DNA of 64,000 nt from Bilabrum cf. latius (lineage: Eukaryota), in NCBI GenBank assembly GCA_965178125.1, contig OZ237757.1, positions 248,001 to 312,000 on the forward strand. Reading direction: 5' to 3'. Of this stretch, positions 1 to 64,000 are shown piece by piece (the first letter of the stretch is position 1; every line of letters starts with the position of its first letter). The notes beneath the pieces were generated by a model. It was not told the origin of the DNA, did not search any database, and worked only from the letters and a program-made list of their open reading frames with translations. Position numbers and translations under genes: made by a program.

Positions 1-1893
1 GGTCACAGAGCCAGTAACGCCCAGTTGCTCGGCAAGCTGGATGGAGGGGACCCCAAGGCCAAATATCAGCCCAACGATGGTTAAAAACGTCGGTGGACAC
101 AACAGATGCGGCCTATCCGAGGCACAGCATAGGCCCCCTCGGCCTCCTCTGTGCCGGGCAGTCATGCACATAGCATCGCAACCCAAAACTGTGCACGCCC
201 GGTACCCGCAGCAGCAGGCGCATCCTGTGCGTCTGGCCCACATCCGGCAAGACGTGGTCCAGGCCAATACCTCGGAAGATGCCTGAATTCGCTCGTGAAC
301 GCTATCGCCCATTTCTCTTCTCATCGGGCTGGCATTGGGTGAGTGCTTTGTGCTGATGCCGCCACCCTTGTCTTGTTGAATAACTCGATTCGATTTAAAC
401 CGCTTGAATTCTCCGGAGCGACTAGACAAATCTGTTGTGCTGGGCGGTGCAGCAGCTACAGGGCGCAGTTTGCGCGGCACCATGTCCACGTCCGCCTCGG
501 TGATGACACTGTCTTGGCGCTTCGCGTCTGAGGTGGGCTCTAGCGCCGGAGATGGCTGCTCGGAGCTTCCATTCACACGCCGAAGTGAGCCCATCAACAT
601 GTCATGGCCGCTGGTCCATCTCTCAGGAGCGATCTGAACCAGTGATGATGACGACTGCACGGCCATGGTGATGGCCTGATCTGTCACCTGATGCTGGTGA
701 CTTTGAGAACCAGACGGCTGCGAAGGGACCAATAAGCGTGTGCCCGGCGTGGACCATCGCGTGTGCATCCGCATGGTGCTACTTCCGTGTGTAGTTCTAG
801 ACAGACTGACAGCCGGCTAGGTGGCCGGCACGCGACTCTGGCTGTGGACCGTCCCGTGCTCCGATTCCAGCACACACGCATGGTTCTTGATCAGGGATTC
901 CGCTCTCTACTGTGCGGCATACAGCCGCAGATGGCACTCCTCAGCTGACACAGACAAGCCTTTACCGGAAGCACCCGAACTGCGCGCCCGCATCATCTCC
1001 GATGCCACGCACAGCTCCTCCAAACACACCTCTGATGGAAGCACCACGCCCCCGCAGCACCACCACGTGCGCGATGGCACTGCCGCAGGAAGCTGCTGCT
1101 CCTCCAGATCGGTGTGGCTGGGCCCGCCCCTGTCCATTCGGGTGAGGGCGTGCATGGCGGCGTTCAGTGCCGCTCGTGCAGATTGCCGCACCACTGAAGG
1201 AGTCCCATCAAGCAAAATCGTCGAAAACCGTGAGCGGACTGTGCTGCTTGTCTACGTGTCGATTGCATCGCTTGACTTGGGGAGCTGTCGGCTTTGCGGA
1301 TTCAAGGCCGACGCCGAGGAACTTGTCGGCGCCACCCTGTGAGATGCTTCGCTTGCTGCTCGAATGGCACGCTGCAGCAAGCGTGTTGCCGAATCATTTC
1401 TCCTTTTGAATGCGAATGTACTGCTTGACAGAGTCAGTATGGGGATCAGAATTTGGTACACCCCGATAGGCAGGACGAAAAAAACCAACCGCCAATTAAA
1501 GTACTCTGGATTCTGTTCAAAACCACCTTGCGTTACAGCGTCCGATACAAGAACTGGTGCATTGCTGGTGTACATAAAGGACACGCTCCACCGTGTCGCC
1601 GTGCCTACCAGTGCAGCGAGCCACCAAATGCGTGATTCATAGCCACCGCCCATGGTTGCAAAGTACCATCGAAACAGCTGTACGATCTGGGACAGGGCTG
1701 CAATACTGCCCCAATTAATCCCTCGAAGCCACAAATTGCTGGTTGAGCCATCACTGGCCGCGCTGCCAGAGAAGCCGATAAAGGCAGACACTAACAACCC
1801 AATCGCAAGTGATAATACCTGTCTCTGGGATAAACAAACGCTGCCACAAGGACAGCAAGCAGGCCATATATGTATAGGACAGCATCCAACCAT
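1..1893 (-). CDS. Multi-pass membrane protein, unknown family (3' part runs off the window start; start codon uncertain)
   Basis: ORFs 1252..1920 and 907..1215 share a frame that stays open to base 1 apart from TAG at 1252, 907 and 817. It has several hydrophobic segments (LSLAIGLLVSAFIGF, WRLVFFVLPIGVYQILIPIL, FLTIVGLIFGLGV) separated by a long S/T-rich loop. First ATG after the upstream in-frame TAA (1945) is at 1893. Confidence 0.6.
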
Positions 1894-2043
1894 GAAAATA
1901 GTGAGACGGCGGGGAATCAAGCGAGAATGTGTGACACAAGAAGTTTACGTCACGATGATGACCATCGGGGCTTGGCCAATGGTTCCGCATTGTGCGCGGC
2001 GCCGAGATTTGGCCGAACACTGTGGACACGCGACTCTGCTCTA

Positions 2044-5000
2044 TCATTTCCTCTTCTTCTTCCCTTTCTTCCCCTTTTTAGACTTGCCGCCATCCGCAGC
2101 CTCGGCTGCAGCGGCTCCGCCAGTCGCCGCCCCATCCGCAGTCCCCGAGGGACCCGACGCCCCGCTCTCCGCGTCTGCCGTCGTGTCCTCCTCCTCGTCG
2201 ATCGTCTCGCCCTTCTTCAATTTCTTGATGATGCGCCGCAGCCGCGACACCTCCGCCGAGTCGCTCTGCTTCTCGGCCGCATTGGTGATGAGCTTCACGC
2301 GCGCCGCGTACACGAGGGAAGTCTGCGTCTCCTCCGTGTTGTAGTCAGCAGGGGACAAGTTCACGAACATGAGCGTCTTGCTGTTCCCGCCGATCGAATC
2401 CATCATCAGATGCGTCAGCTTGTTGTCCCTGTAAGGCACGTGCCCGCTTGATCCGCTGGACAGCACGGAGATCACGTTGCCCAGCGCGCTTAGGCTCTTG
2501 TTGATCGACTGCGCCTCCCGCAGCCTGTCGGCCTCTGCGCCCGTCTTGTCCACGCGCTCTGAGCCGGCGAGATCCACGAGCGAGATCTTGCCCCTGGCAG
2601 TCTTCTTGCTCTGCTTGTTGTAGGATTCGACCAGCAGCGTGAACACCAGGTGCGATCTCGAAGACTCGGCGTTCATCTTGGTCGAGCCTGTCGCACGGCT
2701 CCCGTTGCCCTCGTGGAAGATAGCGAGAGCCTCCTCGGGCGTCTTGGCCGGCTTGGTGACGCTTCCCTTGACGTATACCAGCTTCTTTGCGTCCAGCTTG
2801 ATGTCGAGCTTGGGCGGTTTGGCGCTCTTCTCCTTGATGTGGTCGTGCATCCACAGCAGGTCGCGCAGGTTGTCGTTGTACAGCTCGATCATGGAGCACT
2901 GCACCGTCACCTGGAGCTGCTTTTCCTTGTCTTCGATCGTGGAGAAGAGCTTCTTGATCGCTCGGGGTGTCACGCCCTCCATCCCAGGGGCTCCCAGCAT
3001 CGTGAACGTCTTTCCCGAGCCCGTCTGCCCGTACGCAAAGATGCACACGTTGAATCCGTCAAAGGCGCCGTTGATGAGCCGCTCCGTGTCCTTGAAGATG
3101 TCCTCCTGCGTGGAACCGGGGCCGAAGCAGCGGTCGAACAGGAACTGCTTGTGGCCTTTATCCCTAATGTCCAGCTGGATTGTGTAGGGGTCCGGGAAGG
3201 CGACCACCTGGTGGCACCCCCTCTCCTGCTCCGACTTGGACATGGGCCTGGCCCTGCAGTACACCCGGATCTTGCCCTTCATGTCCTCCATCTCGTTCCA
3301 GTACTCCTTCCTCAAGATCTGCTCCTTCCTAAGCTCCTTCTCCATTTCCTTGAACCTCTTTTCCCTCGATTTCAGCTCGGCCTCCAGCTCCTTGGCCTTC
3401 TTGGCCTCCTCCCGCAATGCCACAGCCTCCTCCTCGAAGGCACCAAGCGCGGCCACCTTCGCCTTGAGGTCGGCCACCTCTTTCCCGCTCGCCGCTAGGC
3501 TCTACTCCGTCTTCTCCAGGTGCTTTTGCGCCGCCGCCAGGTCCTTCTTGAGAGCAGCCACGGCCGCGTCTGCCTTGGCCTGGATCTGGTCCTTTTCCTT
3601 GTCCCAGGCCTTCTGCGCGTCTGCCATCCTTCGCTCAGCCTTCTCCTGCTGCTTGGCCTGCTCCTGCTTGGCCGCCTCAGAGCCCGCCTCGGCGGCTGCT
3701 TTCTCGGCGGCCCTCAGCTTGGCTCGCATCTCGTCCATCTGCTTCTTCTGCGCCTTTGCCCTCTCCGCCTCCTTCTTGGCGGCGGCCTTGTCACCTCCGG
3801 TGGCGCGCTTCAGCATCGACTTGGCCTTCTCAGCGGCGCCCTCCGCCTCCTTAGTCTTCTCCTGGGCCTTTTTGAGCTTAGAGCGGAGCGCGGACGCTTC
3901 AGCCTCAGCCTTGGCCGCCTTGGCTTCCGCTGCCTCGGCGGCTTTGCGGGCCTTGGAGATTGCCGCTGGGGATGCGGCCGCAGGGGCTGGGGCTGGGGCT
4001 GGGGCTGGGGCTGCTGCCTTCCCGCTGCCACTGCCCGCTGCGGCCATCGCCCTGGCCTCATGAGCATCCTTCTCGGCCTGCGCCAGGCGATCCCTAACGT
4101 CGCTCTCCTGTCTGCGGGCAGATTCCAGCTCGGACGCTTGCTGGGCCAGCTTCGCGCGCGCCGACTCTGCGTCTGCCTCGGCCGCCTTCCTGGCTTCCGA
4201 AAGGCTCTTCATCTGCTCCTGCAGCACGCCAAGCTGCGCCGCAATCGCGCCACCGTCCCCACCCGCGCCACCACCCGCGGGCCCGCCGCCCGAGCTGCTC
4301 GCTGCCAGCTCCACCAGCTGGTGGTCCACAGCCTCGATGAACGTGTCGAGCGCCCGGCGCAGCACCAGCCCGCCCTCCGCCGCATTCAGCGACTCCGCGG
4401 CCGCAACGGCGTCCTCAATGCCGCCCTTGAGCCCCACGCCAGGCAGCGGCTTGCCCTCGCCGTCCACTACGTCGTCTGCAGGCAGCTCGTCAACGAGCCT
4501 CTTGCACTGGTCCTCCAGAGCGGCCCTGCACTCGCGCTTCTGCTTCTGCTGGTACAGTTCCTGCGCCACCGAAATCGTCTCAGTGCACGAGGCTCGCATG
4601 ACGCGAAGGGAGCGAGCCGCGGCCGCCGCCTTCTCGTCCTGGGGGGCAGCAGCGGCGGCCGCGGCAGAGGCTTGCGCCTGTGCCTGGGCCATCTTCGCAG
4701 CCGTCTCTGCCTCGGCCGCATCCGCGCGCGCCTTTGCTAGGGCAGCCTGCAGCTCGCTCACTTGTGCCTCGGCGCGGGCCTTCGCCGCCTCTGCAGCGGA
4801 CAGCGCCTCCGAAGACACACCCCCATCGCCGCCCCTGCCGCCCGACCCACCGGTGGATTCCCCCGAGGGGCCAGTTCCATCACCGCGCGCCCTGTCGGCG
4901 CGCTGGTTCGCGTCGACGAGCTGGCTCCTGAGCGACTGCACTTCTCGCCTCAGCTGCTGCAGCTGCTCGTGGTCCGCCTCCGACATCCCTGCCCCGCTGG

Positions 5001-7002
5001 CAGGGGCAGCAATCCCGCTCGCTGCCTCCACCGCGCCGCCGCCTGCCCTGGGTGTCGCACCTGCTCCTCCTCCAGCTTTCAGCGCGCGTTCCAGCTCGTC
5101 GATCCGATCCTTCACCTCCTGCACGTCGGCTTCCATGGCCAGGTCGCGCTGCTGCTCCTCCCCCAGGGCGGCCTGTGCCTTGGCGGCGGCTTCCTCGGCT
5201 GCCTTGGCTTCCGCTTTGGCCGCCTTGGACTCCGCTGAGGATGCCTTGTAGGCAGCGAACTGGTCCTTGATCTCTAGCTTGGCTTCCGCCGAGGGATCCT
5301 TCCCGTGCTTTGCCTTGTACGCGTCCTGCCACTGCTTGATCCCGTCCTTGAGCTTCTTGTGCTTGTCCTTGAGTGCCTTGGCGTGATCCGCCTTGCCCTT
5401 GGCGTCCCCCGCCGCATCCTCGGAGCCCTGCCTCGCCCTGGATAGGGGACCCTCTCGGAAGGCGCGTTGTTCCCTGAGAAGCTCCTCTAGCCGCTCTCTC
5501 AGCTCCGCCAGCTCGGCCTCGTCCTCTTCCGCCGCCATGCTCTGCTCCACTGCCATGGCCGCGCTGGCAACCGCGGAGGGGGCCGCCGAGGGCGCGCCTG
5601 CAATGGGCTGCACCACGGGAGCTTCCCCGGCCGCAGCAGCCGCAGTGGCCGTCTGCTCCGGCAGCCTCTCCCTCGAAGCAGCCGCCCGTTTGCCAGCTTC
5701 CTCCGCCGCGAGATCAGCCGCCATCGCGTCAGCCTACCCATGCGCGGCCGCGGCTGCGCCTGCCGCCAAAGATGCGCTCCGTCCAGCCTCCGCCCGCGCC
5801 TGGGCCGCGCCTCTGCGCGCCTCTGCCGCCGCCTCCCTTGCCTCATCGGCCTCTCGCAGCGCCTCCTTTGCCTTTTCCTCGGCGGCATCCCTCGCCCTCT
5901 GCGCATTGCGGGCCAGCTCGGCCTGCCCATCCAGCTCCTGCTGCAGCTGCTGCCTGCGCGATTCCGAGTCCTTGAGGCGGCGCTCGGCGCCCTCGAGGGC
6001 TTCCTTGGGAACGTTCTCTCCCGATGACGTCAGTGCGGCGATCCGATCCCTCAGCTCCAGGCTGGCCCGCTGCTCGGCGCGGAGGTGCCTCCTGAGAGAG
6101 GCCTGCAGCACGCCCGCCTCGCCGCGGGCTGCTTCGGACGCCTCCAGCGCACGCAGCAATTCGGCTGCCAGCCTGGTTTTCTCGGTCTCGGCTGCCTGCG
6201 CCTCCCTCGATCGGGCCGCTGCCTCGGCCGCCAGGCGGGCGTCGAGCTCCGCCTTCTCCCTAGTGAATCGCTCCATCGCGCCCTCCCCTTCCTGCTGCGC
6301 TCTGCGCTTTTGCTGGTCCAGCTGCTTCTGTAAGGATTCTCGCTCGCTTTCCAGAGCGCCTGCGCCTTCGCGCCTCACTCTCTCGGCTTCTTCTCGCGCG
6401 CGTCGGCGCTCTTCATCGATCGTGCGACGCGCATCCACCGTTTCGCGGCGCACCCTCGACAAATCTTGGGAGGCGCGGTCCCGTTCGCTTTTAGCTTCTT
6501 CAAGCAAGCGTTTCAACTCCGTAATTCGTGTTTTGGCTTTGTCGCGCAGCTCGCTCATGTGCTTGCTGTAGTATGCCTGCGTTGCATCTTCCTGTCGCTT
6601 GTAGTGCGACACGACGCTCTCCAACTCCGACTGAAACTTCTTTCTCTGTTCGGCCATCTTTCCTTTCATCATGTCAAGGCTGGATCGTGCCAAATCAGTT
6701 GGAATGTAAGACGTTTCCTGCACCTCTGCAGCCGTTGCAGTCGGAGGGTGCGCTCTCGCGTTCGCCTGAGCCATCGTCCCGCGATGCTCCGAGGTAGCTC
6801 TTAACGTGTCATCCTCGCGAAACATGCCGGAGGCATCTCCAGATCCGGCTCCCAAGCCAGCAAGGCGTAACGGCTGGCCCGTCGAATCGAAGCCAGCCCG
6901 GTGGCCACTTGCATCCTCTGCCGTCTTGCTTTCACCGCCATCTAGAGGCGAATCAGAGTCTACGATATCTACAGCGGCCGCTAAGCCCCCATTTGCAGCC
7001 AT
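2044..7002 (-). CDS. Kinesin-14 (C-terminal motor, KCBP-like motor) with long coiled coil, ~1652 aa
   Basis: ORFs 5734..7065, 3502..5724 and 2044..3477 are one frame joined through TAG at 5734 and 3502. Motor motifs KGKIRVYCR, AYGQTGSGKT, NAESSRSH, LVDLAGSER, HVPYRDNKLT at the C-terminus; ends TGA at 2044-2046. Confidence 0.92.
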
Positions 7003-7148
7003 GGCTGCGATACGGTGTGGCTCGCAACGCACGAAGCTGTGCTGGGTTGCGACCACTGGTCGCAACGAAACCGATTTCCCCTCAGAGCGGGTCTAGCACG
7101 ATGTACCAGGATACAGTGGTATCAACCACACATAGCTGTATATATTCA

Positions 7149-9599
7149 TCAAATCGAACCTGATACCTCCCGCAGCACCTTCACGCAGTCCATGTGCCCC
7201 CCCAGCAAAGCCGCCTCCACCGCCGTCACCTGCAGCACCCTCCCGCCATGCTCCAGATCATGCAGCGACTACAACGCCCCCGCCAGACGGCCCAGCACCA
7301 GGCGCTTCCCAAGCTCCAGAGGACGGCCGTCCCGAGCGCTCGCAAACACCCTCCCCGCGTCCCTCTTCGCCTCCACCGCCCGCCTCCAACCCAACAACCC
7401 GCCCCGCCGCCACCCGCACGACAACTCTACCATCGACTGGCACCGACGAGCTGCTCCCGTCCACTCGCCCCCGGGGTCGCTCGACCGCAGCCCGTACCTG
7501 CCCCGGGCCACCAGGCTCGCCTGCGCGTGCAAATCAGTGCACTCGCGGATCAGCCCCCGGGGCGCGTCCTCCCGCTCCATCAGCTCCAGCATGGCCTGCC
7601 CCACCACCACCACCTGCATCGCATTGCCGCTCTCCACGGCGTACCGGAAGCCCCTGCCACAGTAGTCCATGGCCCGGGCTCGGTCCAGGGACGGGTTCTG
7701 GTCCATGTGGCAGAGCATGCGGAGCACGCAGGCGGCTCTCGGCGGCGTGGGAACGTCGGTCATCCAGCGGTAGACTGCACTCGAGTGGTCAGTAGCAAGA
7801 AATTTATCGATCCTAGCCTAAACGGCTGATTGACAATCCCGAAATAACAGCCTTTGCAGGCCTGGGCAGTGTTCTGTGATCGTCTCTAGCACCACTTGGC
7901 ACGAATCCGCACCGAGATCGTACCCATCAATGTAAATCGTACGCAAGAGCGGGTTGTGTTGCAGGGCCAGGCATATCGAGTATACCGACGCCTCTTGCGC
8001 AAGCTCGAGCCAGATCTCTGTGAAATGCGGGAGGTGCCAGAGGATCGCGAGGGAATCCCGCGGACGAGCGTCGCCTGCGTCAGAAATGTACTTGGATAGA
8101 TCGAACTTGCAGGGCGCGTCCTGGATGGACCGCTGTCGCGTCAGCATGCCAGTTGTGCTGAGGCCAGGAACCGGCACGGTGGACTCCCAAACATCAGGCA
8201 GGGCAAGATAGACCAGCACCATGGACTTGCACGCTTCTCGCAAGACTGTCTGTATATCAACGTCCTAGGTGCCTCCGTAGTACTAAGCGAAGTCAACGCG
8301 GCGGAGGGACGAGCTTCTGACTGCCCCAAGCGCAACACGCCCGAAGATGCTGCCTTCTGTGGGATCAAAATCGTCATCGCAAGACAACTTAAAGTCGAGC
8401 AGAGTATCGTTAAGCTCCAGGCCATCTGCAAGAGTCTTGTATGCATCATCCATGCCAGCGTCATCGTTCCAAGCCTCGGATAAAGTGAGCTTGAGCAGGT
8501 TGCACGACTCGAGGCACAGCCCGCGTCCAACCGCCGCCACGCTCGGCGAGTCCACGTGCCCCAGCACCAGCTCTCGCAGGGACGGCGACCTGCCCACGAT
8601 GGACTCCACAAGTTGAGGGCAGTCATCGCCAGCGTGTGCGTTGCAGCTGAGCTTCCTTAGGGGGCACCTCGGGTTGTCCGCAAGCCATGCAACGATCGGG
8701 GCGAGTACGTTGCAGTCCTCATCATATGAGTCTGCCCCGGAGACATCGGTCTCTCGAAGTCGAGTCAAGCGATGCAATGCCCGTGTAAACGCTTTCACCT
8801 CCATTGCATCGCTGCTCGGAAGGCCTTGGAAGCGGAGAACCTGGACTTGACCAGCTGATGGGCAAGCTGCAAGTGCTTCCCAAAATTGCTTACCAATGGC
8901 ACATAAAATTATCAGCGCCTTGAGATGACGTGGTCTTGCCAATAAAGGGACTAATACGCCAGCGTTTAAATCGTTTGCACTCATGGTTTCCACGAGCACC
9001 TCCTCTAGCCCGGCTGCAGCCCCAACCCAGTTTGCAAGAATTTTGAAGCCTGGCTCAATGCCTTCGCTATCGGGTACTGTCAAGTGTACCTTTCGTAGCG
9101 AAGCCAGGCTAGCAGCGCAATCAGTCTGCGTGTACCATTCCGCTGCTAATCCTCGTGGCGCATACATGGGCAACTTTAAGCTGGATAGGGCTTGAGCTTG
9201 CCACAAGAAGCAATGCAAGTGCTTGTGCAGTTCCACGGAGTCTGCAGATAGAAAAGCTCTACAGCAAGATAAATCGAGCTCGTGGAGAGAACGGATTGCA
9301 CCTGAGCCAAGCAGTGCATTCGACATGCGCATGAAGTCACCTTTTTGTGCTCGATGACTCATACTAACGGAGAAATTGTTGCACACGCGAATGAGGTCTA
9401 CAAAGTAGCCACCTGGAAAACAATCGACGCTCACGGCAGTGCGAGAGCACTTGCTGTGGAGCGCATGAACCATCTCGGTGTAGGCTTTGCAGTTCGTCGC
9501 ATCCGAAGCAGATATCCTGCGACTGCGCAATCCCACATCCGTTAAATAGCTTATCTCCATGATAGATGCTGGACACCCGTGATCCTCTTCGTGGCTCAT
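7149..9599 (-). CDS. Leucine-rich-repeat (RNI-like) protein with C-terminal ankyrin-like repeats, ~816 aa
   Basis: ORFs 8283..9599, 7818..8243 and 7269..7763 are in frame via TAG at 8283, 8265, 7818 and 7269. LRR-like LHELDLSCC, LRELVLGHV, LRTIYIDGYDLG; ankyrin-like AVEAALLGGHMDCVKVL; ends TGA TGA. Confidence 0.75.
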
Positions 9600-9750
9600 T
9601 TCGGAACCAACGTGGCTCCGAATTCAGTTGCGCGAATTGTTGCTCAAGGATCATTGATAGTACCTTGCACCCTTGCTGGCATGGCGATATACTACGCAAG
9701 CCAAGCGTATTCCGACGACAAACAAAGAGCAACCAGCAATCGAACCCACA

Positions 9751-12585
9751 TCAGCCGTGCCGAGCCGCCCGACTGGCCCTCCCGGATCTAGTCGTCTTGC
9801 TCGAGCCGCCTCTGTAAGGTGCGCCCCCAACCCCCATCTGGTTCGCAGCCGCAGCCAGCCGATACACCCCGTGGTACTGCTGCCCACCCGCACTTGCACC
9901 CGATCCCCCCGCCGAGTTCCTCTTGGAAGATCCCCCCCCCCTGCTCCTGGACCCCTTGTCTGCCCCCTTGAGTGCGTCCACGTACAGGTGCCTCTCCTCC
10001 GGGGGAATGTCCTCGATCGACCGCACGAACCGGCCCTTGTACCTCAGGCGGGCGCTCGCCAGACGCCTCCTGCACGCGTACTTGACTTTCTTAAACCAGA
10101 CCCGCCTGCGCCTCAGCTCCATGAACCGCTTCACGCGAGCCTGTCTCTACTCCACCGTGTAAGCCCCAATGTAGGGCCTGCCCTTGGGATCCTTTTCAGT
10201 GTCGTACTGCCTCGCAAGCTGGGTCAGGGGCAGCCGCCCCGGCTCCTTCTCGAATGCGCACACCCTCACGGTTCCCAGGGAACAAGTCACCTGGTTGCTG
10301 TTGCCCGAGGAGGAGGAGACCAGCACGCCGTCCACGCGGCTAGCACCGCCCCTGCGCCCAAACATGACTGCCTGCTCCGCCGCCGCTCGACGAGGGACGG
10401 ATCGCTTGCCCCAGCTCGCCGCCACCGGCGCCTGCTGGTCCAGAAAGCCGCTATGGGCACCCCTTGACGCGCGGGTGGAACCAGAGGAGGACGATGAAGT
10501 AGCCTTACCCCTGCCGCCCGATTGCCTGGACGACTTGCCGCCGCTCCTCGAGGTGCCCCCGCTGCCGCTGTGCAAGCCGTTCGGCTGGCCGCGCGGCGCG
10601 CTGGAGGCCTGCGCGTTCGAGTGCGACGGGTGGCCGCGGCCCAACAGCCTGTCCTCTCCGCCTATTCCTGCCCCGCCCCTGTCCGCCGAGGCGGAGGAGA
10701 AGAGGTCGATCGAGCTGCCCTTGCGCCTCCGCTTGAGGTCCGAGGGGGTCCCGAAATCGCGGCTGCTGGCCCTGCCCCTAGACATGGGCAGGCCACTGAC
10801 CCCGAGACCCGAGTCCGAATCCATGCTGTCCTGCCGCGAGCGGCCCCCGCTGCGGCGTCGCTTGCGAGAGCCCACGCCCTCCAACCCACTCCGCTCGAGC
10901 CCAGCTCCGCCGGTGCTGTTCCCCAGGAGGGAGCCCATGGCCTGCTCGTCCGCCTCGCTGGCACTGCCCAGCGAGCCCCTCCTCCTGCGGGCCTGCATGG
11001 ACGACAGCATGGGCGACTTGCCGCAGTGGCTGCCAGCGCCCGGCAGGACGGGGGGCACCGTCGACGGGAGGCGGCCCCTGCCGGCCGCCGCCAGCGACTC
11101 CTTCCGGCTCGCGGCCGCCTGCTTCGAGTCGACCCCGTGCAAAGAATTCATGGGCACCACGTCGGACACGTTGACCTGCTGCCTGCCCTGTGCCTGGCCC
11201 CCGTGGGAGTGCCCGTGGCCGCCCACATCCCCCTGCACGGCTGCAGAGGCGCTCCCGCTGTCCTGCTCCATGCCATGCGTCTGGCTGAACCGCCGCATGG
11301 TGTGCCTCCGGAGCTCTGCCACGGAGGACTCTGCACCCGCTAGCATGGGCAGGCCCATGGCCTGGGCTGTGCCCCGCCCGTCCTGGCTGCCCGACGAGAC
11401 CCGACGCCTTTTCTCGCCACCCATGCCCGAAGGCGACTAGGACGAGGAGACATGCGCTGCTGCATTCATGGCTCCGGCCGATGCGATGTAACTGGAGGAT
11501 AAAGCAGAAGACGAGGACGATGTAGGTGTACCGGAGGGAGGCATGGACGTGATGGCGGCCGGCACAGACGGCGAATGGGCTCCTCCTCCTAGTCCCAAGC
11601 CAATGCCCATCGCGTCACCCATGTCCATTCCCGCCTCCATGCCCATGCGACTGTCGCTGGCGTCCTCATAGCTGGGCTCGTTGATCATGCCTCCGTACGG
11701 GCCCATGCCGCCGATCCCAATGCCAGAGCCCTCCGAGCTCAGGCTCCCGCTGCGCATCCTCCGCCTGGCCGCCTCCATCCTCAGCCGCTGGCCCTGGTCG
11801 AGCTCAGCATCCTCCTCCTCTCCGTCGGGGCGACCCAAGGCCGCGTCCACGATCTGCTGTGCCTGCACCTGCAGGTCGGTGAGCGGGGCTCCACCCTGGG
11901 CCAGTGGCGGCTCGCCCGTCCCCTAGCCGGCGCCTGCTGCACTCCCAGTCGAAGCAGACGTTGCGGAAGAAGATGATCCTGGTCGCGCTGTTCCCTGATG
12001 ATGATGCGCCTGAGGACCGTCGCCAGACAGCGGCGACATGCCCTCGGCGTCCGAGCTGCCGTGCGACGAGCCGGCCGTGGCGCCACCCTTCGCGCCTGCC
12101 GCCCGCGCCGCCAGGATAGGCTCTGTTGCAGTCGATGCGTTGCTCGCGCCTCCTCCCATTTGTTCTGCTTGAGGGGGGGGCACGAGGTGCATGGCGAGCG
12201 CGCTGCTGCTTCCGCCGCCTGGTGCGGAATGTGGTATGTCATTGCCCTAAGCAGCTGCGCTCGCCGAAGATGAGTCCGATAATAAATTTCTGGTATTACT
12301 ACATGAAGAATTGCTGGTGCTAGTCACCAGAGCAACGGCAGGCGCTGATGAAGCCCCTGCCGCCTGTCGAGATGCGGCGTTGTGGCTGCCACTGACGGCA
12401 GCACCTGCTCGGGCAGCTGATGCGCTCTCCCGCACCGCAGCTGCCGCCGATTCGGCCGCAGAGCCAGCGGTACTGCTACTGTTAGTCTGAATAGGCGCAG
12501 ATGAAACAGCACTGGGCGCCTACCTCGGCCGAGAAGCTGTTGAAAACTCGCTCCTGTCCAAATCATCCTGCGACATTGCGCGCAT
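9751..12585 (-). CDS. CCT-domain protein with long low-complexity N-terminus, ~944 aa (alternative start 12576)
   Basis: One frame via TAG at 12520, 12247, 11923, 11437 and 10147. C-terminal IGAYTVE*RQARVKRFMELRRRRVWFKKVKYACRRRLASARLRYKGRFV matches the CCT motif; ends TGA. Confidence 0.85.
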
Positions 12586-12902
12586 TAATTCACCGCAACG
12601 CACAGTCTCGACTCCACGCTAGAAAGCCTCTCCAACTGGCAAATACGATGGAACACCAACATCTGAGTCATTCAACGACCCTAACTGCGGTAACAGAGGC
12701 AGGGTCTAGAAAGCAAAAGGAGCCAATTTCTCCCACTGGTGGACAGTCTTGCTCGCACTGGGGAAGACGAGCCACTGCTAGTTCGTGCAATCTGTAAAGC
12801 CGACTACCCGGTCGTGAAAAAACATGATAGCACTCTTGCTGCGTGGTAGATTGCTGCCCCTATTTCATTCTCAACCACGGTGCTCACATTATCCAGCCCC
12901 AG

Positions 12903-12945
12903 CGATCCGCTCTCTAGAGACCACGATCGCTTTCTAGAAACCACG
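12903..12945. promoter_or_regulatory. Imperfect direct repeat with palindromic cores (TCTCTAGAGA / TTTCTAGAAA, each followed by CCACG); candidate regulatory site
   Basis: Read directly; cores at 12911-12920 and 12931-12940, in the divergent intergenic region between the CCT and TBC genes. Regulatory role is inferred. Confidence 0.35.
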
Positions 12946-13556
12946 CTTCCTTGTTCACTTCCTGAATGAATTGATCCTGTGTTGTATGTGCAAATAGTTC
13001 GAGCAGATGGCTATAGTGTACAACTAGAACGGCGCTAGCGGCCAAGATGTGCTGCCATGCCACTATGCTTCGTCACTGCTACTCGTAGTCCATTTACTCT
13101 CATACATGTTGGACAACATCGAAATGTACCCGAACAAAATCAACAAAAACAACCATTTACAATAGGATCGACCTGAAAATACTGCAATGACGCGTCAGAT
13201 CGTCCAGAAAGTCAGCACTTGCACCTGGCCAGCACCATGTGCAACCGACAAGCAAATGACTCAGAAATTTTCTCGGTGATTGATGATTACTTCTCACCTA
13301 TCTGTGCATCTACATTCACTGACATGATTTAGGAGGGAATAATAAACAAGGATGGGGAATATTATAGAGGAAGGGGAGGAGCTTCCTATCACACGAAGCC
13401 CGGAGGCCGTTGGTGAGCAGCGACTGGTTCAGGCGCCAATCCGATCACGATATTGGCACGTTATACAAAATACGGTAAAATCCGGAGCGATAAAATACCA
13501 TTTATAAATGGCTATTCTGGACAATTTTTGAGCTGTAGCAGAAGCATGGGTTGGTA

Positions 13557-16448
13557 ATGTGGCCGTTGAGAGAACTGTCTACTTCAAGATCTACATGGCG
13601 CAAGGAGCTTAGCCTGGCTATGGCCAGCAGCCACGATGGTGCATCAGCTCAGCAGTCACTGCTTGATAACTCCACGCTGGCATCAAGCGTATGGAGCGGC
13701 ATACCCGGAGCATTGCGAGACCAAGCCTGGCCAATATTAATTGGGAATGACTTGAGGGTGAATCCATCCTTGTTTCTAGCACATGCTGACCGGGGTCGGC
13801 TCATTCGACTTGCTGCTTTGCAACAGAGGCAATCGCAAAGATTCCAGCCCAATGTGCAGGCATCAGCAATGAATGGGACTGAAATTTTGGGAGACCCCGC
13901 GAAGGCCTCGAAGCCACCTGTCGCATCCAGCAAAGGCTCTCCTGGTGCAACGGCTGGTGCTATCACGGAGGCAGGCCAACCCGGCTCTGATGACCTCAGC
14001 GAGGAGCCCATCCAGCACAGCGCAGAGCTGCTCCGCCAGCTTCCTCTCGTGGGACAGGACGAGTCCAGCCGGCACATTGCAGTGGACGTGTATCGAACGT
14101 TCCCCGAGCTGCGCGCCTTCTTCTGCCAGGGCGGGCCGCTGGAGCGCCCGCTCCTCGCCGTGCTGGACGCGATGGTCTCCTTCCGCCCGGACATCGGGTA
14201 CATCCAGGGCATGTCTTTCCTAGCGGCATTTTTGCTGCTGCAGGTGCACGACCCGTGCACCGCATTCCAGTGTATGGCCAACCTAGTCGTCACTCGACCG
14301 TGGCTCGCCGACTTTATCCACATGAGGGAACCCGCCATGCGCGCGAGGGTCAAGGCCATGTGGCAGCAGCTGCAGGAGCAAGATGGTGCCCTCGTGTCCC
14401 ATCTGGACGGCCTCGGGTTCGAACCCCAGGTCGTGGTCTTCACCTGGGTGCTCACCCTGTTCACGCAGGGGCCCTCGATCGACGTGGCGGTGCGGCTGTG
14501 GGACTGCCTCATGTTCCACGGTGAAGAGGCCGTGTGGCGGGGCTGCATGGGGCTGTTCCTCGCGCTGAGGGAACAACTCCTGGCGGCGGGTGGGTTCGGG
14601 GAGGTCATGCAGGTGCTCGCCAAGAGGTCGCTGCCGATCGAGGACCTGCGGGGGGGTGGTGCCGCTGTTGCAGAGGTGGGTGCAGAGGCTCAAGCGATGG
14701 GTGCTGCAAGCGCTGAAGTGAAAGGTATTAATGTACATGTAGATGTGGATTTGGATGGTAAAGGGACAGGTGGAGATCAAACGGATGCATCAATGGATGC
14801 TGCAACGGACCATGGGAAGAAGTCGACCAGTGCTCTACAAGGGGCCAACCCAGCAGCAGCAGCAGAAACTGGGAACAGCGACGAAGCAGAGGCTGCCGAA
14901 CGGGCCTCTAGTGGGAGTACTGCGGCAGCTGGTCCTGCGAGCAGCTCCGTGGAGGCACCACCGGGGGAAGCCGCCGGTGCACCAGAGGCAGCCAGCAAGA
15001 GGGCACAGCCGGCCCCGTTCCTGACGTCCAGCATGTCTCCCCTAGCCGCTCTCAAAGCGGAGCAGGTGCTTGCAGCCGCGCGCGGCGCCCGCTTCGACCT
15101 GCCTCGGTTCCAGCAGCAGAGCGAGGACAGGCTGGCAGCGATGCTGGTGGTGCAGCGGCAGCAGTAGCAGGCTAGGGAGGCCAACGGCGCCGCGCGAAGG
15201 AGGCGGTTCCGCAGGCGAGCCTAGGGTGGAGACCCCACTGTCAGGGGACAACCTAGCGAGGCTGCAGATGGCGCTGGAACCTCAGTGGCAGAACAAGGAA
15301 AGCAGCAAAAGTCACGCGCGGGAAGTCCCATCGGACCAGGCAGCATACGTGATGGTGCAGACGATGCCGGGCGCCGCGCATCAGCATCCAGGGTTCCGGA
15401 TCCAAATGCAGTCAAGCCAGGTGGTGGGGACTCTCCCGGCAGCACACCCAGTGCCAGCCCCACCCCTGGTTCCTAGGCCGCTTCTGCGTCTGCCGATGCT
15501 GGCTCGACGGGCGGGCTTGGTCTCAGGATCAGGGTTGAGCCCGGGTGGTTTGACAGACAAAAGGGCGAGGAGGAGGAGGAAGGAAAAGGAGGAGCGGAGC
15601 CGAGGGGGGATCGAGCTGGCGAGGGGATTCGGAGGCAGGTGCCCGTGCGGAACCGTCGCGCCGTGTCCGAAGCGGCGCCGCGCATGGCGAGCCGACGGAA
15701 CCGGAGCAGCGGCAGTGGATCCGCCGAGCTAATCATATAGGGCGAGAACGAGAATGAAATGGGAGGCAGGGACAGGGACAGGCGCGGCAGCAGTGGCGGT
15801 GACCTGCTGGCATCGGCCCGCGATGCGGCCAGGACCCTTGCTGCCTCGGGGTCACCCCTGGGAAGAGCGGGGGCCATGCGCGGGGGGGGTCCAAAGGGGG
15901 GGGGCGGGAGCTCGCGGTCAGGCGTGACGAGTGACGAGGATTTTGTGACGAGTGATGACGAGCCTTCGGGCGAGCTGGGAGAGCTGCACGACAGGGTCGC
16001 GAGCCGGTTCGCGAGCAGGGGTCAGGGTGTGACGAGTGAACGTGGGAGGTGGGCGGGGTTAGGATCTGGAGGCCTGTCTATGGGCGGGATGCGGGGGGCT
16101 GGTGCCGGCGCTGCCAGTGGGGTGGAGTCTGTGGTGGGCGGCCTGCCATCAGGGAGCGGAGCATCACTGCGCAGGCGGGCCTCGACTTCTGCTGAGGCTG
16201 CAGGTGCGGTGACCGACGCGGGCCAGGGGGTATCTGAGCCGGTGCTTGGAAGCTCTGTTGCCAGGGGTGGTGCCTATGAGGCCAGTGTGCCGGGAAGAGG
16301 GGCTGGGCAGAAGCTGGGCGCCGCTGCCGCCGCAGCCACTGCTGCTGCTACTACCGCGCGTGACACCACTGGCAAGATGGGTAGTACTGCGGGTGGCAAG
16401 GGTGGCCCGAGGGTGAGGGCACGCAAGCCGAGAGGCGACGTGGGTTGA
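13557..16448 (+). CDS. TBC-domain Rab GTPase-activating protein, ~963 aa (upstream exon possible)
   Basis: GIPGALRDQAW, IAVDVYRTFP (R finger) and YIQGMSFLAAFLLL (Q finger). Frame continues through TAG at 15165 (QRQQ*QA), 15222, 15474 and 15738 to TGA at 16446. Confidence 0.88.
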
Positions 16449-16675
16449 GGACGATTGGCGGGTGGATGATGTAAGCTGTGTTGCGCAAAGTGGGTGCTGC
16501 GTGCCTTGTTGCGACTCCTGGCACAGAATCACCTCCCTGGCCCAGAATGGCCTCCCTGGCCCAGAGTCGCCTCCCTGGAGTGGAACATGCGTCATCGCCA
16601 AAAACCTGGCGCCGCGCAGTCGCCGCGTGACGGATCCTCCCGCAAACAGCAAGTTGACGCAGAAGCCTGGCCGCT

Positions 16676-19600
16676 ATGGGAAGTCTGACAGAGCTTCTCG
16701 ACCTTGCGGCCAGCTTTCTTGATCAGAATGAGATTGATGCATCCCTAGCTGTATATACCGAGGCAGCCGCAGCTGCTGCAGCCGCTGAAGACCTAAGCAA
16801 CCAAGCAGCGGCCGTGAGTTCCATGCATTCACCGTACCCACAGAATTTCGAAGAAAACGCTTGTATTTGATAATAATAGGGTATCATTTATCCCTTTGCC
16901 GCAGTTTGCTGGGATGTCTGCAGTCTCAGCGGAGGCAGGGAGGGACGAGGACGCCCTAAACTGCAGCCGGATGGCATTCCGCCTGCACGAGCGGTCCGGC
17001 AACAGGAGAGGGCAGGCCGAATCTCTTGTCGCGGTTGGAATGGCACACGAGCAGCTGGGCGACTTGGATGCAGCGGCGCTTGCCATGACGCGGTGCATGC
17101 GCCGCTACACCGACTAGCTTGCCGAGTGCGACAAGGCGAGGTCTTGGCTGCGAAGGCATGCCGGCCGCACGTCTGGCAGGGGCTGGAAGCGTCACCGAAA
17201 CGAGCGAGCAGCGGCCGCATTGGCTGGTATGGGCGGAGCATCCCCCTAGGGCGGCAAGTAGTAGCAGCAGCAGCAGCAGCAGCTGTCCTCTCGACAAGCA
17301 GCCAGGATCAGCAAGGGGCACGTGAGCTCCGGGGCAGCTCCGGGTGACCACCAGAAAGCAGCCGCTGTGGCACAATCCCGAAGGCGGGCCCAGCCCCATG
17401 GTGCGTCAGGTGGGCTATTCTCCAGGGTGGCAGGCGCGTTTTCTGCCGCCACGGCGCCGCCCGCCCCGCCCTCCCCCGCGCCGGCGCCGGCACCGGCCAA
17501 ATCCAAACCCACGCCTACGCAAGCTCACGAATAGCCCCATTCGAACGCGACTGCTGCAGCAGGCAAGGCCTCCTCCTCCCCAGCACAAAAGCACCCGCAC
17601 CACCCTCGCCGCCACCTCCCCGCCGGCAGCGGACGAACGGATGACGCTCGCGCGTCGCAGGGCGCCTCCTGCATGGAGTTCGGATTTGAGAACCTTCAGT
17701 TCGCCGACGTGGTGACCCGCACTCGTCACACCATGAGCGTGATGGCCATCGCCAGCCAGTTCCTCATGGCCAAGTCCAAGGCCGTGGAAGCCTACGTGCG
17801 GGCCCTCGAAGAGGCTGCGGGGACCATCCCGACTCGGGCAGTCGGGGTCAGCACGCAGATCGCCGCCATGCAGACGAACGTACGGCCGCCCACGCTGGGG
17901 CCCAGCGGTACCGCGGGATCGGGCAGCGGGCCGCATGGCGAGTCAACGCCCGCGTCTGCGCAGCAGCACGGTGGCTTGCAATAGTCTTCTGACGGCATCC
18001 CTCTGTTCGCGGATGACGGCGCTTTCGGGGCGACCGGCTCCAGCGGTGCGGAGGGGGGCCGCAGCCGCGCCGGAACCGAGAGCTCCGGCTATCTCGATGA
18101 CAGGTCTTCTTCACCCGCTGGGGCGCAGGCAGACGCGGGCAGTGGCAGTGGCAGCAGCGGCGGCGGCGGCGGTCTATTCGCTATGGGCAGCTCCATGCTG
18201 CGTGGCATGGCCACCAGTATAGCAAAGAGGGTCTCGGGCCGGGGAGCCAGCTCCTCTGAAGCGCCCCTCACCACCGACCAGTCCACCATGTTCACTGCCA
18301 TCGCCGCGCTGAGGACGCAGACCCAGCGAGACATCGGTCACCAGGTGTCTATCGGTCGCATCTACCGCACACTGGGCCAGGACCTGACCGAGCGCCTCCA
18401 GAAGGACGCTGCCTCGAGGGATCGAGCACTCTCCCAGGCGACGACGGTGGTTGACACGGTCACTGCCGCGACCCAGGCACTAGGGCGCGCCAACCAGAGG
18501 CTGAGGAGGGGCCAGAACCAGGAAGACGAGGCCCGGCTGCGGCTGCAGCAGTCCCAGCACGCGCTTGTGCTCGCGATGGAGGCCGCGGGGGGCGACAGGG
18601 AGCGGATGCGCAAGTCAAGAGGCGTGGCCCCTGAGTAGGCGGTGCGCCAGTGGAGCGAAAAGCTACAGAAGGCCGTAGAGGAGGTTGGACTGGCAGAGCG
18701 AAGCCTCCGCACCTGTGCCACGGCACTAGTGGTGGCCCGCAACGAGCGTGACCAGGTCCTCGCCGCGTGCGCACAGCAGCTGCAGGCCCAGGAGGTGCGC
18801 CGGCTGGCCCGGATCGCAGAGGTTCTCTCCCTGCTGAGCGACACTGAGCGGGCGACGCTGGAGCAGGCGCTTCACGAGCACGAGCGCACGGCGCAGGCAG
18901 TGGGCAGGGTCGACGTCGGCAGCGACATTCGCATGTTCGTGCACAAATCTAGGGTGGCGCAGGTGCTGCGGGACCAGAGGGCGGATCTCAGGGATCGGCG
19001 GTCTGCTGCCGCCGCGCGCCGCCGAAGGAAGCAAGCCAGGGAGGCGGACGAGGCCATGCGGATGGCCGTGGGAGTTGCGGGTGGTGGTGCAGGCAAAGGG
19101 CGTGTAGCAGAGAAGGGGGCAGAATCGAAAGCATCCTCTGGGGATATAGCAGGCGGGGGGCACTCAGCAGCGACGCCAGCTGGGGGGTCAGCCGAGCCAT
19201 CTGCCGGAGCGAAGACCACGGCAGCGCCGTCGAAGCCCGGCCAGCCGTCCCAGAAGGAGCAGGCAGCGCTGCGCGAACGACGGAGGAAGCGGAAGATAGC
19301 CGCCACTGCGGAACTGGCCGAGTACCACCGGCGCCGCGCGATGGGCAAGGTGTTCACACCGCGGCTTGAGCACACTGGCGTCTCCGAGCAGGACGAGCAC
19401 GGCTTTGAGGTGGTGCCTCAGCCCGCCTCCGCCACGGCTAGGCATCTCTTCAGCGCGGGTCATCTCGAAGACCTCCGGAGGCTGGCTCAGCCAGTGAGGA
19501 GGTGGGTGCGTGGAATCATGAACGGGAGAGGAGGCGAATTCAGGGGCGTATGCGGCGTTCGTGTGTATAGCGACGACCATAGCGCAAAGCTAGGAGGTGG

Positions 19601-20864
19601 AGACGTGAGTAAGGAGTCGGGAGCAGGCGATGGTGCAAGTGAAGGTGAAGGTCATGCCGGTTCGAATATCGTCGCAGGCCTTACTGCTGATTCCTGCGTT
19701 GACTCCGATGCGATTCTGAAGCTGCCTGCGGGCAGGATCTTGTTTCTTCGGTGCCTGAATGCCTGGCGGGCCCATCGGAAGAGCATACCGTCGAGGTTCG
19801 GTCGAGCGTGCCGCGTGATGTGGTGGTTCTTGGATTGGTGTAAGCAGACGGAGGACGTTGCAGCGGCAAAGATGCTGATGGTGCTGTCAGAAACGTTCTG
19901 GGACGCGGAGGCGAAGGCGACGGATGCATCAGCGGACTCAGAGATTGCCGCACCAGGTGCAGGCAGCGCTGAAACAGGTGACGCAGCCGATGAGGCAATC
20001 TCTGAGTCAGCTGCGAGCGACGACGCCAAAGGAGATGCAGATAATAGTGGCGATGCAGAAGGTTCCTCTCCAGGCATTGCAGCCGACGCACAGCAGTTAG
20101 ATAGTGAGGGTGCCAGCCCTGGTAGTGCGGGCGAGAAGCAAGCATTGAGCATGCCAACGTCTGGTGTGCTACCACTGGCGACTGGCAGAAGCCGAGAGTA
20201 CCTGCAGAGACGCATCCAGTCGCATCCAATCTGGCAGAGCACTGCTCTGTGGGAAGAGGCCCTATATCGAAGCGCTAGAGAGGAGGTGGCGCGCGTGTAC
20301 GATCCATCGGCGTAGACGCAGGCGTCTGCGTTTAGTGCTCGGGGCGTGACGGCGTCCGCGACCGATACGGATGAAGATGAAGCGGGGGTCACTGCACCAG
20401 AGGGCGGAAAGGGACAGGAAGTTGGCTCTGACTCTGGCCCTGGCGATTCCGCGGGGAAGCCCACGGGCAGCAGTGATGACGGTGGGAGTAGCAGTAAGAC
20501 TGCGCCTGATACACCAGAGCAACCAAGCAACGCGCCGGCGTCCGGCACTGGCACCGCTGGCGACACTGCGAGCTCTCCAGACGCGGCGAGCGCCTCTGAC
20601 GCTGAGGCTGTGGACCGAAGGCGCAGTTCCTCCGCGGTGCCTGACCTGCCCGCCATCTTGCCCGGTAGTGGAGACTGGCACTACCAGTACCGCCAGATCT
20701 TGTTTGGCTAGCTCGGGAGCTACACGATGAACATGCGGTCGTTCGGGCTGCCAGAGCCTGAGGTGCAGCGGGTGGTCAAAAGGCTTGCGTTGGGGAACGG
20801 CATGCCAATGGACATGGTGAGCGTGCTCATTGCTGATGCTCGGTCTGCTGAGGACGATGATTAA
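16676..20864 (+). CDS. TPR-like + F-BAR/FCH-like + SBF2-like domain protein, ~1365 aa (exons 16676-16813, 16905-20864)
   Basis: N-terminal TPR-like helices (GQAESLVAVGMAHEQLGDLDAA), FCH-like FADVVTRTRHTMSVMAIASQFLMAKSKAVEAYVRALEE plus coiled coil, SBF2-like EYLQRRIQSHPIWQSTALWEEALY and ILFG*LGSYTMNMRSFGL. 9 in-frame TAG; ends TAA. Confidence 0.75.
16814..16904 (+). other. Spliceosomal intron (91 nt, phase 0)
   Basis: GTGAGT donor, AT-rich body, CCGCAG acceptor; removal joins two ORFs in different frames. Confidence 0.8.
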
Positions 20865-21074
20865 TCAAGAATTTCCCCTGGTCAATCGTCAAGCCGTATC
20901 AATATTGTTGGCCTGCTTGGCGTTAGTACGGTGTATTGAAGTTCTGCTGATTTGGCCTAACATCTAAAAGTAAGCTATATTGAGATTAAAACATACGGCT
21001 AGTCCACTCCTGTACCCATCCGTGCGCTCCGTCTGAGATTCAGTGCCTAGCCTAGCCTAGTTACCACTGATAAC

Positions 21075-24000
21075 TTACCAGGCCTAAATCTGCTTGAAAG
21101 CGCGATTCCGCTCTAGAAAACCACAACCATCGTCATCCACATTTCGGATGCTAATATCTCTTGCCCCGTCACCAGCTGCCCTCAAGTGTTCAATCAGCTA
21201 CGGTGAAGCCTTGACCTTCCCCGCAATGCCTCCCGATTCCATATCCCCCGCACGGTCCACGCAACGACCAAACAGCTGATACCGTGGCATCTGCGTCCCA
21301 ATCACGCCAGCCATGACTGGCCCGCAATGCACGCCGATGCGAGCACGCAGCCGCATGCCCCCTGGTGCCTGAAATCCCCGCACGACTTCAAGCATGTCCA
21401 GGGCACACTTAGCGATGACGACAGAGCTGTGCTGGGGGTGCTTCGCGACTGGTGCTCCGCAGCAGACCAGAAATGCATCGCCAATCGTCTCAACCTTGTA
21501 GGCTTTCCGCCTCGCAACGATCTGGTCGAACTCCATGTACAATCCATCCAGCATCCCGACCACCTAGTGAGGCCCTAGTCGAGCGCTCAAATCAGTAAAT
21601 CCGACCAGATCAAATTGCAGCAAGCTCACCGGCTGCGTCTGGTGGCATGTGAGCTGCTGCACTACAGACAGCCTGCCCCTTGGTGCCGCTGCCGCTAGAG
21701 ATCCGTCGTCTGCCTGGCTCGTTGCACTAGAAATCGATACCCTGGAGTGCTTGGAATGAGTTGAAGGGCCTTCCGGGGCGTCATCGACCACAACACGCGA
21801 GCTGAAGCTGGAACTTGCGCTGGAAGTCGCTCCTGACAGGGACACGATAGCGAGTTGCTCTGAGTCCGCGCTGGCACCATTTTTTTCAGCACGTGCCGTT
21901 TGAGATGCGCCTCGCTTTGGGCCGCCGTCATCTACTGCTGCAAGCACTACTGCTTCATCGTCTGTTTCGTCGTTTCTAGTCGCACTAATCACCGTATGCT
22001 CGTTGCCTGGGTGCACTCGTCTGCCTGATCCGACTTCACCCACCATCTAGCCAGCCATCCATGCAGCTACATCGTACGATGTCTAGCATAAAGCTAGCAG
22101 CCCTGCTGTCCGAGCAAGGAAGTGCACCCAGCTCTCATCGTCTGCTGCCTCGAGCATGTCAGCCAGCCCGCCGCTCCCCATGGATAGCAGGCGCGAGCTG
22201 CTTGTATCGACCCCAGAGCGCTTGAGCATCATCTTCGTCACTTGCTCCGGCAGCATGGCGTGCAACATGTTCGCGGTGGCCTTCTGCCCCTGCTCAGCAA
22301 TGTACCTGACGTAGTAGTCCTGACGGGCCGCCATCTCGTCTTGGTAAAGGATTGCAACGTGAAGCAGCAGCATCACAACGGTCCACAGAATCGAAGCGGC
22401 ATAGCCGCCTTCTTGCCTAATGAGCATCACAACAATGAATCTCAGTCCAATGTCCGCGACAGATGCGAGCTGAGCTGTGTAAGGAAGGCTGAAGCAGTAT
22501 CCGCCGACCATTGCCACCAGCAGGCAGGAGCTCGCCAGTCCGAACGCATGCGTAGTTTCCCCAGAAATGGCATCGCCAAAATCTCGTATCCTGCTGCCGT
22601 ATGGACTGCCTGCGAGCACTCCCAGCACCCTGTCGATGTCCATTGCCCACGTCACCGAGAGGATGCAAGCCCATGCAATCCAATTTCCAGTCAGCGCGTC
22701 CGTCGGGGTTGGCGATTGCAAGTCGGTCTCGACACGATCCTCTCCTGTCGGCGGCTCGTCGCCATGGATATCACTCGAGCGGGCGCACAGCCCGCAACAC
22801 GTGCACGGGCAGCATCGCAAGGAACCCACGCCGCGCAGAACCCTCATCCAGGTTCGCTGCAGGCAAGGGAACCGCCCAGCACGCAGCACCCCGTGACCGA
22901 CGTTTAGGACCAGCACAGGCACGCACAGCAGGAAGGATTGCAGGTAGGCCCCGGCTGCTAGTCTCTCCAAGGTGATCCATAGCATCGCCATCACTAGAAA
23001 TCCAGCGCCCAGGGCGGCCATGCCAGGGGCATGCGACAGCCTGTAAGTCTAGAAGGCAGCTTCAACAGGAGCATCATCGTGCTGGTACCTCAGATCAAAT
23101 GCGCCTAACTGCGCCCTTGGCAGCTCTGGCACATCTATGTCATCGTTTGTACCCGCTGTAGCGCTATCAGTCTCCGAATTAGCCACACCGCTCGATTTCG
23201 CGGGCTCTGCAGAAGTCTTTGTAGAGTCTCCGCGCCTGGTACCGCTTCCATTGCCATGTGTAATCTCAGATGTAAGCCGCCCGTGTGCACTCTCTCGGGA
23301 TTCATCGAGCGATTCAGACACGCGCGTCATACCAGGAGCACGCTGCCCGTCAGTACCTATATTGGCACCGTCGCCATGATCATTGCTTTGCTGCTTCCCA
23401 TCGCCGTCGCTGTCCCCGTCTTCTTCCTCCACCACTTGCACGGCTCCGATCTCCTCATCGAGGCTTGACATTCTCGCCGCCTGAGCTTGTTGGTCCTTGC
23501 CGCGCACTGGCGGTCCGGACAGACCGTCGCCTTCATATTCTAAGGATTCAGAGAGGACGTTGGCCCCGCCCATCAAATCCATGAGCTGTGCTGCCACATT
23601 GCCCCCGGCCGCCCCTCCAAAGTAGTCCCCGACGCTGCTGCCCGGCGTGTCGGCGGTTCTATCCCTGGCCGCATCACCAGTGCGCCGCATTCCGAGCAGA
23701 CTGCCTGTACCAGTGTCCGATGCGCTGCCACCATCATCATCATCGTTGTCGTCCTCTATGTTGCCTTCTTCAACCACAGCATGTTTGTGCATGAGCGACG
23801 CAGTGCGGCTGAAGATCATGCTGCCACCCGCCTAGCCACCCTTAGCCCCGCCAAACGATAGAGAATGCCGGATGGAGCCCCAGCCGCCGCGCTAACCACC
23901 AGAGCTGCTGCTCCTCCTTGAAGAGGCAGGCTGGTCTGCCGTGCTTGCATACAAGCCCGTGCGGTCGATAATTTGGCTGCCGGCCACACGCTGCTTGATT

Positions 24001-26866
24001 GCCGTGGCTCCAAAGGATTGGGATGCCATTTTGGCACTGTACGAGTCTATTCGGTCGTTGGACTAAGACCTCTCGGCACGATCCACCCCATGACCAGGCC
24101 CTCCGTCGAAGAAATCGTCTTCGCCCTCGCCCACGTTCCCAGCACCGTCACTGCTGACTGTTGCCTGTCGAGCTTCAGCGTTCTCTGCCCTTACTTGGAG
24201 CTTGTTCACCTTGCCCAGCAGCTGCATGCGGCCCAATGAATCGTGTTCATGCCCCCTCTGGCTGTTCGATTGGGCCAGGCGCGCCGCCCTCCCCCTCCTG
24301 CTGCCAACGTTGGCGATGACCGAGTCGAGAGGTACCGAGGTGACCTGTGTGGCTCGCTCTCGCCGAGTCATCGTGGCCTGAGCGAACCTTCGCGCCGCCT
24401 TCACCACATCGTCTGGGAGCTGCCGTGTCCACTCCATGGGGTCGCTCCGGAGAGGAACTTCCTCAGCCCAGAAGGTCTGCATGATTCCCTTGCCTTTAAT
24501 CCACATCTGCGGCCGAGGAACCAGCCGTATGCCGAGAAGTAGGGCGCACACCCTGTCAACCCAGGTGTACGCCGCTTTGACCACCCCATGCTGGGAGAGA
24601 TCCTCGTCCGGCGGGCATTTCGAGTGCACAGGGGGCCGTTCCATGGCTGCTGCATCCACCGCAACAAAGGTGCGGACACCGCCGTCGCCTCGACGACTCG
24701 TATTTCGGGGTGATCGGGCTTGCTCGCCCCTTCTCACCCCGCGCGATTGATGCTTGTTTTGGCGGCGGCTAGCCTTGGGAACAGAAGAATTGGAGGCATT
24801 GCTCGGCCCGGCAGTTCGACTGAAAGACTTGTGCTTTCCAGCCAGCGGGCGCAACGAGGTAGCCTTGCTCTCGCGCGGTACTGCCAGCCTCGAGAATCCC
24901 AGCACGTCTGTGTGTGGATTCATGGCACCAAGCACGGACGCCTGCTCCGTCACGCTGTCTGCTGCTCCTTTTCCGTCGAAGCCATTGGCAAAGGCCCGCG
25001 CCTTGGCCGTATCACCGCTCGACTTGTTCCAAATGTTCAGTCGGACGGGCTATTCTGGCACTGCACCGTAGGTATCATTACGCGTTGAGCTATCACTGGA
25101 TGCACCTGCTTGCAAAGCTACCGGCGCCCCTATACCGGCGCGCGGCACAGCGACGAAAGAGCGCATGCTTGGCTCTTCTGGAGCTAAGCTCGATTCGGTG
25201 GAGCGAAACACCGCTCGCCTAGGGTGCATCCGTTTGAAAGCAGCCGCAGCGTCCTCTTCGCTGGCGACCCTGCAAACATGCGAGAGGTTTTCCACCAGCG
25301 AAAAGTTGCCGGTTCGCATGCTGCGCACGGTTTTCATCGATAGCTGCATGGCATCTCCGGGGGTCGCCCCGCCCGATTCATTGCCTGCATCTGAAGCATC
25401 CAGCCCGTCTATGTCAACCCCGTTGACCCTGCACATGCTGCGCACCGCACTCAGCACCACGTCCCTTGCAGATTCGCTGACGTGGATGCGGCCTGGGAGC
25501 CCGTTGCTCTTCATCCTGGAGGCCGTGTTGACGGTGTCTCCAAACAGCTTCCATCGGGGCAGCAGCTGCCTGCCCAGGATCGCTTCGACTGCAGGGCCGG
25601 CGTTGATACCGATCTGCAACCGGATGTTCCGCAGCTGAGGGTGCCGGAGGGAGGCTCGCCTCAGGCTTTGCAGCATGTGGATGGCGGCAAATATGGTCGC
25701 AAGCACCGTGTTGATCGGATGCCTGCACAAGACCGGCAGACCCGACACGGCCATGTACTCGCTGCCGATCGTCTCGACCTTGAAGCACCCGTGTCTGGAG
25801 ACCGACGCGTCGAGAATCTTGAAGACCTCGGAGAGGGTGCGGAGGTTGCCCGGCTGCATGTTCTCGCCGAGCTTCACGCACCTCGCCTTGGGCGCCGCGG
25901 CCGCTCCCAGGTCCGAAGAGTCCTAGCTTCTACTTTCCTTGCAATCTTCGACACGGATGGGTTCCTCGGCCATGACCTCGCAGAAGAGCACAGAAGCCAT
26001 TTCAGCCGAGGACACGATTCGCTGGTTGGTCAGCAGCTCCGGGAGCAAGACTCGCGGAATCACACGCTATAAAAGCACCAGTTGTGTGTGAGACTCTGCC
26101 TCTACGAGAGCGAACAGGTTTCTGATCCGCTTTGAGGCCACGTCTTGTGACTGCTGCGCCAGGACAGCTAGCACGCAGAACCCGGCCACTAGGAGAAGAT
26201 CACCGAAGTAAACCGCGGTTATTGGACCGCCCACGCTTGATATAATGATGCAAACAACGACTGCACAGAGGGCAATGAGCATGCCCAGCTCCAGATTTCG
26301 GTGGGGCACCGCGAACGCGGCTGGAAACACGAAAATTACAGCCACGGCCAGCATCAGCGCGAAATTCCCCGGCTGCTGCTGCTACAGTGAGACTGTAACA
26401 GCAACTATAATAGCAGCCATAGAAAACCCCACGGACACTGCCAAATCGACCCACGATCGGTTCTTAAAGGTGACCTGCATGGGGAAGCCCGGGCGAGCAA
26501 CAATGGATGCATGGAGGTCCGGTGAAGCTAGTCCTACGAATAAACCTGCTGCATACTGCTCACCACATACGACAACCCTAAAATTCCAGATAGGACGCAT
26601 AGCTCTACTAAGCTAGTTATTACGGTGCGAACCAAAGGCCATTCCACCAGGCCAACGAACCGTGCAACGGCGTTGCCTACCCACAGGAGCAATCCTGCGC
26701 ATGCAAACATGATTCTTCTTCGACGAATTCGAAGGAATGTTTCTTGTTCCAGCTGCCCCTGACCTTTTTTCGCAATATCTTGTGCCTTTTGCTGCTGTGC
26801 TGCTATCTCGTCGAAGAGGTCTCGAGTTACCTCTTCCCTGCCGCGGGCATTCTTTGTACCTTTCAT
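21075..26866 (-). CDS. Membrane class III nucleotidyl cyclase with two TM clusters and two cyclase domains (probably guanylyl cyclase), ~1900 aa; exact start and end uncertain
   Basis: After intron 26475-26563 a single frame runs through 13 TAG to TAA at 21075. Domain 1: KVETIGSEYM...LFGDTVNTASRM...KGKGIMQTFW. Domain 2: FDLVGFT...KVETIGDAF...RIGVHCGPVMAGVIG. Hydrophobic clusters at ~26100-26700 and ~22340-23020. Confidence 0.85.
26475..26563 (-). other. Spliceosomal intron (89 nt, phase 0)
   Basis: GTGAGC donor and ATGCAG acceptor on the minus strand; removal joins GLSYV to VTFKNRSW and explains the frame change. Confidence 0.7.
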
Positions 26867-27030
26867 CTACAGGTGGAAATGGCTTGTGCAAGATATCCTC
26901 CTTTGCGGGTTGCGATCGCGCTATTTGACTGGTGTGTGCACTGGCGCTCTGCTCCGGAGTTGATGGTTTTAATCTTCTTCTTGAAAGTTCAACACGCTAC
27001 AAAGGACCTCTTGCAAACCCCCCGCCCTAA

Positions 27031-27741
27031 TCAGTCATTTCGCGCACGTTTCGCAGGCCTGGTGTCAGCACTCTACTGAGAAACCTTAACCACTGCATGC
27101 TCCGCGTTCACGACATTCCTGAAGTTCGCGGGACTAAGTGAAATTGACGGCATCACACCATCCTCATCTCGATCATCATCCTTTAGCTCAGACAGACTGG
27201 ACAGTTCTTCCGAGAACCGTCTTCGCTTACTTGCCTTCGGTCGCTTCCACTCACCAGCTTCGGCACCATCCTCGCTCTGCTGGCTCGTATCGTCGTCCGA
27301 CAGATCTGAAGCTTCTGTCTGGCTGTCGCTCTCTCCCTCGGGAGCATCGAGCGAGACCCCATCCACATCCTCGGAATCTACCCCCTTACCATTGCGCGGG
27401 TACCGCAGCCCCGCAGCCGACGCGCTGACCCTGCGTCTTTTGAAGTCCTGCACATGACTCCAGTCGTCTTCCGAGTCGTCGCTGTCTGCGAATTCCAGAT
27501 GGCAGGCCTTGATGTCATGTTCTAATTCAACAAGAGTTGATGGTTGCAACCGGTCAGCGCACGACCCGCAGGCATTCCGACCGCCGACAATGCACTGCTT
27601 TGCGAGTTGATTTGGCTTCCCACGGTGGGGAAGTATCCCTACTATGGGCTGCCAGTGCCCAGACGCGGGCTTGCTCGCCATCAACGGAGAGGTGTGGCTC
27701 AGCGCCGAGCGGGAGGGCAGACTGTGGTCGGCCTGCGTCAT
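27031..27741 (-). CDS. Hypothetical acidic/basic low-complexity protein, ~236 aa
   Basis: ORF 27073..27741 extended through TAG at 27073 to TGA at 27031. D/E/S-rich with KRRR-type clusters; no family recognised. Could alternatively be a 5' exon of the cyclase gene. Confidence 0.45.
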
Positions 27742-27873
27742 GCAGGCCCTTGCTGGGTTCAGGCAAAAGCAACCAGGCGAACGGGCGTGCGGCTAAGGCT
27801 GTGTAGGGCTCTGCCTAATGATAAGCAAAGCTAAGCAGATAGATTTGTGATTCGGCTGCAGCAACAAGTATCA

Positions 27874-28386
27874 TCATCTTAACAGCAAGAAGTAAATCAA
27901 CAAAAACCCGACAACCATGATGCCCACCACGCAACACAAGTTGCTTCCACTGCCCGCACCGCCTCCAGCAACCCTATCAAGGGCTCGCATCGTGCCATTG
28001 AGCAATCCTTTCGCGGTATCGGCACCTTGCCCGAGCGAGTTGAGCAGGGTGTCCTAGCCCGAGACAGTGTCTCTAACTCCAACAACTGTGCTGTGCAGCG
28101 CACCTACTTGGTTATGTAGCGCAGCCAACTATCTGTCATTGTCCTTCTCGATCAAATCCGCTGCCCCGCTCTGAGAAACACGCGGCGCACCTGCACCGCC
28201 GGACCCAGGCGCACTCCGTCGCTGCGAGACCGGGCAAGGCAGCGCGCTATCTTTAATGGTAGAATATATATGCACGCTTTCTGAACACCATCCTTTAAAT
28301 TTATAGTCCGCAAGAGTATTAAAACTTACTGATGCCGCCCCAACCTTTCCGAATAGTTCTGTTCTTGCGGTAAATCTCCCACTCAT
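27874..28386 (-). CDS. BET1: Bet1-like Qc-SNARE, ~134 aa (exons 28330-28386, 27874-28221)
   Basis: DLIEKDNDR*LAALHNQVGALHSTVVGVRDTVSG*DTLLNSLGQGADTAKGLLNGTMRALDRV followed by a C-terminal TM (VVGIMVVGFLLIYFLLLR) and TGA TGA. TAG at 28129 and 28054. Largely absent from the ORF track. Confidence 0.82.
28222..28329 (-). other. Probable spliceosomal intron (108 nt, in-frame, no stop)
   Basis: GTAAGT donor, AT-rich body, TCGCAG acceptor; removal gives a normal Bet1 length. Confidence 0.65.
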
Positions 28387-28589
28387 GGGTTAATAATGCA
28401 GGTCACAAATAAGCGATAGATATCAAAAATTCAATTCGCAAAGATGGTGAGCCGAAACCAGCTATGTCTCCCTAGCTTTGGACGGACAGCTGGGCTGGCA
28501 GCAACCAGGTTCCGTAAAACGGCTTGCTGTGCGCGCGGCGCCAGACCAAGGCTGCGTACCGTTGATATGTTGTTACAAGCAGGTGCAAC

Positions 28590-30992
28590 ATGAGCGAGTC
28601 TTCCAAAATTATAGACGCGCTTGAGCGTGCAACCAAAAAATCGACTCCAGGCGATGACAATGAAGCTTCGCGTCGGCTTCCGGGGATGCCTCGGCGCGTT
28701 CCAGCCGGGGCCAGTGGCGAGTTGCAGTTGAGCGATTTTGAGATTGGGCGCCCCTTGGGTCGAGGCAGGTTTGGCAACGTTTTTCAAGCCGTGCACATAC
28801 AGTCTGGTAAGCATGTAGCACTAAAAGTGGCGGTCAAGAAGTCTGTTGCAGCTGCTGGAGGATTTCCAATGCTTCGAAGAGAGGTGGAGATCCACAGTCG
28901 CTTGCATCATCGCAATGTGTTGCCGATGCTGGGGTACTTTCATGATTCCACCCGAGCTTTTATCGTCCTCGAGCTGGCGAAAGGTGGCGACCTGCACGGC
29001 TGCATGCAGACGAGCGGGGTACCATCCGAAGACGGCTGGCAGCACGCGCACCTTCCAGAGAGCAGAGCGAGGGCCGTCGCAGCCGCGCTCGCAGGGGCAC
29101 TGCGTCATCTGGGCCGCTGCCACGTGATTCACAGAGACATCAAGCCAGAGAACGTTCTCTTCATGGATGCCGCCCGCACCCAGCCCGCGCTTGCAGACTT
29201 TGGCTGGGCGGCGCACGTCCCGGCCCCTCGAAGCCGACGGAGCACCATCTGCGGGACGATCGATTTCCTACCCCCCGAGATGGTGCAGGGCGAGCTGCAA
29301 GAAGACCAAGCGCGGTAGCTCAGTGACGACACGAGTTCCCTAGGAGGAGGAGGAGGAGGAGGAGGAGGAGGAGGAGGAGGAGGAGGAAGAGGAAGGGGTA
29401 GAGGGAGCGGGCGGGGCGGGCGAGGGCCAGCGCACGGCGATGGCGATGGCGATGGCGAACTGGAACGGGGAATTGCAAGGGGGAGGGCCGTTGGAGGTAC
29501 CAGGAGCAGGCCACTGAGCCGAGGCACCGCTGGATCCTCCCGGGCTAGGAGCCGCCCCTCATCTTCCTCCTCCTCATCTTCCTCTGCAGGGGTAGGAGCA
29601 CGACGGGCGCAGGGGGGCGGCAATGGCAATGCTACGAGGACCGGCCACGGGGCGATATCAAGCTCGGGCGCAGGGCTGAAATCTGGTACGGGCCTTCGCA
29701 GGCCGGGACCAGGCCTGCAGTCCATAGCCAGCAGTGGTCCATCCAGGAGCCGCACCAGCAGCGGGGCTTCAGCCACACAGTCCAGGATCCCATCCTTGTC
29801 TTCATCTTCGGCGGTCAAGATCGGGGATGGGTGCAAGAGGAAGCATGGCGCAGTGGAGAGGGGATCTGAGGCGGAGGCTTTTGAGGCCGGGGCTGGGGCT
29901 GGGGCCGGGGCTGGGGCAGGGGCAGGGGCAGGGCCTCGTCGGGTGCTGGCGTCGCGCTGTGGGAGCGGGGAGGATCATGGGGTGACGTCATCCACGTCAT
30001 ACGTATCGGATGGGTCACGATCAGGCCCCGATGAGGCCGGATTGTACGGGGGAGAGGTGGATGCCTGGGCCCTCGGCGCCACCGTGTACGAGATGCTCGT
30101 GGGCTTCCCTCCATTCTCGGACTTGGCTGCCGCGGTGCTCGGGTGCGAGGGAGAATAGAAAAAAGGCAGTGAGCCGCCAGTAACATCATCTAACGTCGCA
30201 TCAGTGGGAAAGAAGGCACCCGCAAAGGGCAGCAACCGTGGAGGAAAGGCTAGGACCGGTAGGCCGGGCCAGTGTAAGCCAGCACCAGCCGTGCCCGTGC
30301 TGGCAACCCTCCGTCGCATTTGTGGGGCTAGAGTTGTGTTCCCTGGGGAACAACCAGGAACAGAGGAGCAGAAAGACCCGGCAGGCGATGTTCGCTTCCC
30401 GCGCATATCGGAGCACGCCAAGGACTTCGTGAGGCATCTACTCCGATCGGATCCAGCGGAGCGCATGACTGCCTCAGGTGCGTGCGAGCACCCGTGGGTG
30501 AAGGAACTGGTGGTTGCCGCAGAATAGACAGAGCCGGCTGGCACGGAGCAGGGCAAGAGCCTGGGCCGGGGCCAGTCCCTTGCCTCTGCTCCACCTCGCG
30601 AGGGAGATTGCAAGGGCACACATGGGGGCAGTAGAGGTGATGGTGTGACGAGTGCGCGTCGCGCGGCCAGAGGCACCGTTTCGGCAAAGCAGAAGCAGCC
30701 GGCTGCCGTGGCAGCATCCGTGCCGCCCGAGTCAGATGGAGGCTCTGCCGTCGCTGCCAGTGGCTGCCAGAAACCGCATGGGCGCGAGCCCGAGCCTAGT
30801 AGATCTAGCGGAGCCGCGTATGCGCCCGAACGACTGAAGGTGTCGCGCACGTGTAGGGGCGATCTAGCCGGAAAGAAGCAGCACAGGCCTGTTGCAACAG
30901 CCAAGCCGAAGCCGAAGCCGAAGCCGGAGCCGCTGACCACATCGAAGTCCGGGGAGGAGGACCAGGAGGATTGGCGGAAATTCTTGCTGTGA
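28590..30992 (+). CDS. Aurora-like Ser/Thr kinase with large low-complexity inserts, ~800 aa
   Basis: FEIGRPLGRGRFGNV, VALKV, REVEIHSRLHH, HRDIKPEN, DFGWAAH, RRSTICGTIDFLPPEMV, then VDAWALGATVYEMLVGFPPF and AKDFVRHLL..DPAERM..EHPWV in the same frame via TAG at 29316, 30156 and 30525; ends TGA. Confidence 0.88.
29343..29387 (+). repeat. (GGA)15 microsatellite encoding poly-Gly in the kinase insert
   Basis: Read directly from sequence. Confidence 0.95.
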
Positions 30993-31391
30993 TGGTGGGG
31001 GGGGTGCTGGTATGCCCACGATGACAAGCAGATCCCAAGTTCTGTTTTTCGCACTCCGAATCCTATTCGGAGCCACTCGACCGATTGTTCGCAAAACTGG
31101 CTTGCCATCACAACAACAATCACAGAAAGTAAGAGAGGGCATCTTTAGAAATACTGTCGACGAATATGATTCATAAAGACTTTAAGGTTATGCTTTGAGC
31201 TTACAATGGCGATCGATTCGGTACTAATGGTGCAACTTACCCAGTCGATTCGAGTGTTCCGAATGCGTACGTCAAGGCCCACCAAGGCAGTCGCACCCCA
31301 GCATGCTTCCATGCAACGCCGATGCATCCCGACCATGATTTCCCAATTACATCACATGATGCAATCCCTTCCCACACAATCGCAGCCAAAG

Positions 31392-31691
31392 ATGTCATCC
31401 ACAGGAGATTCGAGCAAAGCGCAGGAGCACGCCGACGGAGCCATGGAATCCGCCTCCAAGGCAGCCGAGCAGGCAGGGAGCGCCGCCAGCCAGGCGGCCT
31501 CAGACGCCATGGACGCCGGCAAGCAGACCACGGACGACGCGAGGGAGAGCGCCGCGGATGCGATGGCTCCCGAGGGCAAGGAGGTGCGCAGCGAGGGGCT
31601 GGCGGGGGCGGCGCAGCAGGCGGGTGAGGCGGTGAGCTCGATGCTGGACATGGGCGGGGACGGGAAGAAGGAGGGGGGAGACGGGAAGTAA
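31392..31691 (+). CDS. Small hydrophilic LEA-like protein, 99 aa
   Basis: A/S/D/E/K/G-rich with no aromatic residues or Cys; 11-mer periodicity AMESASKAAEQ/AGSAASQAASD/AMDAGKQTTDD/ARESAADAMAP; strong GC3; ends TAA. Confidence 0.7.
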   Translation: MSSTGDSSKAQEHADGAMESASKAAEQAGSAASQAASDAMDAGKQTTDDARESAADAMAPEGKEVRSEGLAGAAQQAGEAVSSMLDMGGDGKKEGGDGK

Positions 31692-31822
31692 AATGATTGA
31701 TTCGCTGTACTGTTCACCCTAAGATGAAGTTTGATCAATCTTGCTGATTTTGGAGTAGATGAAGATAATAATGTGAATCCACAGAGCATGCACCACTTCC
31801 TTGCGTCTCCAGCGAGCCTCAT

Positions 31823-34771
31823 ATGGGAAGATAGCGTCCGAATTCGTGGAGAAGATGGATTCGACTGCATGTTTGCAAGCGCGGTAAAGCTCTTCAGGTG
31901 GCTGCCGCTGCTCTCGGTTGCTTTCTGATTGTTGCGCTTGTATTGTCCGTGCTAATCCCTGCTAATCGAGATTCCTTGTCGTTCGGAACACGCGTTGGAG
32001 CAGATGGATTGATGTAGAAAGTCATCCATGACCAGAAAACAGAAATTGATATCGATGGGAGGCCTTTAGGGGAATCGAGTATGCCATAGCAGCGGGCAGC
32101 ATATCTTGGAGCTGTTTCGATGGTCTTGCTAGATTCAGTATCGGCAAATACAAAGCAATCTGAGGAATATACGGTTGCGTTTCTTAGCGAGACTGAATCG
32201 GTGAATGATGTGCAGGCAACTCTGAAAGAGTGGATGTCGGCGAGACCGGCCACAGATCTTGACCTTCTTCTAGCAGTCACCAGTCGTTGCTCCTACGGGC
32301 ATAAGTATCCTTCAAAAAGATTGACGAGCTTGTTTGCATCCTTTATTGATGGAATGTGCCCGCCTCCATTGCCTGTTGGCGGCGCTAGCACGGGAGCAGG
32401 CACGTTGCAACAAACGGTGCAGCCTTGTGTGATGCGCTAGCCGGATACAGCTTGGCTCAATCGCGACTTGCATTTGCGAGCCAGCGGATTACTCAAACAG
32501 GGATCATTCTTGGCACAGTCCCTTGCGCTCCGGGCCACCGAGTGCGCATTGCGCGGCATCCAGTTAAGCGAATCGATTCAGCCCGCGGAGGCCCGGACCC
32601 TTACGGCCACGATTGGAAGCGCCCAGGCTGCTCTGCAGCTGGCGCTGAACAAGCGCGCTGGAGGAGTCCTAGGAAGAATCGCAAACCTATGGACTGACGC
32701 GGTGGCTGGGCCCGGATCGGCCGTGCCAGCAATTCCCACCGACATCGAACCTGCGGTCGCCGCTGCACTTCAGGGGACGGGGTTGCTTCAGGCCGCGTGC
32801 GTGCTTCCCGAGTCGGAATTCGATCGCTTGATCCAAGGAAGTGAGACGGGTCCTACCAGACCGGCACAGCTCGCTGCTCTCCTCGATTGGGTAACGGTGG
32901 TCCTTGCTTCGCCGTACGGCCTGGCGCGGCCAGCGGAGCTTGGTGGCATGCTGAAGCAGTACCGCCCCGAGTCTGTGGCTTGGACCCAGGGGGCCAGAGA
33001 TCCTGATGTGGTAGGGATTGCTAGAGCCTACCGCGTGCTAAGTGGGGAACAGGGTGCTGCGGCAGCGCGCGGTGGCGGTGGCACGATTGCCACGGTGGAC
33101 GTGATGGAGCAGGCTCTGGTGGCATGCGGCGCAGCTAGGCTGGCTCCAGTCGTCGGTGTCAGGGCAGGCAGGCTCGTCACACTGTTGCAGGGAGTGCTCC
33201 GTGGCCTGGAGCGAGCGGGTGTGACGAGGGTGGGCGGTAAGGTGGTGGGTGCACCGTGGCAGGCTGCAGGCACCGGCAATCCGTCTGGGCTGCGCGGGGG
33301 CTCTGGCATGGGGAGCGGGGCTGCGGGTGCCAAGCAGCTTGGGCTAGCCAGGATGCTGCCCGTGGCACTGAATGCAGGGGGTGCTGCAGCAGCACCTACC
33401 ACCGCAGGCGCTGGTACCGATGGCAGCTTTGCGGGCCAGCTCCGGGTTCTGGCCTCGGGCGGGTTTATACGCTGTAGAGGCTGGCTCACACTGCAAGCGG
33501 ACAGCGCCAGCGAGCCTCTGCCAGTCGTTTGCCCTGCCAGTCCGATGGCAAGCGGCACCCTGCTGCCCATCTTGTCCTCGCAACAAGCGGGTGTCCGTCG
33601 CAGCCCAGAAATCGCAGCTCTTGACTCGCAGGCGGCCGATGCGATCGCGACATCCGTCATGGTGCTCGTCCTGCAGGCAGCGGACGCCACGGCCCGTCTG
33701 CACGCCGGTGACCTCGCCCGCCCCGGTGCCACGCTGCGGCACGCGGCACCGTTATCAAGGCAGCCGGCTGCGGCGCAACCGCTCCTCGAGGCACCCGATG
33801 CGCAGACGCTGGCCGCGTTCCGTGGGTCGAGTTCAGCGGCTGCCGCCGCAGCATCACCCGGGGATGTCCCTGAGGGCACCGCACCCAATTAGGCCAGTCA
33901 GCCCGCCCGTACAGGCGGTCAAGCTCGTCTGCCTCCTGCCAATACCCCCCAAGATCCTGCCAATGCCCCCCAGGATCCTGCCAAGATGGCGGGCTAGAAG
34001 CGAGCTGCCCTGCAGAGGACGTGCCCCAGCTGGGAAGAAGGCAGTGCCCAGCCACTCGGCGCCTCTCCGCTGCAGGGAGAGCGCTCCCATGCCTAGTTCT
34101 ACCGGGATGCGGTGCGGCTGGGCACGCCTTTGGCGGCTGCCAGCGAGCACATGGCCATGTGCTGCGCCATTCTTGATGCGCAGCTGGCCGCCTTGGCTCC
34201 TGCCGGGCAGGGCACCGCAATTGGGTCGGATCTGTCGGCGACGTTTCAGTGCGGGGGCGTCACCCCTGGGAAGGTCGGTCCTTCGATCGGGTGCGATCGG
34301 ATCAATGACGGACACTGCGACTGCCCTGACGGATCTGACGAGCCGGGCACGGGGGCGTGCTACTCGACCGGGTCCGTGCTCGCAGAATCGAGGCGGTCTT
34401 CCGGCAAAGCCAGGAGGTTCTACTGCACCGCTGGGATGCAGCGGGTGCTGGCGCCGGAGCCTTCCCGCCGGCAGCAGCTGCAGAGGAAGAGCAACCGCTG
34501 GTCGATGTCGAAAGACCGAGGTAGGGCAGCCGATGCTGACCGGGAGCTGGAGGAGGGCTACCTGCACGGCAGCAAGGTGGGTGACGGTGTGTGCGACTGC
34601 TGCGATGGCGCAGACGAGTGGATCGCGCAGCAGCAGATGCAGCAGGCGCAGTCGGCTGGTGGTAGTGGTGGGGTGCCCACAAGGCAGCTGGGATCTGCGG
34701 AGCAGTGCACGCGCTGGGCAGTCCCTGCAGGTAGCGATTAGAAGTCCACGTGTTAGAGAAATGCTGCGTGA
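31823..34771 (+). CDS. Type II membrane protein with C-terminal glucosidase II beta (PRKCSH-like) Cys-rich domain, ~982 aa
   Basis: ATG 31823, N-terminal anchor AAAALGCFLIVALVLSVLIP, one frame through 9 TAG. C-terminal DRINDGHCDCPDGSDEPGTGAC...SKVGDGVCDCCDGADE; ends TGA. Confidence 0.72.
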
Positions 34772-34884
34772 ACCGCAAGATGACGAAAAATTCAGACAAC
34801 TGCTAGTCTGTCCAGCACTGCGCGAGAGCTGATTGACACACCTCTCGAACATTCTTGCCGTCGTCAAGCAGCTGTCATTCTGCG

Positions 34885-34988
34885 CCACCCACCCACCTAC
34901 ACCTTGCCCCTGCCCATCCATCCACTCCTCGCCCCTGCCCACCCACCCATCCACTCCTCGCCCCTGCCCATCCATCCACTCCTCGCCC
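34885..34988. repeat. Short minisatellite, ~3.5 copies of a 25-29 bp unit GCCCCTGCCCA(T/C)CCA(CCCA)TCCACTCCTC
   Basis: Units at 34906-34930, 34931-34959 and 34960-34984 plus a degenerate upstream copy; lies between two convergent stop codons. Confidence 0.85.
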
Positions 34989-34993
34989 AGTTC

Positions 34994-37777
34994 TCACGCT
35001 CGCAGCTGCTACATGTACTCCCTGAATTCCTCCGACTCTGCGTATCCCCACCCCAGCGCAGACCCAAGCGCTCCAGCGCTGCCAGAGCCCTCCGATTCTG
35101 CTCGGCCAGTCGCTCGCCCAGTGTCGAGCACGGTGCTGGCCATGAGGATGCATGAGGCGAGGCAAACTGACCTAGCCGATGCAGCGCTGCGCTCCATGGT
35201 GGACATCGCGGGACGCGAAGAGTCCGGGGTGGAACTTTCTGGTGGTGTTTCTTTCACCGGAAGCAGCCCTTCCGACGACGCTGCTGCGCCTTCCGCCTAG
35301 CCCCCTCCTGCTTCACCTCTCTCCAAGTCCTTCAAATGAATTTTCAGACAGCCCACCGCTATGTCCTTCAAGAGGATCCAAGCCTTCGATGCAACCGGCC
35401 ACGGCTGGATAGAGTACGGGTCGGGCAGGCGACCCCCGCTACTACTGGCCTCAACCATGACCCGGAACGGCGCAAGCAGGCTGGACATCTCCATCGATTC
35501 TGAATCGCCGCCCGGGGTTTCACGCTCTTCTGCGCGCTCTACAGGCGTTGAGGCAGCGCCTGGTCGTAAGGCCTCGGCCAGATTTCCCCCGCGAATATAC
35601 TCCATTGCTGCCCGCAAGCAGCCGGCAGCTGCCGCTGGTGACCTGGCCAGGCACGGGATCTCGATGTCTGCCTCCACCACCACCACAGCCTAGGGCTCTG
35701 CTTGACCAGCGGTGGAAGGCACATGCACAGGCGCAGCTTTCGTGGGACGGGTGCGGCACAGGCAACCGACCGTGCCTAGAGCTCGCACTGCTGCCGCTGC
35801 ATCGGCACTTCTCATGGCGGGCAGGCTCACGCTGACCGGACATGTCTCCCATGCCAGGTGCACTGCACGGCTGGGCAGCTGAGCAGACCCATCAATATCT
35901 CCTGCAGCACTAGCAGCGGCCGAGGCTGGGGCGTTGTTGGATCCTGTCGCCCGAAGCGAGGTTCCATGAACTTCCCCGAGCCACCCCCTTGTGTCGCCTG
36001 GTACAAACCCATAGGTGTCAAGCAGTTCTGTCGTTGACCTCTCACCGTAGGACAGGCACAGCTCTCTAGCAGATTCGGATGCACGCGAAGGGTGGGAGGA
36101 TGCGGCTGCTTCCGATCCCGAGGCTGCACCAGACGCTAAACCACTGCTTCCAGATACAGATGGGCCGGGGCCACTAGTAGTACCACCACGGTTTGACCGA
36201 GTAGAGCACACGTACCAGGGCCCGTCTTCCACCACATCATGCCATGTGTCAGACATGAGCTGGACCTGCTCCCACGAAATTCTGTCTGCACCTGCTTCGC
36301 TGGACTGTGTGGATGTGCATCCAGCCAATTCGCCCTCACCGGGGATGGGTCCCGGGACCGCCGCCTCCCCAGCACCGCCCAGGGGAGGAGCATCGCTATC
36401 ATCCATCGGACCACCGGCGAGCATATCGTCCAGCCAGCCGCCATCGTCATCCTCATCCTCAACCTCGTCGTCCCCTTCCCCCGGACCGCAGTCGTCGCCT
36501 CCCTCTCCCGACCCCGGTGCCTCTCCATCAGCCAGGCCCCCAGCTAGCATGTCATCGAGCCACCCATCGCCATCGTCACCTGCTTCATCTGCGTCACCAT
36601 CGGTACCGCCTTCGGCCACATCGGGCGCGCTTGCTTTGCAACCACCGGATGCCCTCTTGTCCAATGAATCCACGGGCCGAAGCACCCAATCACCCACCAC
36701 CTCGATCGCGTTCGTCACACCGTCACCAGCACTCCCAAATGCATCTGCATGGTTCAGCATGTCCATGCAGGGAACAAGCGCAAGGTCGAGACCTCGGTAC
36801 CGTGGCCATTGGCAGGTCGGGCCATTGGGGGAGGAGGCCTCGGCAGCCGCCGCACCGCTGCTGGCACGCTGCTCGTCGGCTCGCCTTGCCCATCGCCCCC
36901 GCCTACTTGTTGTCCTAAGGACTGCTCTCGACCGGACGCAAGCCACGGCCCACAGCCACGCAGTAGCAATGTCTTGGAGCCGGCTAGGATCACCACTGGC
37001 CTCACCCGGCGACGGGCCGCCGTCTGGTGGCGCACGATCGATCGCGGGGAAATCATCTGCACGAAGATCAACAATCGAAACGAATCGCACGAGATCGCGC
37101 ATGCTCTATATCTGTGAATCTGCGGGCTGGCCGGGCGACACACTGACGGTCATGCTCGCTTGCGAGCGCCAAGCACTTGCCCCTGCAGCCTAGAGGCCCA
37201 CGGCTTCGTCTTGCATGCCAGCAAGAAACACTCTCGCGGGCCCGCTCCTCCTGACAGCCAGAATGGCCTGAGTCTGCATGTCATGCACCGTGGGCAAGGC
37301 AGCAAGCCATTCTTTCATTTTTTCAGCGAACTCAGATACGCGTGATTCACTGGTCGTTCTTCTTGCATCCCAGAATTGCCCTGGCAGGCGCGCCAGAGTC
37401 TTAATGGACAGACTGCTAAGATCAATGTTTCCACGCATACCGCTATGTTCGTGCTGTGCTTCCCTGGCTGAGTCCAGTGGAACAGGAACAGCGGCAGCTT
37501 TGCACAACAGCAGCAAGGCCCCCGCAAGCAAGTCCTCCGGGCTGAGAGTCATGAGCTGCGGACACTGCATATCTGTGCCTCGTGATTTCCAAGCATGGTT
37601 GGCAATTATACCAATAGCAGCATCCAGTGAGAGGGTAGAGTTCGGGGGGCACTGCAACAAGTTCGATTCGCCTGGGGGCGAGCGAGCGAGCACTCCTCTC
37701 TGCCCGAGTCGGTTGAACCCAATGTATGCTCCATCCAGCACTACCCCTTTTCTCCTGCGAAGCCACGAGAAACTCAT
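34994..37777 (-). CDS. SET-domain lysine methyltransferase (Rubisco-LSMT/SETD3-6-like), ~927 aa
   Basis: FSWLRRRKGV...GQRGVLA, WLWAVACVRSRA, LALVPCMDMLNHA, ELCLSYGERSTTELLDTYGFV. In frame via TAG at 37190, 37106, 35690, 35297 and 35009; ends TGA. Start 37777 preferred because 37855 abuts the divergent gene. Confidence 0.82.
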
Positions 37778-37866
37778 TTTGAGTGGGATGGGCACGATGG
37801 ACTTTCCGTCGCTGCACTCATCACACGATTTTAAATATCGCGCTCTGCAGGACATTTCAAGACAGT

Positions 37867-39627
37867 ATGCTCTTCAAATGCTCTGGGCCGACGTGTTGCA
37901 TTGTGACGGCTGGGTTGATTGCGGTTTTAGGCGCGTTGGTTGCCTAGTATCCGCTGCACTCGGCTGGCATACTCTTCCGAGCGCACCTTGCCGGACATCG
38001 AACATTTACGTCAAACGATGCGCTGGAACTTCGCCAATCCTATGCCAGGCTGCTCCCGTTTTCATAGCATACGACACTTATGGAGGGAATCCGGGCGTCG
38101 CGTGCTATTCGGCTCGGTATGGACGGGGCACTGAATCAATCCGCTGATAGCTACGACATGATCCCATCAGAGCTCCAAGGCGTCGTATCGGTACGAGTCT
38201 TGTCGATTCTGCCGTCTCAGCAGGATGTCTTGTCGAGAGGTGGGCTGGGTTCGGATGGATTGGACGCGGATGGCGCCCCGGCTGATGCCAACGAAGTCGT
38301 GGCTGCTGATGCCCAGCTCGACAAGAACGAAGCTGATCTGAGCGTGCTCCTCCCAGAAAAAGACGACCTGGCCTTGACTCCGTTTTAGGCGCCACTGCCT
38401 CACGTGCGCTGGGTCGACCCGCGGGCGAGCTCCACCGTGGAGTAGAGGAGCAAGCAGCTGCTCGGCGAGAAGGCTCGCTCTGCCGCGCCGAGCAGCTGCT
38501 CTGGCCGGTCGGTCATCTATCACATCCACGGCGGGGGGCACCACATCGGCGGCTCTGGTACAGAGGACGGCAGGCTGGCCCACCTCGCCAACTCCACGGG
38601 CTTGCCTATCGCCGCTGTGAGCTACCGCCTGTCCCCCGAGGTGCGATTCCCCGCCCATTTCGAAGACGTTGTCAGGGGCCTGGCTTGGCTGGGCAGGTCG
38701 GGCAGGTCACTGGGAGTGGACGAGCGATGCGTGGTGCTGATGGGCGATTCCGCAGGCGGACAGCTGGCGGCCAGCCTGGCCCTGTACCTCCGGCACACCA
38801 AGGGCGCCCTGCCCCAGACGGAGCAGGAGGCCTCCCACGGTCTGCCCCCACTGCGGGCGAGGGCGATCGCACAGGTCCTTGTGTACCCCCTCGTGGACAC
38901 CGCGGTCCACATCCTGGGGCCACAGGGGCCCACACCCTCGGCTGCATCTTCATCTGCATCTTCATCTTCGTCCACCCGTGACTACCCCTCCATCGACCAT
39001 CCCTGGGCTGACTGGAGGCCCGTGCTGCCCGCCAGCCTCATGCGGTCATTCGGCCTCGGCTCGCTGCCCAGGGGAGCACTGCCCGGGAACAGGAGGGGCA
39101 GGGTGGGGTACGGCGTGGCGGGGCGGGAGGGGGGCACCGGCGAGGAGCCGGGCTTGCTCGAGCGGATTCAGAGGGTGCTGACTCGGGTGTGGACGGGCGC
39201 GGCGGGGCCCCTGGACCGGATCGAGGCGCTCGGCCATTAGCATGGATACTACGGGAGCTCTTCGGGGGTGCAGCGCATTGCGGCGCAGGAGCTGCCCCTG
39301 GAGGCGCAGGAGGCGCTCAACGACTGGAGGCTGTGTCCCATGGCTGCTCGGTCGCTGGCCAACCTGCCCCCAGCCCTGGTGGTGACGGCTGGCTGGGACC
39401 CGCTCTGCGACGAGGGCAAGGCCTACTGCAGCGAGTTGAAGAAGGCAGAGGGTGGAGAGGGTGCCCCCGGGGTTTCGACTCGCTGCATCCACTTTGACGA
39501 CGCGTTCCACGGCTACTACGGGTTCCGGAGCCCCGCGATGCCGGCCAGCTTTCGAGCAGCTACCGAGAGCACCGATGCTAGCATCCTGGAGCTATTTCGC
39601 GATGTTGGGGCGGTGGGATCGGGTTGA
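37867..39627 (+). CDS. HSL-family (family IV) alpha/beta hydrolase with N-terminal signal/anchor, ~586 aa
   Basis: IHGGG, SYRLSPE..FPA, GDSAGG nucleophile, DPLCDEG and HGY catalytic motifs; 5 in-frame TAG; ends TGA. Confidence 0.88.
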
Positions 39628-39853
39628 GATTGTGGGCGCCTTCCAAACTATTGGACAAGGGCTTGCGTATGTGGCGCGCGGCCGTCGCTGTGGTGTGAGA
39701 CAGCGGCTATCATTGCAGCCAGCGAAGAGCGGGGACAAAATACGGGAAACTATATGATTTGCACATCAATACGCCAAATTAATTTAGTTGCTGTGCATGA
39801 TGCACTTCCGCACGTGACCTAGTCGGCCGGTGCCAATCACGTGCCAGTCAGTG

Positions 39854-40488
39854 TCACTGCCTGTACATGTCTTCAAACTTCTTGTCTGCTGCTGTAGAGC
39901 CCTGCACTTTTCGCTTGGAGACGCTAAATACTGAAATATCTCCCCTATCTGTGCCTCTCCCATTCGACTTCCCTAGCTGGGACTTGATCCATTCGTCCTG
40001 GCTGGCATGCTCAGTGCGGACGGGGTTGGCTCTCTCGTTCTTGTCCCATGCTACTTCTGGGTTATACATTAAAGAACGCCCACCGTTATAGACTGCCCAA
40101 CCTACTGCAAAAGCAATTGCTCCAATAATTGGCCACGTCTGCGAGAATACAAGCTGGTAAAGCGGCGTGATGTGCTGGCATCGGACATCCTTGATGGGCA
40201 CCTGATTCGCGGGACGGAAAACTGGAAGACATCCTGCAATTCTACACATGGTGTTCCCTGGTTATTCTTCTGGCTAAAACCGACATGTAGTAATGCTCAT
40301 GCTTATCACGTATGTCCCTACAAGGACAGCTTGCACGCTACAGTCAGCCCAAAGGTTAGCACTTGCAGTTGGCTCCGAGAGGTACCCCTTTTTGCCCTCA
40401 CATCCTTTTTCATCGTCCAAATGGCTCGCTCATTCGGAATAGCTTGGCGACCACGACCTACAGCACGAACAACTCGAGAGACTCGCAT
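39854..40488 (-). CDS. NDUFA4/B12D-like small mitochondrial membrane protein, ~123 aa (exons 40402-40488, 39854-40138)
   Basis: TWPIIGAIAFAVGWAVYNGGRSLMYNPEVAWDKNERA resembles the B12D/NDUFA4 motif; Arg-rich N-terminus MRVSRVVRAV; GTGAGG...TCGCAG intron 40139-40401; ends TGA. Confidence 0.65.
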
Positions 40489-40847
40489 GTTTGCCAGAAA
40501 GGTTGCTTAGATTGTGGCGGATGGATCCCAGGATGCATTGTCAGCTGCTTCACTCGTCACTCGCCAGTGGCCGGCAATCCCGGCGAGTGACGAGTGAAAC
40601 AGCCGACAGGGATTGCTGTTGTTCATCATAGCTGCTACCGTTCGACCGGAATTGATTTTGAAGCTACCGCTACGGCGAATATGCAGCAGACTGTGCCATG
40701 CGAGGCCATCCCAATGGGGGGGAGGGTTCCGACACAGGAGCCCACGGGCAAGACTTGCGCCAAGTGGATGGGTGTGGCCAAAGCAGAAACACGTCCCGGG
40801 AATCGAACAAAAGCAAGCGTATACACACGCATGAGCATCCATGCATT

Positions 40848-42649
40848 TCAGCCGCATGACCCAGGCGAGTCCATCTGGGGGAACACAACGAACACCACCG
40901 TCCTGGGCTCGATCAGCAGGGGAGTGCTCGGGTCAGTGACCACCCTTGGCTTCATCTCGGGAAGCGACCCGCTTCCCTTGACGTACTAGAGCACTTGTCC
41001 GTTGAGTGCCACTCGTCTGGAGAACACGTCCTCCCCCTCGGGTGGGGTGAGCACGTACTCCATGCGAGGCACCATGCTTCCAGCCCCCAGCTACGACGAC
41101 GATGGCGTCACTTCCACGTCCATGGTCGAGTTCTGGTCTCCGCCGATGTTTACGGCCAGCATAGACACGCCCGAGGGGGCCGACTCGGAGCTGAATAAGG
41201 TGTGACGAGTGAGGCCCAGCCTGGCTGCCTCTTGCATGGCTGGCTTGGCCGGGCAGTGGGCGAACGCGTACATGTCTCCGGCGTGCGGGTCCGGCCCTAC
41301 CTTCAGAGCTTCCTTCTCCTCCTCATTGTCCTGGTTGTTGCCTTCGCCTCCGGTGTGCTGCCTGGCATCAGTGACCAGCGAGCGTGTACCGAGCAGCTGC
41401 TTCCAGAGCCGGTACAGGTAGTAGTCCGGGTTGGGAGTGATGGTCGTCTTGTCGATGATCTCGTAGTAACCGCCGATGAGCGTCTGCCTGCACTGCGCCG
41501 CGTGGGGCACCTGCCCAGCGTACTGCCCCAGCTGCACGGTCGCCCACATGCTCGAGATGAACGCATTCGTCACGTTGTCCCGGCCGCTGTGCCAAGCCGC
41601 TGCTGTCTCGCCCACCCACATGTCGAGGTTGGGAAACACAGAGTGCGCCGCCTCTGATATTTCCTGTCCGTTCACCTTGATGGGGTTAAACCACGACTCA
41701 TGCTGCATCTTCTCTCCCAGGTTGGGATCCAGCCCGTAACCTGCCGGTGCCAGTGTGAGTGAGGGGCGATACCAGAAAGCATGATAAGGAGATGGCGACC
41801 GGACGATAAGATTGAAACGCATCAGCAGCTGCAGAGCTGCAGCGCAGGACGGCAGGAATGCCATTGGTGCACGCAGTGCCAGCGAGGGACTCGGAGGGGG
41901 CAGCCAATCTCACCTGTGTACTGGTGCCATGTCAGCCCGTCGATCGTGTCTGCCTTAATCGCAGAGTCTGAAAGCACAGCCTTTACGTACTCGGGGTCGG
42001 GATTCTCGTCCGGTGCCACCAGCTTGGGGCGCTTGCTCGCATCGGGCCAGCTGTTGTCGAGCATCTGCCTCACCAAGGCGAGGTCCGCGGCGTACTGCGG
42101 CGCATCGATCTTGTGTTCGAGCTCGTTTCCGAACTAGAACCCGTACAAGCCATCCTGGTTGATGTGCTACGATGTGTATTGGAACATCTGCTCAACCTGG
42201 GACGCGTTGAACCGGGACGAGGAGCTGTTTCGACCGTACATCGCGTTCAACCCAAACGATATCCTGGCGCCGGTCGTCGCTCCGAAGTCCGTCATCTCCT
42301 GCCAGCGATCAGCAGTCAAGCAAAAGTTACCGACGTGAGGAACGGGCTCGCACTCAATGCCAGGCTCAAGGGCATACACGGTGATATCCTCCTCAGACCC
42401 GCCAATCCGCAGCACAGCCGGGGCCAGCTGGCTCGTGAGGAAGACCAGGTCCGGGTCCTTGAAATCGACTCCATTGATTGCGCTCGAGTTTACCCATGCG
42501 GGGTACTCCTCGGACTTGTCGTGGACGTCAAGATTGAAGCTGACGTACTCTGGGAGGGTTTCGTGCTGGAATGATCCGACTGTTACGGTGGTCTTTATCT
42601 GGCTTGCAGCCGCGATACAGCTCAGCAATGGCAAGAAAGCAGAGCGCAT
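40848..42649 (-). CDS. Glycoside hydrolase family 79 (heparanase-like beta-glucuronidase), secreted, ~542 aa (exons 41914-42649, 40848-41740)
   Basis: Signal peptide, LAPAVLRIGGS, FGLNAMYGR, GF*FGNELE (acid/base Glu), TWHQY, WVGETA (nucleophile), RQTLIGGYY, PNPDYY; 4 in-frame TAG; ends TGA. Confidence 0.9.
41741..41913 (-). other. Spliceosomal intron (173 nt, phase 1)
   Basis: GTGAGA donor, CGGCAG acceptor; removal gives TWHQYTGYGLDPNL and fixes the frame change. Confidence 0.8.
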
Positions 42650-42818
42650 TGGAAACAACAGTCAGGATTTTTGTGGGGAAGGACTGCCCGTCTCTTCGTA
42701 CGGAAACATCGTATCCTCGATCTTCGGTTTTCTTTGGTGGATTTTAACACCTTACCGTTAGCCGATCGAGGCCAGTGAAACAGGCAGAGCTGTGGATAGA
42801 GTCAACAGTTTCCCACAT

Positions 42819-44147
42819 TTACAGCTAGTTATTCTTATCCCTAAAGCCAGACGCCCCCCGCTGCACGGACCCGGCGCCCTCCACACCATCAAACCCGCTG
42901 CTGGGGCCCCTGCGCACGCCCCCCCCTTCCTCGCCGGCATCCCCCCCCGTCGCACCGTAGGAGCCCCCCGCCGCGCCGCCAGTCCTCGGTGACCTGTACC
43001 TCGACTGCAGCCCGTCCCGCCTCTGTCGCGCCCCGCTTCCACTGCCCCCACCGCTGTCGCCACCGTCTGCCCCCGCACCGCTGGCGGCCGGTGGCCTCCA
43101 GCAGTACAGGGCGTATGCCAAGTAGGCCCCGCTGATGGCCAGACACGCCAGGTACATCCATGCCGCTGACTTGGTACTGCTAGCTGCGGCCTGCTTATCG
43201 CCCGGAATCACAATGTACGGGTAGTCGTTCCCAAAGGCGGTGCCGAGTGCGAACAGGAAGATGGTCCCAACGAACGAGAGCACAGCGCAGAAGATGGCGC
43301 ACGAGAGGCAGGGGGCCTGCTTGCGGGTCTGCTCCGCGCCCCCTGCCTGGGCCAGGGGGACGTTGGCGTCGTAGCTGTCGATGGTCTGCATCTAGTTGCG
43401 GTTTCGGCGGCTGGCGCCGTTGCCTTGCTGCTGGTGTGACGAGTGAGGTCCTTCGATGTCCGAGTCCTTTTCGCGGCCCGGTTCCGAGTCTCTCCGCCAG
43501 AGAGATCCGAAATTGAGCAAGTTCACTGGCGGTTGGCCACCCTGCTGCTGCTGCTGCTGCTGCTGCTGGGAGTTGGCAGCTGCGTCTGTTCTGTCGGATC
43601 GGGTGTCCGATCCGCTGCTTCCTTGGCTTCGCCTCTTCTGCTTGGCTGCTTGCAGCCGTCTCGCTCTGTGGTACTGCGATCGATGCGATGTGGGGTCGTC
43701 TTCAGCAATCAGGCCGGGTGGCTTGACAACTACCTGGGATTTGGGTTGGTAGCGCTGCTAGTACGCCTGTGTTTCCTGGGGTCCTGAGACTGCGCCGAGC
43801 TCAGCAGCGATAGCCTCTGCCTCTGCTCGGTCTCTCAGAGATGTAGAAGCTCCGAGGGCGCCACCGTCAAATTCTAGCCCTCTAGAGGGTTTGTGCTGCG
43901 TGGCAACTCCTCCGTATCGAGTTGGCGTGCGGGTATTGGCAGCAGTTGCTCCAGATAGAGTGCCGTTGGCTCTCCGTTCGGAAGACCTGCATGCAGATCA
44001 AAGTACCGTGCCACACAAAATCGCGATTATATCTCATCTTGCGGCTGTGTAGCAAGGTACGCATCAATCCATCATGTGCTAGAATATGAAGGGAGCTTAC
44101 CTGACAAGACGTGTGCTCGAGACGGGACGTTGTCCCTCTCTATCCAT
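42819..44147 (-). CDS. Two-TM protein resembling RNASEK / V-ATPase subunit f, with long disordered N-terminus, ~404 aa (intron 43987-44100)
   Basis: CAIFCAVLSFVGTIFLFALG ... AAWMYLACLAIS resembles the RNASEK TM hairpin. Frame open upstream through TAG at 43392 and 43758 to a GTAAGC...ATGCAG intron; ends TAG-CTG-TAA. Confidence 0.55.
43542..43568 (-). repeat. (CAG)9 poly-Gln microsatellite
   Basis: (CTG)9 on the plus strand, in frame with the RNASEK-like gene. Confidence 0.9.
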
Positions 44148-44516
44148 ACGCTGGTTAATAACCAAGCAAAAAGCCTTCCACGAGCGGGACGGCTTTGCTT
44201 TGGTGGCGTACTGAGTGCAAATGAGAGTAATTCGTATTTGCTGTCTCCTTGGCAGTAGCGTGGGGTTTGGATTTGTGGCGTGATCTTTTGGCAGAGGTTC
44301 AATTAAACCAGACGATCCAAGGCCCACGGACTTTATTTGCGGCCGACGCGGCCATCAACTGATAATTATAGTATTTAGCGTCGATTTATCGGCATATTTA
44401 ATTGTCAACGTCTAGTAGGGCCGTTGAAGCAGTCCGAAGGGACCGGGAGCCCGAGTGATCGACCTTCCATTTGAGGGGATAGCGTCGGGCTCGGTTTATT
44501 TGCAGACTCGGTCGCC

Positions 44517-47065
44517 ATGTCGAAGTCAAGAGTATCGACTGCCTCTGAGAAGGCAGGTTATCTAACCAGAATTACTGATGGATCCAAGCAAGAACGGACT
44601 TTTGTCGTGAGTAGGCCCTGGCGCACTTATGTAGCTGCCGATCGTTGCCGGGTTTGAGTGGCTGCGATGGATTGTGCGCTCCTTTGCCACCTCGGGGCGC
44701 TCCGTGAATTGGGCTTAATCTCCCAAAGAACGGATAATGACTGCATGGATCGTAGCAGTGGCATTTTGAAAGGGTTGCCTGCATTCGTGGTGAAACGGCC
44801 ATTTGGGATTTGTTGCCAACTGCTGTATGGGGCTCGGCATACTGCTGGGGGGCTCAAAATGGTTGACATCATGCATACCACCCTCACGTGCTGGTGCGTA
44901 TCCAGCTGCGCCGCAGCCCGGCGGTTCCCTGAACCTGTGGCGTCCCAGGATTGCCCCACAAGTGGGCTGTGCCGCTTGTATAGCCTACGCGCCATGTCGT
45001 TTTGGAGCTCCTGCCCACTTTGATGATCTTGTCGCATCTTATCGTTTTTGTGTGTGAACTATGTGTGCGCGTACAACTCCTGTGCGAGAAACCTGTCCAA
45101 CATTTCCGCTCATCGCAGCACTTGCGAAACTACGCACTGAATTTGTACAAGGATAAGAACATCAAGGAAAACCCCGCGCTCCTCAAGCTCGACACGCGAA
45201 GAGCGGAGGTGGTCCCGCTGGAGCCGTCGGTGTACCAGCGGCGGAACGGTTTCCGTGTGCGAGCACAGCCAGCCTCCAGCTCCCGCGCTGGAGCCTCGGC
45301 AGGCTCCTCCTCCGGAGACGTGGTCGAGCTAGATTTCATTGCAGAGTCCAGGGACGACGCCGAGGCATGGCTCATGTACCTGAGCGCCGCAGCGGTGCCA
45401 AACACGTGGCCGGGGGGCATGGGCCTGGACAAGCGACCCAAGCCCTTCCTCTTCAGCAGGGTAGAGAACGGTGCGGCGAGGGACGCCATCCACAAGATGA
45501 GGGACGACAAAATCAGCCGAGCGGAAGCGGCCGAGCTCAGGGAAAAATGCGAGAAGCTCGAGTCGCCGGTGAAGAGGCTGCCATTGCTCAAAGGCCTCCC
45601 CGTCTGGCAGCAGAGGGGCATGCTGCTGCAGAAGCTGAGGCTGTGCTCGGTGGTATTTGATATTCCGGATACGGCAGCGCCGCCGTCGGCGGGAGGAGGA
45701 GACGCGCCCGAGCTGGCCGCCGCCGCCTCTGCTGCCGCCGCCGCTGCTTCCTCCGGTGCCGGGGGCCTCCTGGCCACCGCCCCCGGCGCGGCGCACGCAG
45801 GCGGCCTGGTGACACGCACCTCCCTCGAGATGCGGGACATGAAGAGGCAGACCCTTCTGGAGCTGGTGGACTACTGCGACACCGCCACCAAGGCTTTCAG
45901 CGAGTACCGCGTGCTGGATGACACCTTTGCCATGATCCGATGCAACCTCTTCAGGGCATTGCCCACGGCCCCCGAGCCCTCGGGCGACCCCGACGAGGAG
46001 GAGGAGCCCTTTATGGACCCCCAGTGGCCCCACCTGGCAGTGGTGTACGAGCTGCTCCTGCACCTCGTGTCTCTGGACCACATTGACAACGCGATGAAGA
46101 AGAAGGTGATCGACCCTTCGTTCGTTAGGCAGCTCCTGCAGCTCTTCAACAGCGAGGATATGCGTGAGAGGGACTACCTCAAGACGATCACGCACAGGAT
46201 CTACAGCAAGCTCACGCAGAGGCGGGCGCTCATCCGCCGGGTCATCTGCAACATCTTCTTCGAGTTCGTCTACGAGAGCCAGGTGCACAACGGCGTGGCC
46301 GAGATGCTTGAAATCCTCGCCTCGATCATCAACGGGTTCGCCGTGCCGATCAAAGACGAGCACAAGGTGATGCTCTCGAGGGCTCTGCTCCCCCTGCACA
46401 AGCCTCCTGGGGTCATGGCGTACCACCCTCAGCTTTCCTACTGCATGGCGCTGTACGTGGCCAAAGACCACGCGCTGACTCGGCAGATCGTCCCGGGGCT
46501 GCTGCGGTACTGGCCCTTCGGTAGCAGCAACAAGCAGATCATGTTTCTGAACGAGCTGGACGACGTGTTCGAGTACGTGCAGGAGGACGACATGGAGCAC
46601 TTCAGGAGACCGCTGGCGCTGAGGCTCTCTAAGGCGCTGGGAGGCCTGCACTTTTAGGTGGCGGAGCGGACGCTGTGCCTGTGGCACTCTGCCCGGTTTG
46701 CTGCGCTCACCCTGGAGCACGCGCCCACGAGGCACGAGCTGCTCCCCGTGATCTACCCCGCTCTGCACCGCAACGCGAAGCACCACTGGCACGAGGCCGT
46801 GCGAACGCTCTCGGCTCACATTCTCGAGCAGTACAGCGAGACGGACCCCGAGCTCTACCAGCAGTGCATGCACGCGAACGAGGGGGACGACGGCCTGGAT
46901 GACGAGACGGGGGGGCTCGGGGCCATCGATAGGGGCCCGGCGCAGGAGGAGCGAGAGAGGTTGCTACGGGATAGGAGCAATCTTGCGGACGGGTTGGATG
47001 GAAGCGCAGCGGCGGATCCGGGAGTTGCAGCTGGCTAGGACGGTGGCGGCGGGGCGTACTCGTGA
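44517..47065 (+). CDS. PP2A regulatory subunit B' (B56) with N-terminal PH domain, ~678 aa (exons 44517-44606, 45119-47065)
   Basis: B56 motifs KLRLCSVVFD, KRQTLLELVDY, PQWPHLAVVYE, FNSEDMRERDYLKTITHRIYSK, HNGVAEMLEILASIINGFAVPIK, HF*VAERTL. PH motifs KAGYL...RTFVHLRNYALNLYKD...FIAESRDDAEAWL. TAG at 46655 and 47036; ends TGA. Confidence 0.9.
44607..45118 (+). other. Spliceosomal intron (512 nt, phase 0)
   Basis: GTGAGT donor, TCGCAG acceptor; splicing reconstitutes PH strands beta1-beta3. Confidence 0.7.
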
Positions 47066-47455
47066 ACGTTATCATCAATCTGACGATTTTTCTTCCATCG
47101 AACAGCTTTCCTTCTGGTCAGGATAGGTGGAATCATCGTATTGCTTGCATACAAACTAGGGGAAATGGCTTTGACTGCTAGCCACGCCAACCTTGATGCA
47201 GCACCAGCCACACTTCACTCGCTTTCCGTGGCTGTAAAACCAACTCGTCACATCATCACGGGTGCGATGTTTGTCCGAGCGACTTGGTCGCACGAAAAGC
47301 CAAACGAGCAGATCTTGAAATCTGCACTCGCCCTGGGTTGTTCGCTGTCTTCTTGACGCCGACCCAGCCATTTCATTGTACAATCTACGGATTTGTGCGA
47401 TTGAGCCGTAGTTTTATACGGTTGAATCATTATTTCAGTCTTCAACTCGTGGAGA

Positions 47456-50400
47456 ATGTTCGGACAATCCCATCTTGTCGTCGTTCTGGCACTTATTTTC
47501 GTGAAAGGTGCCTCGTCCGCGCCAGTAGTTCAAAGAGTAGTGCCAACAGAAGGGTCTCTGCTCGGTGGGACCTTGCTGTCAATCTATGGACAGGGTGAGG
47601 CACACTCGTTGGCACGAGTGTTTTATTCGCTTGTACAACTGAGTCCGTCGCACATGTGCTTATGTTGCGGATCACACGCTAGTGCTTTCGACTTTATAAG
47701 AAACCAGTTTTCTTCTCGGGTGTGAATGATGCGTTTCGAATGCTTCAGTGGAGTTTTGTTGGACAGAAGCACGGGATGGCGCCCCGACTTGCAATGCTTG
47801 CCAAGTTGTATTTCAGTCATAAACATGGAATTCGAAGCACACTTCTGTATTTGATAGATTCATATGAATGTAGTAGGCGAATGTTTGTGAATTTTGTTCG
47901 CGTTCGGTGAGTGCTATGCCATTGACTCGCGTTTGCTTTTATTTTCCGCCTCTCTGCAGAGATTCCCTCACCATTCGAGGCTACCCTTTCCGTCGAGTTG
48001 GCTTGGGATACCGCCCAAGTGCAATGCATAGTAAATTCATGGCTAGCTGCGGATGAGCTTATCCAGTGCATCATTGATGCTGCGGCAATGGAGCAATTGC
48101 ACCACTTTGGTCTCGGCCCCTCTGACGGCTGGGCGACGCTGGCCGTGAAAGCAAACGGCGTCCCTATCAGGACCGCATCGCCCGGCGTCAACTTGCGTTT
48201 CCGGTTTCTTTCATCTAGGACTCCTTCCTTGTCCAGCCTGATGCCTCGAGAAGCCGCTGCGGGTGCGACGCTCACCATCCGTGGCGATCTTCGGACGCGC
48301 GATCCCAACCAGATCCGCGTGACCCTGGGCCAGAACGCGACGTGCGGGTTCGCGGGTGACGCTGCAACAGAGCAGCTGTCTTCTTCTTCCAGCATGCAGT
48401 GCTCCACTCGAGGAGTCGTGGCGGGAGGCCTCAATGCGACAGTCGACGTGTCTGGTGAGTTTGGGAGAGCGTCCACGAGCCCTTCCAGCAGGAGGGTCAA
48501 CCACAGGGCGGAGCTTCAGCACGTCGAGCTGGTGCCCACAGTGACCTCGGTGGTGCCTAGGAGCGCGTCGGAGGGCGGAGGGCAGATCATCACCGTGACC
48601 GGGACTGGGTTTGCCCCCCGCGTCGACGATAATTCCGTCATGGTGGGAAGTCGCAAGTGCACCGTCCTGGCCGCGCAGTGGGACACGTTGCAGTGCGTGA
48701 TGGATTCGGTACAGGTCAGTGGTAGTGCCACCCCGTCTGCAAACCTCTCGGTTCCGCAATTTGCGCGTGGATCGCGCGGCGCCCTCGTCCAGGCATGGAC
48801 AGCCGGCTCGCTGCCAGCAGGCGCCCTCGACTCGGCGGAGGCGTTCGCGAGCCACACTGAGCGGGAGGCGGCGGCCGAGGCAGCAGCTGCGCTTCGCGGC
48901 GACGCGACCGACTCTGGCTTCATGGCCCCAGACACGAGTGGGGTCGCGCACAGCCTGCGGTATCCCGGGGACCCCAGCCTGCAGCAGAGCGGGCTGCCCG
49001 CGCCCCCACCCCCCCAGGGAACAAGTGCCGTCAGGGTGGCGGCCCTGTTCAGCCCTCCCATTGACGGGCCGTACACCTTCTACGTGGCGGGCAGCCCCTC
49101 GGCAGCCCTCTACGTGGACCCTGTGGGATACGGGGCACCCAGTCAGGCTGACGGGCCCGAGCCAACGGTGACTCGCCCACCACTCGACGCCGGTGCTTCG
49201 CCCCGCGACGCAGAAGTGCGATCGGCAGCGGCCAGCGTGGATGATAGCTTCCTTGGTCTTTACTAGGAATCTGCGTCGGGTTCCAGCGGCCTTGGCCGCG
49301 GCCTTGTGCGTGTCGCGACCGCAGCCGGTTCTTCTGGCCCATCTGATTTCGAGTCAGATCCGTCGGTGCAGGAGTCTCCCAGGCTGCTGCTGCGGAGCGG
49401 GAGGGTCTACTGGATCGAAGCAGTCGCGGTGCATCCGCCTGGTACATCTTTGTCTGGCACACCGTTCGTCTCTGTTGGCGTGAAGGTCGACTCGCGGTAC
49501 ACCGCCTCTCAGCTTGCTGATGCGCAGGACGAGGTGCAGGAGCTTGCGATTGAGAGCGACGCTGGGCAGGAGATCCACGAGGTCGCGCTGTCTCGCACGC
49601 TCTCGTCTGTTCCCTAGCGTGGCCCTGAGACCGCGGGCGAGGGAGTCGAGCCGCAGGCTGGCTTCCAGGTCACGCTGCGGCCCACGCGGCCCCCGCCTCC
49701 GGTCCCCGGGGCGCCCGAGGCCACCGACGATGAGGCTCCTGCGCCCACAATCCCTGAGGCCAAGGCCACCAGAGTGCTTCCGATCACCGCGAGTGCCGAG
49801 CAGGTCAGGCAGGCCGTCGTAGAAGATATCTTCGCCGGTCGCTGCGAGGGCGCCTCGGGTGCCGACAGTAGGGGGGAGGCTCTGTGGGAGCGGGACAGCT
49901 TCGAGGGCAGCGAGTCCGCGTGGGGAACATTTGCCGACCGGCATGGGCAGGCGGGCGAAGCAGCTGGTGCGCCCAGCAAGGTAGAGGGCGATGCTTTCTG
50001 TGGGCGAGCCGCGCTTCGTGTTCCTCGAGGCGCGGCGGCGCTGAATTTCCTCGGGTCCGCTGGCATCGAGTCGGAGCAGAGCTCCGACGGGTACGACGTG
50101 CGGGAGTACCCCGAGCTCTGCATGGCCTGGGCCGTGCCTGCCGGCCTGCAGTCAAATATCCACCTTCGGATCAGGGAGGTGGGCTGGCGGTCTATCCAGT
50201 TTACGATCGACGAGGAGGGCCTGCCCCTGGCAACTCCGTACGGATTTGCCGGCAACTGGCGAGTCGGGTCTAGACAGGACGGTGCGTGGCACCATGACTG
50301 CATCGACACACGAGAGATGTTTGCTGCCGCTCGGGTGCCGTTCTCCGTGTCAAGCGACGACGATGCTGGCAGCGGGGGTGTCCAGTCGACTTGGTACATT

Positions 50401-53400
50401 GACGGCATCGCCTTTGAGGTGGCCGGGGCTGGCTAGGGTGTTGAGGGCGACGACCCGCTTGCCCAATCCTTCGCTCTCCTGGACGAAATATCGGTGGCTG
50501 AGAACACGCGCGCGGTGAGGCAGACGGGCGATGAGAGGTCGTGGCGCCGTGCCATGCACCACCTGGACGTGATCGACGTGGACGGGGTGCAGGTCACTGC
50601 AGATCGGTGGGACGGCGCTGACCAGGACGATGACCCCGAGGCCATGGACGAGTTTCTGCTGGCATCAGAGGACGAGGACGAGGACGTGTTCGAAGATTTC
50701 CCCGCTCGGGCAGCCTGGTCCATCCGCATACCTACCATCGACTGCGCTCACCTCCCGAACCTGCCTGTCTTCGGAATCAAAACCGTCAATCTAGAGCCTC
50801 GCGAAGACATGGAGGAGCGGCAGGAGCAAATGGAAACAAGAACCGATGTGGATGGCAGACGATGGACCGAGCACGGTACTTCATCCAGGCGAGTGTCGGC
50901 CGTGCCCCGTGCACTAGGCGGGTCTCTGGAAATGGCCCTGATGGGCAGCGCATGGAGTAGCGTACCAGGAGACGCGACTTCCGACCAACTCGCGACTGCG
51001 ATCGAAGCTCTCCGCACCGCGGGCAGCAGCGTTGACGTGTCTCTGCCCAGCGAGGACGAAGGGTCCTGCTTCCGCAGGCGTTTCAGAGTCACCTTCACCC
51101 ATCGCCCTGGCGACGCCGACTTGCCCAGCCTTGACTCCTCCGGCCTGCGTGGTCAGAATCCCCGCGTGTCTGTTCGCGAGATCGTCCGAGGTGGTCTCAA
51201 CCTCCGACCGGTGCCCGGTGGTTTCCTCGCAGCTCCGATCCTGCAGCTCCCCAGGCAGCACCTGCAGATGAGCTCGCTGGCAGCTGCTGGTGCCACTGTA
51301 CTGCCAGAGATACGAGCGCCGATCACGGTCAGCGTGCGGGGGGATTCGGGCGTGGTGTCGGCCGCCTGCATCGATGGAGGGGACGGCGACCACGCATCCT
51401 TGACGGCAGGGACCGGTTGCGTGCACGTGACGAGCCTCAACACGAGCCCGGTGGTGACTGGCATCAGCCCATCGAGCGGGGCGGACGGACAGCTCATCAC
51501 GGTAACGGGCAGCCGTCTGGACGCTGTCCGTGACACCGTGCCAGTGCTTCAAGAGGAATCTTACGAGCAGTCCTTCCTGACTGAAATCGTCGATGGCGGT
51601 GAGTCTAGCGGTAACGGTGATAGCGCGCACCTTTCGTGCTCTGGCGCTTCGCACGATGGGTCCTCGCACTCGGTTGTCGTGGGCCACCATGCGTGCGTGG
51701 TGGAGGCCATCGCTCCAAGCTAGATTATCTGCCGGCTCAACGTGTCTTGCCCAGTGTCCGCCGGCTGGCTTGACGGCGTCCGTCCTGGAGAACATCATGT
51801 AACGATGGGTTCCAATGCGACCGTGGCGCCTGGCACGGTGCGTGTCTACGTGCCTGGCCGCGGATGGGCAGTGCCACAGGCAGGTGGCGCCCACGGCTCC
51901 ATGCCTGCCTTCACTGTCGGTGTAGAGTTCCACTCCGTGTCTCCGACGGCGGGAACATCATCTGGCGGTGCCATTCTAACCCTTTCTGGCTCTGGGTTCC
52001 CAGCTCATGAGCAGAGGGATGCTGTTCGTGTCGTGCTCAGCTGTGCGGTGGCCGGTGGCGCGTCGAGGTCCGAGGACCTGGTTTGCCCCGTGCTGTCCTC
52101 GAGGTACGGTGAGGTGACCTGTAGCGTGCCCAGTCTCGGGGATTTCGTGCCTCATGGAGAGAACAGGACGTGTGACGTGCAGCTTGAGATACTGTCGACC
52201 AGTGGCACCACGACGGCCAGCGCGGCCGTGGCGCAGGGATTCAGGTACGAAGGCGGCTCGCTCCCGCGCGTGTTCTCCGTTTCGCCTTCTACGATGTCTG
52301 CTCTCGGTGGAATTGAAATGAAGGTCACGGGGTCTGGTCTCCTGACCCCTGCCACCCGCGCTCTCATTCCATCAGGAGGCGTCGTCACGGAGGCCGATCG
52401 CAGGGCTGTGGCCGAGGCAGCAGCCGCGGATGCGGTGGTCATGGTGGGCGGGTCAACAGAGTGCGTCATTACCGGGGCGGAATACCAAGCAGCGGCACAG
52501 GCAGGGCAACAAGGAACCGACGCAATTTTGTGCAGATCTCCGAAGCACCTACCCGAGCAGCAGGTTGAAGTGGCAGTGCTTGTGACCGGCGTGGGTACCG
52601 CCGTTCCTGTCGGTGCCGCTGGACCCACTGCCCGCTCTGCTGTTGATTTTGAGCTTGCTGTGTCTGCGATTGAAGCTCCGGAGGGCGGCCTTTTTGGCGG
52701 GGGGCCTGTCACGATCACGGGAGAAGGCCTGGACGTGGACACTGGGAGCGCTCAGCGCAGGGCGGCGGTGGATGAGTACGGGAACGAGGTGAGCAGCGGT
52801 GCGCCACTCGATCTCAGGGTTCAGGTACGGATCCAATAGGCTGACGTCAGCTCTAAGTCACCGTCCGGGTCATCGATGGGTTCGTACGTCGGGCGCCGTG
52901 CCTCTCTCCCGCGCGTTGACAGCGGCTGGCAGGACTGCTCCATTGTGTCGCAGGGGCCTACTGGAGTGCAGGCGTCCTTGCCCGACATGACCCCGCATCT
53001 ACCTTCCTTCAAAGCGGTGGCATCCTCCACTGATCCGGTGGGGTACTGGACGCTGGATGCGTCCGATGTCGGTGCTCTGGTATCGACTCCTGCCGTGCAA
53101 GGGGTCAGCGCGAGCACGCTCGCCCTCGGAGTCGCGATGAACCGCGGGCGGCTCGGCGGCATCGCGAACGGTAGACTGGCACTCCGCCGGGGTTCCGATG
53201 GCATAGGTGCTCGCGCCGCTGTGGAAGGCTTTGTTCCCTCAGGGAACAACTCGGCCGTGCAGTTCCAAGTGCCCTCAGCGCCAGTGGATGGAGCCAGCGG
53301 GAGCCCGGGGGAAGACGTCCGTGGCGTGATGAAGGTATCTCATCTGAGTGGACTCAACTCAGAGTCATTTTCGTTCGGACTGCTGATCAAAGAGCTGCAG

Positions 53401-56400
53401 CTGGACGATGGAGACGTTGAACTTGTTCGGTCAGGAGGCGAGGACAACTCGGGCCCGCAGGGCAGTGCAGGGTCTCGGAAAATGCGCGGATTCGTGATCC
53501 GTCTGAACCGATGCGGTTTCTTCGACTTTTTGGTCGCGACAGGCGATGTACCTTCTCGCAGCCTAGATGCTACCATCGACTGTGACCAGTCGCTCAGCGT
53601 TCGCCGTGCTGCCTTGCTGTAGGCAGGATACAGTGCTGTGTTCGGCGGCTCTGAACTCCTTGGTAGCTGGACCTCACTGATCGCCACCTACGATGGTGAC
53701 ACGGGTGAGCAGCGCCTGTACATTGATGGGCAAATGGACACATCAACTGACGGTCTAGGCTCGGCGATGGCACCTTCATTTCTGCCTAACGCTCGTGGGG
53801 GCGTGTCGGGCCCCATGTAGGGAGCGCTTCAGGTCGGTGCGATCTACCTCGAGACACACAGGCGGGTTGAGATCGTGCTCGACGAGGTACTCATGTGGGA
53901 CTACGCGGTTGATGCGGAGGCTGTTGCCACGCTGGCGAGTTTCGGAGGGTCGGCGCTTGACGTGCAAATGCGGGTCATTGCTGGCCGCCCGCCCGTGGCA
54001 GGAACCGGGGACCCATCTAACGATGACGACACGATCTAGGCAGATTGTGGGGTTACCCTTGGCCAGCACGCTGGCTGCAAGCTTCGTATGTCGTACAGTG
54101 CGACTCCATACCTAACAAGCACCTCTCCTTCGTCTGGCCCGCCCAAGGTATCTATTGTCATCCACGGCAGCAAGCTGCAGGCTGCGTAGGGTTACGACAC
54201 TGACGTGTCTGTCGGCGAGGTGGCATGCCATGTGACGTAGGTATGGACAAGTGGCGATCGCTTGCGGTGTGAAATACAGCAAGGAAATCCCGGGCTAGCT
54301 CCCGTGAAGGTTACAATCGGTGGGAGGGGTACAGCTGTGGCGACACACGCAGTCGGCGCAGCGGCTGAGGCAGGCATATTCGACTCTTCTACTGCTTCCA
54401 TTGGGGCTGATACATCTATACCGCGCTTTTTCTTCGAGCGCAAGATGGTTGTGGAATCGGTTTCTCCTTCCGCGGGTTCGCTGGAGGGAGGCACGCGGGT
54501 GACAATACTAGGCAAGGGTTTCGGCTGGACCCCGGAGTTGCTGCGCGTGCTCCTGCCCGGAGGTGTGCCGTGCGACGTGGATTTGCATGCTACGAGTGCT
54601 TTGTTGCCGAGCAGCATTGTCTGCGTGTCGGGCCGCAGCACGAGCAACCCTATCCTACCTTCTGACCACCCGCTTCGGCGGCAGTACAGCGGCCAATGGT
54701 CTGCGACGGGCTCTTTTGGGCAGCAAAACGAGTTACGATCTGGTGACGTGGAGGTTCTGTGGTGGTAGATGGACCCAGCCGCGCGTGCCGCTTCACTGGC
54801 ATCGGCGGAGACCACCAGGCGGCAGGAAGCTATGGCCAACGATCCGGCATCCTCTGCCTCGAACGGCCTTGATGTGCTACCGGCTGACCCAGTGGACTAC
54901 TGGCCGACAGCTGGAGCCAGGTCGTCTTCAAAGTGCGGCGATCTTGGCGAAGATCCGTGCACGTTCGCTTTTGACACTGCATACACACCCGGCATATCGG
55001 CCTTATCTCCCACGCAGGGTGCGCATGCTGTGAACGTAACCATATCCGGCACTCGATTCACTCGCTCTGGCATCTAGAGCACTGTTGCCGACGATGTGAC
55101 TGTGTATGTTGGCAGCGAAGAGCGCGATAGCACGGCCCACCAGTGCGTATTGCACCCCAGCCTCGCCACCCATACTTCCATCACTTGCTCGATGCCCGCC
55201 GACGCGGGTTCCAGAACGCTGTCGCTGCACGTGGGTGGTACGGCAAACCTCGGGTGGGCCATGCCGCTTGCTTCGATGGATCGTAAGCTGCCGAAGTACG
55301 TGTACGCTGCCAGCATCGACAGCTTCGAGCCCTCCTCCTTGTCTTTTGCGGGTGGCGACGAGATCGTGGTGAGGGGCTCTGGTCTGCTCGGAGGCAACGG
55401 TGACATGCTTGACGTGCATGTGGGAGGTAAGTCTTTGCCGTGCCCCATCGACAAGTCGCGTTCAAGCAGCACCGTGCTCGTGTGCAAGGCCCCAGCAGCT
55501 CCCGAGCAGGATTTCTCTGCGATCGGGGCCACGGTCTCGAGGACTTTCCCGGCTGCTGGCTGGAGCAGCGCTGTGATCTCGACTGGAGGCTCGCGCAGCG
55601 TGCGTCAAGGTACCTGGGAGTCCACGACCGGCCCGCACGGATCTATCCGGAGGACCGCGTCCGGTCGCACCACGGCAGACTCCTCCGAGGCGACCCCGAT
55701 CGAATCAGACGCTTTTTGCAGCCAGTTGCAGGCGGTGTGGAGAAGTGCCGCTGATGCTGCGGATGGTAACATCCCAGCATCTCCTGTTCCACTGGCAGGT
55801 CTGGTGGCGCGCGACCTGATCAGTCAGCTACCCGTTGCGCTCTCCCCAACTGCCACTACACAGTCTGTAGATGTCGACGTCTCCGTATCCCTCCGCAAGA
55901 TTGGCTCGATTGGGCCCTGGGCCAGCCCTGCTCTCACCAACGACGTTGTCAGCGCATTTGGTGCGGTGCTTGGGTGGTCAGGCAGCCGGAACTACCTTGC
56001 CATCCTTGCAGCAAGCAGTGCGACAAGGTGGAACAGCACCCGCCATCCGGATGGAGCCGGCATTCCGGCCGGCTGCATGGCCGTGATTCGTGCACAGGGA
56101 AGCACACCAGAGCTGCTGGCTTTCCGCAGCGTGTCAAGAGAGCACGACTCGCCATCCATCGTCCGTCGGCTGATAGACAGCCCCGACTACAGCGGAACTG
56201 AGGGTCATCTCAGGGTTGTCCACGCAGCCGGTCGCCTTCGTGCGGCACTCGATGGTGAGCCGTTCATCCAGGACGCGGCCACGCAGGTGGTGGCCACATC
56301 CCAGGCGCAGCACGCATTTGCTGGTGCGAGTGCGACCCCCGGCGCGATCCTCACTGGGCTGTCAGCCTCGACGACCGGCAGGGTCGGTCTGATCGCTGCT

Positions 56401-59400
56401 GCAGGACACACAGGAGCACCGAACGAGGGCCGCGCGCTAGGTGAGTCAGCAAGCCTCGAATACAAAGATCTGCGAGTCAGCGAGACCAGCACTGGCAGTC
56501 AAAGACCGGCGACCATGCACGGGCCCAACAAGGCCCCTGCAGCACTCTCCGCTGCAAGCATTGTGTACTCCCTGGACCCCAATGTGGTCGGCGAAGGTGC
56601 AGGGGCAGCTCAGTTTGATCCATTGAATGTCGAGTATGACTCAAGGGTATCACCGAGGGTGGATTCCGTGGTGCCAGGCGTGATCCGCGCCGTCACCCCC
56701 GGCATCGTGTCGCTGCTTCTGGCGGGGGCTCGCAGCCCTAGCTCTGCCAATGGCACCGCTGATGTGTCTGTACAGGTCGGGGGCGTGCCATGCGAGAATC
56801 CTGTGCTCAGCAATGTCGAGAGCAGACTGACAAGGGTACAGTGCACGCTCACTCCAAACCCTTAGAAGCCACTCAACATGGGTTGGCAAGCCGTCCGAGT
56901 GGCTGTGGATGGGAGGCCCGCTGCAGGCTTACACTCAATCTATGTCCTGCCTTCCGTGGGAAACGTGGACGCCGAGCAATTCGGTTCCTCTGCAGGCGGA
57001 AAAACAGTTGGCATGTCGCACGGGGGGCTCAGCCACTTGGGAGCCTTCGCCTCACAGTCTGCCTCGAGCGATGGCGGCTGGGTACCGCTGGAAGGCGTGC
57101 TACGCATGTCTCTTGCGTACGACGGCATTAGCGACGCCGCAGAATTGGCCCAAGCTGCGGTCAACGCGTCTGGGCTCATTGGTGATGCAAACACTAGCCC
57201 GAGTGAGCTTGCGTTGATGTCGGCAGCCGCTCGCAGGGTAGCGTCAGGCTCTCATGCAGGCGCCTGGGCCGCCGCTGATACCGAGGTGAGGGTGTGTGGC
57301 GTGCCATGCAATCCAGCAAGCGGCGGAGCACAGTACCTACGGTGCGTGACAGGCGCAGTGCTTCCCATGGAACGTTCGCTAGCCCCTTGGGTGGCCACTC
57401 TGACCAGCAGAGGCGGATACGACGACGCATCACAAGGGTACGTGACACCCCGTGACGCAGCCACCACCGGGGAGCAGGTCCTGCGCCATCGAGTGGATGC
57501 CACATCTGGCCAAATCGCGCTGGGCAAGGGGCAGGTGTCAGTGATGGCATTTCCGTCGCTTCGGTTGCCTGCGTTTTCGGATGTGGGCATTGCCCAGCTG
57601 ACAGTGACCGCGCAGCAGCAGAGCGGCTCTGACGAGGATGTCTTGCTAGGCATCCTGCCTGTGCTGCTGCCCGCCATTGATGCTGTTAAACGAAACGGAC
57701 CTGGCGGCTCTCTGGATTGGAACGGCGGGCTCTCAGCGATGCCCGGCGCACTGTCTCAGCTTACTGCACGCGCCCTTGCAAGAACCATGAGGAGAGCAGT
57801 GGCGGCCGGCAGCGCCCACGCAGCCACCCTATCCAGTGTTGCCGACCAGCTCGGCGTAATAGACGGACAGGAAATGTTGTTCGCTCCCCGCGAAATGATG
57901 CTCTGGAGGCCTCCTGCCTTCCAGAAGCAAGGCGAGTCGCACGTGCTGCCCGACCTGTCTGTGCTGCTTGAGCAGGCCCTCGAAGATGCTGGCGCCAGCG
58001 AGTACTCGCATTCTGGGGGCAATGACACGGATGACGAGTACGTGCACTACGACGAGCATTCGAGCGTGCTGGCCATCGTGATCGTGGATGCCTCAGTTTC
58101 GTCTGCCTCTGTTGCAGGGTCAACGCAGAACGCATATCCAATCTCCGCTGTTAGTGGCAATGTGAACAGATGGCAAGAAGCCGCAGCGGCCGCTGCGCAG
58201 ATGGTGGGGCGGGAAGACGATGCTGCAGGCACGTTAGCTGATGAGGAGGCAGCGGCCCTTCGGTCCGAATCAAGCGGCATGCTCGGTCCAGACCCCGAAG
58301 CACCCACGGGTCAAAGCAGCGATATTTCGTCTGGGTCGGCGCGGGCTGCTTGGGCAGGCTACCGAGTCGCTTATAGCGGAGACGCAGAGCGTGAAGATTA
58401 CAGGCCTCAGCTGCAGATTGAAGTGGCTCCTGCCCATGGGATGGACGCTCCTCTGCCCATCCGCTGGTCGCGCGCCGCTGCTCTTCGGACACCGGCCGTG
58501 CTGGCAGTGGCTCAGGACCCTATTGTTAGAGACGCCCTTCTGGGCAGCAGTACTGAGGCACAGTCTGTTCTCGCAGACATGGCCAGCGCGCTGGCGGGTG
58601 CTCTTCAGGAGGATTCTAGTGAAACCGATGATGATCTATCGCTGGTGCTTCCTGGATTGCTGCCGTCGCTGCCCGTTGCTCTTCGAGACGGGCCGGTCGG
58701 TGACACCTCATTAGCAAGGGATGCCTGGATGCAGGGCGTGGCTACGTGGTTGCTGGATGCTGCTGGTGCCCTCAATTGCACCACAGAAGTGTGGAGCAGG
58801 GACGCGCCGGGGGCAGCCACGGCTAGGCTCATGGGACGGGACGTCTCCATTGACACGCTCGATGCAGAGTCCAACCCGGAGTGGCATGAAGTGGAGGCTA
58901 CCGACGGGATCGTTCGATCCGCTTTAGAGACGAACACATGGGGTACAGATGTCGGAATGCAATCAGCCTCCTCTTGGAATGGAGCAGCAGATGCTATGGT
59001 GTTCGCCAGCGCAGGATCCACCCCAGAAGGAGCAATCGATTCGCAGGACGGTGCCACCGGCTGGAATGTGGCATCAACAGAGCTGTTCGGCACGCAACTG
59101 CCAGTGCAGCTCGCTCTATGTCTGCGCGATCCTGTGATTGGCGACAGGATCCGGATCGCGATAAATGCCACCTCGGCGGTCTAGCAAGAGCTGCTGCGGT
59201 CGACATCAATCGAGTTGCGAATTGGCGCATTGGCAATGCCAGAATCCGATGCTATGCTCGGGTTCGTGCAGTAGAGCGCGGCGGCTCTGAATCTTGCCAG
59301 GCTGCGGGAGCAGAGCCCACTCGCCGCAGGTACAATGCAAGGCAGCGCAATCGATCGCATCTCCGCCTGGGTAGCGTTCTCATCCGATTCTCTATATGCA

Positions 59401-62400
59401 TCCGCGGTTCAAGTCAACGACCAAGGGGTTTTCGAGCTCATCATCGACCTGGCGGCCGCGGCTAGTCAGCAGGTGGCGCGTGGCTCACTACCCGCAGTGC
59501 CTCTGGATGTTCTCAAGACAACAGCTTGGGTATCTATCTCACTGCAGCAGGGCAGCGAAGATCCATCTGGGGATGCAATGGAATCCAGCATTATCATCAC
59601 CAGCATTCAGGTTGAAACTTCTCAGGCCAGCCTCCCGCGCCGCAGTCTGGTGGCTAGCTCGGATCCGCACCTCTCTCTTGCAGTCTAGTCGCTCCATGGT
59701 GGGCACTCGAACCACCCCCAGGGACACGAGGTATCCCGCAGGCTGGCCACCCAGTCGCCACTGGCTCGGACTGCCCATGCCCTTCGCAGCACACTGCATG
59801 CAGCAGTGGGACACTCACACAGGCAGCTCCTCGACCTTGCTGCTGCCACCGGTGATGCCCATCCGAACGGGCCCAGGGCACTGCTGGCTCAGCGGCAGAT
59901 CATTCAGGACGGCAGGCGCTGGCGTGCCAGTGACAGAGATGGCGCTTCCTTGGATGAAGCGCACGCTATGCATCCTGCCGCGCCGGGGTCCAGGCGAGTG
60001 CTCCTTGGAGCGTCCCGAGGCATGCCGCAGGATCGCTCACGCCAGTTGTCTGCCGAGCACGCCCGCAGGCTTTTCTTCTTTGGTGGATTCTTCCCATTCC
60101 CGATCATACCGCAGCCTGTCACCACGTCAGTGTCACCGCCGCGGGGAAGCACCAAGGGAGGCACGCTGCTCACCATCTCTGGCCGGCACTTTGGAACCAG
60201 AGCTGCAGATGTTACTGTGACTCTTGGAGGTGCACAGACACTGTGCGATAGCATCGAGACGATCTCAAACACACGGATCACCTGCTACACCCGAAATCTT
60301 GGTTTTGGGACCGGTGCGCTGGCTGTGCTTGTGCGCCGCCGGAATGTCGGCCTGGGAATCCTCACTGGCGATTCAAGCACGTACTAGTACGCAGACGTGT
60401 GGTCTCGCAGCTCGACGTGGGGCGGAGAGCCTCCCCCGCGAGAGGGAGAGAGTGTGCACGTGCCGCTCGGCTCGATCATCTTCCTTGACATCTCGCCCCC
60501 CAGGCTGAGGCTGATCGTCCTCTAGGGCACGATGGTGGTGCTGTCAGATACAGACGAGCACTTGCGCCTGAGTGCCGAGTGGATCATCGTCAATGGCCTC
60601 GGGTCGCAGTTCGTAGCCGGACACCCCTCTCTTCCGCTGCAGGGCCGTTTCACCATCGAGATGCTTGGACACGTGAAGACCCCAACCCTGCCGATCTACG
60701 GCGCCAAGTCGCTCGGTGTCTGGGAGGGCTTGCTGTCCTTCCACGGCCGAGCGGTAGGCAAATCATTCGTGCAGCTGGGGCAGACCGCCCACCGGCTTGA
60801 CGACGAGATCGTGTTGCACGAGAGGATTGAGACGAGAGACGGTTGGGAGGCAGGCTCCACGATCCTAATCACGTCCACTCATGCCGGTGCCGATGCAGCC
60901 GCGCTTCGCACGGAACGGGTCGTGATCAAGGAGATCAAGTCGGACAGAAAGACCATCGTGCTTCGGTCAAGGCTCAGGCACAACCATGAGGCCACAACGT
61001 ATGAGTACGAGGTGTCCAAGACGAACGTGACGGCAGTGCCTACTGCAGGTGGAGGATATGTGCCCGGTGTTGATTCTGTGCTCACAACACGCAGAGTCGA
61101 GGTTCGCGCAAGAGTCGCTCTGCTTACGAGGAGTATCACCATTCAGAGCGATGCTGCAAGATTCAGGGCGCCGGAGCGTTTCGGCGTGACGGTGACCCTG
61201 CACAACCCGGGGCGGGAGCGCGCTGTCGCCATGTGGAGCAACGTCGCCATCCGACGGGGCGGACAGGCCGGTAGGCTCGGCAAGTGCGCGATCAGCTTCA
61301 GCATGATGGGTCGAGTCACGCGGAACTACCTCGAGAATCTGGTGGTGGAATCATCCATGAATCGTGCCGTGTGCGTGCGCGGGGTGCGGAACCTGCCAAT
61401 CCGCGGGCTGGTGGCAGACTCCATCCGTGGCCACGCCGTGTTCCTCTCTGACGGAGTTGAGGACGGTACTCGCCTGGAGTAGGCTCTGATCTCTCGTGTG
61501 ATGCCGGTGGATGTAGGCGGCTTCAACACGGAGCAGCAGCCAGCAGGAGTGTACCTTGCCTCGCCCGGTGCAGACCTCCGAGGTGTGGTGGTTACCGCGG
61601 CACCTCACGGAGTTTGGCTTTGGCCACCTGCCTCACCCATGGGTGCGTCGTCTACCAGTGCTGCTGCACAGACCCTTTGTCCTTCATCCACAGCCCTGGG
61701 TGTCTGGTACGGCGTGGAGGCCATCAGCGGTGACTATGGCGTTCGGTTCACTGGTATCCACACCCCTCGATCGGACCCGTGTGACGAGGACTCTGCGCCG
61801 GTGTCATCGTATATCGGCGGAGTTTTGGCTGCCAGGCAGCTGGAGAAGGGCGTGGTGATTGCGGCAGATACGCGGGTGGTCGTCAGGGGCGTGACGACGA
61901 TCGACTGCCACGTGGCTGCGATCGAGTTCCCTGGTGCTGACGGCGGGCGGCTCCACGGCTGTTTCGCTGGAGACTCCGGTGCGAGCGATGTGACGATCAT
62001 CGGGAGGTCCGGGTCAGATCTTGATTTGCACCCCGGGTTGGCGGCAGACGCTCCCGCGTACTGGCCCCCTCGGATGGGCGTGCTGCTGCCTGCATGGCAC
62101 GGAGCTCACCTAGTCAACGTGTCATTCGCTTCATTCGGACCCCAGGCTGCGACTGCTTAGTCCTCAGGGGATGGCGGCCATGAGGATGACTATGCTGTTG
62201 GCGCTTGCTCAATGTGCGAGCGGTTCACGCCCTACGGTGGCGGCTGGGAATCAAGGTGGAACCGGGTCTGGTGGTCGACTGGACGGATGGCAGAATGGGA
62301 TCTGGAAACATCCAGGCCGGCGTACCCCGATGCATTTGACAACAACACCGGGAGCGAGATCTCGAGGCGCATGCTGTGGCGCTGGGAGCATGAGGGCGTG

Positions 62401-64000
62401 ATCGCTGACTTGGACGGGACCTTCTGCCCCTTGCAGCCGGGCGATGTGGCCTACAGCCAGCTCGACTATCCTCACGCGCTACCGAGGACCATCTTGCCAT
62501 ATACGCCGCTAGCCGATGTTGCCTCAGCCGATTGTGCAGTGGCTCCAGACCCCGAGTACACGCATGGTCGCGGTGGAGGAGTCGTGTGTGCGGGAACGCC
62601 ATGGCGCAGGCTTGCAGCCAACAACACGATCCCCGAGAGTCTGTTCCGCCGAGACTTCACCCTCACTCCCGTAGATGGGTGGCGGCACCGCCTGTCTGCC
62701 CCGGTGGATGCCGGCGCGGAAGCGGACGCCCCGTTTTCGAATGCGAGAAGGACGCATCCAGGCGGCTGGGTGGCTCTCGTTCCTGGCAATTCCACCATCC
62801 TCATCGGCTTCAGGCATCCAGCATGGCCGGATCTTCACCTGCAGCAGATAGAAGTGGGCGCGGGCGAGTTCGACAACTGGCCCACCCCTGCAGCTCAGTC
62901 GCCCGAGCTCGCTGCACTGTCTATGATGCTGCCCTATGAAGTGGGTCACGGCCTTGACCGCTGGACAGACGATGAAGTCTGGCTTAGGTTGGCGTTTCCT
63001 CACGCACTGGACCGTATCGAAGTCGAGTACAACCTCGTGGCTGAGGCCCCACACAATGATATCGTCGTGCAGTCTCCCACGGTCGGAATCCCTGGGCGGC
63101 ACACCATGTTCGGATCGTGGACCATGGACACGGCAGCTACCACTGCCGTCGTTCTGTTGAACGGAAATGACGCCTCCCGCCTGGAACGTGACAACCGCAT
63201 GTGCCGGCATTCGACGTACGCCCGCATCACTGCTTACAGGGCAACAAGTTGGGGCGATGGTGGTGGAGGCGGGGGCGGGGGTGGTGGAGGCGGAGGAGGC
63301 GGCAGTGGAGGTGGTGGAGGCGGCGGTGGAGGCGGCGGTGGAGGTGGTGGTGGGAGCGGAGGAGGAGGTGGCGGTGGAGGTGGCTCCTCGCCATGCCCCA
63401 CCCGATGCGAGCTTCTAGGGTACCGCGAGACATTCAAGAGGCTGTGGTCCTTCTCTTCCACGTGGACTGGCATGCCATGCATGGGATACACCGGGCTGCC
63501 CGTTACCGGACAGACCGTCGTCATCTCAGCCAACAAGCACGTGGTTCTGGATGTATCGACACCTGTTCTCCGTGCACTCGTCATCGAAGGCATTCTTGAG
63601 GTGCACGACAGGGGCGAGGGTACTGCGCCTCTCCTGCTTCAGGCCGAGCACATTATCATCCGGAAGCACGGTGCGCTGCTCGTGGGATCGCCGGCGCGGC
63701 CCTACCGCGGCAACTTTGAGATCCGCATGGTGGGCGACAGGCACAGGCCAGCGTTCCTGAACGGCTTCGACACGTTTGCGCCTAGCAAGGCCATCACTTC
63801 TAACGGAAACCTCACTTTGGTGGGCATCAGCAGGAGACCCTCGTGGACTCGGCTGCTGAGATCCGCCAAGGCTGGCGACACCGAGGTGGTGGTCATGGGC
63901 CAGGCCCAGCTCTGGCGAGCCGGCGATCGCATCGTGTTAGGGCCTACTGGTTTCAGGCACAACGAGACGGAGGAGGCCATCGTTCGCAGCGTGACCCGGC
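47456..64000 (+). CDS. Giant fibrocystin-L (PKHD1L1)-like surface protein: signal peptide, many IPT/TIG repeats, PA14-like, LamG-like, G8 and beta-helix regions; >5,300 aa, runs off the window end
   Basis: Exon 47456-47594 (signal peptide + VVPTEGSLLGGTLLSIYG). From 47960 one frame to 64000 with 20 TAG and no TAA/TGA. IPT repeats (VSPSAGSLEGGTRVTILGKGF), LamG-like (WTSLIATYDG..RLYIDG..LDEVLMW), G8 (VWSRSSTWGG..., second at ~63440), RVALLTRSITI, GQAGRLG, RWEHEGVIADLDG. Confidence 0.9.
47595..47959 (+). other. Probable intron region (365 nt; may contain a micro-exon)
   Basis: GTGAGG donor and CTGCAG acceptor give an in-frame junction; AT-rich; a second GTGAGT at 47907 makes the exact structure uncertain. 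Confidence 0.55.
63259..63384 (+). repeat. GGN codon tract encoding a ~42-residue poly-Gly linker
   Basis: 40 Gly + 2 Ser codons in the fibrocystin-L-like frame, just before the second G8 domain. Confidence 0.9.

Follow-up and report, generated by a model that had tools for sequence, protein, structure and literature searches.

Introduction

Nuclear genetic codes in which UAA and UAG carry different meanings are rare. The sections of McGowan et al. (2024, PMC11687900) on such split codes name cases from ciliates, a fornicate, a rhizarian and a single genus of green algae. In the fornicate Iotanema spirale, UAG encodes glutamine, UAA and UGA remain stops, and eRF1 carries a T32G replacement in the GTS motif, according to the parts of Panek et al. 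(2017, PMC5304391) that describe its code. The case list of McGowan et al. also contains three ciliates, Hartmannula sinica, Trochilia petrani and Protocruzia tuzeti, which have reassigned UAG alone to glutamine. The initial annotation of the DNA studied here had named Iotanema and a few ciliates as cases of UAG-only glutamine, and as far as that list reaches it was right. The code of NCBI table 6, with UAR as glutamine, is attributed in the same sections to ciliates, ulvophytes, hexamitins, oxymonads and aphelids.

Here we analyse a window of 64,000 nucleotides (GC 61%), meaning the whole stretch of DNA under study, for which the initial annotation proposed that UAG encodes glutamine with UAA and UGA as stops. 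This proposal is supported by spliced contigs, by swaps among TAG, CAG and CAA with a sister species, and by database fragments of the clade that break only before glutamine.

Results

Reading frames and codon counts

Under the standard code the longest frame on the plus strand measures 2,319 nt. Reading TAG as a sense codon extends it to 16,075 nt, and reading TAA or TGA as sense instead leaves it unchanged. The 18 open reading frames examined, which represent 17 genes because GH79 has two exons, contain 101 TAG, 606 CAG and 150 CAA. Over their 19,175 codons there is no internal TAA and no internal TGA. The initial annotation had counted 94 internal TAG in 17 genes; the number of genes and the absence of internal TAA and TGA stand, and the TAG count is 101 here. 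Frames were counted from the first ATG, and two genes from stop to stop, so a few 5' TAG may fall outside the true coding region. In-frame TAG occurs in 17 of 19 genes and makes up about 12% of the glutamine-type codons (101/857). All 17 complete genes, two small TAG-free ones included, end in TGA (13) or TAA (4), a tally identical to the earlier one.

A table 6 code does not fit, with 0 TAA inside genes against 101 TAG and 150 CAA. Glutamine for UAG is common to the table 6 lineages and the window; UAA is glutamine there, whereas here it is absent inside genes and ends four of them. The rate of TAA plus TGA in the two shifted frames is 2.1% per codon, so that a frame of 5,346 codons without either has a log10 P of about -49. 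A codon-usage score was steady across TAG (0.117 before, 0.115 after; n = 90) and dropped from 0.197 to -0.129 past the terminal stops (n = 15, being 3 TAA and 12 TGA; p = 3e-5). Across 19 reading frames the share of TAG did not track GC3 (rho -0.04). TAG was also described earlier as lying within CAG runs. Such runs are seen, for example AAG TAG TAG CAG CAG at 17259, and the enrichment among neighbouring codons is modest (13/101 against a baseline of 7.2%, p = 0.03).

Genes in the window

TAG lies inside the Pfam domains of three proteins. One is a two-domain nucleotide cyclase (21075-27098, minus strand; PF00211), which has 16 TAG and ends in TAG GCC TGG TAA. Another is a GH79 glycoside hydrolase (40848-42649, minus; PF03662) with 4 TAG and a TGA end, whose two frames are probably linked through a short intron near 41912. 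The third is a PP2A B56 regulatory subunit (44517-47065, plus; PF01603), with TAG at 46655 and 47036 and a TGA end; its exon 1 (44517-44606) and exon 2 (45119-47065) flank a GT..AG intron (44607-45118), and its transcript contigs stop at 47095-47102, leaving a 3' UTR of only about 30-37 nt. Another gene encodes a fibrocystin-L-like TIG/G8 protein (47456-64000, plus) and runs off the window. A short first exon and a 365-nt GT..AG intron near 47594-47959 precede over 5,300 codons that include 20 TAG and neither TAA nor TGA.

Further TAG-containing genes have family matches. The kinesin gene (2044-7002, minus; PF00225, 7e-107) ends in TGA followed by TAG. Its start at 7002 was picked by eye in a frame that opens at 7149, and its C-terminal motor domain lies downstream of the TAG at 5736 and 3504. 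A CCT-motif protein (9751-12825, minus; PF06203, with CONSTANS/HD1 as PDB match) has 8 TAG, one of them immediately ahead of the CCT motif, and ends in TGA. TGA also ends the genes for a RabGAP-TBC protein (13557-16448, plus; PF00566; 4 TAG), a protein kinase (28590-30992, plus; PF00069; 3 TAG), a PRKCSH-like protein (31823-34771, plus; PF12999; 9 TAG, two within the last 10 codons) and an alpha/beta hydrolase (37867-39627, plus; PF07859; 5 TAG). A TPR/SBF2-like protein (16914-20864, plus), for which both matches are below the cut-off, has 9 TAG, two of which open a poly-Gln run, and a TAA end. A frame at 42819-43997 (minus) with a weak V-ATPase subunit f-like match has 3 TAG and ends in TAG CTG TAA.

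A gene of unknown family (1-1893, minus) has 3 in-frame TAG and runs off the window. Frames of 816 aa (7149-9599, minus; 4 TAG), 236 aa (27031-27741, minus; 1 TAG) and 953 aa (34994-37855, minus; 5 TAG, the last one 4 codons ahead of the stop) have no Pfam match and end in TGA. A small frame with a hydrophobic C-terminal tail (27874-28389, minus; 2 TAG, TGA end) looks SNARE-like by eye only and gave no Pfam or PDB match; its TAG at 28056 might encode the zero-layer glutamine of a Q-SNARE, an idea that neither database backs. The two TAG-free genes encode a B12D/MLRQ small protein (39854-40249, minus; PF06522; 8 glutamine codons, TGA end) and a hydrophilic 161-aa protein with no Pfam match (31206-31691, plus; 14 glutamine codons, TAA end). 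No rRNA gene was found in the window, and eRF1 is not among its genes. No tRNA gene was found in it by ARAGORN or Rfam, or by ARAGORN in two related loci described below.

TAG in transcripts

Three spliced contigs (X5, X6 and X7, from two studies) match the window sequence and show no other letter at any TAG site. X5 keeps TAG at 22 of 22 sites within 44001-64000, with no CAG, and UAG is thereby retained in what we take to be mRNA, the RNA origin of the three contigs being deduced from their spliced joints since no run is on record as RNA. X6 and X7 cover both B56 sites, unchanged, and an unspliced run from a third study (X8) agrees with the window at 4 TAG sites. Four runs that may be the source sample (X1-X4) were left out as support, as was one with a small share (X9). 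One gene end, the TGA of B56, was compared with a transcript end.

Identity of the amino acid

The sister-species locus (L001) has the same gene order as the window, with 79% nucleotide identity, and 91% amino acid identity in B56, where it carries 5 TAG. Ten TAG pairs could be aligned between the two. In the five whose flanks match at 12/14 positions or better, every TAG faces a glutamine-type codon: CAG (3), CAA (1) or TAG (1). The five in poorly aligned stretches include none opposite a glutamine codon. A more distant, intron-rich relative (L002) has no TAG in its three matched stretches and is uninformative on the code.

In homologues, two B56 columns with TAG, that of 46655 among them, hold glutamine in 114 of 119 sequences. 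The earlier statement that TAG falls at conserved glutamine sites holds for these two columns and fails at several others in distant homologues. One TAG column of the sister-species B56 shows Ala in 78 homologues and Gln in 25. At the nucleotide cyclase column, AC9 has Ala and ANPR1 has Gln. The fibrocystin columns mostly hold other residues, in only 4 distant homologues that are too far for most columns. The PDB comparison gave mixed columns for CCT and cyclase, and overly distant alignments for GH79 and fibrocystin. The Pfam score of B56, which concerns one site and differs by small margins, peaks with Gln at 396.6 bits, followed by Lys (395.1), Glu (394.3), Tyr (392.7) and Leu (392.1).

Protein fragments of the clade, called under the standard code, are present in databases. 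All 16 break directly before a window glutamine codon, 9 of them before a window CAG at 7 different columns. By contrast, 21 flush-ended fragments from outside the clade break before other residues. The stop letter is invisible in such fragments, and TAG itself is seen only in the window and the sister-species locus.

Phylogenetic placement

In a PP2A-B56 tree of 21 rows chosen from search matches, the TAG-using sequences form a clade (100/100) that is joined with Cafeteria roenbergensis (100/100), and a quick tree of 46 rows gave the Cafeteria grouping at 100 SH-aLRT. Cafeteria is the nearest named relative, with B56 at 71% over the scored region, and its own B56 is intact under the standard code with 19-20 glutamines. 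A scan of viral contigs for the kinesin motor found no relative. Judging from this grouping, a single-gene result with one named bicosoecid, the window is most likely nuclear DNA of a bicosoecid stramenopile near Cafeteria. The earlier impression of a stramenopile-like flagellate therefore holds and is narrowed by this one gene. The compact, intron-poor genes resemble those described in the relevant sections on Cafeteria roenbergensis/burkhardae (PMC6972860) and Halocafeteria seosinensis (10.64898/2026.06.25.734631). In the same sections, Cafeteria has a GC content of 70-71% and Halocafeteria one of 46.8%; with its 61%, the window probably comes from neither. For Cafeteria, the passages of Hackl et al. 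(2020, PMC6972860) on genetic codes report only the mitochondrial code as non-standard.

Discussion

TAG is present in the DNA and persists in spliced mRNA, coding runs on past it, it alternates with CAG and CAA between relatives, and a small clade shares the change. We conclude, with a probability of about 0.93, that this organism is a bicosoecid near Cafeteria which uses UAG as a regular third codon for glutamine and stops at UGA and UAA (NCBI table 15).

UAG might have two meanings, glutamine inside genes and termination near the 3' end of the mRNA with TAA or TGA as back-up, after the context dependence known from Condylostoma. We regard this as unlikely. The last 15 codons hold 7 TAG where 1.3 would be expected, spread over 6 of 17 genes (Fisher p = 4e-4 relative to CAA and CAG), in a post hoc test for which several interval sizes were tried, and the short 3' UTR of B56 would also fit. 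However, AAG is similarly enriched near gene ends, so part of the late-TAG signal may be compositional, and TAA or TGA ends every complete gene, with none found that needs TAG as its end. In B56, the stretch past the late TAG is conserved in the sister-species locus, which itself lacks that TAG and ends in TAC TCA TGA where the window has TAC TCG TGA. The codes of Condylostoma, Parduczia and Blastocrithidia resemble the present one in using stops as amino acids inside genes and in short 3' UTRs, but all three stops are sense codons there, in the account that PMC5304391 gives of them, and TAA and TGA never occur inside the genes of the window. A different residue, such as glutamate, is very improbable. 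UAG as glutamate is known from one ciliate in the case list of PMC11687900, at GH79 column 172 Glu is found in 124 homologues against 8 with Gln, and column 161, with mixed residues, has GAG opposite the window TAG in the sister-species locus. Nevertheless, that locus has CAA at column 172, opposite the GH79 TAG at 42136, the well-aligned swaps are CAG and CAA, fragments break before Gln in 16 of 16 cases and never before Glu, and the single B56 site scores best with Gln, by a small margin.

That the TAGs are artefacts of sequencing or assembly, belong to pseudogenes, or disappear when the mRNA undergoes U-to-C editing or splicing hardly seems credible. The runs are assembled contigs, not raw reads, in which rare variants are dropped, and their RNA nature is a guess. 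Yet contigs of three studies are letter-for-letter identical, and GT..AG introns are removed with every TAG kept, which together with the agreement of the unspliced run argues against assembly error, editing and splicing. Pseudogenes would gain TAA and TGA too, and neither occurs inside the window's genes; the species at 79% identity has the same TAG pattern, mostly at other sites. There is a modest but real chance that the code is genuine and that a publication beyond the literature searched has already reported it from this lineage. The window sequence occurs in runs of four studies, so several groups have had the data, and most subscription journals lay outside our search. Against this, the UAG-only case list of December 2024 (PMC11687900) names no stramenopile where it enumerates cases, and a 2026 Halocafeteria preprint (10.64898/2026.06.25.734631) singles out C. 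burkhardae as the one bicosoecid whose genome is well described and, in the sections consulted, says nothing of a code change. Our search, within that coverage, found no nuclear codon reassignment in stramenopiles, and the earlier suggestion of a possibly unreported origin holds within the same bounds.

If UAG is an ordinary glutamine codon, the anticodon of a duplicated tRNA-Gln(CUG) would have become CUA, able to pair with UAG and not with UAA, as in known cases (PMC5304391). By the same analogy, eRF1 would have lost its grip on the G of UAG and kept reading UGA and UAA. The change was probably single, on the branch to the TAG clade after its split from Cafeteria, and would be independent of the ciliate and fornicate cases. 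Iotanema spirale likewise reads UAG as glutamine and gives no indication that UAA or UGA is a sense codon; it is an unrelated fornicate with UAA as its predominant stop in the sections describing its code, whereas UGA ends 13 of 17 genes here. Hartmannula sinica and Trochilia petrani use UAG in about 80% of genes and for 18.5-31.8% of glutamine codons, compared with 17 of 19 genes and 12% here, and the UAG-only ciliates have GC of 27-54% across the class and end 87-98% of their genes in UAA, in the comparisons given in PMC11687900. The argument made there, in which heavy use holds UAA in place as a stop, does not apply to a genome with 61% GC and mostly UGA ends.

We think it likely that stramenopiles here show their first codon reassignment in a nuclear genome, covering at least three Cafeteria-related species, with UAG alone as glutamine in a GC-rich genome whose main stop is UGA. 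The change would require eRF1 to recognise UGA and UAA and not UAG, and may be recent, with former UAG stops surviving as glutamine just before the present stop. A stramenopile case would add a major lineage to the split UAA/UAG codes, in a 61% GC, UGA-ending genome unlike the UAA-dominated known cases. Cafeteria serves as a laboratory model for which genomes, a giant virus and a virophage are known, as introduced in PMC6972860. With this standard-code sister at hand, one can test which change in eRF1 releases only UAG, what became of genes that formerly ended in UAG, and how viruses with UAG-ended genes fare in such a host. Proteins of the clade are already in public databases as pieces cut at glutamine, hidden from phylogenomics and metagenome annotation.

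TAG is a sense codon in the window

When TAG was treated as sense in the window (GC content 61%), the longest plus-strand frame grew from 2,319 nt to 16,075 nt. It stayed at 2,319 nt when TAA or TGA was treated as sense instead. Seventeen of the 19 genes carry TAG: their 18 ORFs (19,175 codons) contain 101 TAG, 606 CAG and 150 CAA codons and no internal TAA or TGA. The initial annotation had counted 94 internal TAGs, a gap that probably reflects the choice of starts. Its tally of stops for the 17 complete genes, 13 TGA and 4 TAA, was reproduced exactly; two further genes extend beyond the window. Because the absence of TAA and TGA is partly built into the definition of an ORF, we tested the reading by other means. 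Out of frame, TAA and TGA together occur at 2.1% per codon, so that the 5,346-codon fibrocystin frame free of both is impossible by chance (log10 P ~ -49). The codon-usage score was flat over TAG (0.117 before and 0.115 after, 90 sites). Past the terminal stops it fell from 0.197 to -0.129 (15 genes), with values of -0.19, 0.02 and -0.08 after the three TAA ends scored. TAG lies inside the Pfam domains of the PP2A regulatory subunit B56 (44517-47065, plus strand), the glycoside hydrolase GH79 (40848-42649, minus strand) and a cyclase, and kinesin motor, CCT and G8 domains lie downstream of TAG.

The two genes without TAG are small (31206-31691, plus strand; 39854-40249, minus strand, B12D/MLRQ) and have 22 Gln codons, and the kinesin gene has 3 TAGs among 90 Gln codons. 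Their low TAG content may reflect avoidance of UAG in highly expressed genes. The fibrocystin-L-like gene (47456-64000, plus strand, >5,300 codons) opens with what resembles a signal peptide and encodes numerous TIG repeats and two G8 domains; contigs break at its long poly-Gly tract near 63250-63390. In the protein kinase gene at 28590-30992 (plus strand), the catalytic domain is split, behind the activation segment, by a long insert rich in Gly and Ser; similar low-complexity inserts occur in the B56, TBC and hydrolase genes.

TAG is retained in transcripts

Window sequence was present in nine public runs from four studies, filed under four organism labels, which suggests that mixed cultures or samples named for other organisms contain the flagellate. 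Four of the nine (X5, X6, X7 and X8) were compared with window 44001-64000. Contigs from X5, X6 and X7 (two studies) lack a 512-nt GT..AG intron of B56, and a 15.5-kb X5 contig lacks a 365-nt GT..AG intron of the fibrocystin-like gene. These contigs therefore derive from mRNA, an origin that rests on the spliced joints, the run labelling allowing only a guess at RNA. The spliced X5 contigs span all 22 TAG sites in this region, those of X6 and X7 span both B56 sites, and X8 (a third study, unspliced) spans four. No letters other than TAG were reported in run contigs at the TAG sites of 44001-64000. At contig level, TAG is not an artefact, not edited and not spliced out; rare variants are lost in contigs, so low-level editing is possible. 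Transcript contigs of B56 end 30-37 nt past the TGA, at 47095-47102.

UAG encodes glutamine

A metagenome scan returned two loci out of 87 pattern matches. One of them, L001 (GC content 55%), shares with the window the gene order GH79, small membrane gene, B56, and its B56 is 79% identical in nucleotides and 91% in amino acids; judged from these sequences, it is a sister species. Its B56 frame contains five TAGs and stays open until a TGA at the same place as in the window. An alignment in which TAG was masked as X gave 10 pairs that involve TAG. Five of them have flanks identical at 12 or more of 14 positions, and there CAG (3), CAA (1) or TAG (1) lies opposite; in the five from poorly aligned stretches it is GCA, TCA, GCC, GGC or GAG. 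Among homologues, two B56 TAG columns hold Gln in 114 of 119; of the remaining three in L001, Ala dominates one (Gln 25) and Glu another (Gln 7), and the third is gapped. The distant fibrocystin, cyclase and CCT homologues have mixed residues at TAG columns, which counts against Gln. So does GH79 column 172 (window 42136), two residues before the GNE motif, where 124 homologues have Glu and 8 have Gln; the window has TAG there, but L001 has CAA. This is a lineage-specific change from Glu to Gln, beside the likely catalytic Glu.

Database fragments of the TAG-using clade, called under the standard code, provide an independent test. All 16 (13 B56, 3 GH79) stop directly before a Gln codon of the window, TAG in 7 and CAG in 9 (7 different columns). 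Several are the same gene from related samples, so the seven columns are a fair count. Their stop letter is invisible, TAG being read directly in window and L001 DNA only. By comparison, among 26 flush-ended matches, the 21 that come from outside the clade break before other residues. Two database proteins, P0255 and P0256, have Gln opposite a window TAG. The claim that UAG is Gln, with UAA and UGA as stops, thus holds: TAG is present in mRNA, coding continues beyond it, and it swaps with CAG and CAA. The observation is real and its reading right.

A small tail-anchored ORF at 27874-28389 (minus strand) is Qc-SNARE-like by eye, and its TAG at 28056 would be the zero-layer Gln of the motif; Pfam and PDB searches with it gave no match.

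TAG near gene ends

Within the last 15 codons we saw 7 TAGs against 1.3 expected (window 21086, 27075, 34739, 34754, 35011, 42827 and 47036), spread over 6 of 17 genes. The excess over CAA/CAG (Fisher p=4e-4) comes from a post hoc test with several window sizes tried, and AAG shows a similar excess near gene ends. The late TAGs may once have been stops, with translation now continuing to a UGA or UAA close by, or UAG may still terminate to some extent when it lies near the poly(A) tail. The B56 tail behind its late TAG is conserved (TAC TCG TGA in the window, TAC TCA TGA in L001), which favours read-through. Short tandem repeats were seen immediately downstream of a gene, at window 34900-34990, and at the end of L001, near 6250-6337.

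The recoded clade adjoins Cafeteria in a B56 tree

The nearest named B56 homologue is that of Cafeteria roenbergensis (71%). In a 21-row maximum-likelihood B56 tree, with rows chosen from the best matches and most plant matches omitted, the window, L001 and the database proteins P0136 and P0255 form a clade (100/100). P0136, P0248 and P0255 tile the B56 gene and come from contigs of equal length, from which we infer one transcript of a third species. Another protein, P0002, is sister to this clade at 91/88, below the starred level. Together they join Cafeteria and two further relatives at 100/100, apart from Blastocystis, in which some stop codons are completed by polyadenylation, not reassigned. 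A quick 46-row tree was concordant. B56 is uninterrupted in Cafeteria, P0002, P0005 and P0007, and each of these proteins has 17-23 Gln; as the TAG share is 12%, this is only modest per-gene evidence for the standard code. A B56 record labelled Symbiodinium sp. KB8 (P0130) is at zero distance from Cafeteria roenbergensis and is therefore probably contaminated. No rRNA gene was found within the 64-kb window. With its GC content of 61%, Cafeteria burkhardae (70-71%, PMC6972860) and Halocafeteria seosinensis (46.8%, bioRxiv 10.64898/2026.06.25.734631) are unlikely sources, going by the values in the accessible text.

Discussion

A tRNA-Gln whose anticodon had changed at one position, from CUG to CUA, would pair with UAG and not with UAA, and eRF1 would have lost its affinity for UAG, as in known cases. 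We base this mechanism on Iotanema, whose eRF1, according to the accessible text, has glycine in place of the GTS threonine that contacts the G of UAG, a threonine retained by its standard-code relatives (PMC5304391, PMC9161772). Neither gene lies within the 64-kb window.

The accessible part of PMC11687900 gives UAG-only Gln for Iotanema spirale, Hartmannula sinica, Trochilia petrani and Protocruzia tuzeti, and UAG-only Leu or Ser for one rhizarian, ciliate MAGs and Scotinosphaera; stramenopiles are absent from its UAG-only cases. There, UAA ends 87-98% of genes in recoded phyllopharyngeans, and it predominates in Iotanema (PMC5304391, accessible text), whereas UGA ends 13 of 17 in the window. 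In the openly searchable literature we found no report of a reassigned nuclear codon in stramenopiles, bicosoecids included; subscription journals and supplements lie mostly outside it, and a phylogenomic supplementary table could carry one. In their accessible text, the Cafileria, Cafeteria (PMC6972860) and stramenopile-review papers mention only mitochondrial codes, and the phrase 'genetic code' is absent from that of the Halocafeteria preprint (bioRxiv 10.64898/2026.06.25.734631). The type of code is already known; its origin here is probably independent and unreported. The recoded clade comprises at least three species and adjoins the standard-code laboratory model Cafeteria.
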